DNA of 64,000 bases from Candidatus Firestoneibacteriota bacterium (GCA_903891415.1 CAITEH010000085.1:24560-88559); one strand, 5' to 3'; shown: positions 1 through 64,000, numbered from the stretch's first letter. Program-made: numbers and translations. Notes: generated by a model not told the origin, from the letters alone.

Positions 1-39
1 GAACAGCTCTTTTGGAAAGAAAAGTTTATTATTGGATGT

Positions 40-116
40 GGGCGCTTAGCTCAGTTGGTTAGAGTATCAGCTCGACAAGCTGAGGGTCACTGGTTCAAGC
101 CCAGTAGCGCCCACCA
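40..116 (+). tRNA. tRNA-Val(GAC)
   Basis: Cloverleaf: acceptor GGGCGCT/AGCGCCC, anticodon arm TCAGC-TCGACAA-GCTGA (GAC at 74-76), T arm ACTGG-TTCAAGC-CCAGT, encoded CCA. Confidence 0.95.
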
Positions 117-284
117 TATACCACTCCCCGAGTAGTTCTTCTGGTCAGGTATATGGCAAGCCATAAACTACTCCGTGTGAAGTGAAATAGTTTGGGGCGG
201 GTACCTGGCATGACCTAAATATAAAGGGCGTAAGCCATGCCGGAGAAGAAGCGGAAAATTCTCTGATGAGGAAAAGCACAAAAG

Positions 285-830
285 ATGAAATGTTCAAATC
301 ATAAAAAAAAAGAAGCCGTTACGGCCTGTTCTCTTTGCGGGACGGCTTTATGCGCGAAGTGTAATTTAACGCTTGCCGGGAAGAACTACTGTCAAAAATG
401 CGCGGACGAACTGGTAAGAGACGGCGCTATTGTGACGGTCCGGAAGCTTTATGAGATACTGGAAGAAAAAAGAAAGCATTACCGGGTACATCTCCTCCTG
501 AATCTTAAAATAGCGTCTGTTGAGAATAAAGAAATGCTCTTGAAAGGGATCCTCCACAACATAAGTTCAGGAGGCATGGCGGCGCTCAGTGATAAACCTG
601 TCTCTATTAATGAAATAGTTCGTCTTTCCTTTGTTCTGCCGACCAGAGAGCACCTGGAAAATCTGCAGGGCGGGGTAATAAGATCAGAAAAGATAGGCGA
701 GAAATATAACCTCGGATTTATTTTTATGAACCTGGGGGAAAAACAAAAAATTATTGATGACTTCCTGATGGATTTCAGAAAGAAAAAATACGCGCAGGAC
801 AGCGCGAACATGTCAAACTACCTGTTCTAA
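285..830 (+). CDS. B-box-type zinc finger fused to PilZ domain
   Basis: N-terminal CxxH..CxxC..CxxC..CxxC; PilZ motifs RKHYR (RxxxR) and NISSGG (D/NxSxxG). Confidence 0.8.
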   Translation: MKCSNHKKKEAVTACSLCGTALCAKCNLTLAGKNYCQKCADELVRDGAIVTVRKLYEILEEKRKHYRVHLLLNLKIASVENKEMLLKGILHNISSGGMAALSDKPVSINEIVRLSFVLPTREHLENLQGGVIRSEKIGEKYNLGFIFMNLGEKQKIIDDFLMDFRKKKYAQDSANMSNYLF

Positions 831-856
831 CAGCTTGCTTCCCCGTATGAACTGAA

Positions 857-885
857 TTGACAGTTATTGGCCGCTGTGCTATACT
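857..885 (+). promoter_or_regulatory. sigma70-type promoter
   Basis: TTGACA-17 bp-TATACT with extended TG, upstream of the 943 CDS. Confidence 0.7.
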
Positions 886-942
886 TTTGTTCAGAGAGAT
901 ATTTTTGGTTCTTTGGTCCGGCTTCACGGGAAAAGGATTTAA

Positions 943-2406
943 ATGAGAAAATTTACCGCGGTTCTCATATTATTTATTGTATCAGCAAGTTTCTGCGCCG
1001 GCGGCGAAGGGACTACTGCCGTAAATTTCCTCAGGATCGGGACCGGAGCCAAGGCCTCGGGCATGGGTGAAGCGCAGGTGGCAGTTTCTGACAGTGTTGA
1101 TTCTGTCTACTGGAACCCGGCGGGCCTGGCTTTAGTAACAAACACAGAGATCAGTTTAATGCATCTGGTCTACTGGCAGGGAATAAGTTCTGAGTATGCC
1201 GCCGTTGCCTTTCCTCTCGAAAAAATCGGAGTTATCGGCATCGGTTTTAATTACCTCAGCAGCGGTAATATTAATAAGACTATTGAGAATCTTACCGGAA
1301 CTGATTACGATCTCTCCGGTTCCTTCAGTTACACCGCCTTTGCCGGAACTGTGTCCTTTGGCAGTAAGTTTATGCTTGAAAAAATGCCGTTGAATCTGGG
1401 GGCCAGCGTTAAACTGGTCGGGGATAAAATTGAGGACGACCTTGCTATGGGCGCGGTGCTGGACGCCGGCGCTATATTGCAGTTCACCAAGAATGCCTAT
1501 CTGGGCCTGATGCTTAATAATATAGGCATTACCTACTCCAAAAGCCTTCCTATGCCTATGGAACTTAAAGTGGGTACCGGCCTTGCTTTGAATGTGCTTG
1601 AAAACAACCATTTTATACTGGCGGCTGTTGATGCTGTTTTGCCTCTTGACTCTTCCCTTAAATTTAACACCGGAATAGAATACAATTTTCAAAAGACCTT
1701 CTTCCTGAGATTCGGGTATAAAATAAATTATCCTCTTGAAAATATCACCGCGGGCGCCGGTTTCAGGCTCATGATAGACAAAACCCAGTATGAGCTTAAT
1801 TATTCTTTCACGCCCGGGCTTGATGACGTGGGTACTTCACACAGGATAAGCCTGCTCATTCGCATGGATCAAAAGATCGCCAGGGATACCGGTGAGACGG
1901 AGGGCGTAAGCGCGCCTGTTAAACAGATCCAGGTGACCAAATATGACGCGGTAAAGGAACCGGTCCCTGAAATACTTCTGCCTGTTAAAGGGTCCAATGA
2001 TACCGCAAATTATAACGTGACTGTTTCCGATACCGTACGCGAGGCGTTTAAGGCCTCAGGCAAATTTGAGATCCTCGAGGGCAAGAAAATAGATGAATTA
2101 TTGAAGGTCAAGCACCTGCAGCTCTTTGGCTGTACGACCAAGGAATGCGCTATTGAGGCAGGGAAGGCCCTGAATGCCGATTATGTCCTCATAGGAACGG
2201 TGAAGAATCCGGACAAAAAATTTGAGATCGCTCTTAAACTTATTGATGTTGAAACCGGCAGAGCAATTCTTGCCGAAAGGAAGTTTGAAACAGAGACCAT
2301 GTCAGAAGGCCTGCAAAAAGTGGCGGCCCAGATCGGCGCTATGAACAGGTTCCAGGAAAAGAGACGCACTATTGCAATTCTCGACCTCCAGGATATTTCC
2401 AAGTAA
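943..2406 (+). CDS. PorV/PorQ (UPF0164)-like outer-membrane barrel with C-terminal CsgG/TolB-N-like domain
   Basis: Signal peptide; FLRIGTGAKASGMGEA..YWNPAGL motif; barrel ends SHRISL; C-terminal GCTTKECAIEAGKALNADYVLIGTV. Confidence 0.75.
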   Translation: MRKFTAVLILFIVSASFCAGGEGTTAVNFLRIGTGAKASGMGEAQVAVSDSVDSVYWNPAGLALVTNTEISLMHLVYWQGISSEYAAVAFPLEKIGVIGIGFNYLSSGNINKTIENLTGTDYDLSGSFSYTAFAGTVSFGSKFMLEKMPLNLGASVKLVGDKIEDDLAMGAVLDAGAILQFTKNAYLGLMLNNIGITYSKSLPMPMELKVGTGLALNVLENNHFILAAVDAVLPLDSSLKFNTGIEYNFQKTFFLRFGYKINYPLENITAGAGFRLMIDKTQYELNYSFTPGLDDVGTSHRISLLIRMDQKIARDTGETEGVSAPVKQIQVTKYDAVKEPVPEILLPVKGSNDTANYNVTVSDTVREAFKASGKFEILEGKKIDELLKVKHLQLFGCTTKECAIEAGKALNADYVLIGTVKNPDKKFEIALKLIDVETGRAILAERKFETETMSEGLQKVAAQIGAMNRFQEKRRTIAILDLQDISK

Positions 2407-2458
2407 CCACACCGGTTTTTATCCCGTATTCCAAAAAATCAAAAAGACGTCCGATATT

Positions 2459-2535
2459 TTTGTAGTTGCTCAATTCATTGAGCGTTTAAAACACCCGCCT
2501 TCGCCAAAGCGCCCGATTAATCGGGCAACTACAAA
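2459..2535. repeat. GTAG-family REP doublet (REPIN-like)
   Basis: GTAGTT-GCTCAAT-TC-ATTGAGC-G at 2462-2484 and an inverted copy GTAGTT-GCCCGAT-TA-ATCGGGC-G at 2510-2532 on the minus strand. Confidence 0.75.
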
Positions 2536-2565
2536 GTATCCTATTCCGCTCCAGTTCCATCTGTG

Positions 2566-2602
2566 TCTGCCTGCGGCGAGATCTCGCCAAAGTTTTGGCG
2601 GA
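2566..2602. mobile_element. 37-bp palindromic insertion element (TCTGCC..GAGATCTC..GGCGGA)
   Basis: Homologous in reverse orientation to 17906-17948; removing it restores ATCTGTG|CCATC, seen uninterrupted at 4545. Confidence 0.6.
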
Positions 2603-2675
2603 CCATCAGTCCCCCGGCACTCCGTCGGACGGTAATCCTTGAATATTCCGCTTATTTGTGCTAATTTAGGTCTCT

Positions 2676-4469
2676 ATGGACGTAAATAAAATCCGCAATT
2701 TTTGCATAATTGCTCACATTGATCACGGGAAATCCACACTGGCAGACAGGATACTTGAGTTTACCGGCGCTATTTCCTCACGTGATATGAAAGAACAATT
2801 CCTGGATAAAATGGACCTGGAACGGGAACGGGGAATAACCATTAAGGCAAAAGCTGTCCGCCTTAATTATCACTCAAAAGACGGTCAGGATTATGTTTTT
2901 AATCTGATAGATACCCCGGGGCATGTGGACTTTACCTATGAAGTTTCAAAATCACTTTTTGCCTGTGAGGGCGCGCTCTTGATAGTTGATGCCTCCCAGG
3001 GCGTGGAAGCCCAGACCATCGCCAATTATCATCTGGCGAAAGACGCGGGACTGCGGGTCATTCCTGTGATAAATAAAATAGACCTGCAGGGAGCCGAACC
3101 TGAAAAAGTCCTGCTGCAGCTTGAAGAGCTCGGGCTTAATTCCGATGAGGCCATCCTCGCGAGCGCCAAGGAAGGCATAGGGACTGAGGCCATTTTAGAG
3201 GCCCTGGTCCGCCTGGTGCCTCCTCCCAGAGGCCACGCGGAAAAACCTTTAAAAGCGCTTATTTTTGATTCTCTCTATGATGTTTACAAAGGGGTTGTGG
3301 TATTTTTCAGGATATTTGACGGCAGTATTAAGACCGGCTTCAAGGCCTTAATGATGCGGGCCGGTAGAACCTTTGAAGTTACAGAAGTCGGTGTTTTTAC
3401 GCCGGGTATGAAGCAGATAGAATCACTTTCCTGCGGTGAAGTCGGTTATTATATCGCCAATATCAAAAATGTTTCTGATGTGAAAGTCGGGGACACTATA
3501 ACAGATTCTTCAAATCCGGTAAAAGCTCCCCTGCCGGGTTATAAAGAGATCAAGCCCATGGTTTTTTGCGGTTTTTATCCGGTAAATCCCAATGAGTACA
3601 ATCTCCTCAAAGACGCCCTGGAAAAATTAAAACTTAATGATTCTCCGCTGGTCTTTGAACCGGAATCTTCCCGGGCCCTGGGTTTTGGTTTCCGCTGCGG
3701 TTTCCTGGGCCTCTTGCATATGGAAATAGTACAGGAACGGCTGGAACGCGAATATAATATCAATATGATAGCGACCTGCCCCAACGTAAAATATAAGGTG
3801 ATAAAACAGGGCGGGGAAGTGGTTGAAATAGATAATCCCGCGAACCTGCCGGCGCCGGGCGAGATCGCGAAAGTTCTGGAGCCCTACATACTGGTGTCCA
3901 TTATCACGCCTCCGGAGTTTATGAGCAATATAATGGAACTCTGTAAAGCCAAGCGCGGGGTCTATGTGGAAAATCAGTACGTTACCACGACCAGGGTCCA
4001 GATACACTATGAGATCCCCATGGCCGAAGTAGTTTTTGATTTTTTTGATATTTTAAAGAGCGTTTCCAAGGGCTATGCTTCCATGGATTATGAATATATA
4101 GACCACAGGGATTCCGAGCTGGTCAAGCTTGATATTCTTGTGGCCACAGAAATAGTGGACGCGCTTTCTATTATCGTGCACCGCGAAAAGGCCTACTCCA
4201 AAGGCAAAGAACTGGCGCTCCGGCTTAAAGAAATAATACCCCGGCAGATGTTCGAAGTCGCCATTCAGGCCGCTATCGGAAGCAAGATAATAGCCCGGGA
4301 ATCTATACCGGCGCTGAGAAAAAATGTTATCGCGAAATGTTACGGCGGAGATATAACCCGGAAAAGGAAACTTCTAGAAAAGCAGAAAGAAGGCAAAAAG
4401 AGGATGAAAAAAATAGGCCGGGTGGATATCCCCCAGGAAGCCTTCCTAGCCGTACTTAAAATACAGTAA
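2676..4469 (+). CDS. lepA: Translation elongation factor 4 (LepA)
   Basis: [29 protein letters not shown]-terminal [25 protein letters not shown]. Confidence 0.98.
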
Positions 4470-4475
4470 AAGAAA

Positions 4476-4587
4476 GGTTCTAGGTGCTAGGTTCTAGGTG
4501 TTGGGTGCTAGGTTTTAGGTACTAGGTTTTAGGTTCCAGCTTTTATCTGTGCCATCTGTCTTAAATCTGTGTCATCAGTTATCGGAG
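4476..4587 (+). repeat. Nine tandem GGTNYTR heptamers followed by ATCTGT-type ~9-mer repeats
   Basis: GGTTCTA GGTGCTA GGTTCTA GGTGTTG GGTGCTA GGTTTTA GGTACTA GGTTTTA GGTTCCA (4476-4538), then ATCTGTGCC ATCTGTCTT AA ATCTGTGTC ATCAGTT ATCGG. Confidence 0.9.
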
Positions 4588-4592
4588 ATAAC

Positions 4593-5663
4593 ATGAAAAT
4601 AGCCATATTCGGAATGCCCCAGTCGGGAAAGAAAACCCTGTTCACGCTTATTGCGGGAAAGAAACTCACTGAGAATGAACTTTCCGCCAACGCGGCGGTT
4701 GAGGGTATTGCGGAGATAATTGACCCGCGGTTTGAAAAACTTGTCGCTCTGTACAATCCGGAAAGCGTTGCCCGGGCAAGAATAAATGTGACCCTCCTGC
4801 CCAAGATAGAAAAGGGCTTTTCTTCAAACTCCGAATTCATTAATGAACTTGATAAATATGACGCTTTTGTCGCGGTTATCCGGGCTTTTACGAATGAAGC
4901 GGTCTATCATGTTTCAGGTACTGTCGATCCGGAAAGGGACCTGGAAGAGATAGTGATGGAACTTGCATTCAACGATCTTTCCTTTGTTGATAAACGCCTG
5001 CAGAAAGTGAGCAATGAAAGAGGGGCAAAGACCCCGCAGACCGAGAAGGAAAAGGAAATACTGCCGAAGTTAAAAGCACACCTGGAGAAGGAACTCCCGC
5101 TCCGCACACTGGTGCTGGCTCCCGAAGAATTAAAACTTATCTCCAGCTATCCTCTGGTCACTTTCAAGGAGCTTATTGTGGCTTTGAATATTTCTGAGGA
5201 GGACCTTAATAACGCGGAGCTGCTCAAGAGATTCGAGGAAAAATATAAGGATAAAAAAATAAGTTTTATGGCGGTTTCGGCTAAACTTGAAGGGGAGATA
5301 GCAGCTATAGAAAATAGGGAAGAACGCGAGGAATTTTTAAGATCCATGAATATCGCGGAACCGGTAGTGGATGTTTTGAAACGCACCTTCTTAAAGGCCA
5401 TGGACCTTATGTCTTTCTTCGGGGTCGGGTCCGACGAGGTCAAACAGTGGCTGGTAAAAAAAGATTCTCCGGCGCCAAAAGCCGCCGGGGCCATACACTC
5501 CGACCTGGAAAAGGGCTTTATCCGGGCCGAGGTAATGAAATATAAGGAATTGATAGAGGCCGGCAGCGAAGCAAAATTGAAAGAGTCCGGAAAATATTAC
5601 CTTAAAGGAAAAGATTACATTGTTGAAGACGGAGATATTTTAAGCATCCGTTTTAATGTCTGA
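4593..5663 (+). CDS. ychF: YchF/Obg-like ATPase (DUF933 C-terminus)
   Basis: P-loop GMPQSGKKT, DPRFEKL, C-terminal APKAAGAIHSDLEKGFIRAEV..GKDYIVEDGDI; ATG 4593 follows GGAG. Confidence 0.9.
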   Translation: MKIAIFGMPQSGKKTLFTLIAGKKLTENELSANAAVEGIAEIIDPRFEKLVALYNPESVARARINVTLLPKIEKGFSSNSEFINELDKYDAFVAVIRAFTNEAVYHVSGTVDPERDLEEIVMELAFNDLSFVDKRLQKVSNERGAKTPQTEKEKEILPKLKAHLEKELPLRTLVLAPEELKLISSYPLVTFKELIVALNISEEDLNNAELLKRFEEKYKDKKISFMAVSAKLEGEIAAIENREEREEFLRSMNIAEPVVDVLKRTFLKAMDLMSFFGVGSDEVKQWLVKKDSPAPKAAGAIHSDLEKGFIRAEVMKYKELIEAGSEAKLKESGKYYLKGKDYIVEDGDILSIRFNV

Positions 5664-6804
5664 ACTTATGCCTGAACCTACCGCGGGCCTTTACGTCCAT
5701 ATACCTTTCTGCCTTTCAAAATGCAGGTACTGCGATTTTAATTCGAGCCCGCTGGCAGGCCGGAGCGGCCTGGCCGGTGCTTACCTGGACGCCCTCCTGG
5801 AAGAAATAGCCGCAAGGTGCCGGGGCCGGAAGATCAGCACTGTCTTCGCGGGCGGCGGGACGCCCACCGTTCTGGCGGAGAAAGAGCTTGAAAAACTTAT
5901 CCGGGGAATATTTAAAAATGCCTGCATAGACAAAAATGCGGAATTTTCCTGTGAAGCAAATCCCGGAACTTTGACGGCCGCCAAGGCAAAACTTCTGTTT
6001 GAACTGGGGGTCAACCGCCTTTCTTTGGGCCTGCAGTCAACGGAGGCCAAGATATTGAAGGTACTGGGAAGGGTGCATTCCTGGCCTGATTTTCTGAAAA
6101 GCTATGATTTTGCCGGGAAAGCGGGTTTTACGAACATTAATGTTGATCTTATCTTCGGGGTTCCCGGGCAGACCCTTTTTGGCCTGAAAAGGGATATTTG
6201 TAAAGTAAAAGAACTCAAACCCGCGCATATTTCCATATATAATCTCATCCTTGAAGAAGGAACGCAAATGCACGCGGATGTGAAGAACGGCCTTTATGCC
6301 CTTCCCGGCGAGGATCTGGATGCCGATATGTATTATATGATAAAGGAAATGCTTGAAACAGCCGGCTACGTGCATTATGAGATCTCAAACTTCGCCAGGC
6401 CGGGAAAAGAATGCAGGCATAATATAATATACTGGAAGGCACAGGATTATATCGGGACGGGCGCGGGGGCCTCCGGAAAGCTCGGAAAAGAAAGGAGCGA
6501 TAATATAGAGGACCCTGAACAATATATAGTCTTGATTAAAAAAAACAAAAATGCTATAATACGAAGTCAAAAATTAAGCCGGAAGGAAGAGCTCAGCGAA
6601 ACTATCTTCCTCGGTTTAAGGATGCTGGAAGGACTAAGCCTTACCACATTCAAGGAAAGAACTGGTAAGGATTTTTTTGTTTTATTTGAAAAAGAATTCA
6701 AAAAACTTTCCGGTCTGGAACTGCTTAAAGAAGAGAACGGCTTTATAAAATTGACCGGAAAAGGGCTATTTCTTTCGAACGAAGTGTTTGTTGAGTTTGT
6801 TTGA
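5656..6804 (+). CDS. hemW: Radical SAM heme chaperone HemW (HemN-like)
   Basis: LYVHIPFCxxKCxYCDF, GGGTPT, HYEISNFA..CRHNxxYW. Confidence 0.92.
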   Translation: MSELMPEPTAGLYVHIPFCLSKCRYCDFNSSPLAGRSGLAGAYLDALLEEIAARCRGRKISTVFAGGGTPTVLAEKELEKLIRGIFKNACIDKNAEFSCEANPGTLTAAKAKLLFELGVNRLSLGLQSTEAKILKVLGRVHSWPDFLKSYDFAGKAGFTNINVDLIFGVPGQTLFGLKRDICKVKELKPAHISIYNLILEEGTQMHADVKNGLYALPGEDLDADMYYMIKEMLETAGYVHYEISNFARPGKECRHNIIYWKAQDYIGTGAGASGKLGKERSDNIEDPEQYIVLIKKNKNAIIRSQKLSRKEELSETIFLGLRMLEGLSLTTFKERTGKDFFVLFEKEFKKLSGLELLKEENGFIKLTGKGLFLSNEVFVEFV

Positions 6805-6824
6805 AATTACAGGAGGAAAGTAAA

Positions 6825-7253
6825 GTGAAGAGTTATCAGATCAAACCCGCCGAAGTCGTGCGGAAATGGTATATCATTGACGGGGCCGATAAAATACTGG
6901 GCAGGATAGCTTCAAGAGCCGCCATGGCCGTTATGGGCAAGAACAAACCTATCTATACCCCCAATGTGGACTGCGGTGATTTTGTTATAGTTATCAACGC
7001 CGACAAAATAAAATTAACAGGCAAGAAACTGGAACAAAAACTTGATTTCACGCATTCAGGATATCCGACCGGTGATAAATACACGCCTTACGGCATCCTT
7101 ATGAAAAAGAATCCCGAAAGAGCCGTAATGCTTGCCGTAAAAGGCATGCTGCCCAAGAATAAACTCAGGGACAGAATGATCAAAAGAATTAAATCATACC
7201 AGGGTGACAAGCACCCGCATACAGCGGAAAAGCCCGTAACCATTAAAGTTTAA
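6825..7253 (+). CDS. rplM: 50S ribosomal protein L13
   Basis: WYIIDG..LGRIAS..GKNKPIYTPNVDCGDFVIVINA; GTG start after AGGAGG. Confidence 0.97.
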   Translation: MKSYQIKPAEVVRKWYIIDGADKILGRIASRAAMAVMGKNKPIYTPNVDCGDFVIVINADKIKLTGKKLEQKLDFTHSGYPTGDKYTPYGILMKKNPERAVMLAVKGMLPKNKLRDRMIKRIKSYQGDKHPHTAEKPVTIKV

Positions 7254-7266
7254 GGAGGAGATTAAA

Positions 7267-7671
7267 TTGCAGGAAACTACCAAGAAAAAGAAAGGTTTAG
7301 TGGTTGGCAGGCGTAAAACTGCCATTGCCAATGTAAGAATTATTGACGGCGACGGCAAAATTACGGTGAATAACAGAAAATTCGAAGAATTTTTTCCCAG
7401 GCCGGTGCATCAGATCTTTGTAAAAAAGGCCATAGAGCTTTTGGGCCTTAATTCCAAGATAGATGTTTACGCGAAAGTCAGGGGCGGAGGTATTACGGGC
7501 CAGGCGGAAGCGATGAAGCTGGGTATAGCAAGAGCCCTGATCCAGTATAATCCTGATTACAGGTCTTTGTTATCCCAGAACGGTTTACTGCTCCGGGATC
7601 CGAGAATGGTTGAAAGAAAGAAATGCGGCAGGGCAGGGGCAAGGAAGAGATTCCAGTTCAGCAAGCGTTAA
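7267..7671 (+). CDS. rpsI: 30S ribosomal protein S9
   Basis: GRRKTAIA, GGGITGQAEA, RDPRMVERKK..ARKRFQFSKR. Confidence 0.97.
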   Translation: MQETTKKKKGLVVGRRKTAIANVRIIDGDGKITVNNRKFEEFFPRPVHQIFVKKAIELLGLNSKIDVYAKVRGGGITGQAEAMKLGIARALIQYNPDYRSLLSQNGLLLRDPRMVERKKCGRAGARKRFQFSKR

Positions 7672-7693
7672 TTTTACTATAATAAATAACCCT

Positions 7694-7736
7694 AAACCCG
7701 CTCTGTCGGAAACGGCAGAGCGGGTTTCTCTTTTTC
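7694..7736 (+). terminator. Rho-independent terminator after rpsI
   Basis: AAACCCGCTCTGTCG-GAAA-CGGCAGAGCGGGTTT followed by a T-rich tract. Confidence 0.85.
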
Positions 7737-7755
7737 TAAAGTAAAGGAAAAGCTG

Positions 7756-7900
7756 GGTGCTAGGTCCTGGGTGTTGGAAGAGGAAAAGAGCAAGATAAAA
7801 AGTGACAGGTGCTGGGAAAAAAGAAAAAGGAAATTCCTAATTCCTAATACCTAGCACCTAGTACCCAGAACCCAGAACCTTTTACCTCGTACCCATAACG
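7756..7900. repeat. Inverted heptamer-array element (rpsI-miaB)
   Basis: Left GGTGCTA GGTCCTG GGTGTTG; purine-rich spacer; right about 10 units TAATACC TAGCACC TAGTACC CAGAACC CAGAACC.. (7831-7900). Confidence 0.88.
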
Positions 7901-7908
7901 TTTTCTTA

Positions 7909-9243
7909 TTGAAGGACCGACTTTTGAACAAAACCTTTTTCATTCATACTTTTGGGTGTCAGATGAATCAATATGATTCTGAACTTGTTACCGGAATACT
8001 GGAAAAGGAAGGCCTCAGCAGGGTTGATGCTTATGAAAAAGCGGACCTCTGCCTCGTTAACTCCTGTTCGGTGCGGGAACTGGCCGCGCAAAAGGCCAGA
8101 AGCGAGCTGGGGTTATTCGCTTTATATAAAAGGCGGAGCAGAAAAAAAGTTTACTACGGAATAATCGGCTGTTTGGCCGAACAGGAGGGGAAAAACCTGT
8201 TCAAGAAATTTCCTGATATGGATCTTATAGCCGGGCCCGCGCATGAAAGGCAGCTCGGACAGTATGTAAGTTCCATACTCGCGGGCAACGGGCCTGTTAT
8301 TAAGACCGGAGAAGGCGTTCAGGATTGGGATGTTGACGCGCTGATAAAAAGGGAAAACAGCAGAAGTGCCTGGGTTACGGTAAGCAAAGGGTGCAATTCT
8401 TTCTGTTCTTACTGTGTAGTCCCGTATGCCAGGGGCAGGGAAGAGAGCCGCCCGTTTTCGGCCATTGTCAGGGAAATTAAGGCGCTTACAGGCAGGGGCT
8501 ATAAGGAAATAAATCTTCTGGGCCAGAATGTAAATACTTACGGCCGGGACCTTAAAGGCGCCGCCGCGGGCAAAGATTTTTCTGCCCTCCTTAAAGAAGT
8601 AAATTCACTCCCCGGGGATTTTTGGGTACGTTTCTGGACTTCGCATCCAAAAGACATCCCCGACACACTGATAGATGCCGTGGCCTCGGGAAAAAAGATC
8701 TGCCCGCTGTTCCACCTGCCGGTCCAGTCAGGCTCTGATGCCATACTTAAAGCCATGAACAGAAAATATACGGCCGGGCAGTATCTTGAAATAACGGAAA
8801 AGATCAGAAAAAAAATTCCCGGAGCCGCCATTTCAACGGATTTTATTGTGGGCTTTCCCGGGGAAACAGAAAAAGATCTTGAGTTATCGCTTGAACTGTA
8901 CAGGAAGGCCCGGTTTGATACCGCGTTTACCTATAAGTATTCCCCCAGAAAAGGGACCCGGGCTTTTGACCTGAAAGATGAGGTCAGTAAGGACGTGAAG
9001 GAAGAAAGATTAAGGGCGCTTATGACCCTGCAAAAAGAGCTGGGCCTGGAGATCAACAGGCAGTTCATCGGCACGGTAAGGGACGTCATGCTTTCGGCTC
9101 CCGGGCCGGGGCCGGCCGGCGGGCGTGACAGGACGAACAGGCCTTTCCTGGTGGAAGGAGTCAAGAAATACAAGGAAGGCGAAATTGTCAGCGTCAAGGT
9201 TACGGGTGCGGCGCCGTTCAGCCTTAAAGGAATAAGTCTATAA
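7909..9243 (+). CDS. miaB: tRNA-2-methylthio-N6-dimethylallyladenosine synthase MiaB
   Basis: HTFGCQMNQYDSE, NSCSVRE, GCNSFCSYCVVPYARGREESR, C-terminal TRAM-like domain. Confidence 0.95.
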   Translation: MKDRLLNKTFFIHTFGCQMNQYDSELVTGILEKEGLSRVDAYEKADLCLVNSCSVRELAAQKARSELGLFALYKRRSRKKVYYGIIGCLAEQEGKNLFKKFPDMDLIAGPAHERQLGQYVSSILAGNGPVIKTGEGVQDWDVDALIKRENSRSAWVTVSKGCNSFCSYCVVPYARGREESRPFSAIVREIKALTGRGYKEINLLGQNVNTYGRDLKGAAAGKDFSALLKEVNSLPGDFWVRFWTSHPKDIPDTLIDAVASGKKICPLFHLPVQSGSDAILKAMNRKYTAGQYLEITEKIRKKIPGAAISTDFIVGFPGETEKDLELSLELYRKARFDTAFTYKYSPRKGTRAFDLKDEVSKDVKEERLRALMTLQKELGLEINRQFIGTVRDVMLSAPGPGPAGGRDRTNRPFLVEGVKKYKEGEIVSVKVTGAAPFSLKGISL

Positions 9244-9273
9244 TGGTCTATAAAAGTCTGTAAGAGTCTGTAA
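9234..9273 (+). repeat. Four tandem 10-mers overlapping the miaB stop
   Basis: AAGTCTATAA TGGTCTATAA AAGTCTGTAA GAGTCTGTAA. Confidence 0.8.
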
Positions 9274-9287
9274 AGGAGAAAATTATT

Positions 9288-9968
9288 GTGGAAATTATCA
9301 AGACCGACGAAAAGCTGCTAACCTCTCCCATGACCGTTAAGGAACTCCTTATTTATTATTCCTGCGTTAAAGGTAAGATAAGGGGCCGGCTTAAAGAGTT
9401 TGAAGAGGCAGGCAAAGAGAACGACCGGAGATTATTTGAAGAACTTTGTTTTTGTATCTTTACCGCGAATGCTTCCGCGAAGATGGGCGCTGTCTGCGTA
9501 GAAAGGATACGCCCGGTGCTTTTGACCGCTTCTGCGGCGGAACTTCAGGAAAAAATAAAGGGGCATTACCGCTTCTGGCGGATAAGGCCTGAATATATCG
9601 TGCATACAAGAGAGTATCTGAGGAAGGAATACGGGCTGAAAATGCGGAAATTACTGGACTCTTTTAAAGACCGTGATTCGCTAAGGGATTTCTTCGCGAA
9701 AAATAAGGGAATTAAGGGGATAGGTTATAAAGAGGCCAGTCATTTTCTGCGGAATATCGGCATAAAAGGTTATGGCATAATGGATAAACATATCTTAAAA
9801 TGCCTCTGTGAATTTGGTATAATATGCGAAGTTAAGCCGGTCAATACCAAAGAAAAATACCTGGCAATGGAAGAAAAGCTTAAAGAGTTTTCAAAAAAAA
9901 TAAAAGTTGATCTGGACGAACTTGACCTGCTGCTTTGGTCCAGCAAGACGGGGGAAATACTTAAGTAA
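9288..9968 (+). CDS. ogg: 8-oxoguanine DNA glycosylase/AP lyase (Ogg2, archaeal/Thermotoga type)
   Basis: FEELCFCIFTAN, HhH GIGYKEASHFLRNIG, MDKHIL, terminal TGEILK. Confidence 0.9.
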   Translation: MEIIKTDEKLLTSPMTVKELLIYYSCVKGKIRGRLKEFEEAGKENDRRLFEELCFCIFTANASAKMGAVCVERIRPVLLTASAAELQEKIKGHYRFWRIRPEYIVHTREYLRKEYGLKMRKLLDSFKDRDSLRDFFAKNKGIKGIGYKEASHFLRNIGIKGYGIMDKHILKCLCEFGIICEVKPVNTKEKYLAMEEKLKEFSKKIKVDLDELDLLLWSSKTGEILK

Positions 9969-9969
9969 C

Positions 9970-10000
9970 GATTACTAATAACTAATTGCTGATTGCTGAT
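9970..10000 (+). repeat. Four tandem AT-rich heptamers
   Basis: GATTACT AATAACT AATTGCT GATTGCT GAT just before the kdsB RBS. Confidence 0.7.
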
Positions 10001-10009
10001 AAAGGAAAA

Positions 10010-10759
10010 ATGAAAAAGAGGATAGTGGGGATGATACCGGCCAGGCTCGGGTCGACGCGGTTTCCGGAGAAAGTTCTTGCTCCCATTCTCGGAAAGCCCA
10101 TGCTCTGGTGGGTCTGGAAAGAGGCAAAGAAAGTAAAATGTTTGTCCGAGGTTTATATTGCTACCGATAGTAAAAAGATATTTGAGGTTGTTGAAAAATT
10201 CGGGGGCAAGCCGGTTATGACCTCCAAAAAGCATAAAAGCGGTACGGACAGGATAGCTGAAGCGGTTAAGGGTATTAAAGCAGATATAGTGGTGAACATT
10301 CAGGGTGATGAACCTTTAATAAAAGCCGCCATGATAGCCCGGGCCGCCGGGCCGCTCCTAAAAGACGCCGGCCTCCGCATGAGCACGCTTGTTTACAGGT
10401 CCGCGGACAAAAAGCTTCTTAAGGACGGCAATATAGTCAAAGTCGCGGTGGATAAGAACGGGTACGCGCTGTATTTTTCCAGAGCTGTTATACCCTCCCT
10501 GGAAAGAGCCGTGAGTTTTGAGTATTTTTTTAAGCACATCGGGGTCTACGTTTATAGAAAAGATTTTCTCCTAAAATATGTTAAAATGAAGCAGACCAGA
10601 ATGGAAAAGATAGAAAAACTTGAGCAGCTGCGGGTGCTGGAAAACGGCTTTAAGATCAAGACCGTGGAGACGCCGTTTGACACGCTGCCCGTGGATACGA
10701 AGCAGGAATTGGCCAGGGTCATAAAAATAATAAAAAAGGGCGGGCTAAAGCGGCCTTAA
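10010..10759 (+). CDS. kdsB: CMP-Kdo synthetase
   Basis: IPARLGSTRFPEK, SGTDRIAE, VNIQGDEP, EKLEQLRVLENG. Confidence 0.95.
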   Translation: MKKRIVGMIPARLGSTRFPEKVLAPILGKPMLWWVWKEAKKVKCLSEVYIATDSKKIFEVVEKFGGKPVMTSKKHKSGTDRIAEAVKGIKADIVVNIQGDEPLIKAAMIARAAGPLLKDAGLRMSTLVYRSADKKLLKDGNIVKVAVDKNGYALYFSRAVIPSLERAVSFEYFFKHIGVYVYRKDFLLKYVKMKQTRMEKIEKLEQLRVLENGFKIKTVETPFDTLPVDTKQELARVIKIIKKGGLKRP

Positions 10760-10780
10760 AATATTTTTAAGGAGAGTCTG

Positions 10781-12412
10781 ATGGCAAAGTTTATATTTGT
10801 GACGGGGGGTGTTGTTTCCTCACTGGGTAAAGGCATTACAAGCGCGTCCATAGGATGCCTGCTTGAATCAAGGGGCTTGAAGGTCACTCTCCAGAAATTT
10901 GATCCCTATATAAATGTTGATCCCGGCACCATGAACCCTTACCAGCACGGTGAGGTTTTTGTGACCGATGACGGCGCGGAAACCGACCTGGATCTGGGCC
11001 ATTACGAAAGATTTACCAGCGCGGTCCTTACCCGGGACAACAACATAACGACCGGCCAGATATATAATTCGGTGATCTCGAAGGAAAGAAAAGGCGAATA
11101 CCTGGGGAAGACCATCCAGGTGATACCGCATATCACAAATGAGATCAAAGAAAGGATCCACAAAGTTGCCCGGGACAAGGAAGTTGACGTGGCCATAATT
11201 GAAATAGGCGGAACTGTCGGAGATATCGAATCCCTGCCGTTCCTTGAAGCGATCAGGCAGTTCAAAAAAGATGTAGGAAAAGAAAATGTTATCTACGTAC
11301 ATGTGACCCTGGTGCCGCACATCAGCACGGCCGGTGAATTAAAGACCAAACCCACCCAGCATTCGGTGGCCCAGCTCAGGGGCATCGGTATTCAGCCGGA
11401 CATTCTTATTTGCCGTTCCCAGCGGCCTCTCACAAAAGATGTAAGGAACAAACTGGCGCTGTTTTGTAATGTGGAGGAAGAAGGAGTTATCCAGAATCTG
11501 GACGCGCAATCGGTATACGAACTTCCGCTCATGCTCAAGGAAGACGGGCTGGATATAATAATAATGAAATTATTAAATCTGCGGTACGGAAAACAAAATA
11601 TCTCCAGCTGGGAAAAGGCCGTGCAGAAAATAGTAAATCCTTCCAAAACGGTCAATATAGGTATAGTCGGAAAATACGTGGAATTGCTGGATGCCTATAA
11701 GAGTATTATTGAGGCCTTCGTGCACGCAGGCAGTGCCAATGATGCCAGAGTTAAACTGTGCTGGATAGAAGCGGATTCGGTCATCAAATGCGGCGCTAAA
11801 GCATCTCTTTGCGAGGTGGACGGGATCCTGGTTCCCGGAGGTTTTGGGGGCAGGGGCATTGAAGGCAAAATAGAGGCCATCAGATATGCCCGGGAGAATA
11901 AAATGCCGTTTTTCGGTATCTGCCTCGGCATGCAGTGCGCGGTCATTGAGTTCGCCCGGAATGTGGCGGGGCTTAAGGACGCGAACAGCACGGAATTCGA
12001 TGAAAAAACCACCCATAAAGTAATAACCCTGCTGGACAGCCAGCGGAATGTTACCGATAAAGGCGGTACCATGCGCCTCGGGGCCTGGGACTGCAAGCTT
12101 GCAAGGGATACCAAGTCCTTTGAGGCCTACGGAAAAGAACTGATCTCTGAGCGCCACAGGCACAGATATGAATTCAATAATGAATACCGGCAGGCCTTTA
12201 AAACAAAAGGTTTGAAACTGGCCGGGACCACAATGGACGGGGGACTGGTGGAAATAGTTGAGCTTCCATCCCACCCCTGGTTTGTAGGAGTCCAGTTCCA
12301 TCCGGAATTCAAGTCCAGGCCTTTAAGCCCGCACCCGCTATTTGCAAACTTTGTAAAAGCAGCGCTTGCAGGGAAGGAAAAACAGCCTCCTGTTAAAAAG
12401 AAGGTAAAATGA
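10781..12412 (+). CDS. pyrG: CTP synthase
   Basis: [41 protein letters not shown]. Confidence 0.98.
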
Positions 12413-13227
12413 AAAATAATACAGCATACGACTACAAAAAAAATAGAGGCAGTTTCACTCTGATCTCAGGGCCCTGCGTGATCGAATCCGAAGGGCTTTG
12501 CCTTGAAATTGCCCGGGAGATAAAAAAGATAGCCGGGGAACTGGAGATACCGTTCGTCTTTAAAGCGTCCTACGACAAAGCGAACAGGACTGCGGTAGAA
12601 AATTACCGGGGGCCGGGGCTTAAGGCCGGCTTGAAAATACTTGAGAAAGTCAAAGAAAAAACGGGAGTACCTGTTTTAACGGATGTGCATAGCTGCGAAG
12701 AAGTTGAAGCAGCTTCAAAAGTGGTGGATATCATTCAAATACCCGCCTACCTTTGCCAGCAAACCTCGCTTACCATTAAGGTGGCTGAGACGGGGAAAAC
12801 TGTTAATATCAAAAAAGCCCAGTTTCTTTCCCCCTGGGATATAAAAAAAGTGATCAATAAGGTGAAGTCAACGGGCAACGAGAAAATAATAATCACTGAA
12901 AGGGGTTCGGTTTTCGGATACAGCACGCTGATCACGGATATGAGGGCTTTTACGATAATGAAAGCTTATGGTTATCCCGTGATCTTTGATGTGACGCATG
13001 CCGTGCGTATCCCGGGTTTTACCAGCGCTGACGCGAGAGGCGGGACCCCCGAGATGATATTGCCGATGGCCCTGGCGGGTGTAGGCGCGGGGAGCGACGG
13101 CTTGTTCATAGAAACTCATCCGAATTGTAAAGAAGCGCTCTGTGATGCTTCTTCCATGCTGCAGCTTGACCGCTTAAAAGAACTCCTTATTAAAGCAAAA
13201 AAAGTTTATGAGATAGTAAGGAATTAA
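12409..13227 (+). CDS. kdsA: Kdo-8-phosphate synthase
   Basis: [35 protein letters not shown]; operon context. Confidence 0.93.
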
Positions 13228-13233
13228 AAGAAA

Positions 13234-13427
13234 GGTGCTAGGTCCTGGGTTTTAGGTACAAGGAAAAAAAGAAAAAGATAAGAAAAGGAAAAAATAAAGG
13301 TTTTGGGTTCTGGGGAGAAAAAGGATAAAGGAAAGTACCGGGTAACGGAAAAAATCAAAAGGATTTTTACCTAGCACCTAAAACCTAACACCTAACACCC
13401 AGCACCTTGCAGTTAACACCTATAACC
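13234..13427. repeat. Inverted heptamer-array element (kdsA-kdsD)
   Basis: Left GGTGCTA GGTCCTG GGTTTTA GGTACAA; A/G-rich spacer; right TAGCACC TAAAACC TAACACC TAACACC CAGCACC .. TAACACC TATAACC. Confidence 0.88.
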
Positions 13428-13450
13428 TGTAGTTCTCTTGGAGAAGAAAA

Positions 13451-14419
13451 ATGCCATCAGATAAATATATAATAAAAAAAGCCGGGGAAGTTTTAAAAAT
13501 AGAAGCCGAAGCTGTTAACGGCCTGAAAAAAAGTATGAATGCTGATTTTCTCCGGGCTGTCAGGTTGATCCTCAATTGCGCAGGACGGGTTATTGTAACA
13601 GGTATAGGCAAATCCGGAATAATGGCAAGAAAGATAGCTGCCACCCTGGCCTCTACCGGTACGCCTGCGATCTTTCTTCATTCAACGGAAGGCCTGCACG
13701 GGGATCTGGGGGCGGTTACAAAACGCGATGTGGTTATTGCTTTGTCCCAGAGCGGAGAATCCAGGGAAGTATTGGAGATCCTGCCGGCAATAAAAAAAAT
13801 AGGCGCAAAACTGATCGTATTTACGGGGGATAAAAACTCGTCCCTGGCGGAAAAAAGCGATCTCTGTCTTGATGTTTCGGTAAAAAAAGAGGCCTGTCCT
13901 TTAAATCTGGCACCGACAGCGTCCTGCATGGCGCAACTGGCCATGGGTGACGCCCTGGCTATAGCGCTTCTTATTAAAAGAGGTTTCAAGGAAGAGGATT
14001 ACGCGCTTTTACATCCCGGCGGCTCCCTGGGCAGAAAACTTAAGACGGTGGAAGATGTTATGAGGCGCGGCGCGGATATTCCCCGGGTCGGGGAAAAAAT
14101 GAATATGGAAAAAGTTATTTTTGAAATGACCTCAAAGAAAATGGGCTGCACCTGTGTGGTTAACGGCGCGGGAAAGCTTACGGGAATAATAACCGATCAG
14201 AATTTAAGGAATCACCTGCAAAGAGACCGCAATATTATGAAAAAGCGGGCCGCTGAGATCATGACCAGGCATCCCAAAACCATCGCCAAAGAAGCCCTGG
14301 TTGACGAAGCTATAACAATGACCGGGGAAAGATCCATAAGCACGCTGCTTATCGTGGATAAAGCACAAAAACCGCTGGGCATAGTTCACCTGCATGATCT
14401 TCTGAAATTGGACAGATAA
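13451..14419 (+). CDS. kdsD: Arabinose-5-phosphate isomerase (KpsF/GutQ, SIS plus CBS)
   Basis: GIGKSG..KIAATLASTGTPA, HGDLG, EACPLNLAPT, HPGGSLG, two CBS domains. Confidence 0.95.
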   Translation: MPSDKYIIKKAGEVLKIEAEAVNGLKKSMNADFLRAVRLILNCAGRVIVTGIGKSGIMARKIAATLASTGTPAIFLHSTEGLHGDLGAVTKRDVVIALSQSGESREVLEILPAIKKIGAKLIVFTGDKNSSLAEKSDLCLDVSVKKEACPLNLAPTASCMAQLAMGDALAIALLIKRGFKEEDYALLHPGGSLGRKLKTVEDVMRRGADIPRVGEKMNMEKVIFEMTSKKMGCTCVVNGAGKLTGIITDQNLRNHLQRDRNIMKKRAAEIMTRHPKTIAKEALVDEAITMTGERSISTLLIVDKAQKPLGIVHLHDLLKLDR

Positions 14420-14421
14420 AA

Positions 14422-14967
14422 ATGAAAAGTTACCGGATCATAATTGTTTTAGGCCTGCTTGCCGTACTCGGCTGCAGCAGGCAGGGCCGGCAGGCCTCGC
14501 TCGCGGAGAAGACCCGCGAAGTGGTCACCATGCGCGGATTTCACATGGTGCAGACCGACCTGGGTGTCAAAAAATATATTATTGACGCGGATGAAGCCAA
14601 TATCAATCCCCGGGTAAAACTGATAAGTTTCAAAGTTGTAAAGACAAAATACTACGATAAAGAAAAAGAGATCGCGAACCTGAGATCCGACACGGGAGTT
14701 ATTCACACGGACACGAATGACATAGAAGTGAAAGGCAATGTGCTGCTTAAGACCACGGACGGTTCCCGGCTGGAAACAGAAAGCCTGACCTGGAGCAACG
14801 CAAAGAACAAACTTAGAACTGAGGCCTTTGTGAAAGTTTTCAGAGGGGATAATGTAATGTCCGGCTACGGCATGGAATCAGATCTTCTGCTGGAAAATGT
14901 AACTATCAAAAAAGTCAGCACCAGAATATCGGATCTGGAGACTTTCAAAGAAAAAGGAAAAAAATGA
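14422..14967 (+). CDS. lptC: LPS export protein LptC
   Basis: N-terminal lipobox-like anchor; beta-jellyroll motif RLETESLTW; position before lptA-lptB. Confidence 0.85.
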
Positions 14968-15617
14968 AGCAGCTTCCGGGCCTCGTACTTGCGCTGCTGC
15001 TGGCAGGAAATATTACGGCGGCTGAGATGAAAGTTGATAAGGATACACCTCTGGAAATTACGGCAAAGAAAGTGGTGGGCAACAGCAAGACGCGGGAAGT
15101 CACCTATTCCGGAGAAGTGGTACTCAAACATGACGGAAATATATTGAGATCGGAAAAACTGGTCCTGCTGCCGGGCAATAACAAAATAATCGCGGAAACT
15201 AACGTAAAATTTTTCAGCGGGAATAAGCAGGTGGAAATAACCGGAGGTTATACCGAATACCTGAAAGACACGGGGCAGCTCACCATGAAAATAGCCCCCG
15301 TCCTTTTCTTGAAGGATAAAGAAGGAGTAGAGACCAATATTAAAGGCGATGTAGTGGATGTCTATAATGCAGGCGCTCGCGCGGTCGTAAGCGGGAAAGT
15401 TGAAATAAGGCGTGAGGATCTGACCATTTATTGCGGGAACGCCGATTATGACAGGCCGTCAGACAGGATAAAACTTGAAGGCCACCCGAAAGTACTGCAG
15501 GGGAAGAACACCTATGAAGGGGAACTCATTAATATAACCATTAAAGACAGAAAATTGACCGCGGACAGGAATGTAAAAGCCCGGATCTACACGGAAGAGA
15601 AAAAAAATGTTAATTAA
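14964..15617 (+). CDS. lptA: LPS transport periplasmic protein LptA/OstA-like
   Basis: Signal peptide, PLEITA, repeated OstA-like strands, [10 protein letters not shown]; synteny. Confidence 0.75.
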
Positions 15618-16326
15618 AACCGAAGGACTTGCAAAAAAATATAAGAACCACTTTGTGGTGGACGGCGTTAATATTGAAGTAAAAAAAGGGGAGATAGTAG
15701 GCCTGCTGGGCCCCAACGGCGCCGGGAAAAGCACCACTTTCTATATGATCGTAGGCCTGATCAAACCGGATGCCGGCAGGGTCTTTATAGGCAGTAATGA
15801 CGTGACAAAATGCCCGACTTATGAGCGCGCGAAATTCGGGGTCGGCTATCTTCCCCAGGAACCGTCCATTTTCAGGAAGCTTTCGGTGGCAGATAATATA
15901 ATGGCCATTCTGGAGTCGCTGGATATACCGCAGGAAGAAAAAGAGAAAACTTTAAATACGCTGCTTGCCGAGTTTAATATTGAAAGGTTAAGAAAAAACA
16001 TGGCCTATACTCTTTCCGGCGGGGAAAGGAGAAGAGTGGAAATAGCGCGGGCGCTGGTCACTAATCCTTCCTTTCTGCTGCTGGATGAACCGTTTGTCGG
16101 GATAGATCCTATTACGGTCACCGATATTCAGCAGGTTATCTCCCAATTAAGAAAAAAGGGCCTCGGCATACTGATAACCGATCATAATGTCAGAGAGACC
16201 CTTTCGATAACCGACAGGGCCTATATAATGTATGAAGGGAAGATCCTGCTTTCGGGGGACGCAAAAAAACTTTCCACGGATAAGAAGGCCAGGGAATTCT
16301 ACCTGGGCGAGAAATTTACTCTTTAA
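15607..16326 (+). CDS. lptB: LPS export ABC ATPase LptB
   Basis: [49 protein letters not shown]. Confidence 0.96.
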
Positions 16327-16373
16327 GATGACAAAAATCATAAAAGAAATATGAGAAAAGCTTATAATATAAA

Positions 16374-16889
16374 ATGAAAAATATGAAGATCCTTAAATAC
16401 GGCAGCCCGGTGCTGCGCAAGAAGGCCGCGAAAATAACCAGGATAGACCAGCGGATAAAAGAGCTGGCTGAAGCCATGATGAAAAGCATGCATGCCTCCA
16501 AAGGTATAGGTTTGGCCGCCAATCAGATAGGAATACTTGAGAGGCTGGTCACGGTCGATACCGGCAGGGGCGAAAAAAAAGGCGATGTGCTTTGCCTGGT
16601 CAATCCGGAAATAACGGAGCATGAAGGCAGCGCGCGTTTCGAAGAAGGGTGTCTTTCTTTCCCCGAGATCTTCGCCGACGTTGACCGTCCCGCGAAGGTC
16701 CGCGTAAAATACCAGGACCTTGAGGGCGCTGTTTGCGAGGTGGCCGCCGAGGGCGTGCTGGCCAGGGTGCTGCAGCACGAGATAGATCATTTGAACGGGG
16801 TTCTTTTTGTGGATAAAATAAGCAAAATTAAATATTTATTATTGAGTAAAAGGCTGAAAGAGCTGGAAAGAGCCACCAGGGCAAAATGA
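16374..16889 (+). CDS. def: Peptide deformylase
   Basis: GIGLAANQIG, EGCLS, QHEIDHLNG. Confidence 0.96.
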   Translation: MKNMKILKYGSPVLRKKAAKITRIDQRIKELAEAMMKSMHASKGIGLAANQIGILERLVTVDTGRGEKKGDVLCLVNPEITEHEGSARFEEGCLSFPEIFADVDRPAKVRVKYQDLEGAVCEVAAEGVLARVLQHEIDHLNGVLFVDKISKIKYLLLSKRLKELERATRAK

Positions 16890-17830
16890 AGATACTTTTT
16901 TACGGTACGGCGGAAACCTCTGCCAGAGTTCTGAAAAAGCTCTTTGACACGGGCAAACACGAGCTCGAAGTTATCACGGCCTGCGATAAACCGCGCGGCC
17001 GGGGACAGAAGGTCAATTGCTGTGAAGTGAAAGGCCTGGCGGAACTGCTTGGGTTAAAGTATTATCAGCCGGAGAATATTAAAGAGCCCGGCTTTTACGA
17101 AAAACTTTCCGGCAAGGCCTATGATCTTGGCGTAGTGGCGGCGTACGGGCAGATAATAAGCGAAAAACTTTTAAAACTGCCGGCGGCGGGGACCATAAAT
17201 CTCCATTTTTCCCTGCTCCCCGGGTACCGCGGGGCCGCCCCTTATAACTGGGCTTTGATAAACGGGGAAAAAAGTACCGGCGTAACTGTCATGTTCGTGG
17301 AAAAAAAGCTGGATTCCGGGGACATTGTTCTCCAAAAAGAAGTACCTATTGCCCCGGAGGATAATTCCGGTACCTTGCTTGAGAAACTTACGGAAGCGGG
17401 CAGCGGGCTGCTTTTAGAAGCTGTGGAACTGATCGGGCAAAAAAAAGCTGTGAGGATAAAACAGAACGAAACACAAGCGACTTACTTCGGTAAACTGCCG
17501 GATTCCATCTTTGAAATAGACTGGCAGAAAAGCGCTTTGGAAATAAATTATCTTGTTCGAGGCCTGGCGCCGGAGCCCGGAGCTTTTTCAACCTTAAACG
17601 GGAAGCTGGTTAAGATACTAAAAACTTCTATACTCTCGCATGGGGATTTTTCGGGGAAACCCGGGGAAATAAAAGAAATAGTGAAGGGGCGCGGCTTGCC
17701 GGTAGGCACGGGTAAAGGCGGCCTGCTCATAGAAAGGATAAAGCCGGAAGGTAAAAAGGAAATGTCTGTTATTGATTATATTAGAGGGAACCCTATATTG
17801 CCGGGAACAGTATTTGAAAGATCTAAGTGA
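16886..17830 (+). CDS. fmt: Methionyl-tRNA formyltransferase
   Basis: DKPRGRG, AAYGQII, NLHFSLLPGYRGAAP, LDSGD. Confidence 0.95.
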   Translation: MKILFYGTAETSARVLKKLFDTGKHELEVITACDKPRGRGQKVNCCEVKGLAELLGLKYYQPENIKEPGFYEKLSGKAYDLGVVAAYGQIISEKLLKLPAAGTINLHFSLLPGYRGAAPYNWALINGEKSTGVTVMFVEKKLDSGDIVLQKEVPIAPEDNSGTLLEKLTEAGSGLLLEAVELIGQKKAVRIKQNETQATYFGKLPDSIFEIDWQKSALEINYLVRGLAPEPGAFSTLNGKLVKILKTSILSHGDFSGKPGEIKEIVKGRGLPVGTGKGGLLIERIKPEGKKEMSVIDYIRGNPILPGTVFERSK

Positions 17831-18065
17831 TAGGTACTAAGTGATAGGTGCTGGGTGCTAGGTCCTGGGGACTGGGAAAAAAAAGTTCCAAAACCTAACA
17901 CCTAGTCCTCCAAAACTGAGTTTTGGAGAGATCTCGCCTTTAGGCGGAAACCGAGAACCTGTTTTTAAAGGAGAACGTTGGGGAAATAGGTAAGTGATAG
18001 GTACTAGGTCCTGGGGGCTGGGGACTGGGAAAAGAAAAATGTTCCAAAACCTAGCACCTAGAACC
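17826..18065. repeat. Two tandem inverted heptamer-array elements (fmt-htpX)
   Basis: Copy 1 at 17826-17959 and copy 2 at 17993-18065 share AGTGATAGGTACTA..GGTCCTGGGG..ACTGGGAAAA..GTTCCAAAACCTARCACCTAG; each is followed by AAGGAGAAC. Confidence 0.88.
17906..17948. mobile_element. 43-bp palindromic insertion element
   Basis: TCCTCCAAAACTGAGTTTTGGAGAGATCTCGCCTTTAGGCGGA splits a TAG|AACC heptamer that is intact in the adjacent copy (18059-18065). Confidence 0.65.
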
Positions 18066-18087
18066 CTTCTTAAAAAGGAGAACTTAA

Positions 18088-18951
18088 ATGAACGCATTGA
18101 AAACAACTGTTTTGCTTGCAGCTTTGATGGGTATTTTTATATTTTTCGGGGGGATTTTCGGGGGAAAAAGCGGAGTAATAATAGCTTTCATTATCGGAAT
18201 GCTGATGAATCTTGTTATGTACTGGTTTTCCGACAGGATGATCTTATCCATGTATGGCGCCAAACCGCTTGCGGACGGAGAAGCACCCGAACTGGCCGGT
18301 ATGGTGCGGAACCTTGCTGCAAGGATGGACCTGCCGATGCCCAAGGTCTATATCATAAACATGGAAGCTCCAAATGCTTTTGCCACGGGAAGAGATCCGG
18401 AACATGCCGCGGTTGCCGTGAGCCCTTCCATAATGCAGCTGCTTTCCAAACATGAATTGGAAGCTGTGCTGGCACATGAACTTTCCCACATTAAACACAG
18501 AGATACTTTGATAGCGACGCTGGCGGCCGGAATTGCTTCCGCTATCTCCATGCTGGCAAATCTGGCTTATTTTTCGTCTTTCTTTGGAATGGGAAGCAGT
18601 AGTGATGAGGACAGGGGCAATCCGCTGGTAATGCTTCTTTTGGCGATACTGACGCCGATAGTCGCCATGTTTATCCAGCTGGCTATAAGCAGAGCGAGAG
18701 AGTTTGAAGCGGACAGCGGTTCGGCCATCGTTACGAACAGGCCGCAGAGCCTGGTCTCAGCGCTTGAAAAGATCCATGGTTATGCGAAAGAAGCGCCGCT
18801 CACGGGCGGTTCCCCCTCAACAGCCAGCCTGTTTATCGCTAATCCCTATAAAGAAAGTTTTATGGTAAATTTATTAAGCACGCATCCGACTTTAAGCAGA
18901 AGAATAAAAAATCTCCAGAAAACCGCGGAGACGCTGGGAATACCGTTTTAA
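18088..18951 (+). CDS. htpX: Zinc metalloprotease HtpX (M48)
   Basis: PNAFATGR, AHELSHIKHRD, SRAREFEAD, STHP. Confidence 0.94.
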   Translation: MNALKTTVLLAALMGIFIFFGGIFGGKSGVIIAFIIGMLMNLVMYWFSDRMILSMYGAKPLADGEAPELAGMVRNLAARMDLPMPKVYIINMEAPNAFATGRDPEHAAVAVSPSIMQLLSKHELEAVLAHELSHIKHRDTLIATLAAGIASAISMLANLAYFSSFFGMGSSSDEDRGNPLVMLLLAILTPIVAMFIQLAISRAREFEADSGSAIVTNRPQSLVSALEKIHGYAKEAPLTGGSPSTASLFIANPYKESFMVNLLSTHPTLSRRIKNLQKTAETLGIPF

Positions 18952-18973
18952 AAATAATACTAAGCGTAAGGAT

Positions 18974-19141
18974 GTTTGTAAGGTTTTTAAAGTCTATAAG
19001 GTTCGTAAGGTCTAAAATCGTTGAAGCTATATTGCCTGAAATACTTTGGTCGGGGAAAAGCCGGTAAATACAAAGTACGAAATTGATATTATATTGTTTA
19101 AAGACTTTATAAACTTTAGGAACTTTACGAACCTTATGAAC
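18974..19141. repeat. Inverted 9-mer-array element (htpX-iscU)
   Basis: Left GTTTGTAAG GTTTTTAAA GTCTATAAG GTTCGTAAG GTCTAAAAT; right TTTAAAGAC TTTATAAAC TTTAGGAAC TTTACGAAC CTTATGAAC (reverse complement of the same consensus). Confidence 0.88.
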
Positions 19142-19157
19142 TATTTTAGGAGGCAAT

Positions 19158-19610
19158 ATGGAAAGTTACAGCAATAAAGTCATGGAACATTTTAAGAATC
19201 CGAGAAATGTCGGAGAAATGGAAAAACCGGACGGTATAGGCCATGTGGGAAACCCGGTCTGCGGGGATATAATGGAACTCTATATCAGGGTCAAGGATAA
19301 CATTATAACCGATGCCAAATTCAAGACCTTCGGCTGCGGGGCCGCGATCGCGACAAGCAGTATGGTCACGGAACTGGTTAAGGGAAAGAATCTCGAAGAA
19401 GCCCTTAAGCTCACGAACCAGGCGGTAGTGGACGCACTGGACGGCCTGCCCAAAGTCAAACTTCACTGTTCGGTTCTCGCCGAACAGGCGCTAAAAAGGG
19501 CTATTGATGATTATTTAAAAAAGACAACCGGCAAAGGCCTGGGTTTACCGGAAACGGACCCGGACCATCATGAGGCTTGTGAACATGAGTTGCCGGAAGA
19601 ATTGAAATAG
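19158..19610 (+). CDS. iscU: Fe-S cluster scaffold IscU/NifU
   Basis: YSNKVMEHFKNPRNVG, NPVCGD, FKTFGCGAAIA, LPKVKLHCS. Confidence 0.93.
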   Translation: MESYSNKVMEHFKNPRNVGEMEKPDGIGHVGNPVCGDIMELYIRVKDNIITDAKFKTFGCGAAIATSSMVTELVKGKNLEEALKLTNQAVVDALDGLPKVKLHCSVLAEQALKRAIDDYLKKTTGKGLGLPETDPDHHEACEHELPEELK

Positions 19611-19621
19611 AACCTTTTTAT

Positions 19622-20716
19622 ATGCATTCTTCGCGAAAAAGGGTCGTAGTGGCAATGAGCGGGGGAGTTGACAGTTCGGTCGCCGCAGCTCTCTTAAAGG
19701 AAAAAGGTTTTGACGTTATAGGCATTACGCTTAAGCTTGTTCCCGACCCCAAGACCAAAGAAGAACCGCGCTACGGTGACTGCTGTTCCGCGGAAGCCGT
19801 GCTGGACGCAAAAAAAGTAGCTTTTAAACTCGGTATTCCCCATTATACGGTCAATCTGACAAAAGAGTTTGAAAAGTTCGTTATCAAGGATTTTGTTAAG
19901 GAATATTCCGCCGGCAGGACCCCTAATCCCTGTATTAAATGTAATTTTTATATTAAATTTGGATTTCTTTTGAAAAAAGCAGCCGCTTTGAAGGCGGAGT
20001 ATCTCGCGACCGGCCATTACGCCCGGGTTACCCGCGATAAAACAAAGAAAAGATTTATTTTGAAAAAGGGAAGGGACGCGGGAAAAGACCAGTCCTATGC
20101 CCTTTATTCATTGACCCAGGAACAGTTAAAGAGGACGCTTTTCCCCGTCGGGGCCTTAAAAAAAGACCGGGTCCGGAAGCTCGCGGCAAAATACGGCCTT
20201 GGTGTGGCGGGAAAAAAAGAGAGCATGGAGATCTGTTTTGTGCCGGATAATGATTACGCCGGATTTCTAAAGAAAAATTACGGGCTCGAAGCAGCCCGGG
20301 GCAATATCGAAGATGCTCAAGGCCGGCTCCTGGGCCGGCATAACGGAATAATCAATTATACCATAGGCCAGAGAAGGGGCCTCGGTATCGCGGCAAAAGA
20401 GCCGCTTTACGTTACGGCTATAGATAAAAAAAACAATAAAATAATAGCCGGCGGCAAAGAAGCCGCGGCAGGCCGCAGGCTCTACGCGAAGAAATTTAAT
20501 TTTATAGGGCTTAAAAAGCTAAGCGGCAGGCTAAAAGTTTCGGCCAGGATAAGATACCGGAGCGTTCCCGCGGCGGCTGCCGCCAGGCCGTATAAAAAGG
20601 GCGTGCTGGTGGAGTTTAAAGAACCGCAGTGGGCTATTACTCCGGGCCAGGCCGTGGTCCTCTACCGCGGCGCGGAAGTTCTCGGCGGCGGGCTTATAGA
20701 GAAGAAACTTGACTGA
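19622..20716 (+). CDS. mnmA: tRNA 2-thiouridine(34) synthase MnmA
   Basis: AMSGGVDSS, TPNPCIKCN, ATGHYA, KDQSY, TPGQAVV. Confidence 0.96.
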   Translation: MHSSRKRVVVAMSGGVDSSVAAALLKEKGFDVIGITLKLVPDPKTKEEPRYGDCCSAEAVLDAKKVAFKLGIPHYTVNLTKEFEKFVIKDFVKEYSAGRTPNPCIKCNFYIKFGFLLKKAAALKAEYLATGHYARVTRDKTKKRFILKKGRDAGKDQSYALYSLTQEQLKRTLFPVGALKKDRVRKLAAKYGLGVAGKKESMEICFVPDNDYAGFLKKNYGLEAARGNIEDAQGRLLGRHNGIINYTIGQRRGLGIAAKEPLYVTAIDKKNNKIIAGGKEAAAGRRLYAKKFNFIGLKKLSGRLKVSARIRYRSVPAAAAARPYKKGVLVEFKEPQWAITPGQAVVLYRGAEVLGGGLIEKKLD

Positions 20717-20734
20717 AATACGGGAGGCGGAAGC

Positions 20735-21646
20735 ATGCCTGATAATAGAAAATTGCAGGAAGAAATAGCGAAGCTTAAGAAAGAAAGGGATGCCGTTATC
20801 CTCGTGCATAATTACCAGCTGCCGGAAGTGCAGGATATCGCCGATTTTTTGGGTGATTCGCTGGGCTTAAGCCGTGAAGCCGCGAAGACCAAAGCGAAAG
20901 TCATTGTTTTTTGCGGGGTGCATTTTATGGCTGAAACGGCAAATATCCTTGCACCCGAAAAAACCGTGCTCCTGCCCGACCCTGCTTCCGGCTGTCCGAT
21001 GGCTGACATGATCAGCGCGAAAGAATTGAGAGCTTTGAAAGCAAAACATCCAGGGCATATTGTGGTTGCCTATGTTAATTCGTCCGCCGAAGTTAAAGCG
21101 GAGACCGACTACTGCTGTACTTCCGGCAATGCCCTGCAAGTGGTGGAAAAGCTTAAAAATGAAAAAATAATATTTGTTCCGGATAAATATCTGGGTTCCT
21201 GGATAGCGGGCCGGCTGAATAAAGAAATGGTGCTCTGGCACGGTTATTGCCCTACCCACGCGAAAATATTGCCGGCGCATATAGAAAAAGCAAAAAAAGA
21301 ACACCCGGGCGCCGTAGTTATGGCCCATCCTGAATGCAGGAATGACGTCTGGCCTCTCGCAGACGAAGTCTGTTCCACCGAGGGCTTTTTAAGGTACGTG
21401 AAAACAAGCCGGGTAAAAGAATTCATCGTGGCAACGGAACCCGGCATGCTTTACCGTTTAGCCAAAGAGAATCCCGGCAAAAAATTCTATCCTGCCAGTG
21501 CGGAAGCGTCCTGTCCCAATATGAAGAAAAACACGCTGGAGAAGGTCCTCTGGTCCCTTCAGGACATGGCGAATATAGTCAGAGTTCCTGAAGAGATCCG
21601 CCTTAAGGCCAAAAAAGCAATAGAAAGAATGGTAATGTTAGTGTAA
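20735..21646 (+). CDS. nadA: Quinolinate synthase A
   Basis: HNYQ..GDSLGL, CGVHFMAETA, GCPMAD, HPEC, CPNMK. Confidence 0.96.
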   Translation: MPDNRKLQEEIAKLKKERDAVILVHNYQLPEVQDIADFLGDSLGLSREAAKTKAKVIVFCGVHFMAETANILAPEKTVLLPDPASGCPMADMISAKELRALKAKHPGHIVVAYVNSSAEVKAETDYCCTSGNALQVVEKLKNEKIIFVPDKYLGSWIAGRLNKEMVLWHGYCPTHAKILPAHIEKAKKEHPGAVVMAHPECRNDVWPLADEVCSTEGFLRYVKTSRVKEFIVATEPGMLYRLAKENPGKKFYPASAEASCPNMKKNTLEKVLWSLQDMANIVRVPEEIRLKAKKAIERMVMLV

Positions 21647-21674
21647 GGCAAATACAGCCGGAACAGTTCTCTGA

Positions 21675-21704
21675 TTGAAATACCTGCCTGATTAATAGTA
21701 TAAT
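21675..21704 (+). promoter_or_regulatory. sigma70-type promoter for cysE
   Basis: TTGAAA-18 bp-TATAAT, 9 nt before the ATG. Confidence 0.55.
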
Positions 21705-21713
21705 ACCTGAGTT

Positions 21714-22346
21714 ATGATAAGCCACATTAAAGCCATATTGGAAAAGGATCCGGCAGCTAACATCTTTGATGTTATTCTTTACCCCTGCCTGTACGCGATA
21801 TTTTTCCACAGAATAGCCAACTTTCTATGGAAAATGCATATTCCTTTTTTTCCCCGGCTGCTCTCGCAGGTTTCCAGGTTCCTTACCGGTATTGAGATCC
21901 ATCCCGGAGCGGTCATAGGCAAAGGTTTCTTTATTGATCACGGCATGGGTGTGGTTATCGGAGAAACCACGGTTATCGGAAATAATGTCACGCTATTTCA
22001 GGGCGTTACGCTGGGCGGGACCGGGAAAGAAAAAGGAAAGCGCCATCCGACACTCGGTAACAATGTGGTGGTGGGCTCCGGCGCGAAAATTCTCGGTAAT
22101 TTCAAGATAGGGGACGATAGTTATATCGGAGCCAATTCCGTAGTGCTCAAAGAGGTGCCGCCGCATTCCACTATAGTCGGAATTCCGGGAAGGGTAGTAA
22201 AGATAAAAGGGAAATATGTGCCTAATATCACGTTCAATCATGCCGATCTGCCTGATCCTCTGGCCAGCAGGTTAAAAAAAATACAGGCGGAACTTCTTGA
22301 AGTGGAGGAGCATGTTAAGCTCTGGAAAAAGAAACGCAGGCCCTGA
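21714..22346 (+). CDS. cysE: Serine O-acetyltransferase
   Basis: DPAA, TGIEIHPGA, FIDHGMGVVIGET, TLGGTGKEKGKRHPT. Confidence 0.95.
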   Translation: MISHIKAILEKDPAANIFDVILYPCLYAIFFHRIANFLWKMHIPFFPRLLSQVSRFLTGIEIHPGAVIGKGFFIDHGMGVVIGETTVIGNNVTLFQGVTLGGTGKEKGKRHPTLGNNVVVGSGAKILGNFKIGDDSYIGANSVVLKEVPPHSTIVGIPGRVVKIKGKYVPNITFNHADLPDPLASRLKKIQAELLEVEEHVKLWKKKRRP

Positions 22347-23488
22347 TGAATTTGAACGTTAAAAAACTTACCCTTATCACGCTTACCCATATCATAAATG
22401 ATTCTTATACCGGTTTTATACCCATGGTGATCCCTGTTTTAATAAGCCGGGGCTACAGTGTTGCGCTTGCCGGCTCCCTGGGTATGATCCTGACCCTGGC
22501 GACAAATTTTCCCCAGCCTTTGTTCGGACTCCTCTATGATAAGACCAAAAAATATCTGATCTTCCTGGCTCCGCTTTTTTCGGCTGTTTTTATCGGGACC
22601 GCGGCGCTTATGCCTTCGTATTTCCTTATCGCGCTTTTTCTTGTGACCGGCGGGCTCGGGGTGGCGCTTTTCCATCCTGAAGCCACGCATATTGCCAGGT
22701 CCACGGAGAGCGGAAACTCCAATTTTGCTGTTTCTATTTTTCTGGCCGGCGGCACGGGCGGCTACGCCGCGGGCGGGCTGGCTGCAGGCCTGCTTATCTG
22801 GGGCTTCGGGTTAAAGGGCCTGCTCTTTACCGTAATATTCGGCATTCTTGCCTCTTATTATTTGTACAAGCACCGCGCGTTCCTTTCCGGAGCGGAGGGA
22901 ATGGACAGCGGGGCCCCGCCGGTCCTGCGGAATATAAAGGAAGTGAACCGGATCCCGGAATTTTTATTGATCTTTTCGATAGTCACAATAATTGTCTCGG
23001 TGCAAGCCACGACCGCAATGTTTTTGCCGGCCTATCTTAAACAGAAAGGCATCAGTATTGTTTTTAGCGCTATAGCCTTCATACTTTTTACCGTCCCGGG
23101 TTCGCTTGGCGGAATAGCGGCCGGAAAACTGGCAAAACGGTTCAGCCTAAAAAAACTTATCCTGGTTTCCCAGCTTCTTGCCGTGGCGTTCTTATACGCG
23201 TTCGTTTTTACGCCTTATCCTTATTTCATAATATTTATTCCGCTCGCGGGCTGCGCGCTGCTTTCGTCCTTTCCGCTCCTGGTAAATCAATCCTATACGT
23301 ATTTGCCGGAAAATAAAGGCGTTGCCGGAGGTTCAATAATCGGACTGACCTGGGGCCTGGCCAGTGTCTTGATCCTGCTCACGGGTGCTTTGGCCGATCT
23401 CGGCGGCTCCCTTGCCTATGCTTATAAGATAATATTTGCCCTGCCTCTTATTGCCTGCCTGCTGCTTTTGAAACTCAAAATAAAATAG
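22346..23488 (+). CDS. MFS transporter (Fsr-like)
   Basis: About 12 hydrophobic segments; HIINDSY, QPLFG, GVALFHPEA motifs. Confidence 0.85.
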   Translation: MNLNVKKLTLITLTHIINDSYTGFIPMVIPVLISRGYSVALAGSLGMILTLATNFPQPLFGLLYDKTKKYLIFLAPLFSAVFIGTAALMPSYFLIALFLVTGGLGVALFHPEATHIARSTESGNSNFAVSIFLAGGTGGYAAGGLAAGLLIWGFGLKGLLFTVIFGILASYYLYKHRAFLSGAEGMDSGAPPVLRNIKEVNRIPEFLLIFSIVTIIVSVQATTAMFLPAYLKQKGISIVFSAIAFILFTVPGSLGGIAAGKLAKRFSLKKLILVSQLLAVAFLYAFVFTPYPYFIIFIPLAGCALLSSFPLLVNQSYTYLPENKGVAGGSIIGLTWGLASVLILLTGALADLGGSLAYAYKIIFALPLIACLLLLKLKIK

Positions 23489-23530
23489 AATTAAATTTTA
23501 GCCGCGCAATTATTTCCCCGGGAACCGGTG

Positions 23531-23559
23531 TTGACAACCTTTTACATTAGGAATATAAT
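23531..23559 (+). promoter_or_regulatory. Consensus sigma70 promoter for rsmA
   Basis: TTGACA-17 bp-TATAAT; ATG begins 6 nt downstream. Confidence 0.8.
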
Positions 23560-23565
23560 AACAAA

Positions 23566-24384
23566 ATGCAAAAAAAAATACAGGCACCTGCAGCTTCTTA
23601 CAGGCCGAAAAAACGCTTCGGCCAAAATTTTATGAAAGACCGGTCCTTGCGGGAATTTATCGTGAATTCCGCCTCTCTCTCCCAAAAGGATACCGTCCTG
23701 GAGATCGGCCCCGGCCGGGGGGAGCTTACAGGTATTATTGCTTCAAAATGCCCCGTTGTCGCGGTTGAAATTGACCGGGACCTGGCGGCGCTCCTTAAGA
23801 ACAAGTTTGCCGGAAATGAAAGAGTGAAAATTATTGAAGGGGATATTCTGGCGGTTGAGTTCAATAAAATTAGCGTTCCAAAATTTAAAATTATAGGGAA
23901 CATCCCGTATAACATAACTACGCCTATTATCTTTAAAATACTGGAGAGCCGGTCCGGTATAGAAACCGCGGTCTTAACGGTGCAGAAAGAGGTGGCGGAA
24001 AGGCTGGCGGCAAAGCCGGGTTCCGGGGACTACGGGGTCCTGACCATCATGGCTGGAATATTTGCTTCCGTGGAGATCTTGAGAACTATTCCGGCTGCGG
24101 CTTTTTTTCCGGCGCCGAACGTGGATTCCGCGGTGATATGTTTAAGGCCTCTCAAAGACCCTGCGGTCCCGGAAAAGGAACTTGCCCTATTTGAAAAACT
24201 CGTAAAAACCGCTTTCCAGCAGAGAAGAAAGAATATAAGGAACGCGCTTTTAAGGTTCGGCCTCTCAAAAGAAAAGGCTTTAAGAGTTCTTTCTGCCTGC
24301 GGCATACCTGAAAATACCAGGCCTGAAGGTGTTTCTATCGAGGAGTTCAAGCAGCTGGCCGGCCTGGCAGGGGCGGAAACTTAG
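23566..24384 (+). CDS. rsmA: 16S rRNA m6,2A dimethyltransferase RsmA/KsgA
   Basis: KKRFGQNF, LEIGPGRG, GNIPYNIT, QKEVAER, FFPAPNVDSA. Confidence 0.96.
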   Translation: MQKKIQAPAASYRPKKRFGQNFMKDRSLREFIVNSASLSQKDTVLEIGPGRGELTGIIASKCPVVAVEIDRDLAALLKNKFAGNERVKIIEGDILAVEFNKISVPKFKIIGNIPYNITTPIIFKILESRSGIETAVLTVQKEVAERLAAKPGSGDYGVLTIMAGIFASVEILRTIPAAAFFPAPNVDSAVICLRPLKDPAVPEKELALFEKLVKTAFQQRRKNIRNALLRFGLSKEKALRVLSACGIPENTRPEGVSIEEFKQLAGLAGAET

Positions 24385-24396
24385 GATAGGCCCGCT

Positions 24397-26454
24397 TTAC
24401 TGCGAGGTGAAAGATTCAATATTCTCATGTTTATTGCATATTTCCACCGGTGCTGTGCCTTCGATAAAGACTTCTTTAAGGGATCTTTTGCATTTTGGAG
24501 AATAAAGCATCCCGGAATCCGGATCTATCTTTACGGTCACAACTTTTGGAGGTTTGGTAAAAGGTTCGGGCGGTTTCCCCTTATAGACTTCTTTCATGAA
24601 CTCACCCCAGATAGGAACAGGCGTATTTGAACTTGATATCCAGGAACCCAAAGAACGCCTGTTGTCAAAGCCCACCCAGCAGCCGGCGATAAGATCTGAA
24701 GTAAAGCCGATGAACCATACATCGGCCTGATTGTCGGTAGTTCCCGTCTTACCCGCGCAATTAAAGGTGATCCCGTTTCCTCTGATCCTGCTTGCGGTAC
24801 CTTCATTAACGACACTTTCCAGCATGGAGGTCATAAGATAGGCAGATTCCGGTTTTAATACATCCTGCAGGCGCGGCTGATTTTCTTCAAGTATCTTGCC
24901 CGTGCTGTCTTTCACCGTAAGGATGCAGAGAGGTTCGACTTTAACTCCCAGGTTGGGGAAAGTAGAATACGCGGAGGTGAGTTCCAGCAGGGTGACTTCC
25001 GAGGTGCCGAAAGCAAGTGAAAGATTTTTGTGCAACTGGCTTTTGATCCCCATTTTGTTCGCGTATGAAACTACCGAAGAGGTCCCGACTTTCATGAGCA
25101 GTTTTAAGGTGACGATATTTCTGGAAAGGGTCAGAGCTTTCCGCAGGGTGGTCGGGCCAAAAAATTTCTTTTCATAATTTTCAGGTTTCCAGACCTGCCC
25201 GTCTTTTTCGTTTATGGACATCGGCGCATCAACTATTATATCCGCGGGAGTAAAACTGTTATCCAGCGCGGTCGCGTATATGAAAGGTTTAAAAGCGGAA
25301 CCGGGCTGCCTTTTTGCCTGGACGGCCCTGTTGTATTCGGATTCAGAAAAGTCCCTGCCGCCGATCATGGCCTTAATATACCCGGTCTTGGGATCCAGGG
25401 CAATAAAGGAGGCCTGGATAGGCAGATTTTTTCTGAATTCCGCGTCGAAAATATTTTCCACGGGTATGCCGTTTTCTTTTGCTATTTTGATCTCCGCTTC
25501 TTCCAGTCCCCGGGCCACTGCTTTCTGGGCGTATTCCTGCATTTGCATATCCAAAGAAGTATAGACGGAAAGCCCGCCTTTATATATTACATTGGAACCG
25601 TAGGTCTCTTCCAGCTGCTGTCTTACGTATTCAACAAAATACGGGGCGTTTTTTTGTTCTATCCTGTGGATCTCTATCGGGGCCAGCTTGGCAGCTTCAG
25701 CTTCTTTTTTGGTGATCACGTCCTTTTTTAGAAGCCTGTCAAGAATGCGGTTACGCCTCATTTTGGCTTTATACGCGTTTTTGTACGGGGAATATTTGTT
25801 GGGCGCCCTGGGCAGGCCGGCTAAGAGCGCGCATTCCGGCAGCGTCAGCCGCTCCACGTTTTTCCCGAAATAGGTCCTTGCCGCGGCTTCCACCCCGTAA
25901 GCCCCCGAGCCCATGTTTATCTGGTTCAGATACATTTCCAGTATTTCGTCTTTGGTATAACAATACTCTATTTTGAAGGAAAGCATGACTTCCTTTATCT
26001 TTCTTGAAAAAGTCCGTTCCTGGGTCAGGAACAGATTTTTCGCCAGCTGCTGGGTAATAGTGCTGCCGCCCTGCGCCACTCTGCCCTGTATCATATTCAC
26101 TAAAAATGCCCGCAGCATGGATACGGGAGAGATCCCGAGATGGGAATAGAAGCCTTCGTCTTCGATGATAATAATGGTCTTTTTTAAGAGCTCGGGTATT
26201 TTTTTTAACGGCACCAGCGATCTCTGTTCTATGAATAACTGGGCGATCAGCGTTCCTTTTTCATCGTAGATCTTGCTGGCAAGAGAAGGCTTGTAATTTT
26301 CCAGATCGGCAAGAGGCGGGAGGTCGAGGTAAAAGGCCAGCAGCAGTCCTATGAACCACCCGAGAAAAATAGTCAGAGAGATAGTGGCGATCAATTTTAT
26401 CTGCCGGGTCTTCATAGATTGTATTACTTCACGGAACATAGTATTGAAACTCAT
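24397..26454 (-). CDS. Penicillin-binding protein 1A family
   Basis: Transglycosylase EDEGFYSH, GGSTITQQLAKN, RKIKE; transpeptidase SAFK, SRN, KTG; start uncertain (26454 or 26415). Confidence 0.93.
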   Translation of the reverse strand: MSFNTMFREVIQSMKTRQIKLIATISLTIFLGWFIGLLLAFYLDLPPLADLENYKPSLASKIYDEKGTLIAQLFIEQRSLVPLKKIPELLKKTIIIIEDEGFYSHLGISPVSMLRAFLVNMIQGRVAQGGSTITQQLAKNLFLTQERTFSRKIKEVMLSFKIEYCYTKDEILEMYLNQINMGSGAYGVEAAARTYFGKNVERLTLPECALLAGLPRAPNKYSPYKNAYKAKMRRNRILDRLLKKDVITKKEAEAAKLAPIEIHRIEQKNAPYFVEYVRQQLEETYGSNVIYKGGLSVYTSLDMQMQEYAQKAVARGLEEAEIKIAKENGIPVENIFDAEFRKNLPIQASFIALDPKTGYIKAMIGGRDFSESEYNRAVQAKRQPGSAFKPFIYATALDNSFTPADIIVDAPMSINEKDGQVWKPENYEKKFFGPTTLRKALTLSRNIVTLKLLMKVGTSSVVSYANKMGIKSQLHKNLSLAFGTSEVTLLELTSAYSTFPNLGVKVEPLCILTVKDSTGKILEENQPRLQDVLKPESAYLMTSMLESVVNEGTASRIRGNGITFNCAGKTGTTDNQADVWFIGFTSDLIAGCWVGFDNRRSLGSWISSSNTPVPIWGEFMKEVYKGKPPEPFTKPPKVVTVKIDPDSGMLYSPKCKRSLKEVFIEGTAPVEICNKHENIESFTSQ

Positions 26455-26533
26455 ATTTATGTATTTTACAGCAAAATAAAAAGTTAGTAAACATGTAATT
26501 GGCAATATGGCTTCATGCTTTCCCTTTACTCTA

Positions 26534-26562
26534 TTGACAAAAAAATCATATTTTGCTATAAT
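26534..26562 (+). promoter_or_regulatory. Consensus sigma70 promoter of the rpsU-dnaG-rpoD operon
   Basis: TTGACA-17 bp-TATAAT with extended TG. Confidence 0.8.
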
Positions 26563-26668
26563 CAATCAGTCCACTTGACGTGGGCTTTTTTCATTTGGTT
26601 TATCTCTTCAAGAATCGCTTATGCTCTGTAAAAAGAACAAAAATCAAAAAAAGGAAGGGTGATATAAA

Positions 26669-26863
26669 GTGGTCGAAGTAATTGTGAAATACGATGAGTC
26701 TTTGGAATCGGCTCTGAAACGGTTTAAGAGAAAATGCCAGACTGAAGGCATTCTTACCGAAATCAGAAAAAGAGAGTTTTACGAAAAACCGAGCGAAAAG
26801 AGAAAGAAGAAAGAAGAAGCTGCTGCCAGGAAATTAAGAAAACGCCTCGAAAAGCTGGACTAA
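26669..26863 (+). CDS. rpsU: 30S ribosomal protein S21
   Basis: [28 protein letters not shown]. Confidence 0.96.
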
Positions 26864-26878
26864 GGAGTTTTTTAGAGC

Positions 26879-27322
26879 ATGGATGTTAAAGAAAAGCTTA
26901 ATGAGGACCTGAAAGCTGCAATGAAAGCCGGGGACGCGTTAAAAACTTCCACCGTGAGGATGCTTAAAGCCGCGATCAATAACGCGGAAATGGCCAAGAA
27001 AGTATCCTTTACGGATGAGGAAGTTTTTCGTGTTATCGCTGCTTCTATTAAACAGCGCAGAGATTCTATCGAACAGTATAAAAAGGGAAACAGGCCGGAG
27101 CTTGCGGCACAGGAAGAAGCAGAGCTCGTTATCCTGCAGTCCTATCTTCCGGCGCAAATGAGTGAAGAGGAATTAAGGGCTCTGGTCGCCAGAGTAATTG
27201 CTGAAACGGGCGCGGGCGCGGTTAAAGATATGGGCAAGGTCATGGGGAAACTCATGCCGCTTCTTAAGGGCAGAGCCGAGAATTCACTGGTAAGTTCAAT
27301 CGTAAAAGAAAATCTTAAATAG
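26879..27322 (+). CDS. GatB/YqeY domain protein
   Basis: DLKAAMKA, KQRRDSIEQY, YLPAQMSEEE, KDMGKVMG. Confidence 0.93.
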   Translation: MDVKEKLNEDLKAAMKAGDALKTSTVRMLKAAINNAEMAKKVSFTDEEVFRVIAASIKQRRDSIEQYKKGNRPELAAQEEAELVILQSYLPAQMSEEELRALVARVIAETGAGAVKDMGKVMGKLMPLLKGRAENSLVSSIVKENLK

Positions 27323-27325
27323 CTC

Positions 27326-27871
27326 ATGAAAGTTTTAGGCCGCAATTTTTTCAACAGAGCTACCCGCAAGGTGGCAAAAGAGCTGCTTGGAAAGATACTG
27401 GTAAGGAAGTATCGCGGAAAAAGACTTGCCGGGCGCATTGTCGAAACAGAAGCCTACCTTGGCAAAAATGATCCGGCAAGCCATGCCTGCCGTAAGATAA
27501 CACCAAGAAATATTGTGATGTTCGGCCCTCCCGGGGTTGCGTATGTGTATTTATGTTACGGGTTTCACTATATGCTGAATGCCGTAACAGAAAAAAACGG
27601 CAAAGCCGGAGCGGTACTTATAAGAGGCGTGGAACCTTTAACGGTCCCGGCAGATAAGGCCGCGAACGGGCCCGGGAAATTAACAAAGCTGTTTAAAATA
27701 ACAAAAAAACAAAATGGCAGGGTGCTTGCACTAAAGACCGGCCTTTATATCGCCTCTGACGGCATGAAACCTTTAAAAATAAGAAATACCGTAAGGATAG
27801 GCATAAAAAAAGGCGCAGAGCTGCCTTTCAGGTACTATATAGAAGGGAAGCAGCATGTCTCAGGTAAATAA
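27326..27871 (+). CDS. 3-methyladenine DNA glycosylase (MPG/AAG family)
   Basis: GRIVETEAY, DPASHA, YVYLCYG, AVLIRG, GPGKLT. Confidence 0.92.
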   Translation: MKVLGRNFFNRATRKVAKELLGKILVRKYRGKRLAGRIVETEAYLGKNDPASHACRKITPRNIVMFGPPGVAYVYLCYGFHYMLNAVTEKNGKAGAVLIRGVEPLTVPADKAANGPGKLTKLFKITKKQNGRVLALKTGLYIASDGMKPLKIRNTVRIGIKKGAELPFRYYIEGKQHVSGK

Positions 27872-27932
27872 ATTTTAGACAGCGTGTGGAACACTTTAGT
27901 AATTCTCCTGACTTCAACAAAGGATAGGAAAT

Positions 27933-28895
27933 ATGAAACTAAAAGAGCTCTACAGAGCAATTGTTGAAAATGGTATCGAAGCAGATCCGCGCGGCAGTGA
28001 TTTTGTGCGCAAAGAATTGAAAAGGACCGCGGAAGAGTTTAAAGAACTTAAAGCCGAAGCCAGGAAAGATTATGACCAGGACCGGCTCTTCAATCCTTAT
28101 GCGGATACAAGGGTCTTGAACGGTGAGCTGAATTCCGAGATCAAGAAAATACTGGTAGGCATTGATATTGATTCCGGCGAGCTGGCCGTTGCCGATCTCC
28201 TCGCAAAAAAAAGCGGAAAGATAGACCTTGTTTTGACCCACCACCCGGCGGGAAAGGCCTACGCAAATTTTTATGAAGTTATGGGCATGCAAAGCGAGAT
28301 CTTTCATAAAGCGGGTGTACCTATCAATATAGCCGAAAACACCATGGCCCCGAGAATGAAGGATGTGGAACGCAGGGTGCTTCCGGCCAACCATACCCGG
28401 GCGGTCGATACCGCAAAACTCCTGAATCTTAACCTGATGTGCGCGCATACCGCCGCGGATAATTTTGTGTCAACGTTTCTTACCGGGCTTTTTGCCGCGC
28501 GTAAACCTGAAAAAATAAAAGACCTGCTCGGTATATTAAAAGAAATTCCGGAGTATAAGCTGGCGGCCGGGAACAATGCCGGGCCCAAGATATTTTCGGG
28601 CAGTGAGAATTCGCGCTGCGGAAAGATCTTTGTTGATATGACAGGCGGAACAGAAGGGCCGAAAGAGATCTATGAGGCAGCCGCCAAGGCCGGGATCGGG
28701 ACTTTTGTCGGCATGCATTACTCTGACGAGCATAGAAAAGAACTGGAAAAAAACTTCATAAATGTAGTTGTTGCCGGGCATATCAGCAGTGATAATCTCG
28801 GCTTAAACCTGCTTTTTGATGCAATAATAAAAAAGAACGGTAAACTTGAAATAATAGAGTGTTCCGGTTATCGCAGAGTAGCCAGGCTGAAGTAA
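27933..28895 (+). CDS. NIF3-like metal-binding protein
   Basis: NPYADTR, GIDID, HHP, HTAAD, GMH, AGHISSD. Confidence 0.8.
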   Translation: MKLKELYRAIVENGIEADPRGSDFVRKELKRTAEEFKELKAEARKDYDQDRLFNPYADTRVLNGELNSEIKKILVGIDIDSGELAVADLLAKKSGKIDLVLTHHPAGKAYANFYEVMGMQSEIFHKAGVPINIAENTMAPRMKDVERRVLPANHTRAVDTAKLLNLNLMCAHTAADNFVSTFLTGLFAARKPEKIKDLLGILKEIPEYKLAAGNNAGPKIFSGSENSRCGKIFVDMTGGTEGPKEIYEAAAKAGIGTFVGMHYSDEHRKELEKNFINVVVAGHISSDNLGLNLLFDAIIKKNGKLEIIECSGYRRVARLK

Positions 28896-28904
28896 CAGGA
28901 GTTC

Positions 28905-30689
28905 ATGGGCCTAATTCCAAGAGAAAAAATAGAACTTATTAAACAGTCTTTTGACATCGTGGATGTTGTAAGCGAGCGCGTGCAGCTGAAAAAGTCGGGC
29001 CAGAATTTTAAAGGGCTTTGTCCTTTTCATTCAGAAAAGACCTCCTCTTTTGTGGTCAGCCCGGCAAAACAAATTTACCATTGCTTCGGCTGCGGCGAGG
29101 GCGGGAATGTTATCCAGTTCATATCTAAAATGGATAACATAAATTTTTTCGAAGCGGTAAAAGTGCTGGCGCAGAAAAAAGGCATACCGCTGGATGCAGC
29201 TGATAAAGCCGGCAAAGACGAGTTTGACGAGCTTTTTAAAGTTAACGAATTGGCGGTCAGGTACTACAAGCAGAAACTGCAGGAGAATAAAGCCGCCCGG
29301 GAGTATCTGGCGAAACGGAAATTAAGCCAGGACACGATAGAAAAATTCGGGCTGGGCTATGCTCCGGACGAGTGGGAAGGCCTGCTTAATTACGCGGGAA
29401 AGAACGGAGTTCCCGCCTTGCTTCTCGAAAAAGCCGGCCTTTGTATCAAGCGGGACAAAAAAGAAGGCCACTACGACAGGTTTCGCAACCGGATAATTTT
29501 CCCGATAGTCAGCAGTTTCGGGAAATATGTGGCGTTTGGCGCCCGGGTAATGGATGCCGGGCTTCCGAAATATATTAATTCTCCGGAAACACCGGTCTAT
29601 TCAAAAGGGAAGAATCTCTATGCCTGGAATCTGGCCAGGGTCAAGATCCCGGAGGATATCGGGATAATTGTAGTAGAAGGGTACCTGGACTGTATAACCT
29701 GCCACCAGTATGGAATAACAAATACGGTGGCGACCCTGGGTACTTCACTGACCCGGGAACAGGCCGCGCTGTTAAAAAGATACACCGATAAAGTTGTGAT
29801 CGCTTATGACCTGGACGCGGCCGGGATAAATGCTTCGCTCCGCGGCATTGCCGTTCTGGTGGAGGCCGGCCTGGATGTAAAAGTGGCCGTTTTTACCGGC
29901 AGTAAAGACCCGGATGAATATCTCAATGTGCACGGGAAAGACGCTTTTTCCGGGAAGGTCAAAGAGGCCAAGAGCATAGTTGATTTCTGGCTGGACAGCG
30001 TAAAGCCGGAGGCGCTTTCCGATCTCAAGGGTAAATTAAATATTTTTAATCAAATGCTTCCGGTGATCTCCGCTGTTAATGATGACGCCAGAAGAGCGGA
30101 ATATAAAAAGGCCATAGCCGGCAGGATGAATTTGCCGGAGAAAGTTATCAACGAAGCAATAGAAAAGCATTATGAGAAAATATATAATATGGCCCCGGCC
30201 GGCAAAAATATCGCGGTTACAGCGGGGAAAAAAATAAGGCCGCCGGTTTCCAGGACTGAGCTTACCGAAAAGCAGCTTCTTATTCTGGCTTTGAGCGATA
30301 TAGAAACTGCAAAAAGAGTAAAGAAAGAAGTGTTTCCGGAGGACTTTAATAACGGCTCAATAAGGCGCATAATTGAGCTTCTTTTTGAATATTGCGAGAA
30401 AAAAAATATACTGGATTATACGGCCATGGTCGAAGAACTTGACGGAGAAACGCGCCGTTTGTTCACCGAACTTATACTGGATAAAGTGGAGTATTCTTCA
30501 GAGAGCCGGACGCAGGCCGAGAAGGACCTTATAGAGGCCATCAGGAACGGCAGGATCGAGAAACGCCTTAAAGAACTAGAGGTGGAGATAAAAAAACTTA
30601 ATAGAGGTGACGGGGACAAGGATCTGGTAAATGAATATCTTCAGCTCCAGCGTCATTTAAAAGGCAAGAAGGTTAAGGGGGAAAAGTGA
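28905..30689 (+). CDS. dnaG: DNA primase
   Basis: [13 protein letters not shown] zinc ribbon, [29 protein letters not shown]. Confidence 0.97.
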
Positions 30690-32410
30690 AAGAATCGGCA
30701 AAAGCAGTGAAATTATCCAAACTTAAACTGAAAAAAAATGAAGTGGAAAAACTTCTTATAGAAAAGGGGAAAGAAAAAGGTTATTTAACCTACCAGGAAG
30801 TCAATGAGATCATTCCCGAAGATGTTATTTCCCCGGAAGAAATAGATAATCTGCTTACCAAGCTGGATGAAATGGACATTAATATAGTTGATGCTCCCAA
30901 AGAGGAGAAAGTCCCGGACCTGCATCTTACGGCCTCCTCGGATATAGCTATTGATGATCCTATCCGGCTCTACCTGCGTTCCATGGGCCAGATCTCCATA
31001 CTCGCGCGGGCTGAGGAACTCAGTTTAGCCGAAGAAATAGAAAAAGCCGAAGAAGAAATAGATAAGATCCTCTTTCAATCGCCCAGTATTCTGGAAAAAT
31101 TCAAGACCATGGCCAACGAAGTGCTCGAAAGCAGCCGGGGCATTCATGAGTTAATGAATATAGACGCGGAAGGGGAGATAAGCAACCGTATCGTAAAAAA
31201 GTACAAGAAAAAGCTGCGGGATGCCTTAAAAAAGATCAGGCAGGAAGAAACCAGGATAGAACTTATCAACAGCCGCCTGAAAAAGAAGTCCATCAATGAC
31301 AGGCAAAGAGCTTCTCTTGAAGAGAAAAAAATAGTCGGCCTTGAGAAGATCGTGGAAGCGGTCATTGAACTGGACCTTAATACCGAAGAAAAAAAGGGCA
31401 TGATAGATAAGGTCAAAACTATGACCTCGCAGATCCATGCTTTTGAACGGGAAATAGAAGGGGTAATTAAGGCCTGCGGTTTGACCAAGGAAGAACTGAG
31501 AAAAGTATTTAATTCCAAAAAAGTCAGCAGTTCCTGCAAGTACGGGGTAAAAGAACTTTGCGAGAATTACAAGCTGATAACGGTCAAAGAGAAAAATATA
31601 AAACAAATTGCGGATGAATCGGCGAGTACGGCTTCCAAAATAAAAGCAGATACGCGCCTTATTACCGAGAATGAATTTCGGGCTTATAACGCCAAGATGA
31701 AGCTTGTGAAGGCCAATCTCCGCCTGGTTGTGTCAATCGCGAAAAAATATACCAATAGAGGCCTGCATTTCCTTGACCTTATTCAGGAGGGAAATATCGG
31801 GCTTATGCGGGCGGTCGACAAATTTGAATACAAACGCGGCTATAAATTCTCAACTTACGCGACCTGGTGGATAAGACAGGCCATAACCAGGGCTATAGCT
31901 GATCAGGGCCGGACCATAAGAGTCCCGGTGCATATGATAGAAACGCTTAATAAATTAATAAAGAATTACAGGGAGCTGGTACAGAAACTCGGGCGGGACC
32001 CGCTGCCGGAAGAAGTTGCCAAAAAAATGGGCTTGCCGGTGGAAAAGATCAGAGAGGTCTTGAAGATCGCCCAGGAACCCATTTCCCTGGAAACTCCCAT
32101 TGGCGAGGACAAAGACGGCCATCTGGGAGACATTATCGAGGACAAGGAAGTGGTCTCTCCCGCGACAGCCGCGGCACACATGATCCTGCAGGAACAGCTG
32201 GAAAAAGTCCTGATCACGTTAAAAAGCAGGGAGGCGGAAGTGATCCGCCTGCGTTTTGGCATTAATAAACCGTACCCCTACACGCTCGAAGAAGTCGGCA
32301 ATATTTTTAATATTACCAGAGAGCGGGTGAGACAGATAGAGGCCAAGGCGCTGAGAAAACTCAGGCACCCCATAAGGGCCAAGTTCCTTAAGGGGTTCAT
32401 GGAACAGTAA
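30686..32410 (+). CDS. rpoD: RNA polymerase primary sigma factor
   Basis: Region 1.1, [50 protein letters not shown]. Confidence 0.97.
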
Positions 32411-32435
32411 TAATAAAAAGTACCGCAAGGGTAAG

Positions 32436-33515
32436 ATGACCTCAAAAGAGCTCATAACCACCATACTGAATAGAAAAGCCGCGGAAAGATTCGGTATTTT
32501 TGAACATTTCTGGCCTGAAACTATCCGGGACTACTGGACAAAAGAAGGCTTCCCGGCAAAGACAGATCAGGCTGATTATTTTGACTATGATATTGCCCAC
32601 GCGGGCGGCTGGTTTGATGTTACTTCCTTTCCCGGAAAAAAAGAAATACTTGAGCAAACCGAAGAATGGGAAATAATCAAAAATGGCAACGGAGCTTCGG
32701 TAAAGCTCTGGAGGCACAAATCAGGCACGCCCGAACATATCGGGTTTGAAATGACCGGCAGGGAAATATGGGAAAAGACCTATCGCGAGCCGCTGCTTGC
32801 TCTTGATAAAAACAGGCTGGATCTCCCGGGCATGAAGCAGAACCTTGAGAAAGCCAGGAAGACCGGTAAGTTCACCGTTTTTGGAAATTTTTTTATTTTC
32901 GAACTGATGAGGAATACGATAGGGGATGAGCATTTTCTTCCTGCAATGCTCCTTGAACCCGGATGGCTCAAAGATTTTTGCCAGGTTTATACCGATTTTT
33001 ACATCCGGCATTATGAAATGATCTTCAGGGAAGCCGGGCTCCCGGACGGAATGTTCATTTATGAGGATCTGGGGTATAAGAACGGGTTATTTTGTTCTCC
33101 CGCGGCTTTGAAAGAGCTGGTAACTCCTTACCATAAAAGACTGGTGAATTATTTTAAAGATCACGGGCTTCCGGTGATCCTGCATTCGTGCGGGGACGTG
33201 AGGCGGGCCCTGCCGTCAATTTTAGAAGCGGGCTTTGACTGCCTCCAGCCGATGGAAGCCAAAGCGAATATGAATGTGCTTGAGCTGGCAAAAGAATATT
33301 CCGGAAAAATAGCTTTTATGGGAAATATTGACGTAACCGTGCTGAATACCAATAATAAGGCTGCCGTGAAACAGGAGATAGAATATAAACTGAAAGCACT
33401 AAAAAAACTGAAAGCACCCTACGTGTTCCACAGCGATCATTCCATACCTCCTGATGTGCGGTTTGAAACCTATAAATACGCGCTTGAAGTTTATAAAGCT
33501 AATTGCAGGTTATGA
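32436..33515 (+). CDS. Uroporphyrinogen decarboxylase (URO-D/MtaA-like) family protein
   Basis: [32 protein letters not shown]. Confidence 0.8.
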
Positions 33516-33522
33516 GACCTAT

Positions 33523-34044
33523 ATGAAAAGACTGGGGTTAATTTTATTCAGCTGCCTGCTCTTTTACGGTTGTGAAGATAAAGAGGCAAATATGCAAAAA
33601 CCAAAGCCGGGAAAAGTTGATATTTTTAATTTTGAAACCGGAAAAGTTGATACAGTTGACAAAGTCGTTCCTACCGCGGAACAATTAAAGGAACTTCCTG
33701 CGGATGTCTGCTATGTTGTAAGAGATAAAGGCACAGAAGCGCCTTTTACGGGGAAATTTTACAATAACCATGCTAAAGGCGTCTATAAATGCGTTGTTTG
33801 TAAAACGGATCTGTTTGTTTCTGACACAAAATTTGAGTCAGGCACCGGCTGGCCAAGTTTTTTTCAGCCGGTTTCAGAACTGAATATTAAGACCGTTAAA
33901 GATACCAGCCACGGTATGGAAAGAAGTGAAGTTGTTTGTGCCCGGTGCGGAGCCCATCTGGGACATGTTTTTGATGACGGGCCCAAACCTACGGGAAAAC
34001 GCTACTGCATGAACTCAGTTTCTTTATTTTTTGTGAAACATTAA
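33523..34044 (+). CDS. msrB: Peptide methionine sulfoxide reductase MsrB, predicted lipoprotein
   Basis: GTEAPFTG, Cxx[24 protein letters not shown]; N-terminal LFYGC lipobox. Confidence 0.92.
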
Positions 34045-34143
34045 AGACGACCGGTCCCGGAACCTGCCTGCCTTTCCAAATCAGATATTGACTTTAATAT
34101 ACCTTTGTGCAATAATAAAATGACTTTTTTTGGGAGGTCTTTT

Positions 34144-34944
34144 ATGAAAAAAGCAGGACTTTTAAGCTCCATGATAAGCCTTATTTGCTTATTAATGACC
34201 GGAACCGGCTTTGCGGGTATTATGGCGCGGCCGGCAGACACTATATGCGCTGTCACGGGGGCGCCTCTTAAAGTTAACGATGCAACACCCTTCAGTAAGT
34301 ATAATAATGATTATTATTATTTTCTAAGCAACAGTGAAAAAGCGCAGTTCGACAGTAATCCCTTTAAATTTGCAAAAAATATGGATACCTGCCAGGTTTG
34401 CGGCAAACAGGAGAGAAAGACCAGAGGCAAATCCTCCTTTCTGGACTATAGCTACAACGGAAAAAGCTACCATTTTTGCACGCTTATTCACTGTGAGGAA
34501 TTTCAAAAAGACCCCGGAAAATACATCAGGGGAGGGGAGTCTTATTCGACCAGGCCGGTTGGAAAGTATAAGGCAAAAAGTACTGTTAAGGCCGGGCTTA
34601 AGGATAAGAAGAAGGATGCGACTGAAGATGTCGAAGTCTTGACCGAAGAAGCTCCGGCGGTAACTCCGGAGAAAAAACCGGCGATCTTAGGAACAGAGAA
34701 AAAGCTCCCGGAAGTAAAGCCGCCTTTGGCCGAGGTAACAAATGAGAAGGGCGTGACTGCCGTGGAGAAAAAGGAACCAAAAAATATCCAGGAAATTAAA
34801 CCGCCTGTTCCGGCTGTGACAAATGAAGCCGTGAAAACTGCCGCACCGGCTCCCGCGGCTTTAAGCAAACCGGCGGCGGAAAAGACCAAAGCTCCCAAAA
34901 AACCGGTAACGATGGAATTTGAAGATACCATTGTTGAAGAGTAG
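34144..34944 (+). CDS. Secreted protein with two YHS/TRASH-like domains and a low-complexity P/K/E/A tail
   Basis: Signal peptide; CAVTG..YNNDYYYF..FDSNP and CQVCG..YNGKSYHFC..FQKDPGKY; ATG after GGGAGG. Confidence 0.7.
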   Translation: MKKAGLLSSMISLICLLMTGTGFAGIMARPADTICAVTGAPLKVNDATPFSKYNNDYYYFLSNSEKAQFDSNPFKFAKNMDTCQVCGKQERKTRGKSSFLDYSYNGKSYHFCTLIHCEEFQKDPGKYIRGGESYSTRPVGKYKAKSTVKAGLKDKKKDATEDVEVLTEEAPAVTPEKKPAILGTEKKLPEVKPPLAEVTNEKGVTAVEKKEPKNIQEIKPPVPAVTNEAVKTAAPAPAALSKPAAEKTKAPKKPVTMEFEDTIVEE

Positions 34945-34970
34945 GGATCTTTTAGAGTAAATGGAAACCT

Positions 34971-35006
34971 ACACCGTCCGTCCCTGAAAAGGCGGGCGGT
35001 GTTTTT
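34971..35006 (+). terminator. Rho-independent terminator upstream of carB
   Basis: ACACCGTCCGTC..GGCGGGCGGTGT followed by TTTT. Confidence 0.7.
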
Positions 35007-35025
35007 ATGAAGAGGGCTTTATAAA

Positions 35026-38000
35026 ATGCCAAAGCGCACTGATATAAAAAAGATACTGCTTATCGGGTCCGGGCCTATTGTCATCGGCCAGGCGTGCGAG
35101 TTTGATTATTCCGGTACGCAGGCCTGCAAAGCGCTTAAAGAAGAAGGCTACGAAGTTGTCCTGGTAAATAGTAATCCTGCCACAATAATGACCGACCCGG
35201 AATTTGCCGACCGCACGTATATTGAACCTGTCACCGCCGAAATGGTCGCGAAAATAATAGAAAAAGAACGCCCGGACGCGCTACTACCCACTATAGGCGG
35301 CCAGACGGGGCTGAATGTCGCGGTTGAACTTGCGGAAAGCGGGATCCTGGCAAGATATAATGTTGAATTGATAGGCGCAAAGATCGAAGCCATAAAAAAA
35401 GCGGAAGACCGGATGCTTTTCAAGGCGGCGGTAGAAAAGATAGGTTTAAGCGTTCCCTTGAGTTTCGCGGCTTACAGCTCCGAAGATGCCGAAAAGTATT
35501 CAAAAGAACTCGGGTTTCCTGTCATCATCCGCCCCGCTTTTACACTCGGCGGTTCAGGCAGCAGTATTGCCTATAACATGGAAGAACTTAAAGATAAGGT
35601 CAAGTTTGGAGTTGAAGCCAGCATGATCGGCCAGGTCCTGCTCGAGCAGTCCATAATCGGCTGGAAAGAATATGAACTGGAAGTCATGCGGGACCTTAAA
35701 GATAATGTCGTAATAATCTGTCCTATAGAGAACTTTGATCCCATGGGGATACATACCGGCGATTCCATAACAGTTGCTCCCGCCCAGACTTTGTCCGATA
35801 AGGAATACCAGGTCCTGCGTGACGCCTCCATAGCCATCATGCGGGAAATAGGCGTGGACACCGGAGGCAGTAATGTTCAGTTCGGCATCAATCCCGCTAA
35901 CGGTAAAGTGGTTGTTATAGAAATGAACCCCAGGGTTTCCAGAAGTTCCGCCCTGGCCTCAAAAGCTACAGGTTTTCCCATTGCTAAGATCGCGGCCAAA
36001 CTGGCGGTAGGTTTTACGCTGGATGAGATCCCCAATGATATCACCAAATATACCTATGCCGCGTTTGAACCTACTATTGATTATGTGGTTACAAAGATCC
36101 CCCGCTGGACCTTTGAAAAATTCCCCGGGGCTGACGATATTCTCGGAACCCAGATGAAATCCGTGGGCGAAGTTATGGCCATAGGCCGGACCTTTAAGGA
36201 GTCGTTTCAAAAGGCCATAAGGTCCCTGGAAATAGATAAATACAGCTTGTACTGGAGCGGGCCCAAACCGACAAAAGAACAGATAACAGAGAAACTCCGC
36301 ACGCCGAATTGCGACCGGCTGTATTTTATCAGAGAGGCACTAAAGAATGATTTCAGCCTGGAGGAGATATTTAATTTAACCAGGATAGATAAATGGTTTT
36401 TAAGCAACTTAAAAGAACTTGTGGATATGGAAGCGGTGATAATTAAGGCCGGCAAGAATAAAAAGCAGCTTCCGGATGTTATTAAAGAAGCAAAAAAATA
36501 CGGTTTTTCTGACCGCTATCTGGCGAAACTGCTCGGTATGGAAGAGGCAAAACTGCGGGCCCTGCGCCTGAAGCATGGCATAAAACCGGTCTATAAAATG
36601 GTGGATACCTGCGCCGCGGAGTTTGAGGCCTTTACGCCTTATCTTTATTCCACATACGAAGAGGAAGAGGAAGCCCTGCCGACAAAAAATAAAAAAATAG
36701 CAATTCTGGGGGGAGGGCCCAACCGGATCGGACAGGGAATTGAGTTTGACTACTGTTGCGTGCACGCGGCCTTTGCCTTAAGAGAAGACGGTTATGAGGT
36801 CATAATGATAAATTGCAATCCCGAGACGGTTTCTACCGATTATGATACCTCCGACCGGCTGTATTTTGAACCTTTAACCCTGGAAGATACCCTGCATATC
36901 CTTAAAAGGGAAAAACCGGACGGGGTCATAGTCCAGTTTGGCGGGCAGACACCTCTTAAACTGGCGCTTCCGCTTTTTAAAGAGAAGATAAAAATAATCG
37001 GTACCAGCCCTAAAAGCATAGATGCGGCGGAGGATAGAAAACTCTTCGGGGCTATTTTGAATAAATTAAAGATACCGCAGCCGGAGAACGGCACCGCCCG
37101 CAATTTGAAAGATGCGCTCAAAGTAGCCCGGCGGATCGGCTTTCCGGTGCTTGTGCGGCCGTCCTATGTTCTTGGCGGAAGAGCGATGGAGATAGTCTAC
37201 GATGAAGAGAGCATGGTGAATTTTGTTAAAATGGCTCTTGAGGTATCCGGAAAACATCCTGTACTTATAGATAAATTCCTGGAAGATGCCGGGGAGATAG
37301 ATGTGGACGCGGTCTGCGACGGTGAGACCACCGTTATCTGCGGAATAATGGAGCATATAGAAGAAGCGGGCATTCACTCCGGAGATTCGGCCTGCGTCAT
37401 CCCTGCTTTTTCACTTGCTGAAAACCAGCTGGCCACCATAAGAAAATACACCTGTGCCCTGGCTAAAGAGCTCAAAGTCATAGGGCTTATGAACATTCAG
37501 TATGCCTACAAAGGGGACACCATCTATGTGCTGGAGGTCAACCCGAGAGCTTCAAGGACCGTGCCTTTTGTTTCTAAAGCCACAGGAATACCCTGGGCCA
37601 AGGTGGCAGCCCGGATCATGACGGGCCAAAAACTGAAAAAAATGGGCCTCACCGGAGAAATTCAATCAAAACATTTTTCCGTCAAAGAATCGGTCTTTCC
37701 TTTCGGGAAATTTCCGGGTGTGGATTCCGTGCTGGGGCCGGAAATGAAATCGACCGGCGAGGTAATGGGCATTGATGCTGATTTTGGCCGTGCTTTCGCA
37801 AAATCCCAGATGGCGGCGGGTTCCGCGCTTCCCGTTAAAGGCAAGGTCTTCATAAGTGTCAAGAACAAAGATAAGCGGAATATAATATATGTGGCCAAAC
37901 TGCTTGTGGACCTGGGTTTTAAGCTTGTGGCCACCGGCGGTACGGCAGCCGCACTTTCCAACAACGGAATGGAAGTTGAAAAAGTTAATAAGGTAGGGGA

Positions 38001-38241
38001 AGGCCGGCCCAATATCGTGGATTATATAAGAAATAAAGAGATAAATCTTATCATAAATACCCCGACCGGCAAAGGCCCCAAGACCGATGAATATCACATC
38101 CGCAGGGCCGCGATAGTCAATAACATACCCTGTATTACCACGGTCTCCGGCGCGCAGGCGGCGGTCAACGGTATAGAGTCCCTGCTTAAAAGCGAGCTTA
38201 CGGTAAAGTCTTTACAGGAATACCATCTTAAGAAAAAGTAA
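35026..38241 (+). CDS. carB: Carbamoyl-phosphate synthase large subunit
   Basis: [30 protein letters not shown], two ATP-grasp halves, MGS domain. Confidence 0.98.
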
Positions 38242-38268
38242 TATAGGTTCCAAGCGGTAAAGGAGATT

Positions 38269-39030
38269 ATGCGAACTTCTTTGCAGCCCTTGACGGTTGT
38301 CGGACATCTCGAAGAACTTAGAAAAAGAATAATAGTCTGCCTGGTGATATTCCTGGCGGTTTTTTTAGCGCTGGTAACCCTGCCTTCGTTCACGGATTCC
38401 TTTGGTACCCGCATTATGAACTTTTTAAGGGAATTTTTCCTCAAAGACCTCGTCAAAGGCGCCGCGTTAAAACTGGTTTTTCTTGATCCCCTGGAACCGG
38501 TCTTTACCGTACTTAAATTATCCCTGCTTACTTCTCTTTTCATACTTTCTCCGGTCTTCTTTTATCAGGCCTGGGCTTATATCGGCCCCGCTTTTAAGAA
38601 AAAAACAAAAAAATATATGCTCCTGCTTTTTTTCGGGGCTTTCTTTTTCCTGTTCTTAGGCGCGGTCTTTTCGTTCTATCTGCTCATGCCTATCTCCTTT
38701 AAGATACTTATTCAATACGGGCTTTCCGCCGGTGCTGAGCCGGTCTTAAGCATGGGCAAATTCTTTGATATGTTCATAGTGATGCTCGTCCTCTTTGCTA
38801 TACCGTTCGAACTGCCTGTGGTTATCGGAGTATTAAGTAAAGCGGGGATAGTTTCCGCCAGAGCTCTGGCCAAAGCCAGAAAAATAATGTATTTTGGCAT
38901 GGCCGTATTTGCCGCGGCCGTTACGCCGGATCCTACGCCGGTTTCAATGCTCATACTCTGGGCTATGCTGGTCCTGCTTTTTGAGTTCGGGATCTTTCTG
39001 GCCCGGTTATTTGAAAGGAGTAAAAAATAA
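38269..39030 (+). CDS. tatC: Twin-arginine translocase subunit TatC
   Basis: HLEELRKRI, YQAWAYIGP, FELP, TPDP. Confidence 0.9.
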   Translation: MRTSLQPLTVVGHLEELRKRIIVCLVIFLAVFLALVTLPSFTDSFGTRIMNFLREFFLKDLVKGAALKLVFLDPLEPVFTVLKLSLLTSLFILSPVFFYQAWAYIGPAFKKKTKKYMLLLFFGAFFFLFLGAVFSFYLLMPISFKILIQYGLSAGAEPVLSMGKFFDMFIVMLVLFAIPFELPVVIGVLSKAGIVSARALAKARKIMYFGMAVFAAAVTPDPTPVSMLILWAMLVLLFEFGIFLARLFERSKK

Positions 39031-40427
39031 TGGGAGTCTCGGTTCAATTCTTCGGCGCCGCGAGAACAGTAACGGGTTCCAAATACCTCATCACCGGAGA
39101 TAAAGGTAAAATTCTGATAGATTTCGGCATGTTTCGCGGTGAGGACCGCCTGACACAGCGGAATTACGAGGAGTTTGATTTTAATCCGGAAGAAATTCAA
39201 TATGTTATTCTGACGCACGCGCATATTGATCACAGCGGTTTGATCCCGAGATTGGTGAAAAAGGGGTTCAGAGGGCGGATCCTTTGCACCAAACCCACTC
39301 TGGAACTCTGCAAGATAATGTTCCTGGATGCCGCGCATGTGGAAAGTATAGAAATTGAATGGCGTAACAGAAAAAGACAGCGGGCGGGAAAACCCCTGCT
39401 GGAGCCGGTCTATAACGCTGAAGATGCCGCCTCCTGCATGCAATATTTTGAAGCAGTAGAATACGGTAAATTGAAAGACCTGAAGAACGGTTTCAAGGTC
39501 AGGTTTGAGGATGCCGGGCATATTCTTGGTTCTTCTATCATAGAGGTATTCACAAAGATAGAGGGCAAGGCAAAGCGGCTTGTGTTCTCGGGAGACCTGG
39601 GTAATGAAATGCAGAAACTAATACGGGATCCCAAAAAACTTGTTGATGCCGACTACCTTTTTATAGAATCCACCTACGGCGACCGGCTGCACAAGAGCCA
39701 TAAAGAGACTATTAAGGAATTTGAGAACGCGATCCTGGGCGCGGAAAAAGACCGGGGAAATATTATTATTCCGGCGTTTGCCGTCGAGAGGACCCAGGAA
39801 ATAATCTTTGAACTTTCGCAGATGTATAAAAAAAGCAGCCTGGACGGTTTTTCTGTATATGTGGATTCGCCTCTGGCCATTGCCGCCACAGAGATCTTTC
39901 AGGCCAACAGCCGGCACTTTGACGAAGAAACCAAAGCAGCCATGAAAAAAGGGATAGATCCTTTTTCTTTTCCCTCTCTGGTTTATTGCCGGCGGATGGA
40001 GGAGTCCCGAGCCCTGAATGACCTCAAGAGCAACGCGATCATAGTTTCTGCGAGCGGGATGTGCGAAGCCGGGCGGATCAAGCACCATCTAAAGCATAAC
40101 TTGTGGCGCGAGGAATGTGTTATAATATTTACGGGTTACCAGGCGATAGGCACTACCGGCAGGGCTATCGTTGACGGGGTAAAAACCGTGAAAATATTCG
40201 GGGAAGAGATAGCGGTGCGGGCAAAAATATTCACTCTGGGCGGTTTTTCGGGGCATGCCGATCAAAACGGCCTCTTAAAATGGCTTTCTAACTTTAAGAA
40301 CAAGAAAATGCAGGTTTTTGTGGTGCATGGCGAAGAAAAGAGCGCTCTTGCCTTTGCCGAAATAATACGGCAAAAAAGACGCCTGCAGGTTGTCGTGCCA
40401 GAACTGGGACAAAAAGTAAAATTATGA
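39030..40427 (+). CDS. MBL-fold beta-CASP ribonuclease
   Basis: GAARTVTGS, THAHIDHSG, AGHILGS, ESTYG, SGHAD, VHGE. Confidence 0.92.
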   Translation: MGVSVQFFGAARTVTGSKYLITGDKGKILIDFGMFRGEDRLTQRNYEEFDFNPEEIQYVILTHAHIDHSGLIPRLVKKGFRGRILCTKPTLELCKIMFLDAAHVESIEIEWRNRKRQRAGKPLLEPVYNAEDAASCMQYFEAVEYGKLKDLKNGFKVRFEDAGHILGSSIIEVFTKIEGKAKRLVFSGDLGNEMQKLIRDPKKLVDADYLFIESTYGDRLHKSHKETIKEFENAILGAEKDRGNIIIPAFAVERTQEIIFELSQMYKKSSLDGFSVYVDSPLAIAATEIFQANSRHFDEETKAAMKKGIDPFSFPSLVYCRRMEESRALNDLKSNAIIVSASGMCEAGRIKHHLKHNLWREECVIIFTGYQAIGTTGRAIVDGVKTVKIFGEEIAVRAKIFTLGGFSGHADQNGLLKWLSNFKNKKMQVFVVHGEEKSALAFAEIIRQKRRLQVVVPELGQKVKL

Positions 40428-41191
40428 GGATAGATACCAACGCCCGTATAATCTATAACAAGCAGGTTTCCGGGGAATACCGGAATATGAAAATTTATGC
40501 GCCGCGGATCGCGCGGCACGCCCGGCCCGGGCAATTCTTAAATATACAAACTTCAAAGACCGGACGGCCTCTTTTACGCAGGCCTATGTCCATTCACAAA
40601 CTGTCGCCCGCCGGGCTTGAAATTCTTTACAAAGTCCGCGGCACGGGTACTTCTCTTTTAGCGCAATTAAAAAAAGGCATGGAAATTCAGGTGCTCGGGC
40701 CTCTGGGGAAAGGGTTTGATATAAAAGCCCCGTTCACCACCGCTATACTGGTGGGAGGAGGTTACGGGATCTCGCCTTTAAAAGCGCTGCATGACCTGCT
40801 TAAGAAAAAAAGAAAAAAAATAATAACCCTGATAGGGGCGAAGAACTCGAAGCTTATATATAAAAAGGGCTTTACCGGGGTAAAAGTGGCAACGGAAGAC
40901 GGTTCTTCCGGGACCAAAGGGCTTGTGACCCGGGTTCTTGACAGGGTTTGTTGTTCCGGAGCCAAACACCCGGCGGTGATCTTTGCCTGCGGGCCGGACA
41001 GAATGCTGGAAGCGGTCGCCAAAATTGCCGGCAAATATAATATTCCCTGCCAGGTTTCCTTGGAAGCCCTGATGGGTTGCGGTACCGGCGTCTGCCTGTC
41101 TTGTGTCTGTAAGAAAAAAGACGGCCGGCAGGCCCGCGTTTGCGTTGACGGCCCTGTATTTAAGGCCGGGGAAATAGAATGGAAAACCTAA
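40424..41191 (+). CDS. pyrK: Dihydroorotate dehydrogenase electron transfer subunit
   Basis: PGQF, LRRPMS, GPLGKGF, ACGP, MGCGTGVCLSC..RVCVDGPVF. Confidence 0.93.
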   Translation: MRIDTNARIIYNKQVSGEYRNMKIYAPRIARHARPGQFLNIQTSKTGRPLLRRPMSIHKLSPAGLEILYKVRGTGTSLLAQLKKGMEIQVLGPLGKGFDIKAPFTTAILVGGGYGISPLKALHDLLKKKRKKIITLIGAKNSKLIYKKGFTGVKVATEDGSSGTKGLVTRVLDRVCCSGAKHPAVIFACGPDRMLEAVAKIAGKYNIPCQVSLEALMGCGTGVCLSCVCKKKDGRQARVCVDGPVFKAGEIEWKT

Positions 41192-42093
41192 AAGTTAAAA
41201 TAGGCAAGCTGCTGCTTAAGAATCCGGTCATGACCGCGTCCGGAACTTTTGGCACGGGTGAGGAACTTGAAGATCTCCTGGACCTGAATAAATTGGGCGC
41301 TGTTGTGGTAAAAGGTGTTACGCTTTTAGCAAGAGAAGGAAATCCCCTCCCCAGAATAGCCGAGACTCCTTCCGGGATGCTTAATGCCATAGGCCTGCAA
41401 AATCCCGGAATAGACGCTTTCATTAAAGAAAAATGCCCCTTCTTTCTCAGATACAAAGTCCCTTTCATAGTCAACATCTCCGGTTATCAGGAAAAAGAAT
41501 ACGGCCTGCTCGCGGAGAAACTGGAAGATGTCCCCGGGGTGGCCGGCCTGGAAGTAAATGTTTCGTGTCCTAATGTGAATTACAGCCACGGCAGGATCTT
41601 TGCGAAAGATCCCGGCGCCGTAGCGCGCATAACGCGCCTCGTAAGAAAAAATACAAAAAAAACGGTTATTGTAAAACTTTCTCCGGAAATTTCTGATATT
41701 AAAATAATTGCCCGCGCGGCCGAGGATGCGGGAGCTGACGCCTTATCTCTGGTCAATACTATTTCGGGCCTGGCCGTGGACACCGTGACCCGCAAGCCCA
41801 GGCTGGCCAATATTATAGGCGGGCTTTCCGGGCCGGCAATCAAACCTATCGGCCTCCGCTGCGTGTGGCAGGTTTATAATACCGTGAAAATACCCATAGT
41901 CGGCATGGGGGGTATTTGCGGGACGGAAGATGCCCTTGAATATCTGATAGCCGGAGCTTCCGCGGTCGCGGTCGGTACCGGTAATTTTATAGATCCTCAA
42001 AGCACGGTCAGGATAGTTGACGGAATAAAAAAATATCTTAAAGCAAACGGCCTGAAGAACGTGTCTGATTTGACAGGAAGTTTACAGGTATAA
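41179..42093 (+). CDS. pyrD: Dihydroorotate dehydrogenase 1B catalytic subunit
   Basis: ASGTFG, MLNAIGLQNPG, NVSCPNV, KLSP, GGLSGPAIKP. Confidence 0.95.
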   Translation: MENLKVKIGKLLLKNPVMTASGTFGTGEELEDLLDLNKLGAVVVKGVTLLAREGNPLPRIAETPSGMLNAIGLQNPGIDAFIKEKCPFFLRYKVPFIVNISGYQEKEYGLLAEKLEDVPGVAGLEVNVSCPNVNYSHGRIFAKDPGAVARITRLVRKNTKKTVIVKLSPEISDIKIIARAAEDAGADALSLVNTISGLAVDTVTRKPRLANIIGGLSGPAIKPIGLRCVWQVYNTVKIPIVGMGGICGTEDALEYLIAGASAVAVGTGNFIDPQSTVRIVDGIKKYLKANGLKNVSDLTGSLQV

Positions 42094-42110
42094 GGAACAG
42101 GCGGAAATTT

Positions 42111-43502
42111 ATGGCGGAATACAGGTTAGAAAAAGACAGTCTCGGGGAAAAAAATGTGCCCAAAGCGGCGTATTACGGCATTCATACCCAAAGAGCGCTG
42201 GAGAATTTTGTCTTATCCGGCAAAGCTGTAAACAAAGCGCTTATCCGGGCTCTGGCGCTTGTAAAAAAAGCCGCCGCCGAAACAAATCACGAGCTGAAAT
42301 ATCTTACTGTTACACAGGTAAAGGCCATCACAGCGGCTTGTGACGAAATAATAGACGGGGGCCTGGCCGGAGAATTCCCGGTAGACGCGCTTCAGGGCGG
42401 GGCCGGTACGTCCACTAATATGAATGTCAATGAAGTTATTGCCAACCGGGCCATAGAACTGCTGGGGGGAGAAAAGGGGAATTATACTCTGGTAGATCCG
42501 CTGGGCCAGGTTAACCTCCACCAGTCCACAAACGATGTCTATCCTACGGCCTTAAAGATCGCCTGCATATATTCTTTAAGGGCCCTGAGCCAGTCCATTA
42601 CCCTGCTGCAAGGCGCTTTCCAGAGAAAAGAGAAGGAGTTCGCAGGTATTGTTAAAATAGGCCGGACAGAACTTCAGGAAGCGGTGCCGATAACCCTGGG
42701 AGCGGAGTTCTCGGCTTTTGCCGAAGCTTTTGCAAGGGACCGCTGGAGGACCTTTAAGTCAGAGGAGCGTTTAAGGGTCGTAAATATAGGGGGTACCGCG
42801 GTAGGCACGGGCCTGGGCGCTCCCAAAAGCTATATCTTTCAGGTTATTGAAAAACTCAGGGCCTTATCCGGGCTCGGGATCTCCAGAAATGAAAATGTTG
42901 TGGACGCGACAGCAAATGCGGACGCGTTTGCCGAGGTTTCCGGTATTTTAAAAGCGCACGCGGTGAATATCATTAAGATCTCGAATGACCTGCGGCTGCT
43001 AAATCTGCTGGGAGAGCTCAAACTCCCGGAACTGCAGGCCGGCTCCTCCATAATGCCGGGGAAGATCAATCCGGTGATCCCGGAGGCGGCCATACAGGCG
43101 GGGCTTACAGTTATCGCGAATGATTCAATAATTACGCAGGCGGTTTCAAGAGGCACCCTGCAGATCAGCGAGTTTATGCCGGTTATCGCCGAGGCCATGC
43201 TGGGCTCCCTGGAGCTTCTGAACAATATTGATCTTATGCTCCTCAAACTTGTTGACGGCATAACGGCGGACGAAGCCCGGTGCCGGGAGTATTTTGAGAG
43301 AAGCCCGGCAATAGTAACGGCATTTTTGCCTTACATAGGGTATGAAAAAGCCGGAGAGCTTCTAAAGGAATTCAAGGGCTCAGGAAAAACAGGCCTTAAA
43401 GATTTCCTTTCAGAAAAACTGGGGGCGGAACTGGTGGAAAAAGTGCTTTCACCTTATGCTCTGGTCGCCCTGGGTTATAGAGATGATGCAAACCACACCT
43501 AA
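42111..43502 (+). CDS. aspA: Aspartate ammonia-lyase
   Basis: YYGIHTQRA, GGAGTSTNMNVNEV, QSTNDVYPT, GSSIMPGKINPV. Confidence 0.9.
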   Translation: MAEYRLEKDSLGEKNVPKAAYYGIHTQRALENFVLSGKAVNKALIRALALVKKAAAETNHELKYLTVTQVKAITAACDEIIDGGLAGEFPVDALQGGAGTSTNMNVNEVIANRAIELLGGEKGNYTLVDPLGQVNLHQSTNDVYPTALKIACIYSLRALSQSITLLQGAFQRKEKEFAGIVKIGRTELQEAVPITLGAEFSAFAEAFARDRWRTFKSEERLRVVNIGGTAVGTGLGAPKSYIFQVIEKLRALSGLGISRNENVVDATANADAFAEVSGILKAHAVNIIKISNDLRLLNLLGELKLPELQAGSSIMPGKINPVIPEAAIQAGLTVIANDSIITQAVSRGTLQISEFMPVIAEAMLGSLELLNNIDLMLLKLVDGITADEARCREYFERSPAIVTAFLPYIGYEKAGELLKEFKGSGKTGLKDFLSEKLGAELVEKVLSPYALVALGYRDDANHT

Positions 43503-44742
43503 ATCTTTGCGCCTGCAAATAGGTATTTTCGGCAGGACAAATATCGGAAAATCCAGTTTTCTTAATATGATCGCCGGCCAGGATGTTTCCATTACCAGCG
43601 CGGTCGCGGGTACCACCACCGATGTTGTCGAGAAGGCCATGGAACTCCTGCCCCTAGGGCCGGTGGTTTTTTTGGATACGGCGGGTTTTGATGACAGATC
43701 CGAACTCGGGAGTTTAAGGGTCAAGAAAACAAAAAAAATATTTGACCGGTCTGATATTATCCTGCTGCTTGTCGAGGCCGGGACCTGGTCGCCTTATGAA
43801 GAAGAAATACTGTCCGAAGCAAAACTAAGAAAGATCCCCGTCATCCCGGTAGTTAATAAGACCGATCTCAAAAAAGCGGACAGTGCTTTTCTGGAACTGC
43901 TGAAACAAAAGTCGGGGCAGGTGGTGGAATGTTCCTCCCTGGACCTTAAGAACCGGGATAGATACATAAATATTTTGAAGACCGAACTTATAAAGGCCTG
44001 TCCCGAAGGGTTCCTTAATCCTCCGGCTCTTCTGGGGGACCTAATTAAACCCGGAGGTATGGGAGTGCTTATTGTTCCCATAGACCTGCAGGCGCCGAAG
44101 GGGCGTTTGATACTCCCCCAGGTGCAGGCAATAAGGGACGCGCTGGATAATGACGAAGCGGTAGTTGTCTGCAAGGAAAGGGAGTACGCGCATGTTCTTG
44201 CGAACCTTAAGAACCCCCCGGATATAGTAGTCTCTGATTCCCAGTCGGTCCTTAAAATGGTCGCCGATACCCCGCCCGGAGTGAATTGCACGACTTTTTC
44301 TATACTTTTCTCCCGCTATAAAGGCGATATTGTAGAGGCGGCAAAAGGTATTACAGCCGTGGAAACCATGAAAGCCGGGGATAAGATACTGATAGCTGAG
44401 GCCTGTTCTCACCATGCTATTGAGGATGACATTGGCAGGGTAAAGATCCCGAGATGGCTGCGGCAGTACATCGGAGGGGATATTGAAGTTGAGATCTGTT
44501 CGGGCAGGGATTATCCCGAGGATCTTTCAAGTTATAAACTTATTATTCCCTGCGGCGGCTGCATGCTGACCAGGCGTGAAATGCTGGCCCGCATACACAA
44601 GGCAAAAGAGTACGGAGTCGCGGTTTCAAATTACGGGATCGCGATAGCGTTCCTTCAGGGTGTATTAAAAAGAGTGCTTTCCCCGTTCCCTGCCGCACTT
44701 GAAGCCTTTGAAAGAGAAATGAAAGCGGTGAAGAGAAAATGA
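43483..44742 (+). CDS. hydF: [FeFe]-hydrogenase H-cluster maturation GTPase HydF
   Basis: GRTNIGKSS, GTTTD, DTAG, NKTD, APKGRLILPQVQ, EACSHH..CGGCM. Confidence 0.94.
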   Translation: MMQTTPKSLRLQIGIFGRTNIGKSSFLNMIAGQDVSITSAVAGTTTDVVEKAMELLPLGPVVFLDTAGFDDRSELGSLRVKKTKKIFDRSDIILLLVEAGTWSPYEEEILSEAKLRKIPVIPVVNKTDLKKADSAFLELLKQKSGQVVECSSLDLKNRDRYINILKTELIKACPEGFLNPPALLGDLIKPGGMGVLIVPIDLQAPKGRLILPQVQAIRDALDNDEAVVVCKEREYAHVLANLKNPPDIVVSDSQSVLKMVADTPPGVNCTTFSILFSRYKGDIVEAAKGITAVETMKAGDKILIAEACSHHAIEDDIGRVKIPRWLRQYIGGDIEVEICSGRDYPEDLSSYKLIIPCGGCMLTRREMLARIHKAKEYGVAVSNYGIAIAFLQGVLKRVLSPFPAALEAFEREMKAVKRK

Positions 44743-45584
44743 AAAAAGTTAGAAGGCGGCAGCTGCCCGCCGGCTGGTATCCTGTTTCCGAAAAAGAGAC
44801 ACTTAAAGAGATAGAGGATTTTAAAAGCCGGTTCCTGCCCTATTTTATACCCAGGAAATACGGTATTGGCGGGCTCGTGCCCCACGCGGGCTGGTACTTC
44901 AGCGGAGAGCTCGCCGCTTCCGTTATGGCTTCTCTTGAATGGCAAAAACCGGAACTTGTGGTCATCTTTGGCGGCCATCTTCCGGCAGGAGAACAGCCGC
45001 TGATAACTCTCGCGGAAAATTTCGAAACACCCCTGGGGAATATAGAAAATGCCTCCGGTTTGGCGGCGGAGCTTTCTAAGGAACTTGAATTCGGAGAAGA
45101 TATTTTTCCCGACAATACTGTTGAGATCCAGCTTCCGCTCGTAAAATATTTTTTTCCCCGGGCAAAGCTCCTGGCAGTAAGACTGCCTGCGTCCCTTGCT
45201 GCCCTGCGGAGTTCTCCGCTTATTCTGGAAAAAATAAAAAAAACCTTTTCGAAATATTTATTTCTTGCCAGTACGGATCTGACGCATTACGGCCCTAATT
45301 ATGATTTTACCCCGCGGGGTACGGGCAAAAAAGCCCTGGAGTGGGTAAAAGAAGTTAATGATAAAGGTTTTATTGACTTGGCTGCCGGGTTAAAAGGGAA
45401 AGAGCTTATCGAATACGCGGACTCTTCCGGAAGTGCCTGTTCTGCCGGCGCGGCAGCCGGGCTAATTGCCACGGCAAAACAACTTGGCGCAGTTTCCGGA
45501 AAACTTTTGACCTATAGAACAAGTTATGACGTTATGCCTGATCCCGGGGGCTCCTTTGTCGGTTACGCGGGAATTGTGTATTAG
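44739..45584 (+). CDS. amrB: AmmeMemoRadiSam system protein B (MEMO1 family)
   Basis: AGWYP, VPHAGWYFSG, DNTVEIQLP, ASTDLTHYG, SFVGYA. Confidence 0.85.
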   Translation: MKKVRRRQLPAGWYPVSEKETLKEIEDFKSRFLPYFIPRKYGIGGLVPHAGWYFSGELAASVMASLEWQKPELVVIFGGHLPAGEQPLITLAENFETPLGNIENASGLAAELSKELEFGEDIFPDNTVEIQLPLVKYFFPRAKLLAVRLPASLAALRSSPLILEKIKKTFSKYLFLASTDLTHYGPNYDFTPRGTGKKALEWVKEVNDKGFIDLAAGLKGKELIEYADSSGSACSAGAAAGLIATAKQLGAVSGKLLTYRTSYDVMPDPGGSFVGYAGIVY

Positions 45585-45597
45585 GGAAAAGGGAATG

Positions 45598-45632
45598 GGT
45601 CCTCGGTGCTGGGTTTTGGGGGCTGGGTGTTA
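45598..45632 (+). repeat. Orphan left heptamer arm
   Basis: GGTCCTC GGTGCTG GGTTTTG GGGGCTG GGTGTTA just after the amrB stop. Confidence 0.8.
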
Positions 45633-45689
45633 GGAGAAGCAAGCAGGGAAGAACCCGCTTGGCGGGGCATATTTTATAAAGGAGAGAAA

Positions 45690-46091
45690 ATGATAAAAGG
45701 ATTTGCGCATATATGTTTCATAGTATCTGATCTTGAGCGCTCCGTAAAATTTTACAGGGACGTTCTTGGTTTTAAAGAGGCCTTTGATTTTACCGACGAA
45801 AAGAGAGGTAAATTCGGGGCGTATTTGCATATTAATAACAGATGTTTTATTGAGATGTTCAAGGGGGAACTTAAACCCCGGGCCGAAGGACAACCTTACG
45901 GTCATTTTTGTCTGGAAGTAAATGAAATTGAAAAGACCGTAACAGAACTCCGGAAAAAGGGCCTGGACGTAACAGAGGTAAAACTGGGTTCTGATCAAAG
46001 TTATCAGGCCTGGCTCGCGGATCCCGACGGCAACAGGATAGAACTTCATGAGTATACTGAAAAAAGCAGGCAGAATATACATTTGAAGTGA
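45690..46091 (+). CDS. VOC/glyoxalase family protein
   Basis: HICFIVSDLERSVKFY, HFCLEV, DPDGNRIEL. Confidence 0.9.
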   Translation: MIKGFAHICFIVSDLERSVKFYRDVLGFKEAFDFTDEKRGKFGAYLHINNRCFIEMFKGELKPRAEGQPYGHFCLEVNEIEKTVTELRKKGLDVTEVKLGSDQSYQAWLADPDGNRIELHEYTEKSRQNIHLK

Positions 46092-46196
46092 CCGGAAGAC
46101 GGTATTTTGTACTTGATTTGCAAAAGGTTAGTGCTATAATAAATCACTTAAAAACAAATTTCAGGTAAAGCGGATAAGATCCGGGAGGGTGGAGCT

Positions 46197-46862
46197 ATGG
46201 TAAGAAAGCTGGTGATGGCAGTAATGGTGGTATGTTTCGGGTTTTCGCTGTACGCGGCGAAGATCTCCGAAGGTTTTGAGGACAAAACAGTCCTGAAGAA
46301 GTGGGAGATAGAAGGTGATGTAGCCGTTTCTGACGCGCAGAAACACGGGGGTAACTCCTCTCTTTTTACGCCGGCCGGAGCAACAGCAATTTTCAGATTC
46401 AGTACCGAGAACAAGTTTGGTACCGTAACTATGTGGGTATATGACTCTTTTGCCGTAAAAAAAGGGACGGGCAGCGGTCCTTACTTCGGGTTGATAAACA
46501 GCGATGATGACAAAGCAGTTGAGATAATAAGCTATAAACCCTATCTAAATCTCAATGACTATAGTGAGGTCTTTACCGCTGAAAACCAGTGGTTCAGCCC
46601 GTGGCATTCCGCAATCAAAAGGCCCAAAGCGGCCTGGGGGAAGTTCACTTTTACTTTTACCGATGATAAAACTCTGGGAGCTACATTTAACGATGATAAA
46701 GAGAGTGCCCAATTTTCTAATAAACTTGAATTTTTCAATAAAGGCGCGAACGGTATAGTTCTTTCCGGCGGCGCAAGCCAGGGTGCCAAAAATGAGACTT
46801 TCTATTTTGACGACATTGAAATAGATGTAAAGGATGCCGCAAAGGCCCCGGAAAAGAAATAA
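46197..46862 (+). CDS. Secreted beta-sandwich protein, possibly carbohydrate-binding
   Basis: Signal peptide; EGFED..W..KHGGNSSL..FYFDDIEI pattern typical of CBM4/9-like folds; own promoter TTGATT..TGCTATAAT at 46113-46140. Confidence 0.6.
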   Translation: MVRKLVMAVMVVCFGFSLYAAKISEGFEDKTVLKKWEIEGDVAVSDAQKHGGNSSLFTPAGATAIFRFSTENKFGTVTMWVYDSFAVKKGTGSGPYFGLINSDDDKAVEIISYKPYLNLNDYSEVFTAENQWFSPWHSAIKRPKAAWGKFTFTFTDDKTLGATFNDDKESAQFSNKLEFFNKGANGIVLSGGASQGAKNETFYFDDIEIDVKDAAKAPEKK

Positions 46863-46872
46863 AATAATAAGC

Positions 46873-46911
46873 AAAAATGGACGCCTGCTTCTCCGGGCGT
46901 CCATTTTTTTT
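46873..46911 (+). terminator. Bidirectional Rho-independent terminator
   Basis: AAAAATGGACGCCTG..CGGGCGTCCATTTTTTTT. Confidence 0.85.
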
Positions 46912-46985
46912 ATTGTTTTCTCAGCTTCTAAACGGACACAATACCCTTTAAACCCGTGAAAAAATATGATAAAATATAAAAAGAC

Positions 46986-47061
46986 GCTGATGTAGCTCAG
47001 TTGGTAGAGCAGCAAATTCGTAATTTGCAGGTCGTCGGTTCGATCCCGACCATCAGCTCCA
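46986..47061 (+). tRNA. tRNA-Thr(CGT)
   Basis: Acceptor GCTGATG/CATCAGC, anticodon arm GCAAA-TTCGTAA-TTTGC, GGTTCGATCCC, encoded CCA. Confidence 0.96.
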
Positions 47062-47260
47062 GTTAAAGCTATTCCACTGACCCTGTAGCATGCTCTATGT
47101 TCAGGTGCAGGGCCATCATGGTTGCAAAAATATCTGATTCCACTGATATTAAGACAGAGTAAAAGAATACAGAATGGCAGGATAACAAGTTGAGCAAAGG
47201 TATTTAAAAATCCTTTTACCTTTTGCGAAATCCGCCTGGGCGGAAAATTCCACTGATAAA

Positions 47261-48724
47261 ATGTATAGAATATTAAAAGCGTATTGCATAGCCATATTAT
47301 TCCTGGCGCCGCTTTTTGGCGCTGATTATCCTATTTCCGAGTATTTTAATATACTTATTAATGATTCCAAAGTGGGCTATTCTTCCGTTCTTACCGAAAA
47401 AACCATTTTTGAAACCAAAACCTGCCTTAAAGAAACCACTTACATGCTTTTTGAAATAAAAAGATTTAAAGATTCAATAAAAATGGAGACAAAAACTGAA
47501 CTTTATTTTTCTGAAGAGCTTGAACCGTATTATTTTAAGTCCTACGAAAACCTGACAGGCCAGGAAAGGTTCATGGAAGGGAGGATAAAACAAAATAAGG
47601 CCTATATAACCGATAAATTCGCGGGTAAAGAGGAAAAGAAAGAATTTGCACTTCCTCCCGGGACAATATTTGCCGGTATGCTGGATAATTTCTTAAGAAA
47701 AGCGGGGCTCCTTCCCAATAAGAGCTATGTTGTAAAGGTCTTTGATAACAGCATGCTGTCCGTAGCCGATGTTAAAATTAAGATAAACGGCCTTGAAAAA
47801 CAAACTGCCGGGAACAGGGAGTACAGCTGCTACGCTATCGATACGGAAATGTATAATATTTTGACCAGTATTTACGTTGATAAACAGGGTTATACCATAA
47901 GGACGAAAAATGCCCAGCTGGGACTGGAAGAGGTCATAGCGACGGAAGCTGAAGCAAAGAAAAGCTTTTCCGCGAATGTCGATATTCTTTCTGATTTTGC
48001 GGTCAAATGCAGCCGTATCATAGAAAGGCCGGGTGACGTAAAAGAAATGAATTGCAGCCTGGTCTTTGAAAAAGGACTGCCGGAAGGCCTTAACCAAAAC
48101 AGCCTTTCAGGGACTTCCATAAAAATAATTAAAGAAAATATGGCTATTTGTACCCTGCGGCGGACGGAGTTTCCCGTAGAAAAAGCCGCGGCTTTCCCTA
48201 TAGGCGAGAAAGGCCTGGAAAAATATTTGAAACCGTCGCCGTATGAACAGTCTGAAGATGCGGAACTGATAAAAACGGCAAGAACCATCGCGGGGAACGA
48301 GAAGAATTCCCTGAAAGCCGCCGGAAAAATAGTCAACTGGGTGAACGGGCGCGTAGTAAACAAGAGTTTTAGTTCTGTTTTTGCCACGGCCAAAGAAACC
48401 TTTGACAGTAAACAGGGCGACTGCAAAGGGCATGCCGTACTGGCCAGCGCGCTTTGTAAAGCACTCGGCATTCCGGCAAAAATAGCCGCGGGGATCTACC
48501 CGGTGAATGACCGGTTCTATTATCATATGTGGTTAGAGGTCTATTTGGGCAACGGAAATTGGGCGGCCATGGACCCCACATTCAATGAAACTGTTCTGGA
48601 CGCCGCGCACATAAAACTGGTCGAGGGGACGCTGGATGACGCGGGGAAACTGGCTTTTATGGTGGAAGTGTATAAATATTTTAAAAATATGGAAGTGGTG
48701 GTGTTTAAACTTATTTACAGGTAG
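47261..48724 (+). CDS. Secreted transglutaminase-like protein
   Basis: Signal peptide; catalytic triad motifs GDCKGHA, YHMWLEVY, MDPT. Confidence 0.85.
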   Translation: MYRILKAYCIAILFLAPLFGADYPISEYFNILINDSKVGYSSVLTEKTIFETKTCLKETTYMLFEIKRFKDSIKMETKTELYFSEELEPYYFKSYENLTGQERFMEGRIKQNKAYITDKFAGKEEKKEFALPPGTIFAGMLDNFLRKAGLLPNKSYVVKVFDNSMLSVADVKIKINGLEKQTAGNREYSCYAIDTEMYNILTSIYVDKQGYTIRTKNAQLGLEEVIATEAEAKKSFSANVDILSDFAVKCSRIIERPGDVKEMNCSLVFEKGLPEGLNQNSLSGTSIKIIKENMAICTLRRTEFPVEKAAAFPIGEKGLEKYLKPSPYEQSEDAELIKTARTIAGNEKNSLKAAGKIVNWVNGRVVNKSFSSVFATAKETFDSKQGDCKGHAVLASALCKALGIPAKIAAGIYPVNDRFYYHMWLEVYLGNGNWAAMDPTFNETVLDAAHIKLVEGTLDDAGKLAFMVEVYKYFKNMEVVVFKLIYR

Positions 48725-48732
48725 GGGGAAAG

Positions 48733-50190
48733 ATGGGTAAGTACGAAATAGTCATAGGCCTGGAAGTACACGTACAGTTAAAAACTGAAAGCAAACTTTT
48801 CTGCGGTTGTTCCACAAAATTCGGTTCGGAGCCCAACACCCAGACCTGCCCGGTATGTGAGGGCCTGCCCGGGGTCCTGCCGGTACTGAATAAAAAAGCC
48901 GTGGAATTTGCGGTTAGAACAGCCCTGGCCTTGAATTGCAGGGTTAACGAATATGCCAAATTTGACCGGAAAAATTATTTTTACCCGGACCTGCCGAAAA
49001 ATTATCAAACCTCACAGAAGGATATGCCTTTCGCGGAACACGGTTTTCTGGAAGTTATGGTGGACGGAAAGAATGTTAAGATAGGTATCACCCGGGCGCA
49101 TCTTGAAGAGGATGCAGGTAAGCTCCTGCATGCGGGTAGTTCCGGGCAAATAGGAGAAGCGGAGGAGAGCCTGGTGGATCTTAACCGCACCGGTATCCCC
49201 CTGCTGGAAATCGTATCTGAACCTGATATACGGTCCTCTGAAGAGGCCTACGAATATCTAAATTCATTAAAGAGCATATTGCAGTATATCGGGGTTTCTG
49301 ACTGCGATATGGAAAAAGGCTCGTTAAGATGCGACGCTAATATTTCCCTCCGGCCTTGCGGACAAAAAGAATTAAATCCTAAGGTGGAGATAAAGAACCT
49401 TAACTCCTTTAAGAATGTCAAGGACGCGCTGGATTATGAAACTGCGCGCCAGACGGAATGCCTTGACACGGGGGAAAAGACCTATCAGGAGACCAGGCTG
49501 TTTACGGCGGAGAAAGGTGTCACAACTCAGATGCGCTCCAAGGAAGAGGCAAATGATTACAGATATTTCCCCGAACCGGACCTGGTGGTCAACCGTATCA
49601 CGCCCGCGTATATTGAAGAAGCAAAAAAAGGGCTGGTGGAACTTCCGATAGCCCGGAAAAAAAGATTTGTAACACAATACGGCCTGCCGGAATATGATGC
49701 CGGGGTACTTACCGCGGCCAAGGCAACCGCGGACTATTTTGAACGCTGTGCGGCGCTCCATGCTAATTTCAAAGCGCTCAGCAACCTGGTCATGGGTGAA
49801 CTTCTGGGTTTTTTAAAAGCGGCGGGGAAAGATATCTCGGAAGCGCCGGTTACTCCGGAAAATCTTGTGAAACTTGTAAAATTGATAGACAATAATACCA
49901 TCTCCGGTAAGATAGCCAAGGTGGTTTTTGAGGATATGTTTAAGGAGGGCGCGGATCCGGAAGCGGTTGTGAAGAAAAAAGGCCTGGTACAGATAACCGA
50001 TGCAGGTAAACTTGGCGCGCTCGTGGAACTGGTTATTTCCAAAAATCCAAAAAGTGTGGAACAGTACAGGTCCGGCAAGCAGGAAGTAATGGGCTTTCTT
50101 GTAGGGCAGGTAATGAAAGAGTCCCAGGGGAAAGCAAATCCGGGACTGGTAAATAAGATATTAAAAGAGAAACTGGGTCCTAGGTCCTAG
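48733..50190 (+). CDS. gatB: Asp/Glu-tRNA amidotransferase subunit B
   Basis: IGLEVHVQL, RKNYFYPDLPKNYQ, DLNRTGIPLLEIV, DYRYFPEPDL. Confidence 0.97.
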   Translation: MGKYEIVIGLEVHVQLKTESKLFCGCSTKFGSEPNTQTCPVCEGLPGVLPVLNKKAVEFAVRTALALNCRVNEYAKFDRKNYFYPDLPKNYQTSQKDMPFAEHGFLEVMVDGKNVKIGITRAHLEEDAGKLLHAGSSGQIGEAEESLVDLNRTGIPLLEIVSEPDIRSSEEAYEYLNSLKSILQYIGVSDCDMEKGSLRCDANISLRPCGQKELNPKVEIKNLNSFKNVKDALDYETARQTECLDTGEKTYQETRLFTAEKGVTTQMRSKEEANDYRYFPEPDLVVNRITPAYIEEAKKGLVELPIARKKRFVTQYGLPEYDAGVLTAAKATADYFERCAALHANFKALSNLVMGELLGFLKAAGKDISEAPVTPENLVKLVKLIDNNTISGKIAKVVFEDMFKEGADPEAVVKKKGLVQITDAGKLGALVELVISKNPKSVEQYRSGKQEVMGFLVGQVMKESQGKANPGLVNKILKEKLGPRS

Positions 50191-50252
50191 GTGCTAAAAG
50201 ATAAAAATATTTTTTCCCAGCACCTAACACCCAGCACCTGTTACTTAGAACC
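50176..50252. repeat. Inverted heptamer-array element overlapping the gatB stop
   Basis: Left GGTCCTA GGTCCTA GGTGCTA; right CAGCACC TAACACC CAGCACC TGTTACT TAGAACC. Confidence 0.88.
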
Positions 50253-50287
50253 TATAGTTTTTTATATTATGATTATAAAGGAGAAAA

Positions 50288-51646
50288 ATGAATCAGCCGG
50301 TTAAAGTCGGAGATAAGATCAAGTTAACCATTGACAGTGTTGCCAATAGCGCGGATGCGGTCGGGAAATATGACAATTTTATTGTCTTCGTGCCGTTCGC
50401 GGTTCCGGGGGATGAGGTAGAGGTAATGATAACTGAAGTAAGAAAAAACTTCTCCCGGGGAAATATTCTAACCGTACTCAAGCCGTCCCCCTTCAGGGTG
50501 GAGCCTGCCTGCAAAGTATTCGGAGAGTGCGGCGGGTGCCACCGGCAGGCGGTAGATTATACCAAACAGCTGGAATACAAGCATAAGATAGTGGTCAATG
50601 CGTTTAAAAAATTTCCCGGAGTAAAGGTAAATAAAGTTACCGCCGCAAAAGAACCCTATTATTATCGCAATAAAACCCAGTTCCCGGCTGATATGAAGCA
50701 GAAAAAACTCGGGCTTTATGCCTTGAGAAGCCATTTTGTTGTTGATGTCGAAGCCTGCCCGCTGGTCAGCAGGGAAATTAATAATATTTATGCCGAGATC
50801 CGCGCCTATCTGGTGAAGATAAAATACAATGTACCGACCCTGCGGCATGTCGTGATACGTGTTACAGAAACTTCGGGCGCGGCCGTAGTGATCTTTGTAT
50901 TGAAAAACGAGGATTTCACTAAAATTCACGAAGTTTCCAGTTTTCTGCGCTATAAATTCCCCAAGCTGTCGGTCCTGTACAATATTAATCCGGAAGATTC
51001 TAACATAATTATGGGTGACAAGCATTTTGTCTACGCGGGGGACGGCCGGCTCGCGGAAAAAATTGATAAGATAGAATACGGTTTCTCTGCCATATCTTTC
51101 TTTCAGACCAATACTTCCCAGGCAAAAACCATATTCAAGAAGATAAAAGCCTGGGTCAGCGGTTCCTTCGAAAAAACCGCTCTCGATCTTTTCTGCGGGG
51201 TGGGCGCGATCTCTCTTTACATCGCCTCGGAGTTTAAAGAGGTCGTAGGTGTCGAAGAGATGGGCCAGGCGGTGCTGGATGCCATGCAGAACGCGAAAAA
51301 CAACGGCATTCTTAATTGTGAGTTCCTGAATGGAAGGTCGGAGACCATGCTGGTGAAACTGATGAAGCAGGGTTTTAAGCCTTCGACAATAATTCTTGAT
51401 CCGCCGAGAAAAGGCTGCGAGCAGGAACTCTTAAATCTTATCGCGAAATGCGCTCCGGAAACGGTCATCTATCTTTCCTGCGATGTTATGACCCTGGCGC
51501 GGGACCTGGAAAACCTTACGGGGCATGGCTACAAAATAGAAGAGGTTGTACCTTATGATATGTTCCCTATGACCTACCATATAGAGACCCTGGTCAAATT
51601 GACAAAGCGCGCTGAAGCTTTGAAGGTTGAAAAAATAAATGCTTAA
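50288..51646 (+). CDS. rlmD: 23S rRNA m5U methyltransferase RlmD family
   Basis: TRAM domain, CxxFxxCGGC, FFQTN, DLFCGVG, DPPRKG, YLSC, DMFPMTYHIE. Confidence 0.92.
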   Translation: MNQPVKVGDKIKLTIDSVANSADAVGKYDNFIVFVPFAVPGDEVEVMITEVRKNFSRGNILTVLKPSPFRVEPACKVFGECGGCHRQAVDYTKQLEYKHKIVVNAFKKFPGVKVNKVTAAKEPYYYRNKTQFPADMKQKKLGLYALRSHFVVDVEACPLVSREINNIYAEIRAYLVKIKYNVPTLRHVVIRVTETSGAAVVIFVLKNEDFTKIHEVSSFLRYKFPKLSVLYNINPEDSNIIMGDKHFVYAGDGRLAEKIDKIEYGFSAISFFQTNTSQAKTIFKKIKAWVSGSFEKTALDLFCGVGAISLYIASEFKEVVGVEEMGQAVLDAMQNAKNNGILNCEFLNGRSETMLVKLMKQGFKPSTIILDPPRKGCEQELLNLIAKCAPETVIYLSCDVMTLARDLENLTGHGYKIEEVVPYDMFPMTYHIETLVKLTKRAEALKVEKINA

Positions 51647-52400
51647 GCTTGCCGTGGAGGCCGCGAAAAAAGCGGCTTGCCTGCATAAAAAGTTTTACCG
51701 CAATGCCGGGACGGTCAGGCATAAGGGTACTTCCAATAACCTGGTGACCAAGGTTGACCTTGCGGCAGAGCGGATAATAAAAGAAACCCTCCACAGGGCC
51801 TATCCTTCGCACGGCTTTATCTGCGAGGAAAATGGCACCGAGAACGCGGATAATGAATTCCGCTGGATCATCGATCCTCTGGACGGTACGGTGAATTACG
51901 CTCACGGTTTCCCTCTGTTTTGCGTTTCCATTGCCTTACAGAAGCAGGGTGTTACCCGGCTGGGCGTGGTTTACGCTTCAGTCCTGGAAGAATTGTTCAC
52001 CGTTGAATTGGGAAAAGGTGCCCGGCTGAACGGAGAAAAGGCCCGTGTTTCGGGAACGAAAAAATTGGAAAATGCCCTGCTGGCTACCGGCTTTCCCTAT
52101 TCTCTGAAACAGAGGCCCGGGGACAATTTCAGGCATTTTAATAAATTTTGTATGAGTTCGCAGGCGGTCCGCAGGGCCGGGTCCGCGGCGCTTGATCTTT
52201 GCTATGTGGGCTGCGGTATCCTGGACGGATTTTTTGAGCAGGAACTGTATGCCTGGGATACGGCCGCGGGGGTTCTTTTTGTGGAGGAAGCTAAAGGCAG
52301 GGTAACTGACTATGGCGGGAAAAAATATAACGTTTTTCAAAAAACAATAGCCGCCAGTAACGGCTTGATACACGGGGAAATGCTTAAGGTGCTGCAATAA
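51639..52400 (+). CDS. suhB: Inositol monophosphatase SuhB
   Basis: LVTKVD, CEE, WIIDPLDGT, RRAGSAALDL, WDTAAG. Confidence 0.92.
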   Translation: MLKLAVEAAKKAACLHKKFYRNAGTVRHKGTSNNLVTKVDLAAERIIKETLHRAYPSHGFICEENGTENADNEFRWIIDPLDGTVNYAHGFPLFCVSIALQKQGVTRLGVVYASVLEELFTVELGKGARLNGEKARVSGTKKLENALLATGFPYSLKQRPGDNFRHFNKFCMSSQAVRRAGSAALDLCYVGCGILDGFFEQELYAWDTAAGVLFVEEAKGRVTDYGGKKYNVFQKTIAASNGLIHGEMLKVLQ

Positions 52401-52421
52401 ACAGGCTTGCAGAGGAGCGTA

Positions 52422-52928
52422 ATGTCCGACGGGGAGCTTTTAATAAATAAAAGGAAGATGCCCAGGTGGAAATGCTCTATCAACGTCAAATTTAAGGTTG
52501 TAAAGGAAGATAAATTCGGCGTCCTAAAGAATATTTTTGTGAAAACCCGCGAGGCCGAAAGCCGTGACATCAGCGCGGCCGGTTCACTCTTGCTTACAAA
52601 AGAACCGCTGCAGGTGGGTGACCGCCTGGCTTTTAGCATCTTTCTGCCCGCTACGGACAGCAATATTAAAGCTCTGGGGGAAGTTGTCAGGGTCTTCGAG
52701 AAAACAGACGCCGGCGAAAAAAAGTACTTTATAGGCGTAAAATATATTGATATAATAACCGAAAGTGATGACGTTCTGGAAGAGATACTTGTCCAGAAAC
52801 TTAGAGCCGGGGCCAAAACTAATTTATCCAAGGAAGAGGCCCTGAAACAAGCCCGCTACGAGTATTTTATGCGCTTGATAAACGAAGAAACTTTTTATAT
52901 CAATTCTGAGCTAAAAAAACACAAATAA
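52422..52928 (+). CDS. PilZ domain protein
   Basis: RKMPR (RxxxR) and DISAAG; ATG after GAGGAG. Confidence 0.8.
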   Translation: MSDGELLINKRKMPRWKCSINVKFKVVKEDKFGVLKNIFVKTREAESRDISAAGSLLLTKEPLQVGDRLAFSIFLPATDSNIKALGEVVRVFEKTDAGEKKYFIGVKYIDIITESDDVLEEILVQKLRAGAKTNLSKEEALKQARYEYFMRLINEETFYINSELKKHK

Positions 52929-52952
52929 TATTTTAAGAGGGGGAGCCGGCCT

Positions 52953-54143
52953 GTGAACTTTAAACTGCAAAAGTTCTCCATGATCCTTATCGGCATTATC
53001 GGCGTTTTTTCCGGAGTGATAATCGTTCTGGCCATAAATATCGCCGTTTTTAACAGGATGGGCAAAGGGAATGATAAGCTTGCTCCGGCAAAGGAAGCTA
53101 TAATGCTCCAGGATTCATTTATTGCCGTTGCCGATCTGGTAAGCCCCGCGGTCGTCAATATAAGCACCGAACAGATATTGAAATACCGGTATTACGGCTA
53201 TGATTATGATGATTTTTTTAACCGGTTTTTTAATTCTCCCTTCAGCCAGCCCAAAGAAAAATACTTTAAGAGGCAGGGGCTCGGGACAGGAATTATAGTT
53301 TCCGGCGACGGTTATATACTTACTAATTATCATGTGGTCTCGGATGTTACCAAAATAAAAGCGGTTTTCGCGGATAAAAGCGAGTATGAAGGAAAGCTTG
53401 CAGGCGTGGATAAGGCGCATGACCTTGCGCTTGTAAAAATAGAGCCCAAAGGCAGGCTTGCGAAGGTAATTCTCGGAAATTCAGAAAAGGTCCGGGTCGG
53501 GGAATGGGCTATTGCCATAGGTAATCCGTTTGGCTACGACCATACGGTTACAGCCGGCATTGTAAGCGCTAAAGGGCGTTTGTACCAGAGCGCGGACGGT
53601 TCTCAAATGCCTGATCTTATTCAGACCGATGCGGCAATAAATCCAGGTAACTCCGGCGGGCCCCTGGTAAATATTTCCGGAGAAGTAATAGGCATAAACA
53701 CCTTTATAGTTTCCACTTCGGGCTCCTATTCCGGTATCGGTTTTGCCGTTCCGATAAATGATGCCGGCGCCATTTTAAAGGAAATATCCGGTTCGGGAAA
53801 AGAAGCCCGGAATAAAAAAAACACAGAACCCGCCTCCGGGAATACCGGCAGGGATTTTGACCGCCTCGGGCTTAAAATAAGCACGCTTAATGAGGAAAGA
53901 ATACACAAATACGGAGTTTCCATGAGATCCGGGGTGGTTATCTCCGGAGTAAAAGCCGGAAGTTCCGCGGATACCGCCGGGCTGCTGGAAGGCGATGTGC
54001 TCCTGGAAATTGACAAAAAGCCGGTACGGGTACTGGAGGATTATTATTCAGCCGTTAAGAATTCCAGCCTGCATGAAGGGATACTTTTTGTAATAAACAG
54101 GCAGGGCGCGGCGTATTATGTTGTAATAAATAGGCCGGAATAG
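52953..54143 (+). CDS. HtrA/DegP-family serine protease with PDZ domain
   Basis: TNYHV, DLAL, QTDAAINPGNSGGPL, one C-terminal PDZ. Confidence 0.93.
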   Translation: MNFKLQKFSMILIGIIGVFSGVIIVLAINIAVFNRMGKGNDKLAPAKEAIMLQDSFIAVADLVSPAVVNISTEQILKYRYYGYDYDDFFNRFFNSPFSQPKEKYFKRQGLGTGIIVSGDGYILTNYHVVSDVTKIKAVFADKSEYEGKLAGVDKAHDLALVKIEPKGRLAKVILGNSEKVRVGEWAIAIGNPFGYDHTVTAGIVSAKGRLYQSADGSQMPDLIQTDAAINPGNSGGPLVNISGEVIGINTFIVSTSGSYSGIGFAVPINDAGAILKEISGSGKEARNKKNTEPASGNTGRDFDRLGLKISTLNEERIHKYGVSMRSGVVISGVKAGSSADTAGLLEGDVLLEIDKKPVRVLEDYYSAVKNSSLHEGILFVINRQGAAYYVVINRPE

Positions 54144-54880
54144 TGGGCAGTTTAAAAGCCGCGGGGATCTTTCTGGCCGCGCTGATATTTGTTCCGGGCT
54201 GTGCTGGCAGCAATAGGCGGCCTGAGCCGGATAAAAAGCTCAGAGTGCTGGCTGTTATGCCCTTTGAAAATCTCAGCAATGACGCTTCCGGAGCGGAAAT
54301 TACCAGAAAAAAAATATATGACGCGCTGGTAAATGATAAGTATGAAGTAATGGAACTGGAAAAGACCGATGCAATATTGCGCGGGCTGGGTGTGACCGAC
54401 GGCGGGCAGTTAAAGCGCGTAGAACTTTCAAAACTTGCCGCCGGGCTGGGAACCGGCACCTTAATAACAGGAGAGGTGCAGGAATACTTTCAAGGCGCTT
54501 CTTTGGAAGTTATTCCGTTCGGCTTCTGCTTTAAAAGACAGGTGAAACTTAAAATTACTGTAAGAGACGCCCTGACCGGCAAAATACTTTTTGAAAGACA
54601 AAAAGAGCTCGTAACCAGGGAACCGCTTGATCAGCAGGAAGAGAAAAGGAAACAAAATGAGAAAAACAAAAGAGAGCTGGAAAAGGAAAAGCGAAACGGC
54701 GGGAAAGCCGGTGAAAATGACACTGCTGCCGGGGAAAAAGAACCCACTTTTCTTGAAAACCTTTTCGGGGGCATTTTGAGGAACGCAATTTCAGATACAA
54801 TATATTCCGGAGCGGAGCTCATGGCTTACAATATAGCGCAAGAACTCGTGCGTGAAATGCCTTATTTTTATGAAGAATAG
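54143..54880 (+). CDS. Lipoprotein, DUF799/GNA1162-like
   Basis: Lipobox VPGC; LAVMPFENLS; adjacent to a CsgG-like gene. Confidence 0.6.
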   Translation: MGSLKAAGIFLAALIFVPGCAGSNRRPEPDKKLRVLAVMPFENLSNDASGAEITRKKIYDALVNDKYEVMELEKTDAILRGLGVTDGGQLKRVELSKLAAGLGTGTLITGEVQEYFQGASLEVIPFGFCFKRQVKLKITVRDALTGKILFERQKELVTREPLDQQEEKRKQNEKNKRELEKEKRNGGKAGENDTAAGEKEPTFLENLFGGILRNAISDTIYSGAELMAYNIAQELVREMPYFYEE

Positions 54881-54943
54881 CGCAAGGTGACCCGTGGAAT
54901 TTTGAGCTATGCGGGCAAGATCTTTTTAGGTGACCGGAGAAAA

Positions 54944-55873
54944 ATGAAAAAAATTCTTATCTTTATTTTAACTGCGGTATTTTTTAGCGGCTGCGGCGTC
55001 TCTTCACGCGTTACAAAAGAAGACACGCTTTCCGTGCAGCCGGGGCGGCCGGCCGAGGGCGTGTATAAGGGAGTCAGGAGAAGAGTTGCCGTGGCGGAAT
55101 TTTCCAACAAAACCGCTTACGGCCAGCGGCTGGGTACCGCGGCATCCGACATACTTGTTACGGAACTTAACAAGACAGGGAATTTTATTTTAATAGAACG
55201 GGAGAGGCTTGATAAAGTGATCCAGGAGCAAAAGCTTTCTCTGGCCGGAATTATTGACAACCGGACGGCGGCAAGTGTCGGAAATCTTCTCGGAGCAGGG
55301 GCCATAGTGACCGGCAGTATTACCGATTTTGGAGTTAAAACCGAATCCGGAGGCATGCTGATAACTCAGGGTAAAAAACAAACCTCCTCCTGTACCGTGG
55401 ATGTAAGAGTGGTGGATGTGGCGACCGGGAGGATAATTTTTGCGGAGTCCGGCAAAGGGACTGCGGAAAGATCAAGCGGGACTTTTTTAGGAATGGGTTC
55501 AAAGAGCGGTTATGACGAAACACTTGAGGGAGCTTCCCTCCGGGCGGCAATAGTCAAACTCACGGAAAATATAGCAGAGCAGATCAATTCTTCATGTATC
55601 TGGGCCTGTAATATCGCGGAGATAACGCAGGAGAGGATATATATAGACGCGGGAAAAGCTTCCGGGCTTGAACAGGGAACAGTGCTTGATGTTTTTCTGC
55701 CCGGGAAGGAAATAGTAAGCCCGTCTACCGGGCTGGTGCTGGGGCGTGAACAAAAAAAGACAGGCCGGGTTAAAGTACTGGAAATGTTCGGTGAAGATGC
55801 CGCGATAGTTAAGCTCATAGAAGGCAATGCCGAAAAAGGAGATATCTGTAAAATAAATGAAGAAAAAAAATGA
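54944..55873 (+). CDS. CsgG/HfaB-family lipoprotein with FlgT-like C-terminal domain
   Basis: Lipobox FSGC; VAVAEFSN, IERERLDKVIQEQKL, TGSITDFG, RVVDVATG; YIDAG..G..PSTG. Confidence 0.75.
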   Translation: MKKILIFILTAVFFSGCGVSSRVTKEDTLSVQPGRPAEGVYKGVRRRVAVAEFSNKTAYGQRLGTAASDILVTELNKTGNFILIERERLDKVIQEQKLSLAGIIDNRTAASVGNLLGAGAIVTGSITDFGVKTESGGMLITQGKKQTSSCTVDVRVVDVATGRIIFAESGKGTAERSSGTFLGMGSKSGYDETLEGASLRAAIVKLTENIAEQINSSCIWACNIAEITQERIYIDAGKASGLEQGTVLDVFLPGKEIVSPSTGLVLGREQKKTGRVKVLEMFGEDAAIVKLIEGNAEKGDICKINEEKK

Positions 55874-57950
55874 ACTTATAGGCATAGCCTGGTTTGCCGC
55901 GGGGGTCTTACTGCTGGCATCACTTTTTACGGGACTTTTCGCAGGCCAGGGCATGGGTTTGCTGGGCGGATACATAAAAACGGCCTTCTTTTATGTCTTT
56001 GGCTTTGGCTCTTTTCTTTTACCGGTTATTTTTGGCTTTGTCGGCTACTATAGTTTTCAGAATGCTGAGCCGAAGAAGCCGGTTCACAAAATAGCCGGGG
56101 CTTTACTTTTCCTGGCCGCTACCTGCGTGAGCTTCTATCTAACAGGCCTTTATGAGAGCAATGAGAACATGCTTGGAAATATTTTGGGGAGAGTTCTTAT
56201 TAAACTGTTAGATAATATCGGGGCCTGGTTTGTCTGTCTCCTGTTATTTATTTTTGCGCTCTATTTTCTTGAGCTTGAACACCTGCCCAAAAATTTACTT
56301 GAAATATTACTGCTAAAGTATAAAAAATGGCAGGCCGTCCGGAGGGAAAAAAAGGAACAAAAAACAGCCGGGGCAACACCTTTCAGGCAGGCAATTGAAA
56401 AAGAAAGGCCGAAAATAGAACCTATAAGGATAGATGCCACAAAAACTTCCGCGCAGTCCCAGGCCAGGCCCAAACCCGCGGAAAAAAAGCCGGAAAAACC
56501 TGCTAAACCTGTTCAGGCGGACACGGAAGCAGCAGGAACAAAACAATATACCCTGCCTTCCTTCTCTCTGCTTGCGGACTACGAGTCCTCCATAAAAATG
56601 AACAAAGAGGATTTCCGCGAGAAAGAAGATATCATTAAACAGACACTTTTAAACTTTGGAATCGAGGTCGAACCCACGCGCGCGATCATGGGCCCGGTCA
56701 TTACCCGCTATGAAGTTACGGTTGCGGCCGGGCAGAAAGTGAACAGGATAGTTGCGCTTTCAAATGATCTGGCGATGGCTCTGCGGGCCACGCATATCAG
56801 GATAATCGCGCCGATACCGGGTACCAACGCTGTCGGTATCGAGATCCCGAATAAAAAATCAAATACCGTGAGCCTAAAAAGCATAATTGATTCGAATGAA
56901 TTTAATAATCCCGCCTTCCGCCTGCCCATCTCTATCGGCAAGACCGTGGACGGCGAGAATATGGTCGCGGACCTTGCGGATATGCCGCATTTGCTGGTTG
57001 CGGGCGCGACCGGCGCGGGGAAGAGCGTATGCCTGAATTCCATAATTGTATCCCTGCTTTATAAATTTAAACCCGATGAATTGAAAATTCTCTTAATAGA
57101 CCCGAAAAGAGTGGAATTCACTCTTTATAACGAAATGCCCCATCTCTACACTCCGGTGATAACGGATGTGCGCAAGGCCTCGGAAGCGCTCAAACATCTG
57201 GTCAGGGACATGACTGACAGGTATGATAAACTTTCAAAAGCGCACGCGCGGGACATAGTTTCCTATAACAAAAAGGCGGAGGTTAAACTTCCTTATGTCG
57301 TGGTAATTATTGACGAGCTTGCGGATATGATGCTGCTGGCAGCCAGAGAAATTGAGGACGTTATTACCCGTTTGGCCCAGCTGGCCCGCGGTGTCGGAAT
57401 TCATCTGGTTTTCGCGACCCAGAGGCCGTCCGTGGATGTCATAACCGGTGTAATAAAAGCCAATTTTCCTTCGCGCATAGCGTTGCAGGTTTTCTCCAAG
57501 GTTGACTCCCGGGTTATTCTTGATACCGGAGGGGCGGAAGACCTGCTTGGTAAAGGAGATATGCTTTTCTCCCTGGCAAGCTTTCCCAGGCCGGTACGCT
57601 GCCAGTGTTCTTTCATCTCAACAGCCGAGATTAAGAATTTAATGGACTTCTGGACCGCGCAAGGCGAACCGACTCTTGTTAATATTGAGGTGAAAAGCGA
57701 GAGCGGGGTGCAGGAGGGGGACGGGGAGGATAACGAACTTTTTATGAACGCGCTGGTTTTTGTAAAGGAAAGAAAACGCGCTTCCGTGCAGCTGCTGCAG
57801 GGGGCTTTTCATATCAGCGGCGGCCGGGCCACCAATCTTATTTCTTTAATGGAATCGAAGGGTTTGATAGGCCCGGGGATCGGCAATAAACCCAGAGATA
57901 TTAATTATGATAAGATAGAAGAGCTCTTGAAGAAATTCAAGAAGGCGTAG
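55857..57950 (+). CDS. ftsK: DNA translocase FtsK
   Basis: 4TM N-terminus, PHLLVAGATGAGKS, IDPKRVE, IIDELAD, ATQRPSVDVITG, GAEDLLGKGDML. Confidence 0.95.
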   Translation: MKKKNELIGIAWFAAGVLLLASLFTGLFAGQGMGLLGGYIKTAFFYVFGFGSFLLPVIFGFVGYYSFQNAEPKKPVHKIAGALLFLAATCVSFYLTGLYESNENMLGNILGRVLIKLLDNIGAWFVCLLLFIFALYFLELEHLPKNLLEILLLKYKKWQAVRREKKEQKTAGATPFRQAIEKERPKIEPIRIDATKTSAQSQARPKPAEKKPEKPAKPVQADTEAAGTKQYTLPSFSLLADYESSIKMNKEDFREKEDIIKQTLLNFGIEVEPTRAIMGPVITRYEVTVAAGQKVNRIVALSNDLAMALRATHIRIIAPIPGTNAVGIEIPNKKSNTVSLKSIIDSNEFNNPAFRLPISIGKTVDGENMVADLADMPHLLVAGATGAGKSVCLNSIIVSLLYKFKPDELKILLIDPKRVEFTLYNEMPHLYTPVITDVRKASEALKHLVRDMTDRYDKLSKAHARDIVSYNKKAEVKLPYVVVIIDELADMMLLAAREIEDVITRLAQLARGVGIHLVFATQRPSVDVITGVIKANFPSRIALQVFSKVDSRVILDTGGAEDLLGKGDMLFSLASFPRPVRCQCSFISTAEIKNLMDFWTAQGEPTLVNIEVKSESGVQEGDGEDNELFMNALVFVKERKRASVQLLQGAFHISGGRATNLISLMESKGLIGPGIGNKPRDINYDKIEELLKKFKKA

Positions 57951-57951
57951 C

Positions 57952-58605
57952 ATGTTAAAACATATCTTATTTGCGGCCGTTCTCGCGGGCAATCTGTCCG
58001 CGCTTAATTATGATGAAGCGCTGGAGAAGCTGCTGGACAGTTTTAGAAATAAACTGGAGAACTTCAGGGCGGATGTTACAGAGGAAGTGAAACTCGGTGA
58101 CATGTCCGAACCGAAGCTCCTCCGGGGTACTATGACGGTTAAGGCCCCGGGGAAACTGCTGCTGGAATACACGGCTCCGGTAAAACAAAGCATCATTTCC
58201 GACGGGAAGACCCTCTGGATCTACTTTAAAGAACAGAACCAGGTAGTGATCCAGGATGTCTCGGAAGTAAAAAGCAAAGATAATATAATATTCCAACTGC
58301 CTAAATATCTCGAATACCTTAAGGAAAAATACATCGGCAGTTTGAAAGAAGAAGAAAAACACGATGAAGTGGAAGCTGTCCTTTTGGAATTTGTCCCCAG
58401 GGACGAAGGCGAGGACTTTACAAAGATAACTCTGTGGGCCGATAAAGAAAAATGGCTTCCTCTTTCCAGCACCGTCTTTATAGGGGACGGCAACAGCATT
58501 ACGGTGAAATTCAGCAAAATAAAAACAAACGAACTCCTGGAGGATTCCCTGTTTGATTTTAAGGTCCCGGAAGGGGCGGAAAAAATAACATCCCTGCTCC
58601 GGTAG
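57952..58605 (+). CDS. lolA: Outer-membrane lipoprotein carrier LolA
   Basis: Signal peptide, PGKLLLEY..ISDGKTLW, FDFKVPEG; ftsK-lolA synteny. Confidence 0.85.
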   Translation: MLKHILFAAVLAGNLSALNYDEALEKLLDSFRNKLENFRADVTEEVKLGDMSEPKLLRGTMTVKAPGKLLLEYTAPVKQSIISDGKTLWIYFKEQNQVVIQDVSEVKSKDNIIFQLPKYLEYLKEKYIGSLKEEEKHDEVEAVLLEFVPRDEGEDFTKITLWADKEKWLPLSSTVFIGDGNSITVKFSKIKTNELLEDSLFDFKVPEGAEKITSLLR

Positions 58606-58725
58606 CTGCCCGGCCAAGCCGGCAACCGTATTGATGAACTGTTCCTTTTGCAGTCCCGCGAACTTGAAAAATAATTATCAGGAAAATATGCTTTCATAAT
58701 AAGCTTTATATCGGAGGATGCGTGA

Positions 58726-60532
58726 ATGTATGAAGATCTGAAAAAAAAGATCCAAAAAGAATTTTCTTCTGAAATTGTTAGAAAGGAGATCTATGGAATA
58801 TTTAAAAATGACCGCAAAGGGACTACCCCGGCCTTTGTCCGGACCGGAAGCCATATATATAAAAGGCTAAAAAAAATAGGTTTGAAAGAAATAAAAAAAA
58901 GCTGGTTTTTGGCTGACGGTAAAACTCTGATCCAGGACTGGCTCCCCTTCCCCGGCCTGGGACTGCAAAGAAGCTTTTTTAAAGATCACAGAACCAAAAG
59001 AATATGCAAGAACCATGGTAAAATTTCCTGATAAATTTCTTTGTGTCGGAATGAACAGTCCGGGCACGCCGGACGGCGGTGTAACCAGCCAGGTAATACT
59101 TTATAATAAAAGTTCTGATCTTAAAAAAGCCCGCGGAAAAATACTGTTTTTTTCAGGAAGAGTTGACTCCATAAAAAACGGGCTCTTAAAGAATGATATT
59201 AAGGGGGTTATCTCTGACTTTCATTATAAAGGGAAGGAAAAAAATGATACGATCTATTGGGAAAACAGATGGCATGTGAAAAAGGAAGAAACCAGCTTTT
59301 TCTGTATTAAAATATCAATGAAAGACGGTGCTGCTCTGAGAATACTTCTGGAAAAAGGTGTTAAAGTTAAGGTTAAAGCTTTCATTAGAGCCAGGAATTA
59401 CTCCGGCAAGATACCTGCGGTAAGCGGACTTATCCCCGGAAAAAACCCGAAAGAAGAAGTAATAATCCTTGGCCATGTTTATGATGTGGGCGCGCATGAC
59501 AATGCTTCGGGAGCGGGGATCATGATAGAGATAGCGCGGACCATACAAAAACTGATAAAAACCGGTAAATTATCACAGCCCAGGAGATCCATAAGATTTT
59601 TATTTCCCCACGAAATGTATGGGACCCTGGACTGGGTAGCCCGCAAGCGCGATAAGAGCAGGAAACTTATAGCCGGGCTTAATCTCGATATGGTAGGCGG
59701 AAAAAATAATTCTATTAAGCTTAGAGCGTCAGATGAAATTCCGTCCTTTACCAATGAATTAATAGTTGAACTGCTAAAGCAAAGCTCCCATATAAGAAAA
59801 GGGCTCATAGTGAGTAACGGTGTTCTTGATGACGAAATGTTCTTAAAAGACCCTCTGATAGGGTGTTCCACGCCTACTCTAAGTTTTGGACGCGTTGATC
59901 ATTGTTATCACAGTGATGCCGATACAATGGACAAACTCGACTATAATTTCGTAAAAAATGCCGGGGTGGTTTCCGCAGTTTACCTTTATTTTATTGCGTC
60001 TGCCGGAATAAAAGAAGCACTTTGGCTTGCGGAACTGGTTTTTAGCTGCTGGAATAACAGTATAGTTAAATATATGAAAGAAAAGAACTCCAGTAGTAAA
60101 ATAAATTTCTTGATAGAAAGAGGGACGGAAAATTTGAATTCCATTTCCGCGTTGGTAGAGGGGCCAGAACGGGCATTTTTTAATAAAAAAATAGCCGGTT
60201 ACATTTGCTGTCTTGAAAAATATAAGAAAGCTCTTTCAGGAAAAGAAAAGCCGGTAAGAGGCGAAAAATTGGTGCCTGTCAGGTCGAAATGCAGCCTAAT
60301 ACCTGCTATGGACAGTATTTCCGGGAAAGAAAAAACGGATTTTGAAAACAAATTCAAGGAATATTTTCCCTGGTCCAATTACCTTTCGCCCATGTGGTTT
60401 CTGACCGACGGTAAGCGCACGATCAGGCAAATCCACTATTTTCTTAAGAACAATTATGGCACGTCAGATCTGAAAAGGTTGGTAGAAATTTACAAATTTC
60501 TGAAAAGAACAAAATATATTAAGTTCAGATAA
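58726..60532 (+). pseudogene. M28-family (DUF4910-like) peptidase split by a 1-nt frameshift
   Basis: ORFs 58726-59031 and 59015-60532 join if one base is removed near 58944-58954 (..WLPFP|AWDCKEAFLKITEPKEYARTMVKF..); motifs GH..GAHDNASG, HEMYG, NLDMVG, YHSDAD. Confidence 0.7.
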
Positions 60533-60692
60533 ATTAAGACCCGCCGGCCTTACCGGAATATAGGTAAAGTTATTGTTTTTGTGCCGGTCTTAGTGGTATA
60601 ATAACGCCGTTATACTCATCCGTCTTAAGGGCGGAAATATTTTTACTAGGCAGCAGCCGTACGCGCTCTCGCCCGGTAAAAGGAGGCCGTAA

Positions 60693-61799
60693 ATGGCAAA
60701 GGTAATATTAGAAAAGATAGAAAAAAGGTTTCCGGGCAATCCGAAACCTGCAGTTGCGGAAATGACGCTGGAGATAAAGGACAAAGAGTTCGTGGTCCTT
60801 GTCGGCCCGTCGGGTTGCGGTAAGTCCACGACCTTAAGAATGGTGGCAGGGTTGGAAGAGATATCTGCCGGAAAAGTTATAATAGACGAAAGAGTTGTTA
60901 ATGATATCCCGCCGAAAGACAGAGACGTAGCGATGGTTTTCCAGAATTATGCTCTCTACCCGCACATGACGGTCTATGATAATATGGCTTTTGGTTTAAA
61001 GATCAGAAAATTCCCAAAAGATGAGATAGAGCGCAGGGTCAAAGAGGCCTCTGAAATACTCGGTATTCAGGAACTGCTTGAAAGGCGGCCAAAACAGCTT
61101 TCAGGCGGACAGAGACAGCGTGTCGCGCTCGGCAGGGCCATAGTCAGAAAACCTAAAGTATTTCTCTTCGATGAACCTCTTTCCAATCTTGATGCCAAGC
61201 TCAGGGGCCAGATGAGGACTGAGATCATTAAACTTCATAACCGGCTCCAGGCAACCATGATATATGTTACGCATGATCAGGTGGAAGCTATGACCATGGG
61301 GGACCGGATAGTGGTTATGAAAGACGGTTATGTGCAGCAGGTCGGTATGCCCGTGGATATTTATGACCAGCCGGTAAACAAGTTTGTAGCGGGTTTCATA
61401 GGGACGCCTCCCATGAACTTGATCAATGGCAGGATAGAGAAAAAGGATGGCGGGCTTTTCTTCAATGAAGGGAGTTTCAGCGTCAAGCTTGACAAGCGCA
61501 TGGTGGAAAAGATGGAAAGCCACGCGGATAAAGAAGTCATACTCGGTATCCGTCCTGAATATATTGAAGATAAAAAAACTACGGTCTTCACTGATCCCGA
61601 TTGGAAAGTCGCGGCGACGGTCGATGTTATTGAATCTATCGGCTCTTCGGCTTATGTTTACCTGACGACAGGCCAGTCATCTTTTGTCGCGGCACTGGAT
61701 TCCCACAAGCAAATGAAGGTCTCTGAAAAAGAGGACGTAGTGTTTAATATGGAAAAAGTCCACTTCTTTGATGTTCAGACCGATATGACCATCGTTTAG
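60693..61799 (+). CDS. Sugar ABC transporter ATPase (MsmX/MalK/UgpC family)
   Basis: [50 protein letters not shown]-terminus. Confidence 0.95.
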
Positions 61800-61810
61800 G
61801 GACCGTAAAA

Positions 61811-62785
61811 ATGCCCCCAAAAAAATATTATGCTATTGGCGTGGATCTCGGCGGGACAAAAATTTCCGCCGGGATCGTCAGTTCTTCGGGTAAGGTTATT
61901 TTACGGGAAAAAATTCCGACCATGGTTGCGCTGGGCGGAAAAACTGTCCTTAACCGCCTGGCTTTAGCTATCAGCCTGCTTTTTAAAAAAGCCCCCCCCG
62001 CGGTTAGAAAGGAAATTAGAGGGATCGGTATCGGTATTCCCGGTATGGTCGAACATGAAAAAGGCATAGTGCATGAACCCCCCAATATTCCCGCTTTGAA
62101 CGGCGTGAATGTCAAAAAATTTATTCAGAGGCGTTTTAAAAAACCCGCTTTCATTGCCAATGACGCGAACGCGCATGCTTTGGGCGAGCATACATTTGGC
62201 GCCGGAAAAGGCACCCAAAATATGGTTTGCATAACTCTGGGCACGGGATTGGGCGGCGGGATTATACTTAACGGCAAGCTCTACACGGGTTCTTTTGAGA
62301 ATGCCGGTGAATTAGGGCATATCGTAATAAGAAAAGAAGGTATTCCCTGTAATTGCGGCAATACAGGGTGTGTTGAGGCCTATGTCGGTGCTAATTTTAT
62401 TGCCGAAAGAGCAAGAAAAGCTATAAAAGCAGGGACAAAAAGTTCAGTTGTAAAACTTGTAAATGGTGACCTGTCAAAGATAACCCCGCACTTACTGGCA
62501 AAAGCCGCGAGGCAAGGTGATAGGTACGCCCGGCAGCTCTGGGCGGAAGTTGGAGAAGAGATCGGAACGGCCATAGTAAGCATTGCTAACATTTTAGGCC
62601 CTGAAAAAGTGATAGTGAGCGGTGGTGTTTCCCGTGCCGGGGATATTCTTTTTAAGCCGATGATAAAAGAGTTTAAAAAAAGGTCGTTCAAATATTTAAG
62701 AACGAGGATAAAGATCGTTCCCGGTAAGCTCCTGGATGACGCGGGGATACTGGGTTCCAGCTCGCTTGTTTTTAAACAGAGTTAA
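61811..62785 (+). CDS. ROK-family sugar kinase (glucokinase-like)
   Basis: DLGGT, NDAN, LGTGLGGG, GELGH..CNCG..GCVE. Confidence 0.9.
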   Translation: MPPKKYYAIGVDLGGTKISAGIVSSSGKVILREKIPTMVALGGKTVLNRLALAISLLFKKAPPAVRKEIRGIGIGIPGMVEHEKGIVHEPPNIPALNGVNVKKFIQRRFKKPAFIANDANAHALGEHTFGAGKGTQNMVCITLGTGLGGGIILNGKLYTGSFENAGELGHIVIRKEGIPCNCGNTGCVEAYVGANFIAERARKAIKAGTKSSVVKLVNGDLSKITPHLLAKAARQGDRYARQLWAEVGEEIGTAIVSIANILGPEKVIVSGGVSRAGDILFKPMIKEFKKRSFKYLRTRIKIVPGKLLDDAGILGSSSLVFKQS

Positions 62786-62807
62786 TTCTTTTAACCGGGA
62801 AGCGAAA

Positions 62808-64000
62808 ATGAAAAAAATTAATATAACCGCCCTGATATTCGGGGCGGTTTTCTTTTTTCTTAACCCTTTTCGGTTAGCGGCGGAAGAGCCTGTAAAAGCG
62901 AAAGCCCCGGTTACAGAAGAACGCCTGGCCGCTCAAAAAGAAGAAAGCACGGGAGAGGTCAAGCCCGTTGATTGTTTCGCCGACCATCTTGAATATGATG
63001 AGGTGAACGGAGCTCTCTACGGTAAGGGCAACGTCAAGGTTATTTATAAAGGCACCGAAATAAAAGCCGACGAAGTAAGGTTCAATGTAAAATCGTCGGA
63101 ACTTGAAGCAAACGGCAATATAACTGTTACCGAAAACGACATGGTAATAAAAGGCGAATTTGTTAAATTTAATATGAAAGGCAAGGTGGGGCGGATAGAA
63201 AAGATAGACCTTTCAAAGGGGCCCTGGTATTTTAAAGGCTCTGCCGTGGAAAAACCTGATGAGAAAAACGCGACCTTGATAGAGGGTTACGCCACTACCT
63301 GTCAAAATAGAGAGCACCCGCATTACCGGCTGGTTTCCCAGAGGATACATATAGAACTTGATAATATAATAGAGAGCTGGAGTGTATTGCTGTATGTCGG
63401 AGATATTCCGGTATTTTACTTTCCGTATATATGGAAATCCCTTAAAACTTCGGCTAAAAGCCCTCTGGATATAAAACCGGGTTATTCAAGCAGCGAGGGA
63501 CTTTATCTTAAACTTGCCTATAATTACGAACTCTCTGAATATTTTACCGGGGCTCTACAATTGGATCTTATGCAAAAGAAGGGTTCCGGCTACGGCCTGC
63601 AGCAAAACTACAGATTTGCCGATGGCCTGAACGGCGGATATCTTTATGCCTATTACGTGCTTGAACAGGATACCCTGCATGAAAGGTTCAGAGTTGACTT
63701 TGACCACTCCAGCCGCTTCAACAATAATCTAAGCGTGGTTGCCCGGCTTAATTACCTGAGTGATGAAGCCCTGACCCGGGATTTTTATTCCTATGATTAT
63801 CCGGTGGTATCGCGGGACATCAGGTCCTATTTCGCGACCACTTATTATGACAGTTTGTTTTCTGTTATGCTGGCCGTGGACAGGCAGGATCATTATGACC
63901 CTTTTGACAGATTATATAGATTGTCCGCGTTCACTCTTCCCAATCTAAGGTTCAATACGACTTCGCTCAGGATCGGGGAAACCACTGCCTACTGGTCTTT
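62808..64000 (+). CDS. lptD: LPS-assembly protein LptD (partial, runs off the window)
   Basis: Not in the ORF track. Manual translation of the first part: signal peptide MKKINITALIFG.., ADHLEYD..GKGNV..IKADEV, YATTC..PHYRL, DIPVFYFPY; remainder not fully checked for stops. Confidence 0.8.
   Translation, partial: MKKINITALIFGAVFFFLNPFRLAAEEPVKAKAPVTEERLAAQKEESTGEVKPVDCFADHLEYDEVNGALYGKGNVKVIYKGTEIKADEVRFNVKSSELEANGNITVTENDMVIKGEFVKFNMKGKVGRIEKIDLSKGPWYFKGSAVEKPDEKNATLIEGYATTCQNREHPHYRLVSQRIHIELDNIIESWSVLLYVGDIPVFYFPYIWKSLKTSAKSPLDIKPGYSSSEGLYLKLAYNYELSEYFTGALQLDLMQKKGSGYGLQQNYRFADGLNGGYLYAYYVLEQDTLHERFRVDFDHSSRFNNNLSVVARLNYLSDEALTRDFYSYDYPVVSRDIRSYFATTYYDSLFSVMLAVDRQDHYDPFDRLYRLSAFTLPNLRFNTTSLRIGETTAYWS

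Follow-up and report, generated by a model that had tools for sequence, protein, structure and literature searches.

The seven intergenic loci described here are probably gene-less copies of a heptamer-armed cassette encoding a small four-helix-bundle protein; five persist as hairpins and two as solo 5' arms. They lie in a 64,000-nt stretch of DNA (hereafter, the window) from Candidatus Firestoneibacteriota bacterium (GCA_903891415.1 CAITEH010000085.1:24560-88559), and the hairpins and arms observed there show that cassettes resembling the intervening sequences (IVSs) of rRNA also inhabit ordinary operons. Intervening sequences in rRNA that contain an S23p ORF have been known for approximately thirty years, in papers from 1990 on; to our knowledge, neither a mode of movement nor a role for the protein has been established for them. 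No published description of repeat-armed four-helix-bundle cassettes was found in the literature.

A preliminary description of the window had named seven loci with in-register heptamer arrays, and each of the seven, whether read directly or recovered with a regular-expression scan, contains arrays of the word GGTNCTR (G arm) or its complement YAGNACC (C arm) (Table 1). The scan returned 13 arrays of at least two units in the window, all 13 within the named loci. Applied to the whole genome (assembly 86.7% complete), the same scan found 77 arrays at 48 loci compared to 12 arrays in a mononucleotide shuffle; a register-based finder returned 73 arrays against 5 in the shuffle, and a reversed-pattern control gave a single match in total across 61 genomes. 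The arrays are almost all intergenic (38 of 43 loci) in a genome that a rough ORF caller scored as 90.7% coding. Adjacent units differ at positions 4 and 7, and hence the arrays are not fresh products of slippage; units and spacers alike differ from locus to locus, and with such dissimilar spacers there is no sign of a master copy or a shared deletion of recent date. The earlier exclusion of a CRISPR array (repeats of 25-40 nt with unique spacers of similar length) is upheld by the period of 7, the head-to-tail units, and the inverted arms.

Table 1. Heptamer-armed elements of the window and the features adjoining them (positions counted from the first nucleotide of the window).
Feature	Coordinates	Strand	Parts and context
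Solo G arm GGTNCTR, 8 strict units (10 with degenerate units)	4476..4545 (strict 4476-4531)	+	6 nt past lepA stop (4467-4469); no C arm
Arm of another dispersed word family, ATCTGTGYCATC	4546..4585	+	Directly upstream of ychF (ATG 4593)
rpsI terminator	7694-7727		Between rpsI and J2 hairpin
J2 hairpin, rpsI/miaB	7756..7879	+	G arm 7756-7776; inner G unit 7808-7816; C arm 7845-7879
J3 hairpin, kdsA/kdsD	13234..13427	+	Outer G arm 13234-13254; inner G arm 13299-13315 (strict 13299-13312); C arm 13372-13406; degenerate units to 13427
J4a hairpin, after fmt	17826..17902	+	G arm 17847-17874; C arm 17889-17902
Nested double-hairpin element of another dispersed family, ~48 nt	17903..17950	+	Within C-arm units
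J4b hairpin, upstream of htpX (ATG 18088)	18000..18065	+	G arm 18000-18027; C arm 18045-18065
Solo G arm, 4-5 units	45598..45632 (strict 45605-45632)	+	Between AmmeMemoRadiSam-B gene and VOC-family gene; no C arm
J6 hairpin, gatB/rlmD	50176..50252	+	G arm 50176-50196; C arm 50218-50238; then degenerate units

The loci occupy the lepA/ychF, rpsI/miaB, kdsA/kdsD, fmt/htpX, AmmeMemoRadiSam-B/VOC, and gatB/rlmD junctions, the neighbouring genes being of unrelated function, and an Rfam search of the window identified two tRNAs only. The proposal that each element forms a long hairpin holds for the five loci that possess both arms, with folds at z -2.2 to -4.5: J2, with its purine-rich spacer (-47 kcal/mol, z -3.7), J3, in which a 44-nt purine spacer follows the outer G arm (-52.8 kcal/mol, z -3.0), J4a (z -3.0), J4b (z -2.2), and J6 (z -4.5). 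It fails for the solo arms at 4476 (z = 0.05) and 45605 (z 0.26), which fold no better than shuffles. At J4a, degenerate units overlap the TGA stop of fmt (17828-17830), while the G arm of J6 supplies the TAG stop of gatB (50188-50190). Other dispersed families adjoin the heptamers. The nested element (z -2.7) has four copies in the window's genome (G000), three of which lie in or adjoin heptamer units, and it is also present within a G arm in another genome, G004. The ATCTGTGYCATC arm is conserved in G001, a genome of the same genus that is 98% complete; its motif has 52 matches in G000, and the word also borders a GxxExxY gene (locus C36).

Per-locus distances bear out the placement originally claimed, with the G arm following a stop codon or terminator and the C arm preceding the next ribosome-binding site or start: the G arm begins 0-13 nt past the upstream stop, or past the rpsI terminator, and the C arm finishes approximately 22-50 nt ahead of the next start. 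The further claim that all elements share one polarity survives in part. The order of G arm then C arm is identical on either strand and is therefore uninformative; true polarity resides in the purine-rich spacers and extra G arms of the sense strand, and orientation genome-wide is not random. Inverted pairs occur at 15 of 34 co-directional loci, at which the patterns on the sense strand are G (14), GC (10), C (5), GGC (3), GGGC (1), and GCGC (1), with GCC never seen, and the sense-strand spacer is purine-rich in 14 of the 15 co-directional hairpins. Mismatches recur in the stems at 7-nt intervals. Of 47 cases examined at position 4, 16 are paired, which is the level of chance, no covarying base pairs were found within the stems, and the sense-strand mismatches comprise 14 G.U versus 22 A.C, with no excess of G.U. 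What the arms preserve is a conserved word in array form and not co-evolving base pairs; neither the position-4 pairing nor the G.U and A.C counts give any sign of selection on an RNA stem.

The suggestion that these elements are a small gene cassette in its empty form is supported by relatives, among which the junctions vary and filled, gene-less, and absent states are all seen. At rpsI/miaB, a metagenome contig of a close relative (L189; flanks 91-94% identical to the window) contains the J2 hairpin of the window, a four-helix-bundle gene (423-776) for a protein of 117 residues (PF05635/TIGR02436), and then a second copy of the hairpin. With blastn, positions 1-245 of L189 align with window positions 7570-7816 (93.5%), 240-372 with 7752-7879 (95.5%), and 802-1004 with 7801-8011 (90.6%). 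Since window positions 7801-7879 align with both hairpins of L189, the window is without approximately 430 bp between direct repeats, viz. the segment between the two repeated C arms. On this alignment, the J2 hairpin of the window is best regarded as a gene-less allele of the filled cassette, the direction of the change (loss or gain) resting on parsimony. A sister-genus-like contig, L188, representing another lineage, likewise carries a four-helix-bundle gene with GGTNCTR arms at rpsI/miaB, and its protein is 85% identical to the copy in G002, a genome of the sister genus. A second junction is filled in G002 and occupied by gene-less heptamer hairpins in G004 and G005; in G001 and G003 only a terminator or a plain spacer is present there.

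At kdsA/kdsD, the spacer spans 223 bp in the window's genome compared to approximately 22-23 bp in G001 and G002, and the element, in which no gene is visible, is by this comparison an insertion unique to this genome, a gain. A conventional MITE, with fixed terminal inverted repeats and target-site duplication, was considered and rejected; units and spacers differ, and inspection by eye of the kdsA/kdsD insertion against the empty site of G001 revealed no target duplication. In G001 the AmmeMemoRadiSam-B/VOC junction holds arrays of other words, and at gatB/rlmD the relatives have hairpins of other words, with G003 having none.

A four-helix-bundle gene armed with GGTNCTR is present in L187, L188, L189, and G002. 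Among the first three, dN/dS is 0.04-0.09 at dS values of 1.3-2.4 and the arms are kept in every case (3/3); these values show a functional cassette gene under strong purifying selection, with the word itself conserved at saturated dS. In a tree of 62 proteins, the seven with GGTNCTR arms require 3 changes (shuffled mean, 6.8; 0 of 500 as low), and all seven fall in one starred clade of 24. The G002 protein matches two gammaproteobacterial proteins with the same word at 47% and 40%, and 22 other family members with other words at no more than 37.7%. The arm word tracks the protein clade. Links of such arrays to TIGR02436 and GxxExxY genes had been put forward in the preliminary description, and the former is real. 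It is seen with the L189 and L188 genes, and the design is a general one: in G001-G005, 19 of the 25 sites of four-helix-bundle genes show an exact inverted match, 10 nt or longer, on the two sides of the gene (shuffles, 1 of 25). Both GxxExxY genes of this genome, inspected by eye, are also bordered by inverted word arrays. In 16 of 17 cases, a four-helix-bundle gene points the same way as the genes on either side of it. In this assembly, 86.7% complete, no four-helix-bundle gene with GGTNCTR arms was found, the three four-helix-bundle and two GxxExxY loci carrying other words, and approximately 43 loci are consequently without a cognate gene. Most 4-unit arrays in other phyla also stand alone; among 100 small ORFs beside them, 2 belong to PF05635, with one further, frameshifted copy recognized by eye. 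L035 and L097 match PF05635 (9e-35 and 2.5e-31, respectively).

The cassette is proposed to occupy transcribed spacers between co-directional genes. Its full form, as seen in L189, comprises on the sense strand at least one module of G arm and purine-rich spacer, a C arm, a GGGGTGA-type ribosome-binding site, the 117-residue PF05635/TIGR02436 gene co-oriented with the operon, and then the hairpin once more. The gene would be deleted when the repeated arms recombine, leaving a single hairpin, and additional loss would reduce the hairpin to a solo G arm. The word may be retained by virtue of being read, the likeliest reader being the four-helix-bundle protein of the cassette itself, and RNase III would cut the hairpin in polycistronic mRNA as it does in rRNA intervening sequences. 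The cassette is IVS-like and probably selfish. A broader and tentative extension of this model is that every clade of such four-helix-bundle (IVS/Avd-like) proteins recognizes a word of 7-10 nt particular to it, with cassette and word arrays jointly constituting a protein-guided mobile system that could colonise transcribed spacers of any kind, those in rRNA being a special case, and the protein maintaining or spreading gene-less arrays in trans. Such a system would explain the survival of the word through saturated divergence without base-pair covariation, the absence of the arrays from G001, which lacks the gene of this word, and the appearance of new gene-less copies such as that at kdsA/kdsD.

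A rather doubtful alternative holds that the gene-less hairpins are mobile non-autonomous elements (MITE/REPIN-like) that a host enzyme or a cognate four-helix-bundle protein copies in trans to new junctions, and that they do not each arise from a filled cassette by gene loss. In its favour, two-unit matches number 67 in this genome, which has no cognate gene, compared to only 30 in G002, where the gene is present, the gene-less kdsA/kdsD element was gained in this lineage alone, and 43 separate cycles of insertion and then deletion look costly. However, the spacers are unlike between loci, neither target duplication nor fixed ends were seen, the assembly is incomplete (86.7%), a close relative retains the gene, and every transition actually seen links a filled with a gene-less state at a single site. 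That the host has co-opted these hairpins and G arms for use as RNA elements is unlikely, despite their location precisely in the gap from a stop codon to the next ribosome-binding site, a polarity that follows transcription, the occupation of the same junctions in several genomes, and the retention of the word at saturated dS; PMC4679880, moreover, describes direct repeats of heptamers immediately preceding start codons. Against this possibility stand the absence of two-unit matches from the same-genus, 98% complete G001, where junctions hold other words or remain plain, the short and plain spacers of G003, the lack of both pairing covariation and G.U bias, and the functionally unrelated neighbouring genes.

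The reading of the elements as intrinsic terminators or as microsatellites of the ordinary, slippage-born kind, unconnected with any gene, is highly improbable. Tandem arrays of period 7, hairpins that fold better than shuffles, and flanks that are A-rich on the 5' side (mean of 7.9 A/12) and somewhat T-rich on the 3' side (mean of 5.3 T/12) would be consistent with it. Adjacent units nevertheless vary at positions 4 and 7, and a scan of 4000-19500 for terminators with loops of 3-8 nt found no hairpin that qualifies, that of rpsI being the sole strong terminator nearby; the arms bracket a gene in relatives, and the G002 and L189 cases already contradict this reading. No length variant of the kind that a phase-variable simple repeat would show within a population is seen in contigs from four metagenome DNA runs (2016-2020), which as contigs drop rare variants: these span J1-J4 with zero gaps and, among the letter differences listed, none falls within the arrays. 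The description of the arrays as slippable is not supported by these contigs. The only RNA run matched was a peat metatranscriptome (share of 0.05) that does not hold the stretch. Movement of REP/REPIN-type palindromes by a RAYT (Y1 tyrosine transposase) is scarcely credible. The elements are indeed intergenic palindromes and the genome has three matches to PF01797, but these three Y1 genes are bordered by their own unrelated palindromes, with none seen flanked by GGTNCTR arms, and REPs have a fixed sequence as opposed to arrays of a degenerate word.

With the seven loci regarded as gene-less cassettes, the same type of gene as that of the rRNA IVS, set within arms of word arrays, inhabits ordinary operons and alternates among filled, gene-less, and absent states inside a single genus, leaving dozens of gene-less hairpins. 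The pairing of the word GGTNCTR with a defined protein of 117 residues provides a concrete, testable system, and culturable carriers exist in Pseudoalteromonas shioyasakiensis and Shewanella spp. The cassette would also explain a class of intergenic repeats that is ignored by genome annotation. These repeats break metagenome assemblies; two contigs of G001 terminate at two of the junctions.

Among known systems, integron cassettes with attC sites are small promoter-less genes with imperfect palindromes at their borders and both empty and filled states. The present cassettes resemble them in gene size, lack of a promoter, borders, and states, but are scattered singly through operons and not arrayed beside an integrase, and their arms are word arrays. 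REP/BIME elements, and REPINs with their RAYT, are short intergenic palindromes found in many copies at gene boundaries; unlike these, the elements described here have no fixed sequence and no cognate Y1 transposase, and the gene associated with them encodes no nuclease but a four-helix-bundle protein. Diversity-generating retroelements have a four-helix-bundle accessory protein, Avd, that binds both nucleic acid and reverse transcriptase and is linked to PF05635, the same superfamily as the cassette gene; in contrast to Avd systems, neither a reverse transcriptase nor a template or variable repeat was seen adjoining the elements. The STRR heptamers of cyanobacteria are comparable tandem 7-nt intergenic words. 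The TAACTGA heptamer direct repeats of Beggiatoaceae, Cyanobacteria, and Bacteroidetes, as presented in the available part of PMC4679880, are also tandem 7-nt words, almost all intergenic and near gene ends, with a patchy, horizontal-looking distribution and no known mechanism. They form 169 direct sets and only one inverted set, compared to the 15 of 34 loci with inverted pairs and the gene-bearing form found here, and terms for four-helix-bundle or intervening-sequence genes have no occurrences in that part of the text.

The closest likeness is to the 23S rRNA IVS, as described for Coxiella burnetii (with an S23p ORF) and Leptospira in PMC4990558. Both have a small PF05635-type four-helix-bundle ORF, complementary flanking sequences that form a stem (within which RNase III cuts the IVS), a location within the transcript of host genes, and a sporadic, apparently horizontal distribution (PMC4990558). 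The IVS, however, occupies helix 25 or 45 of the 23S rRNA and has a near-perfect stem of 28 bp with its ORF in the loop (PMC4990558), whereas all seven loci of the window lie between protein-coding genes, their arms are arrays of a degenerate 7-nt word, each unit of which carries a mismatch, and the ORF of L189 follows a complete hairpin. The window copies also differ from ORF-bearing IVSs in having no ORF, which is found instead in L189, L188, L187, and G002. Complementary borders form a stem at five of the seven loci, with mismatches every 7 nt at the level of chance. What distinguishes the repeat-armed cassette are the inverted arrays of a 7-10-nt word around the gene, a word specific to the protein clade, and filled and gene-less states at shared junctions, each of which was found here.

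A regular-expression scan of the window for two or more in-register units of GGTNCTR (G arm) or its complement YAGNACC (C arm) returned 13 arrays, and a reading of each locus placed all of them within the seven loci claimed in the preliminary description. Tandem Repeats Finder assigned these loci a period of 7, or the multiples 14 and 21.

Heptamer-array loci in the window, with flanking genes named with NCBIfam
Arms	Position	Junction
Solo G arm	4476-4545	lepA/ychF
G arm and C arm	7756-7879	rpsI/miaB
G arm and C arm	13234-13427	kdsA/kdsD
G arm and C arm	17826-17902	fmt/htpX
G arm and C arm	18000-18065	fmt/htpX
Solo G arm	45598-45632	AmmeMemoRadiSam-B / VOC-family gene
G arm and C arm	50176-50252	gatB/rlmD

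The arrays abut or rewrite gene ends, since two stops sit in heptamer units: the end of gatB falls inside the G arm (50176-50190), where its TAG is part of a unit, and the TGA of fmt (17826-17830) likewise lies within a degenerate unit. The gatB ortholog of a same-genus relative (G001) has its own TAA stop, three codons earlier. Only two tRNAs reached the Rfam gathering score in the window, with no matches at E values up to 1 within 4300-18300, and a terminator scan of 4000-19500, with loops of 3-8 nt, listed none of the heptamer hairpins. The sequencing-run search found no RNA run containing the stretch; the sole RNA run listed, from peat, had a share of 0.05.

The preliminary description linked similar inverted arrays to four-helix-bundle (PF05635/TIGR02436) and GxxExxY (TIGR04256) genes, and this link was borne out with other words: all three TIGR02436 and both TIGR04256 loci of the genome under study (G000) are, by eye, flanked by inverted arrays, with GGTNCTR arms at none of the five. 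A family search in five relatives (G001; G002 and G004, of a sister genus in the same family; G003 and G005, further relatives) gave 26 matches, treated as 25 four-helix-bundle places. At 19 of the 25, the 260-bp flanks share an exact inverted match of 10 nt or longer, compared with 1 of 25 in shuffles; in the CAATAGAAC/TCGATTCTCG clade, which accounts for four of the remaining six, the word occurs in both orientations on a single side of the ORF. Arm words, several of them read by eye, track protein clades among these genes, which point the same way as both neighbours in 16 of the 17 loci having both neighbours called, and most of which follow a GGGGTGA-like or GGGGAGA-like ribosome-binding motif (by eye). 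One of them, in G002 (C1:46240-46560; L153), has GGTNCTR-type arms on either side; its junction has heptamer hairpins of about 100 bp that lack a gene in G004 and G005, a plain spacer in G003 and a plain terminator in G001.

Gene-bearing and gene-less states of one site were found at rpsI/miaB. A search of metagenome contigs with the G002 protein yielded 60 loci; the three proteins closest to it (100%, 85% and 77% identity) are without exception GGTNCTR-armed, and among the 49 other tabulated loci (35-59% identity) such arms occur only in L205 and L228. L188 (85%) and L189 (77%), two short metagenome contigs that cross repeats and are independent and concordant, both lie at the rpsI/miaB junction. 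L189 (1,004 bp) aligns at 1-245 with window 7570-7816 (93.5%), at 240-372 with 7752-7879 (95.5%) and at 802-1004 with 7801-8011 (90.6%). Along the contig, a terminator is followed by an extra module of G arm and spacer and by the hairpin of the window; next come a ribosome-binding site and a four-helix-bundle gene of 117 codons (423-776), and then another copy of the hairpin and the miaB leader. Since window 7801-7879 can be aligned to each of the two hairpin copies, the allele in the window corresponds to L189 with approximately 430 bp removed between two direct repeats and one upstream module missing as well, and the end-points of the deletion lie within the repeated arms. The proposal that the hairpins are the empty state of a small gene cassette is thus supported by the filled L189 and L188 and the gene-less window copy. 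Because the junction is filled in two diverged lineages, with genes orthologous at saturated dS, the gene-less window state is probably a loss; a gain through reverse recombination is less likely.

Gene order around the junctions is conserved among relatives, and the junctions could therefore be compared directly. They are not invariant: the kdsA/kdsD element is absent from G001 and G002, where the spacer is only about 22-23 bp compared with 223 bp in G000, and is thus a gain in the G000 lineage. At lepA/ychF, rpsI/miaB and gatB/rlmD, most relatives carry hairpins of other words (for example AAATTCGAA-like and GTACAAA-like in G001, ACTAAAT-like in G002, GTTACGA-like in G005), and GGYNCTR-like arms also occur at some of these three junctions in G002, G004 and G005. 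The G003 spacers at the compared junctions are short and plain, in a sequence from which 8,000 bases are withheld, and two of the junctions coincide with the ends of two contigs in G001. G000 has 19 occurrences of the three-unit pattern, G002 has 6 and G004 has 1, with none in the other 58 genomes searched, same-genus G001 included (reversed-pattern control, 1 hit in all); two-unit counts were 67 in G000, 0 in G001, 30 in G002, 11 in G004 and 3 in G005.

With the G000 assembly (2.5 Mb, 86 contigs, 86.7% complete), in which the window is C85:24560-88559, a strict scan identified 77 arrays (39 G, 38 C) at 48 loci, compared with 12 arrays in a mononucleotide shuffle, and a C arm followed by a G arm occurred at none of these 48. 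A register-based finder gave 73 arrays at 43 loci (shuffle, 5), and 38 of the 43 are intergenic by rough ORF calls (2,091 ORFs, 90.7% of bases). Two of the five loci called inside ORFs are artefacts, namely the window 45598 locus, where the caller picked a GTG further upstream, and an ORF spuriously called across a 52-bp repeat on contig C73; the remaining three matches consist of two units each and may be due to chance. Cargo between distant arms was considered at C84 19538/21920 and C21 7358/9308 and rejected, the genes appearing by eye to be host or toxin-antitoxin-like and the arms separate and solo. At C21:7300-10500, two solo G arms lie approximately 1.95 kb apart with an identical 30-nt sequence before each, and each ends a minus-strand gene pair resembling a nucleotidyltransferase toxin and its antitoxin (by eye). 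Five tandem 52-bp modules of G arm and sense-strand purine-rich spacer, with no C arm, occupy C73:18322-18570, so the arm-and-spacer module itself can multiply.

Across 283 units, G was observed at position 1 in 279 and at position 2 in 278, and T at position 3 in 256 and at position 6 in 264; position 5 was C in 219 and T in 61, position 7 A in 144 and G in 128, and position 4 any base (T 99, G 89, C 53, A 42). Adjacent units differ, and hence the arrays are not fresh slippage products. With G and C arms in best register, positions 1, 2 and 6 were complementary in 43-45 of 47 unit pairs and position 4 in 16, which is chance level. RNA folds of the hairpins beat shuffles (z -2.2 to -4.5); for solo G arms the predicted fold was no better than shuffles (z 0.05 and 0.26). 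Selection on the stem itself was dropped as an explanation because of the chance pairing at position 4 and because G.U mismatches (14) were not above A.C (22) among sense-RNA transition mismatches in 16 arm pairs of co-directional loci; what is conserved in the arm arrays is the word, and the stem is a consequence of it. Where position 4 is G, a unit reads AGGTG, a Shine-Dalgarno-like sequence (e.g., at 7756-7879), and its partner unit reads CACCT, resembling the 3' end of 16S rRNA; one idea suggested by these motifs is that part of the stem might mimic the ribosome-binding helix.

The claim that all elements share one polarity held only in part. An order of G arm then C arm carries no polarity, since it reads identically from either strand; real polarity resides in the extra and solo G arms and in the purine-rich spacers. 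Sense-strand patterns at 34 co-directional intergenic loci were G (14), GC (10), C (5), GGC (3), GGGC (1) and GCGC (1), such that extra arms were always G arms and solo arms were G in 14 and C in 5. Sense-strand spacers were purine-rich in 14 of 15 co-directional hairpins, the background being 55% purine (872 co-directional spacers), and the G arm starts 0-23 nt past the upstream stop.

Estimates among L187, L188 and L189 (dN/dS 0.04-0.09, dS 1.3-2.4) indicate strong constraint on the cassette protein, and the GGTNCTR word has been kept in the arms at a divergence that would scramble neutral DNA. In a quick tree of 62 proteins, from which L197, L222 and L238 were dropped for internal stops and in which many forks are unresolved, the seven GGTNCTR-armed proteins form two starred clades within one starred clade of 24 and need 3 changes (shuffled mean 6.8; as low in 0 of 500); in a careful 25-protein tree, the GGTNCTR-armed protein of G002 fell in a polytomy. 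A four-unit scan of one genome per species found at least 122 stretches in many phyla. Among the matches listed, most arrays stand alone, and 2 of 100 ORFs of 85-200 residues beside arrays (80 loci) are PF05635, those of Grimontia hollisae (L035) and Pseudoalteromonas shioyasakiensis JCM 18891 (L097); a Vicinamibacterales locus (L027) holds, by eye, a frameshifted PF05635 copy between G and C arms. The PF05635 genes adjoin perfect arrays of 38 units (L035 2501-2766) and 22 units (L097 2501-2654), with degenerate or composite arrays on their far side, and the two carriers, as cultured Gammaproteobacteria, are possible laboratory models.

GGTNCTR is one among several word families in the genome; a 9/10-base family is the most abundant (Tandem Repeats Finder, whole genome), with window arrays at 9234-9274, 18979-19014 and 19104-19142. 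The stretches 18974-19034 and 19100-19143 have many short DNA matches in G001-G005. A double-hairpin element of approximately 48 nt, which looks like a tiny insertion element targeting arrays, is nested inside heptamer units at 17903-17950; a motif scan found four copies in G000, three of them in or beside GGTNCTR units, and it also interrupts the G arm of G004 at gatB/rlmD. A further dispersed family, whose word is ATCTGTGYCATC, contributes an arm at 4546-4585, upstream of ychF, that is conserved in G001; the motif of this family has 52 genome hits, often as a pair of copies ahead of a small GC hairpin, and the word also flanks the GxxExxY gene at C36:9139-9417.

Alongside the two states of the rpsI/miaB site, the elements display lineage-specific gain, polarity tied to transcription and conservation of the word without pairing covariation. 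The cassette gene, being co-oriented and having a ribosome-binding site of its own, would be expressed through operon read-through. Some factor would read the word, with the cassette protein as the likeliest candidate, and RNase III may cut the RNA hairpin by analogy with the rRNA intervening sequence (IVS) of Coxiella, in which the enzyme cuts mid-way in a 28-bp stem (PMC4990558). One idea for why purine-rich spacers are confined to the sense side is that, within operons, U runs following a stem may be selected against.

Mobilisation of the gene-less copies in trans is a plausible though less likely alternative to this cassette scheme. An RNA role that serves the host is less likely still, being weakened by G001, which lives without any such elements. 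Reading the arrays as plain microsatellites or terminators is contradicted by the filled alleles, by the heterogeneity of the units and by contigs of four DNA runs which, aligned to window 2600-19600, revealed neither unit-number variants nor gaps at lepA/ychF, rpsI/miaB, kdsA/kdsD and fmt/htpX; the same contigs, in which rare variants would be lost, give no support to the earlier description of the hairpins as slippable. An apparent joint from 4533 to 13385 in the run contigs was traced to cross-mapping of another family element, the C18 locus. A link to RAYT fails because the three Y1 transposase genes carry other flanks.

A literature search, with subscription journals and family-database comments outside its scope, found no published word-array arms around four-helix-bundle or GxxExxY genes. 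Among the things described, the closest to the heptamer-armed cassettes are the unexplained TAACTGA heptamer repeats, reported in a paper with no mention of four-helix-bundle genes (PMC4679880), and the ORF-bearing rRNA intervening sequences.
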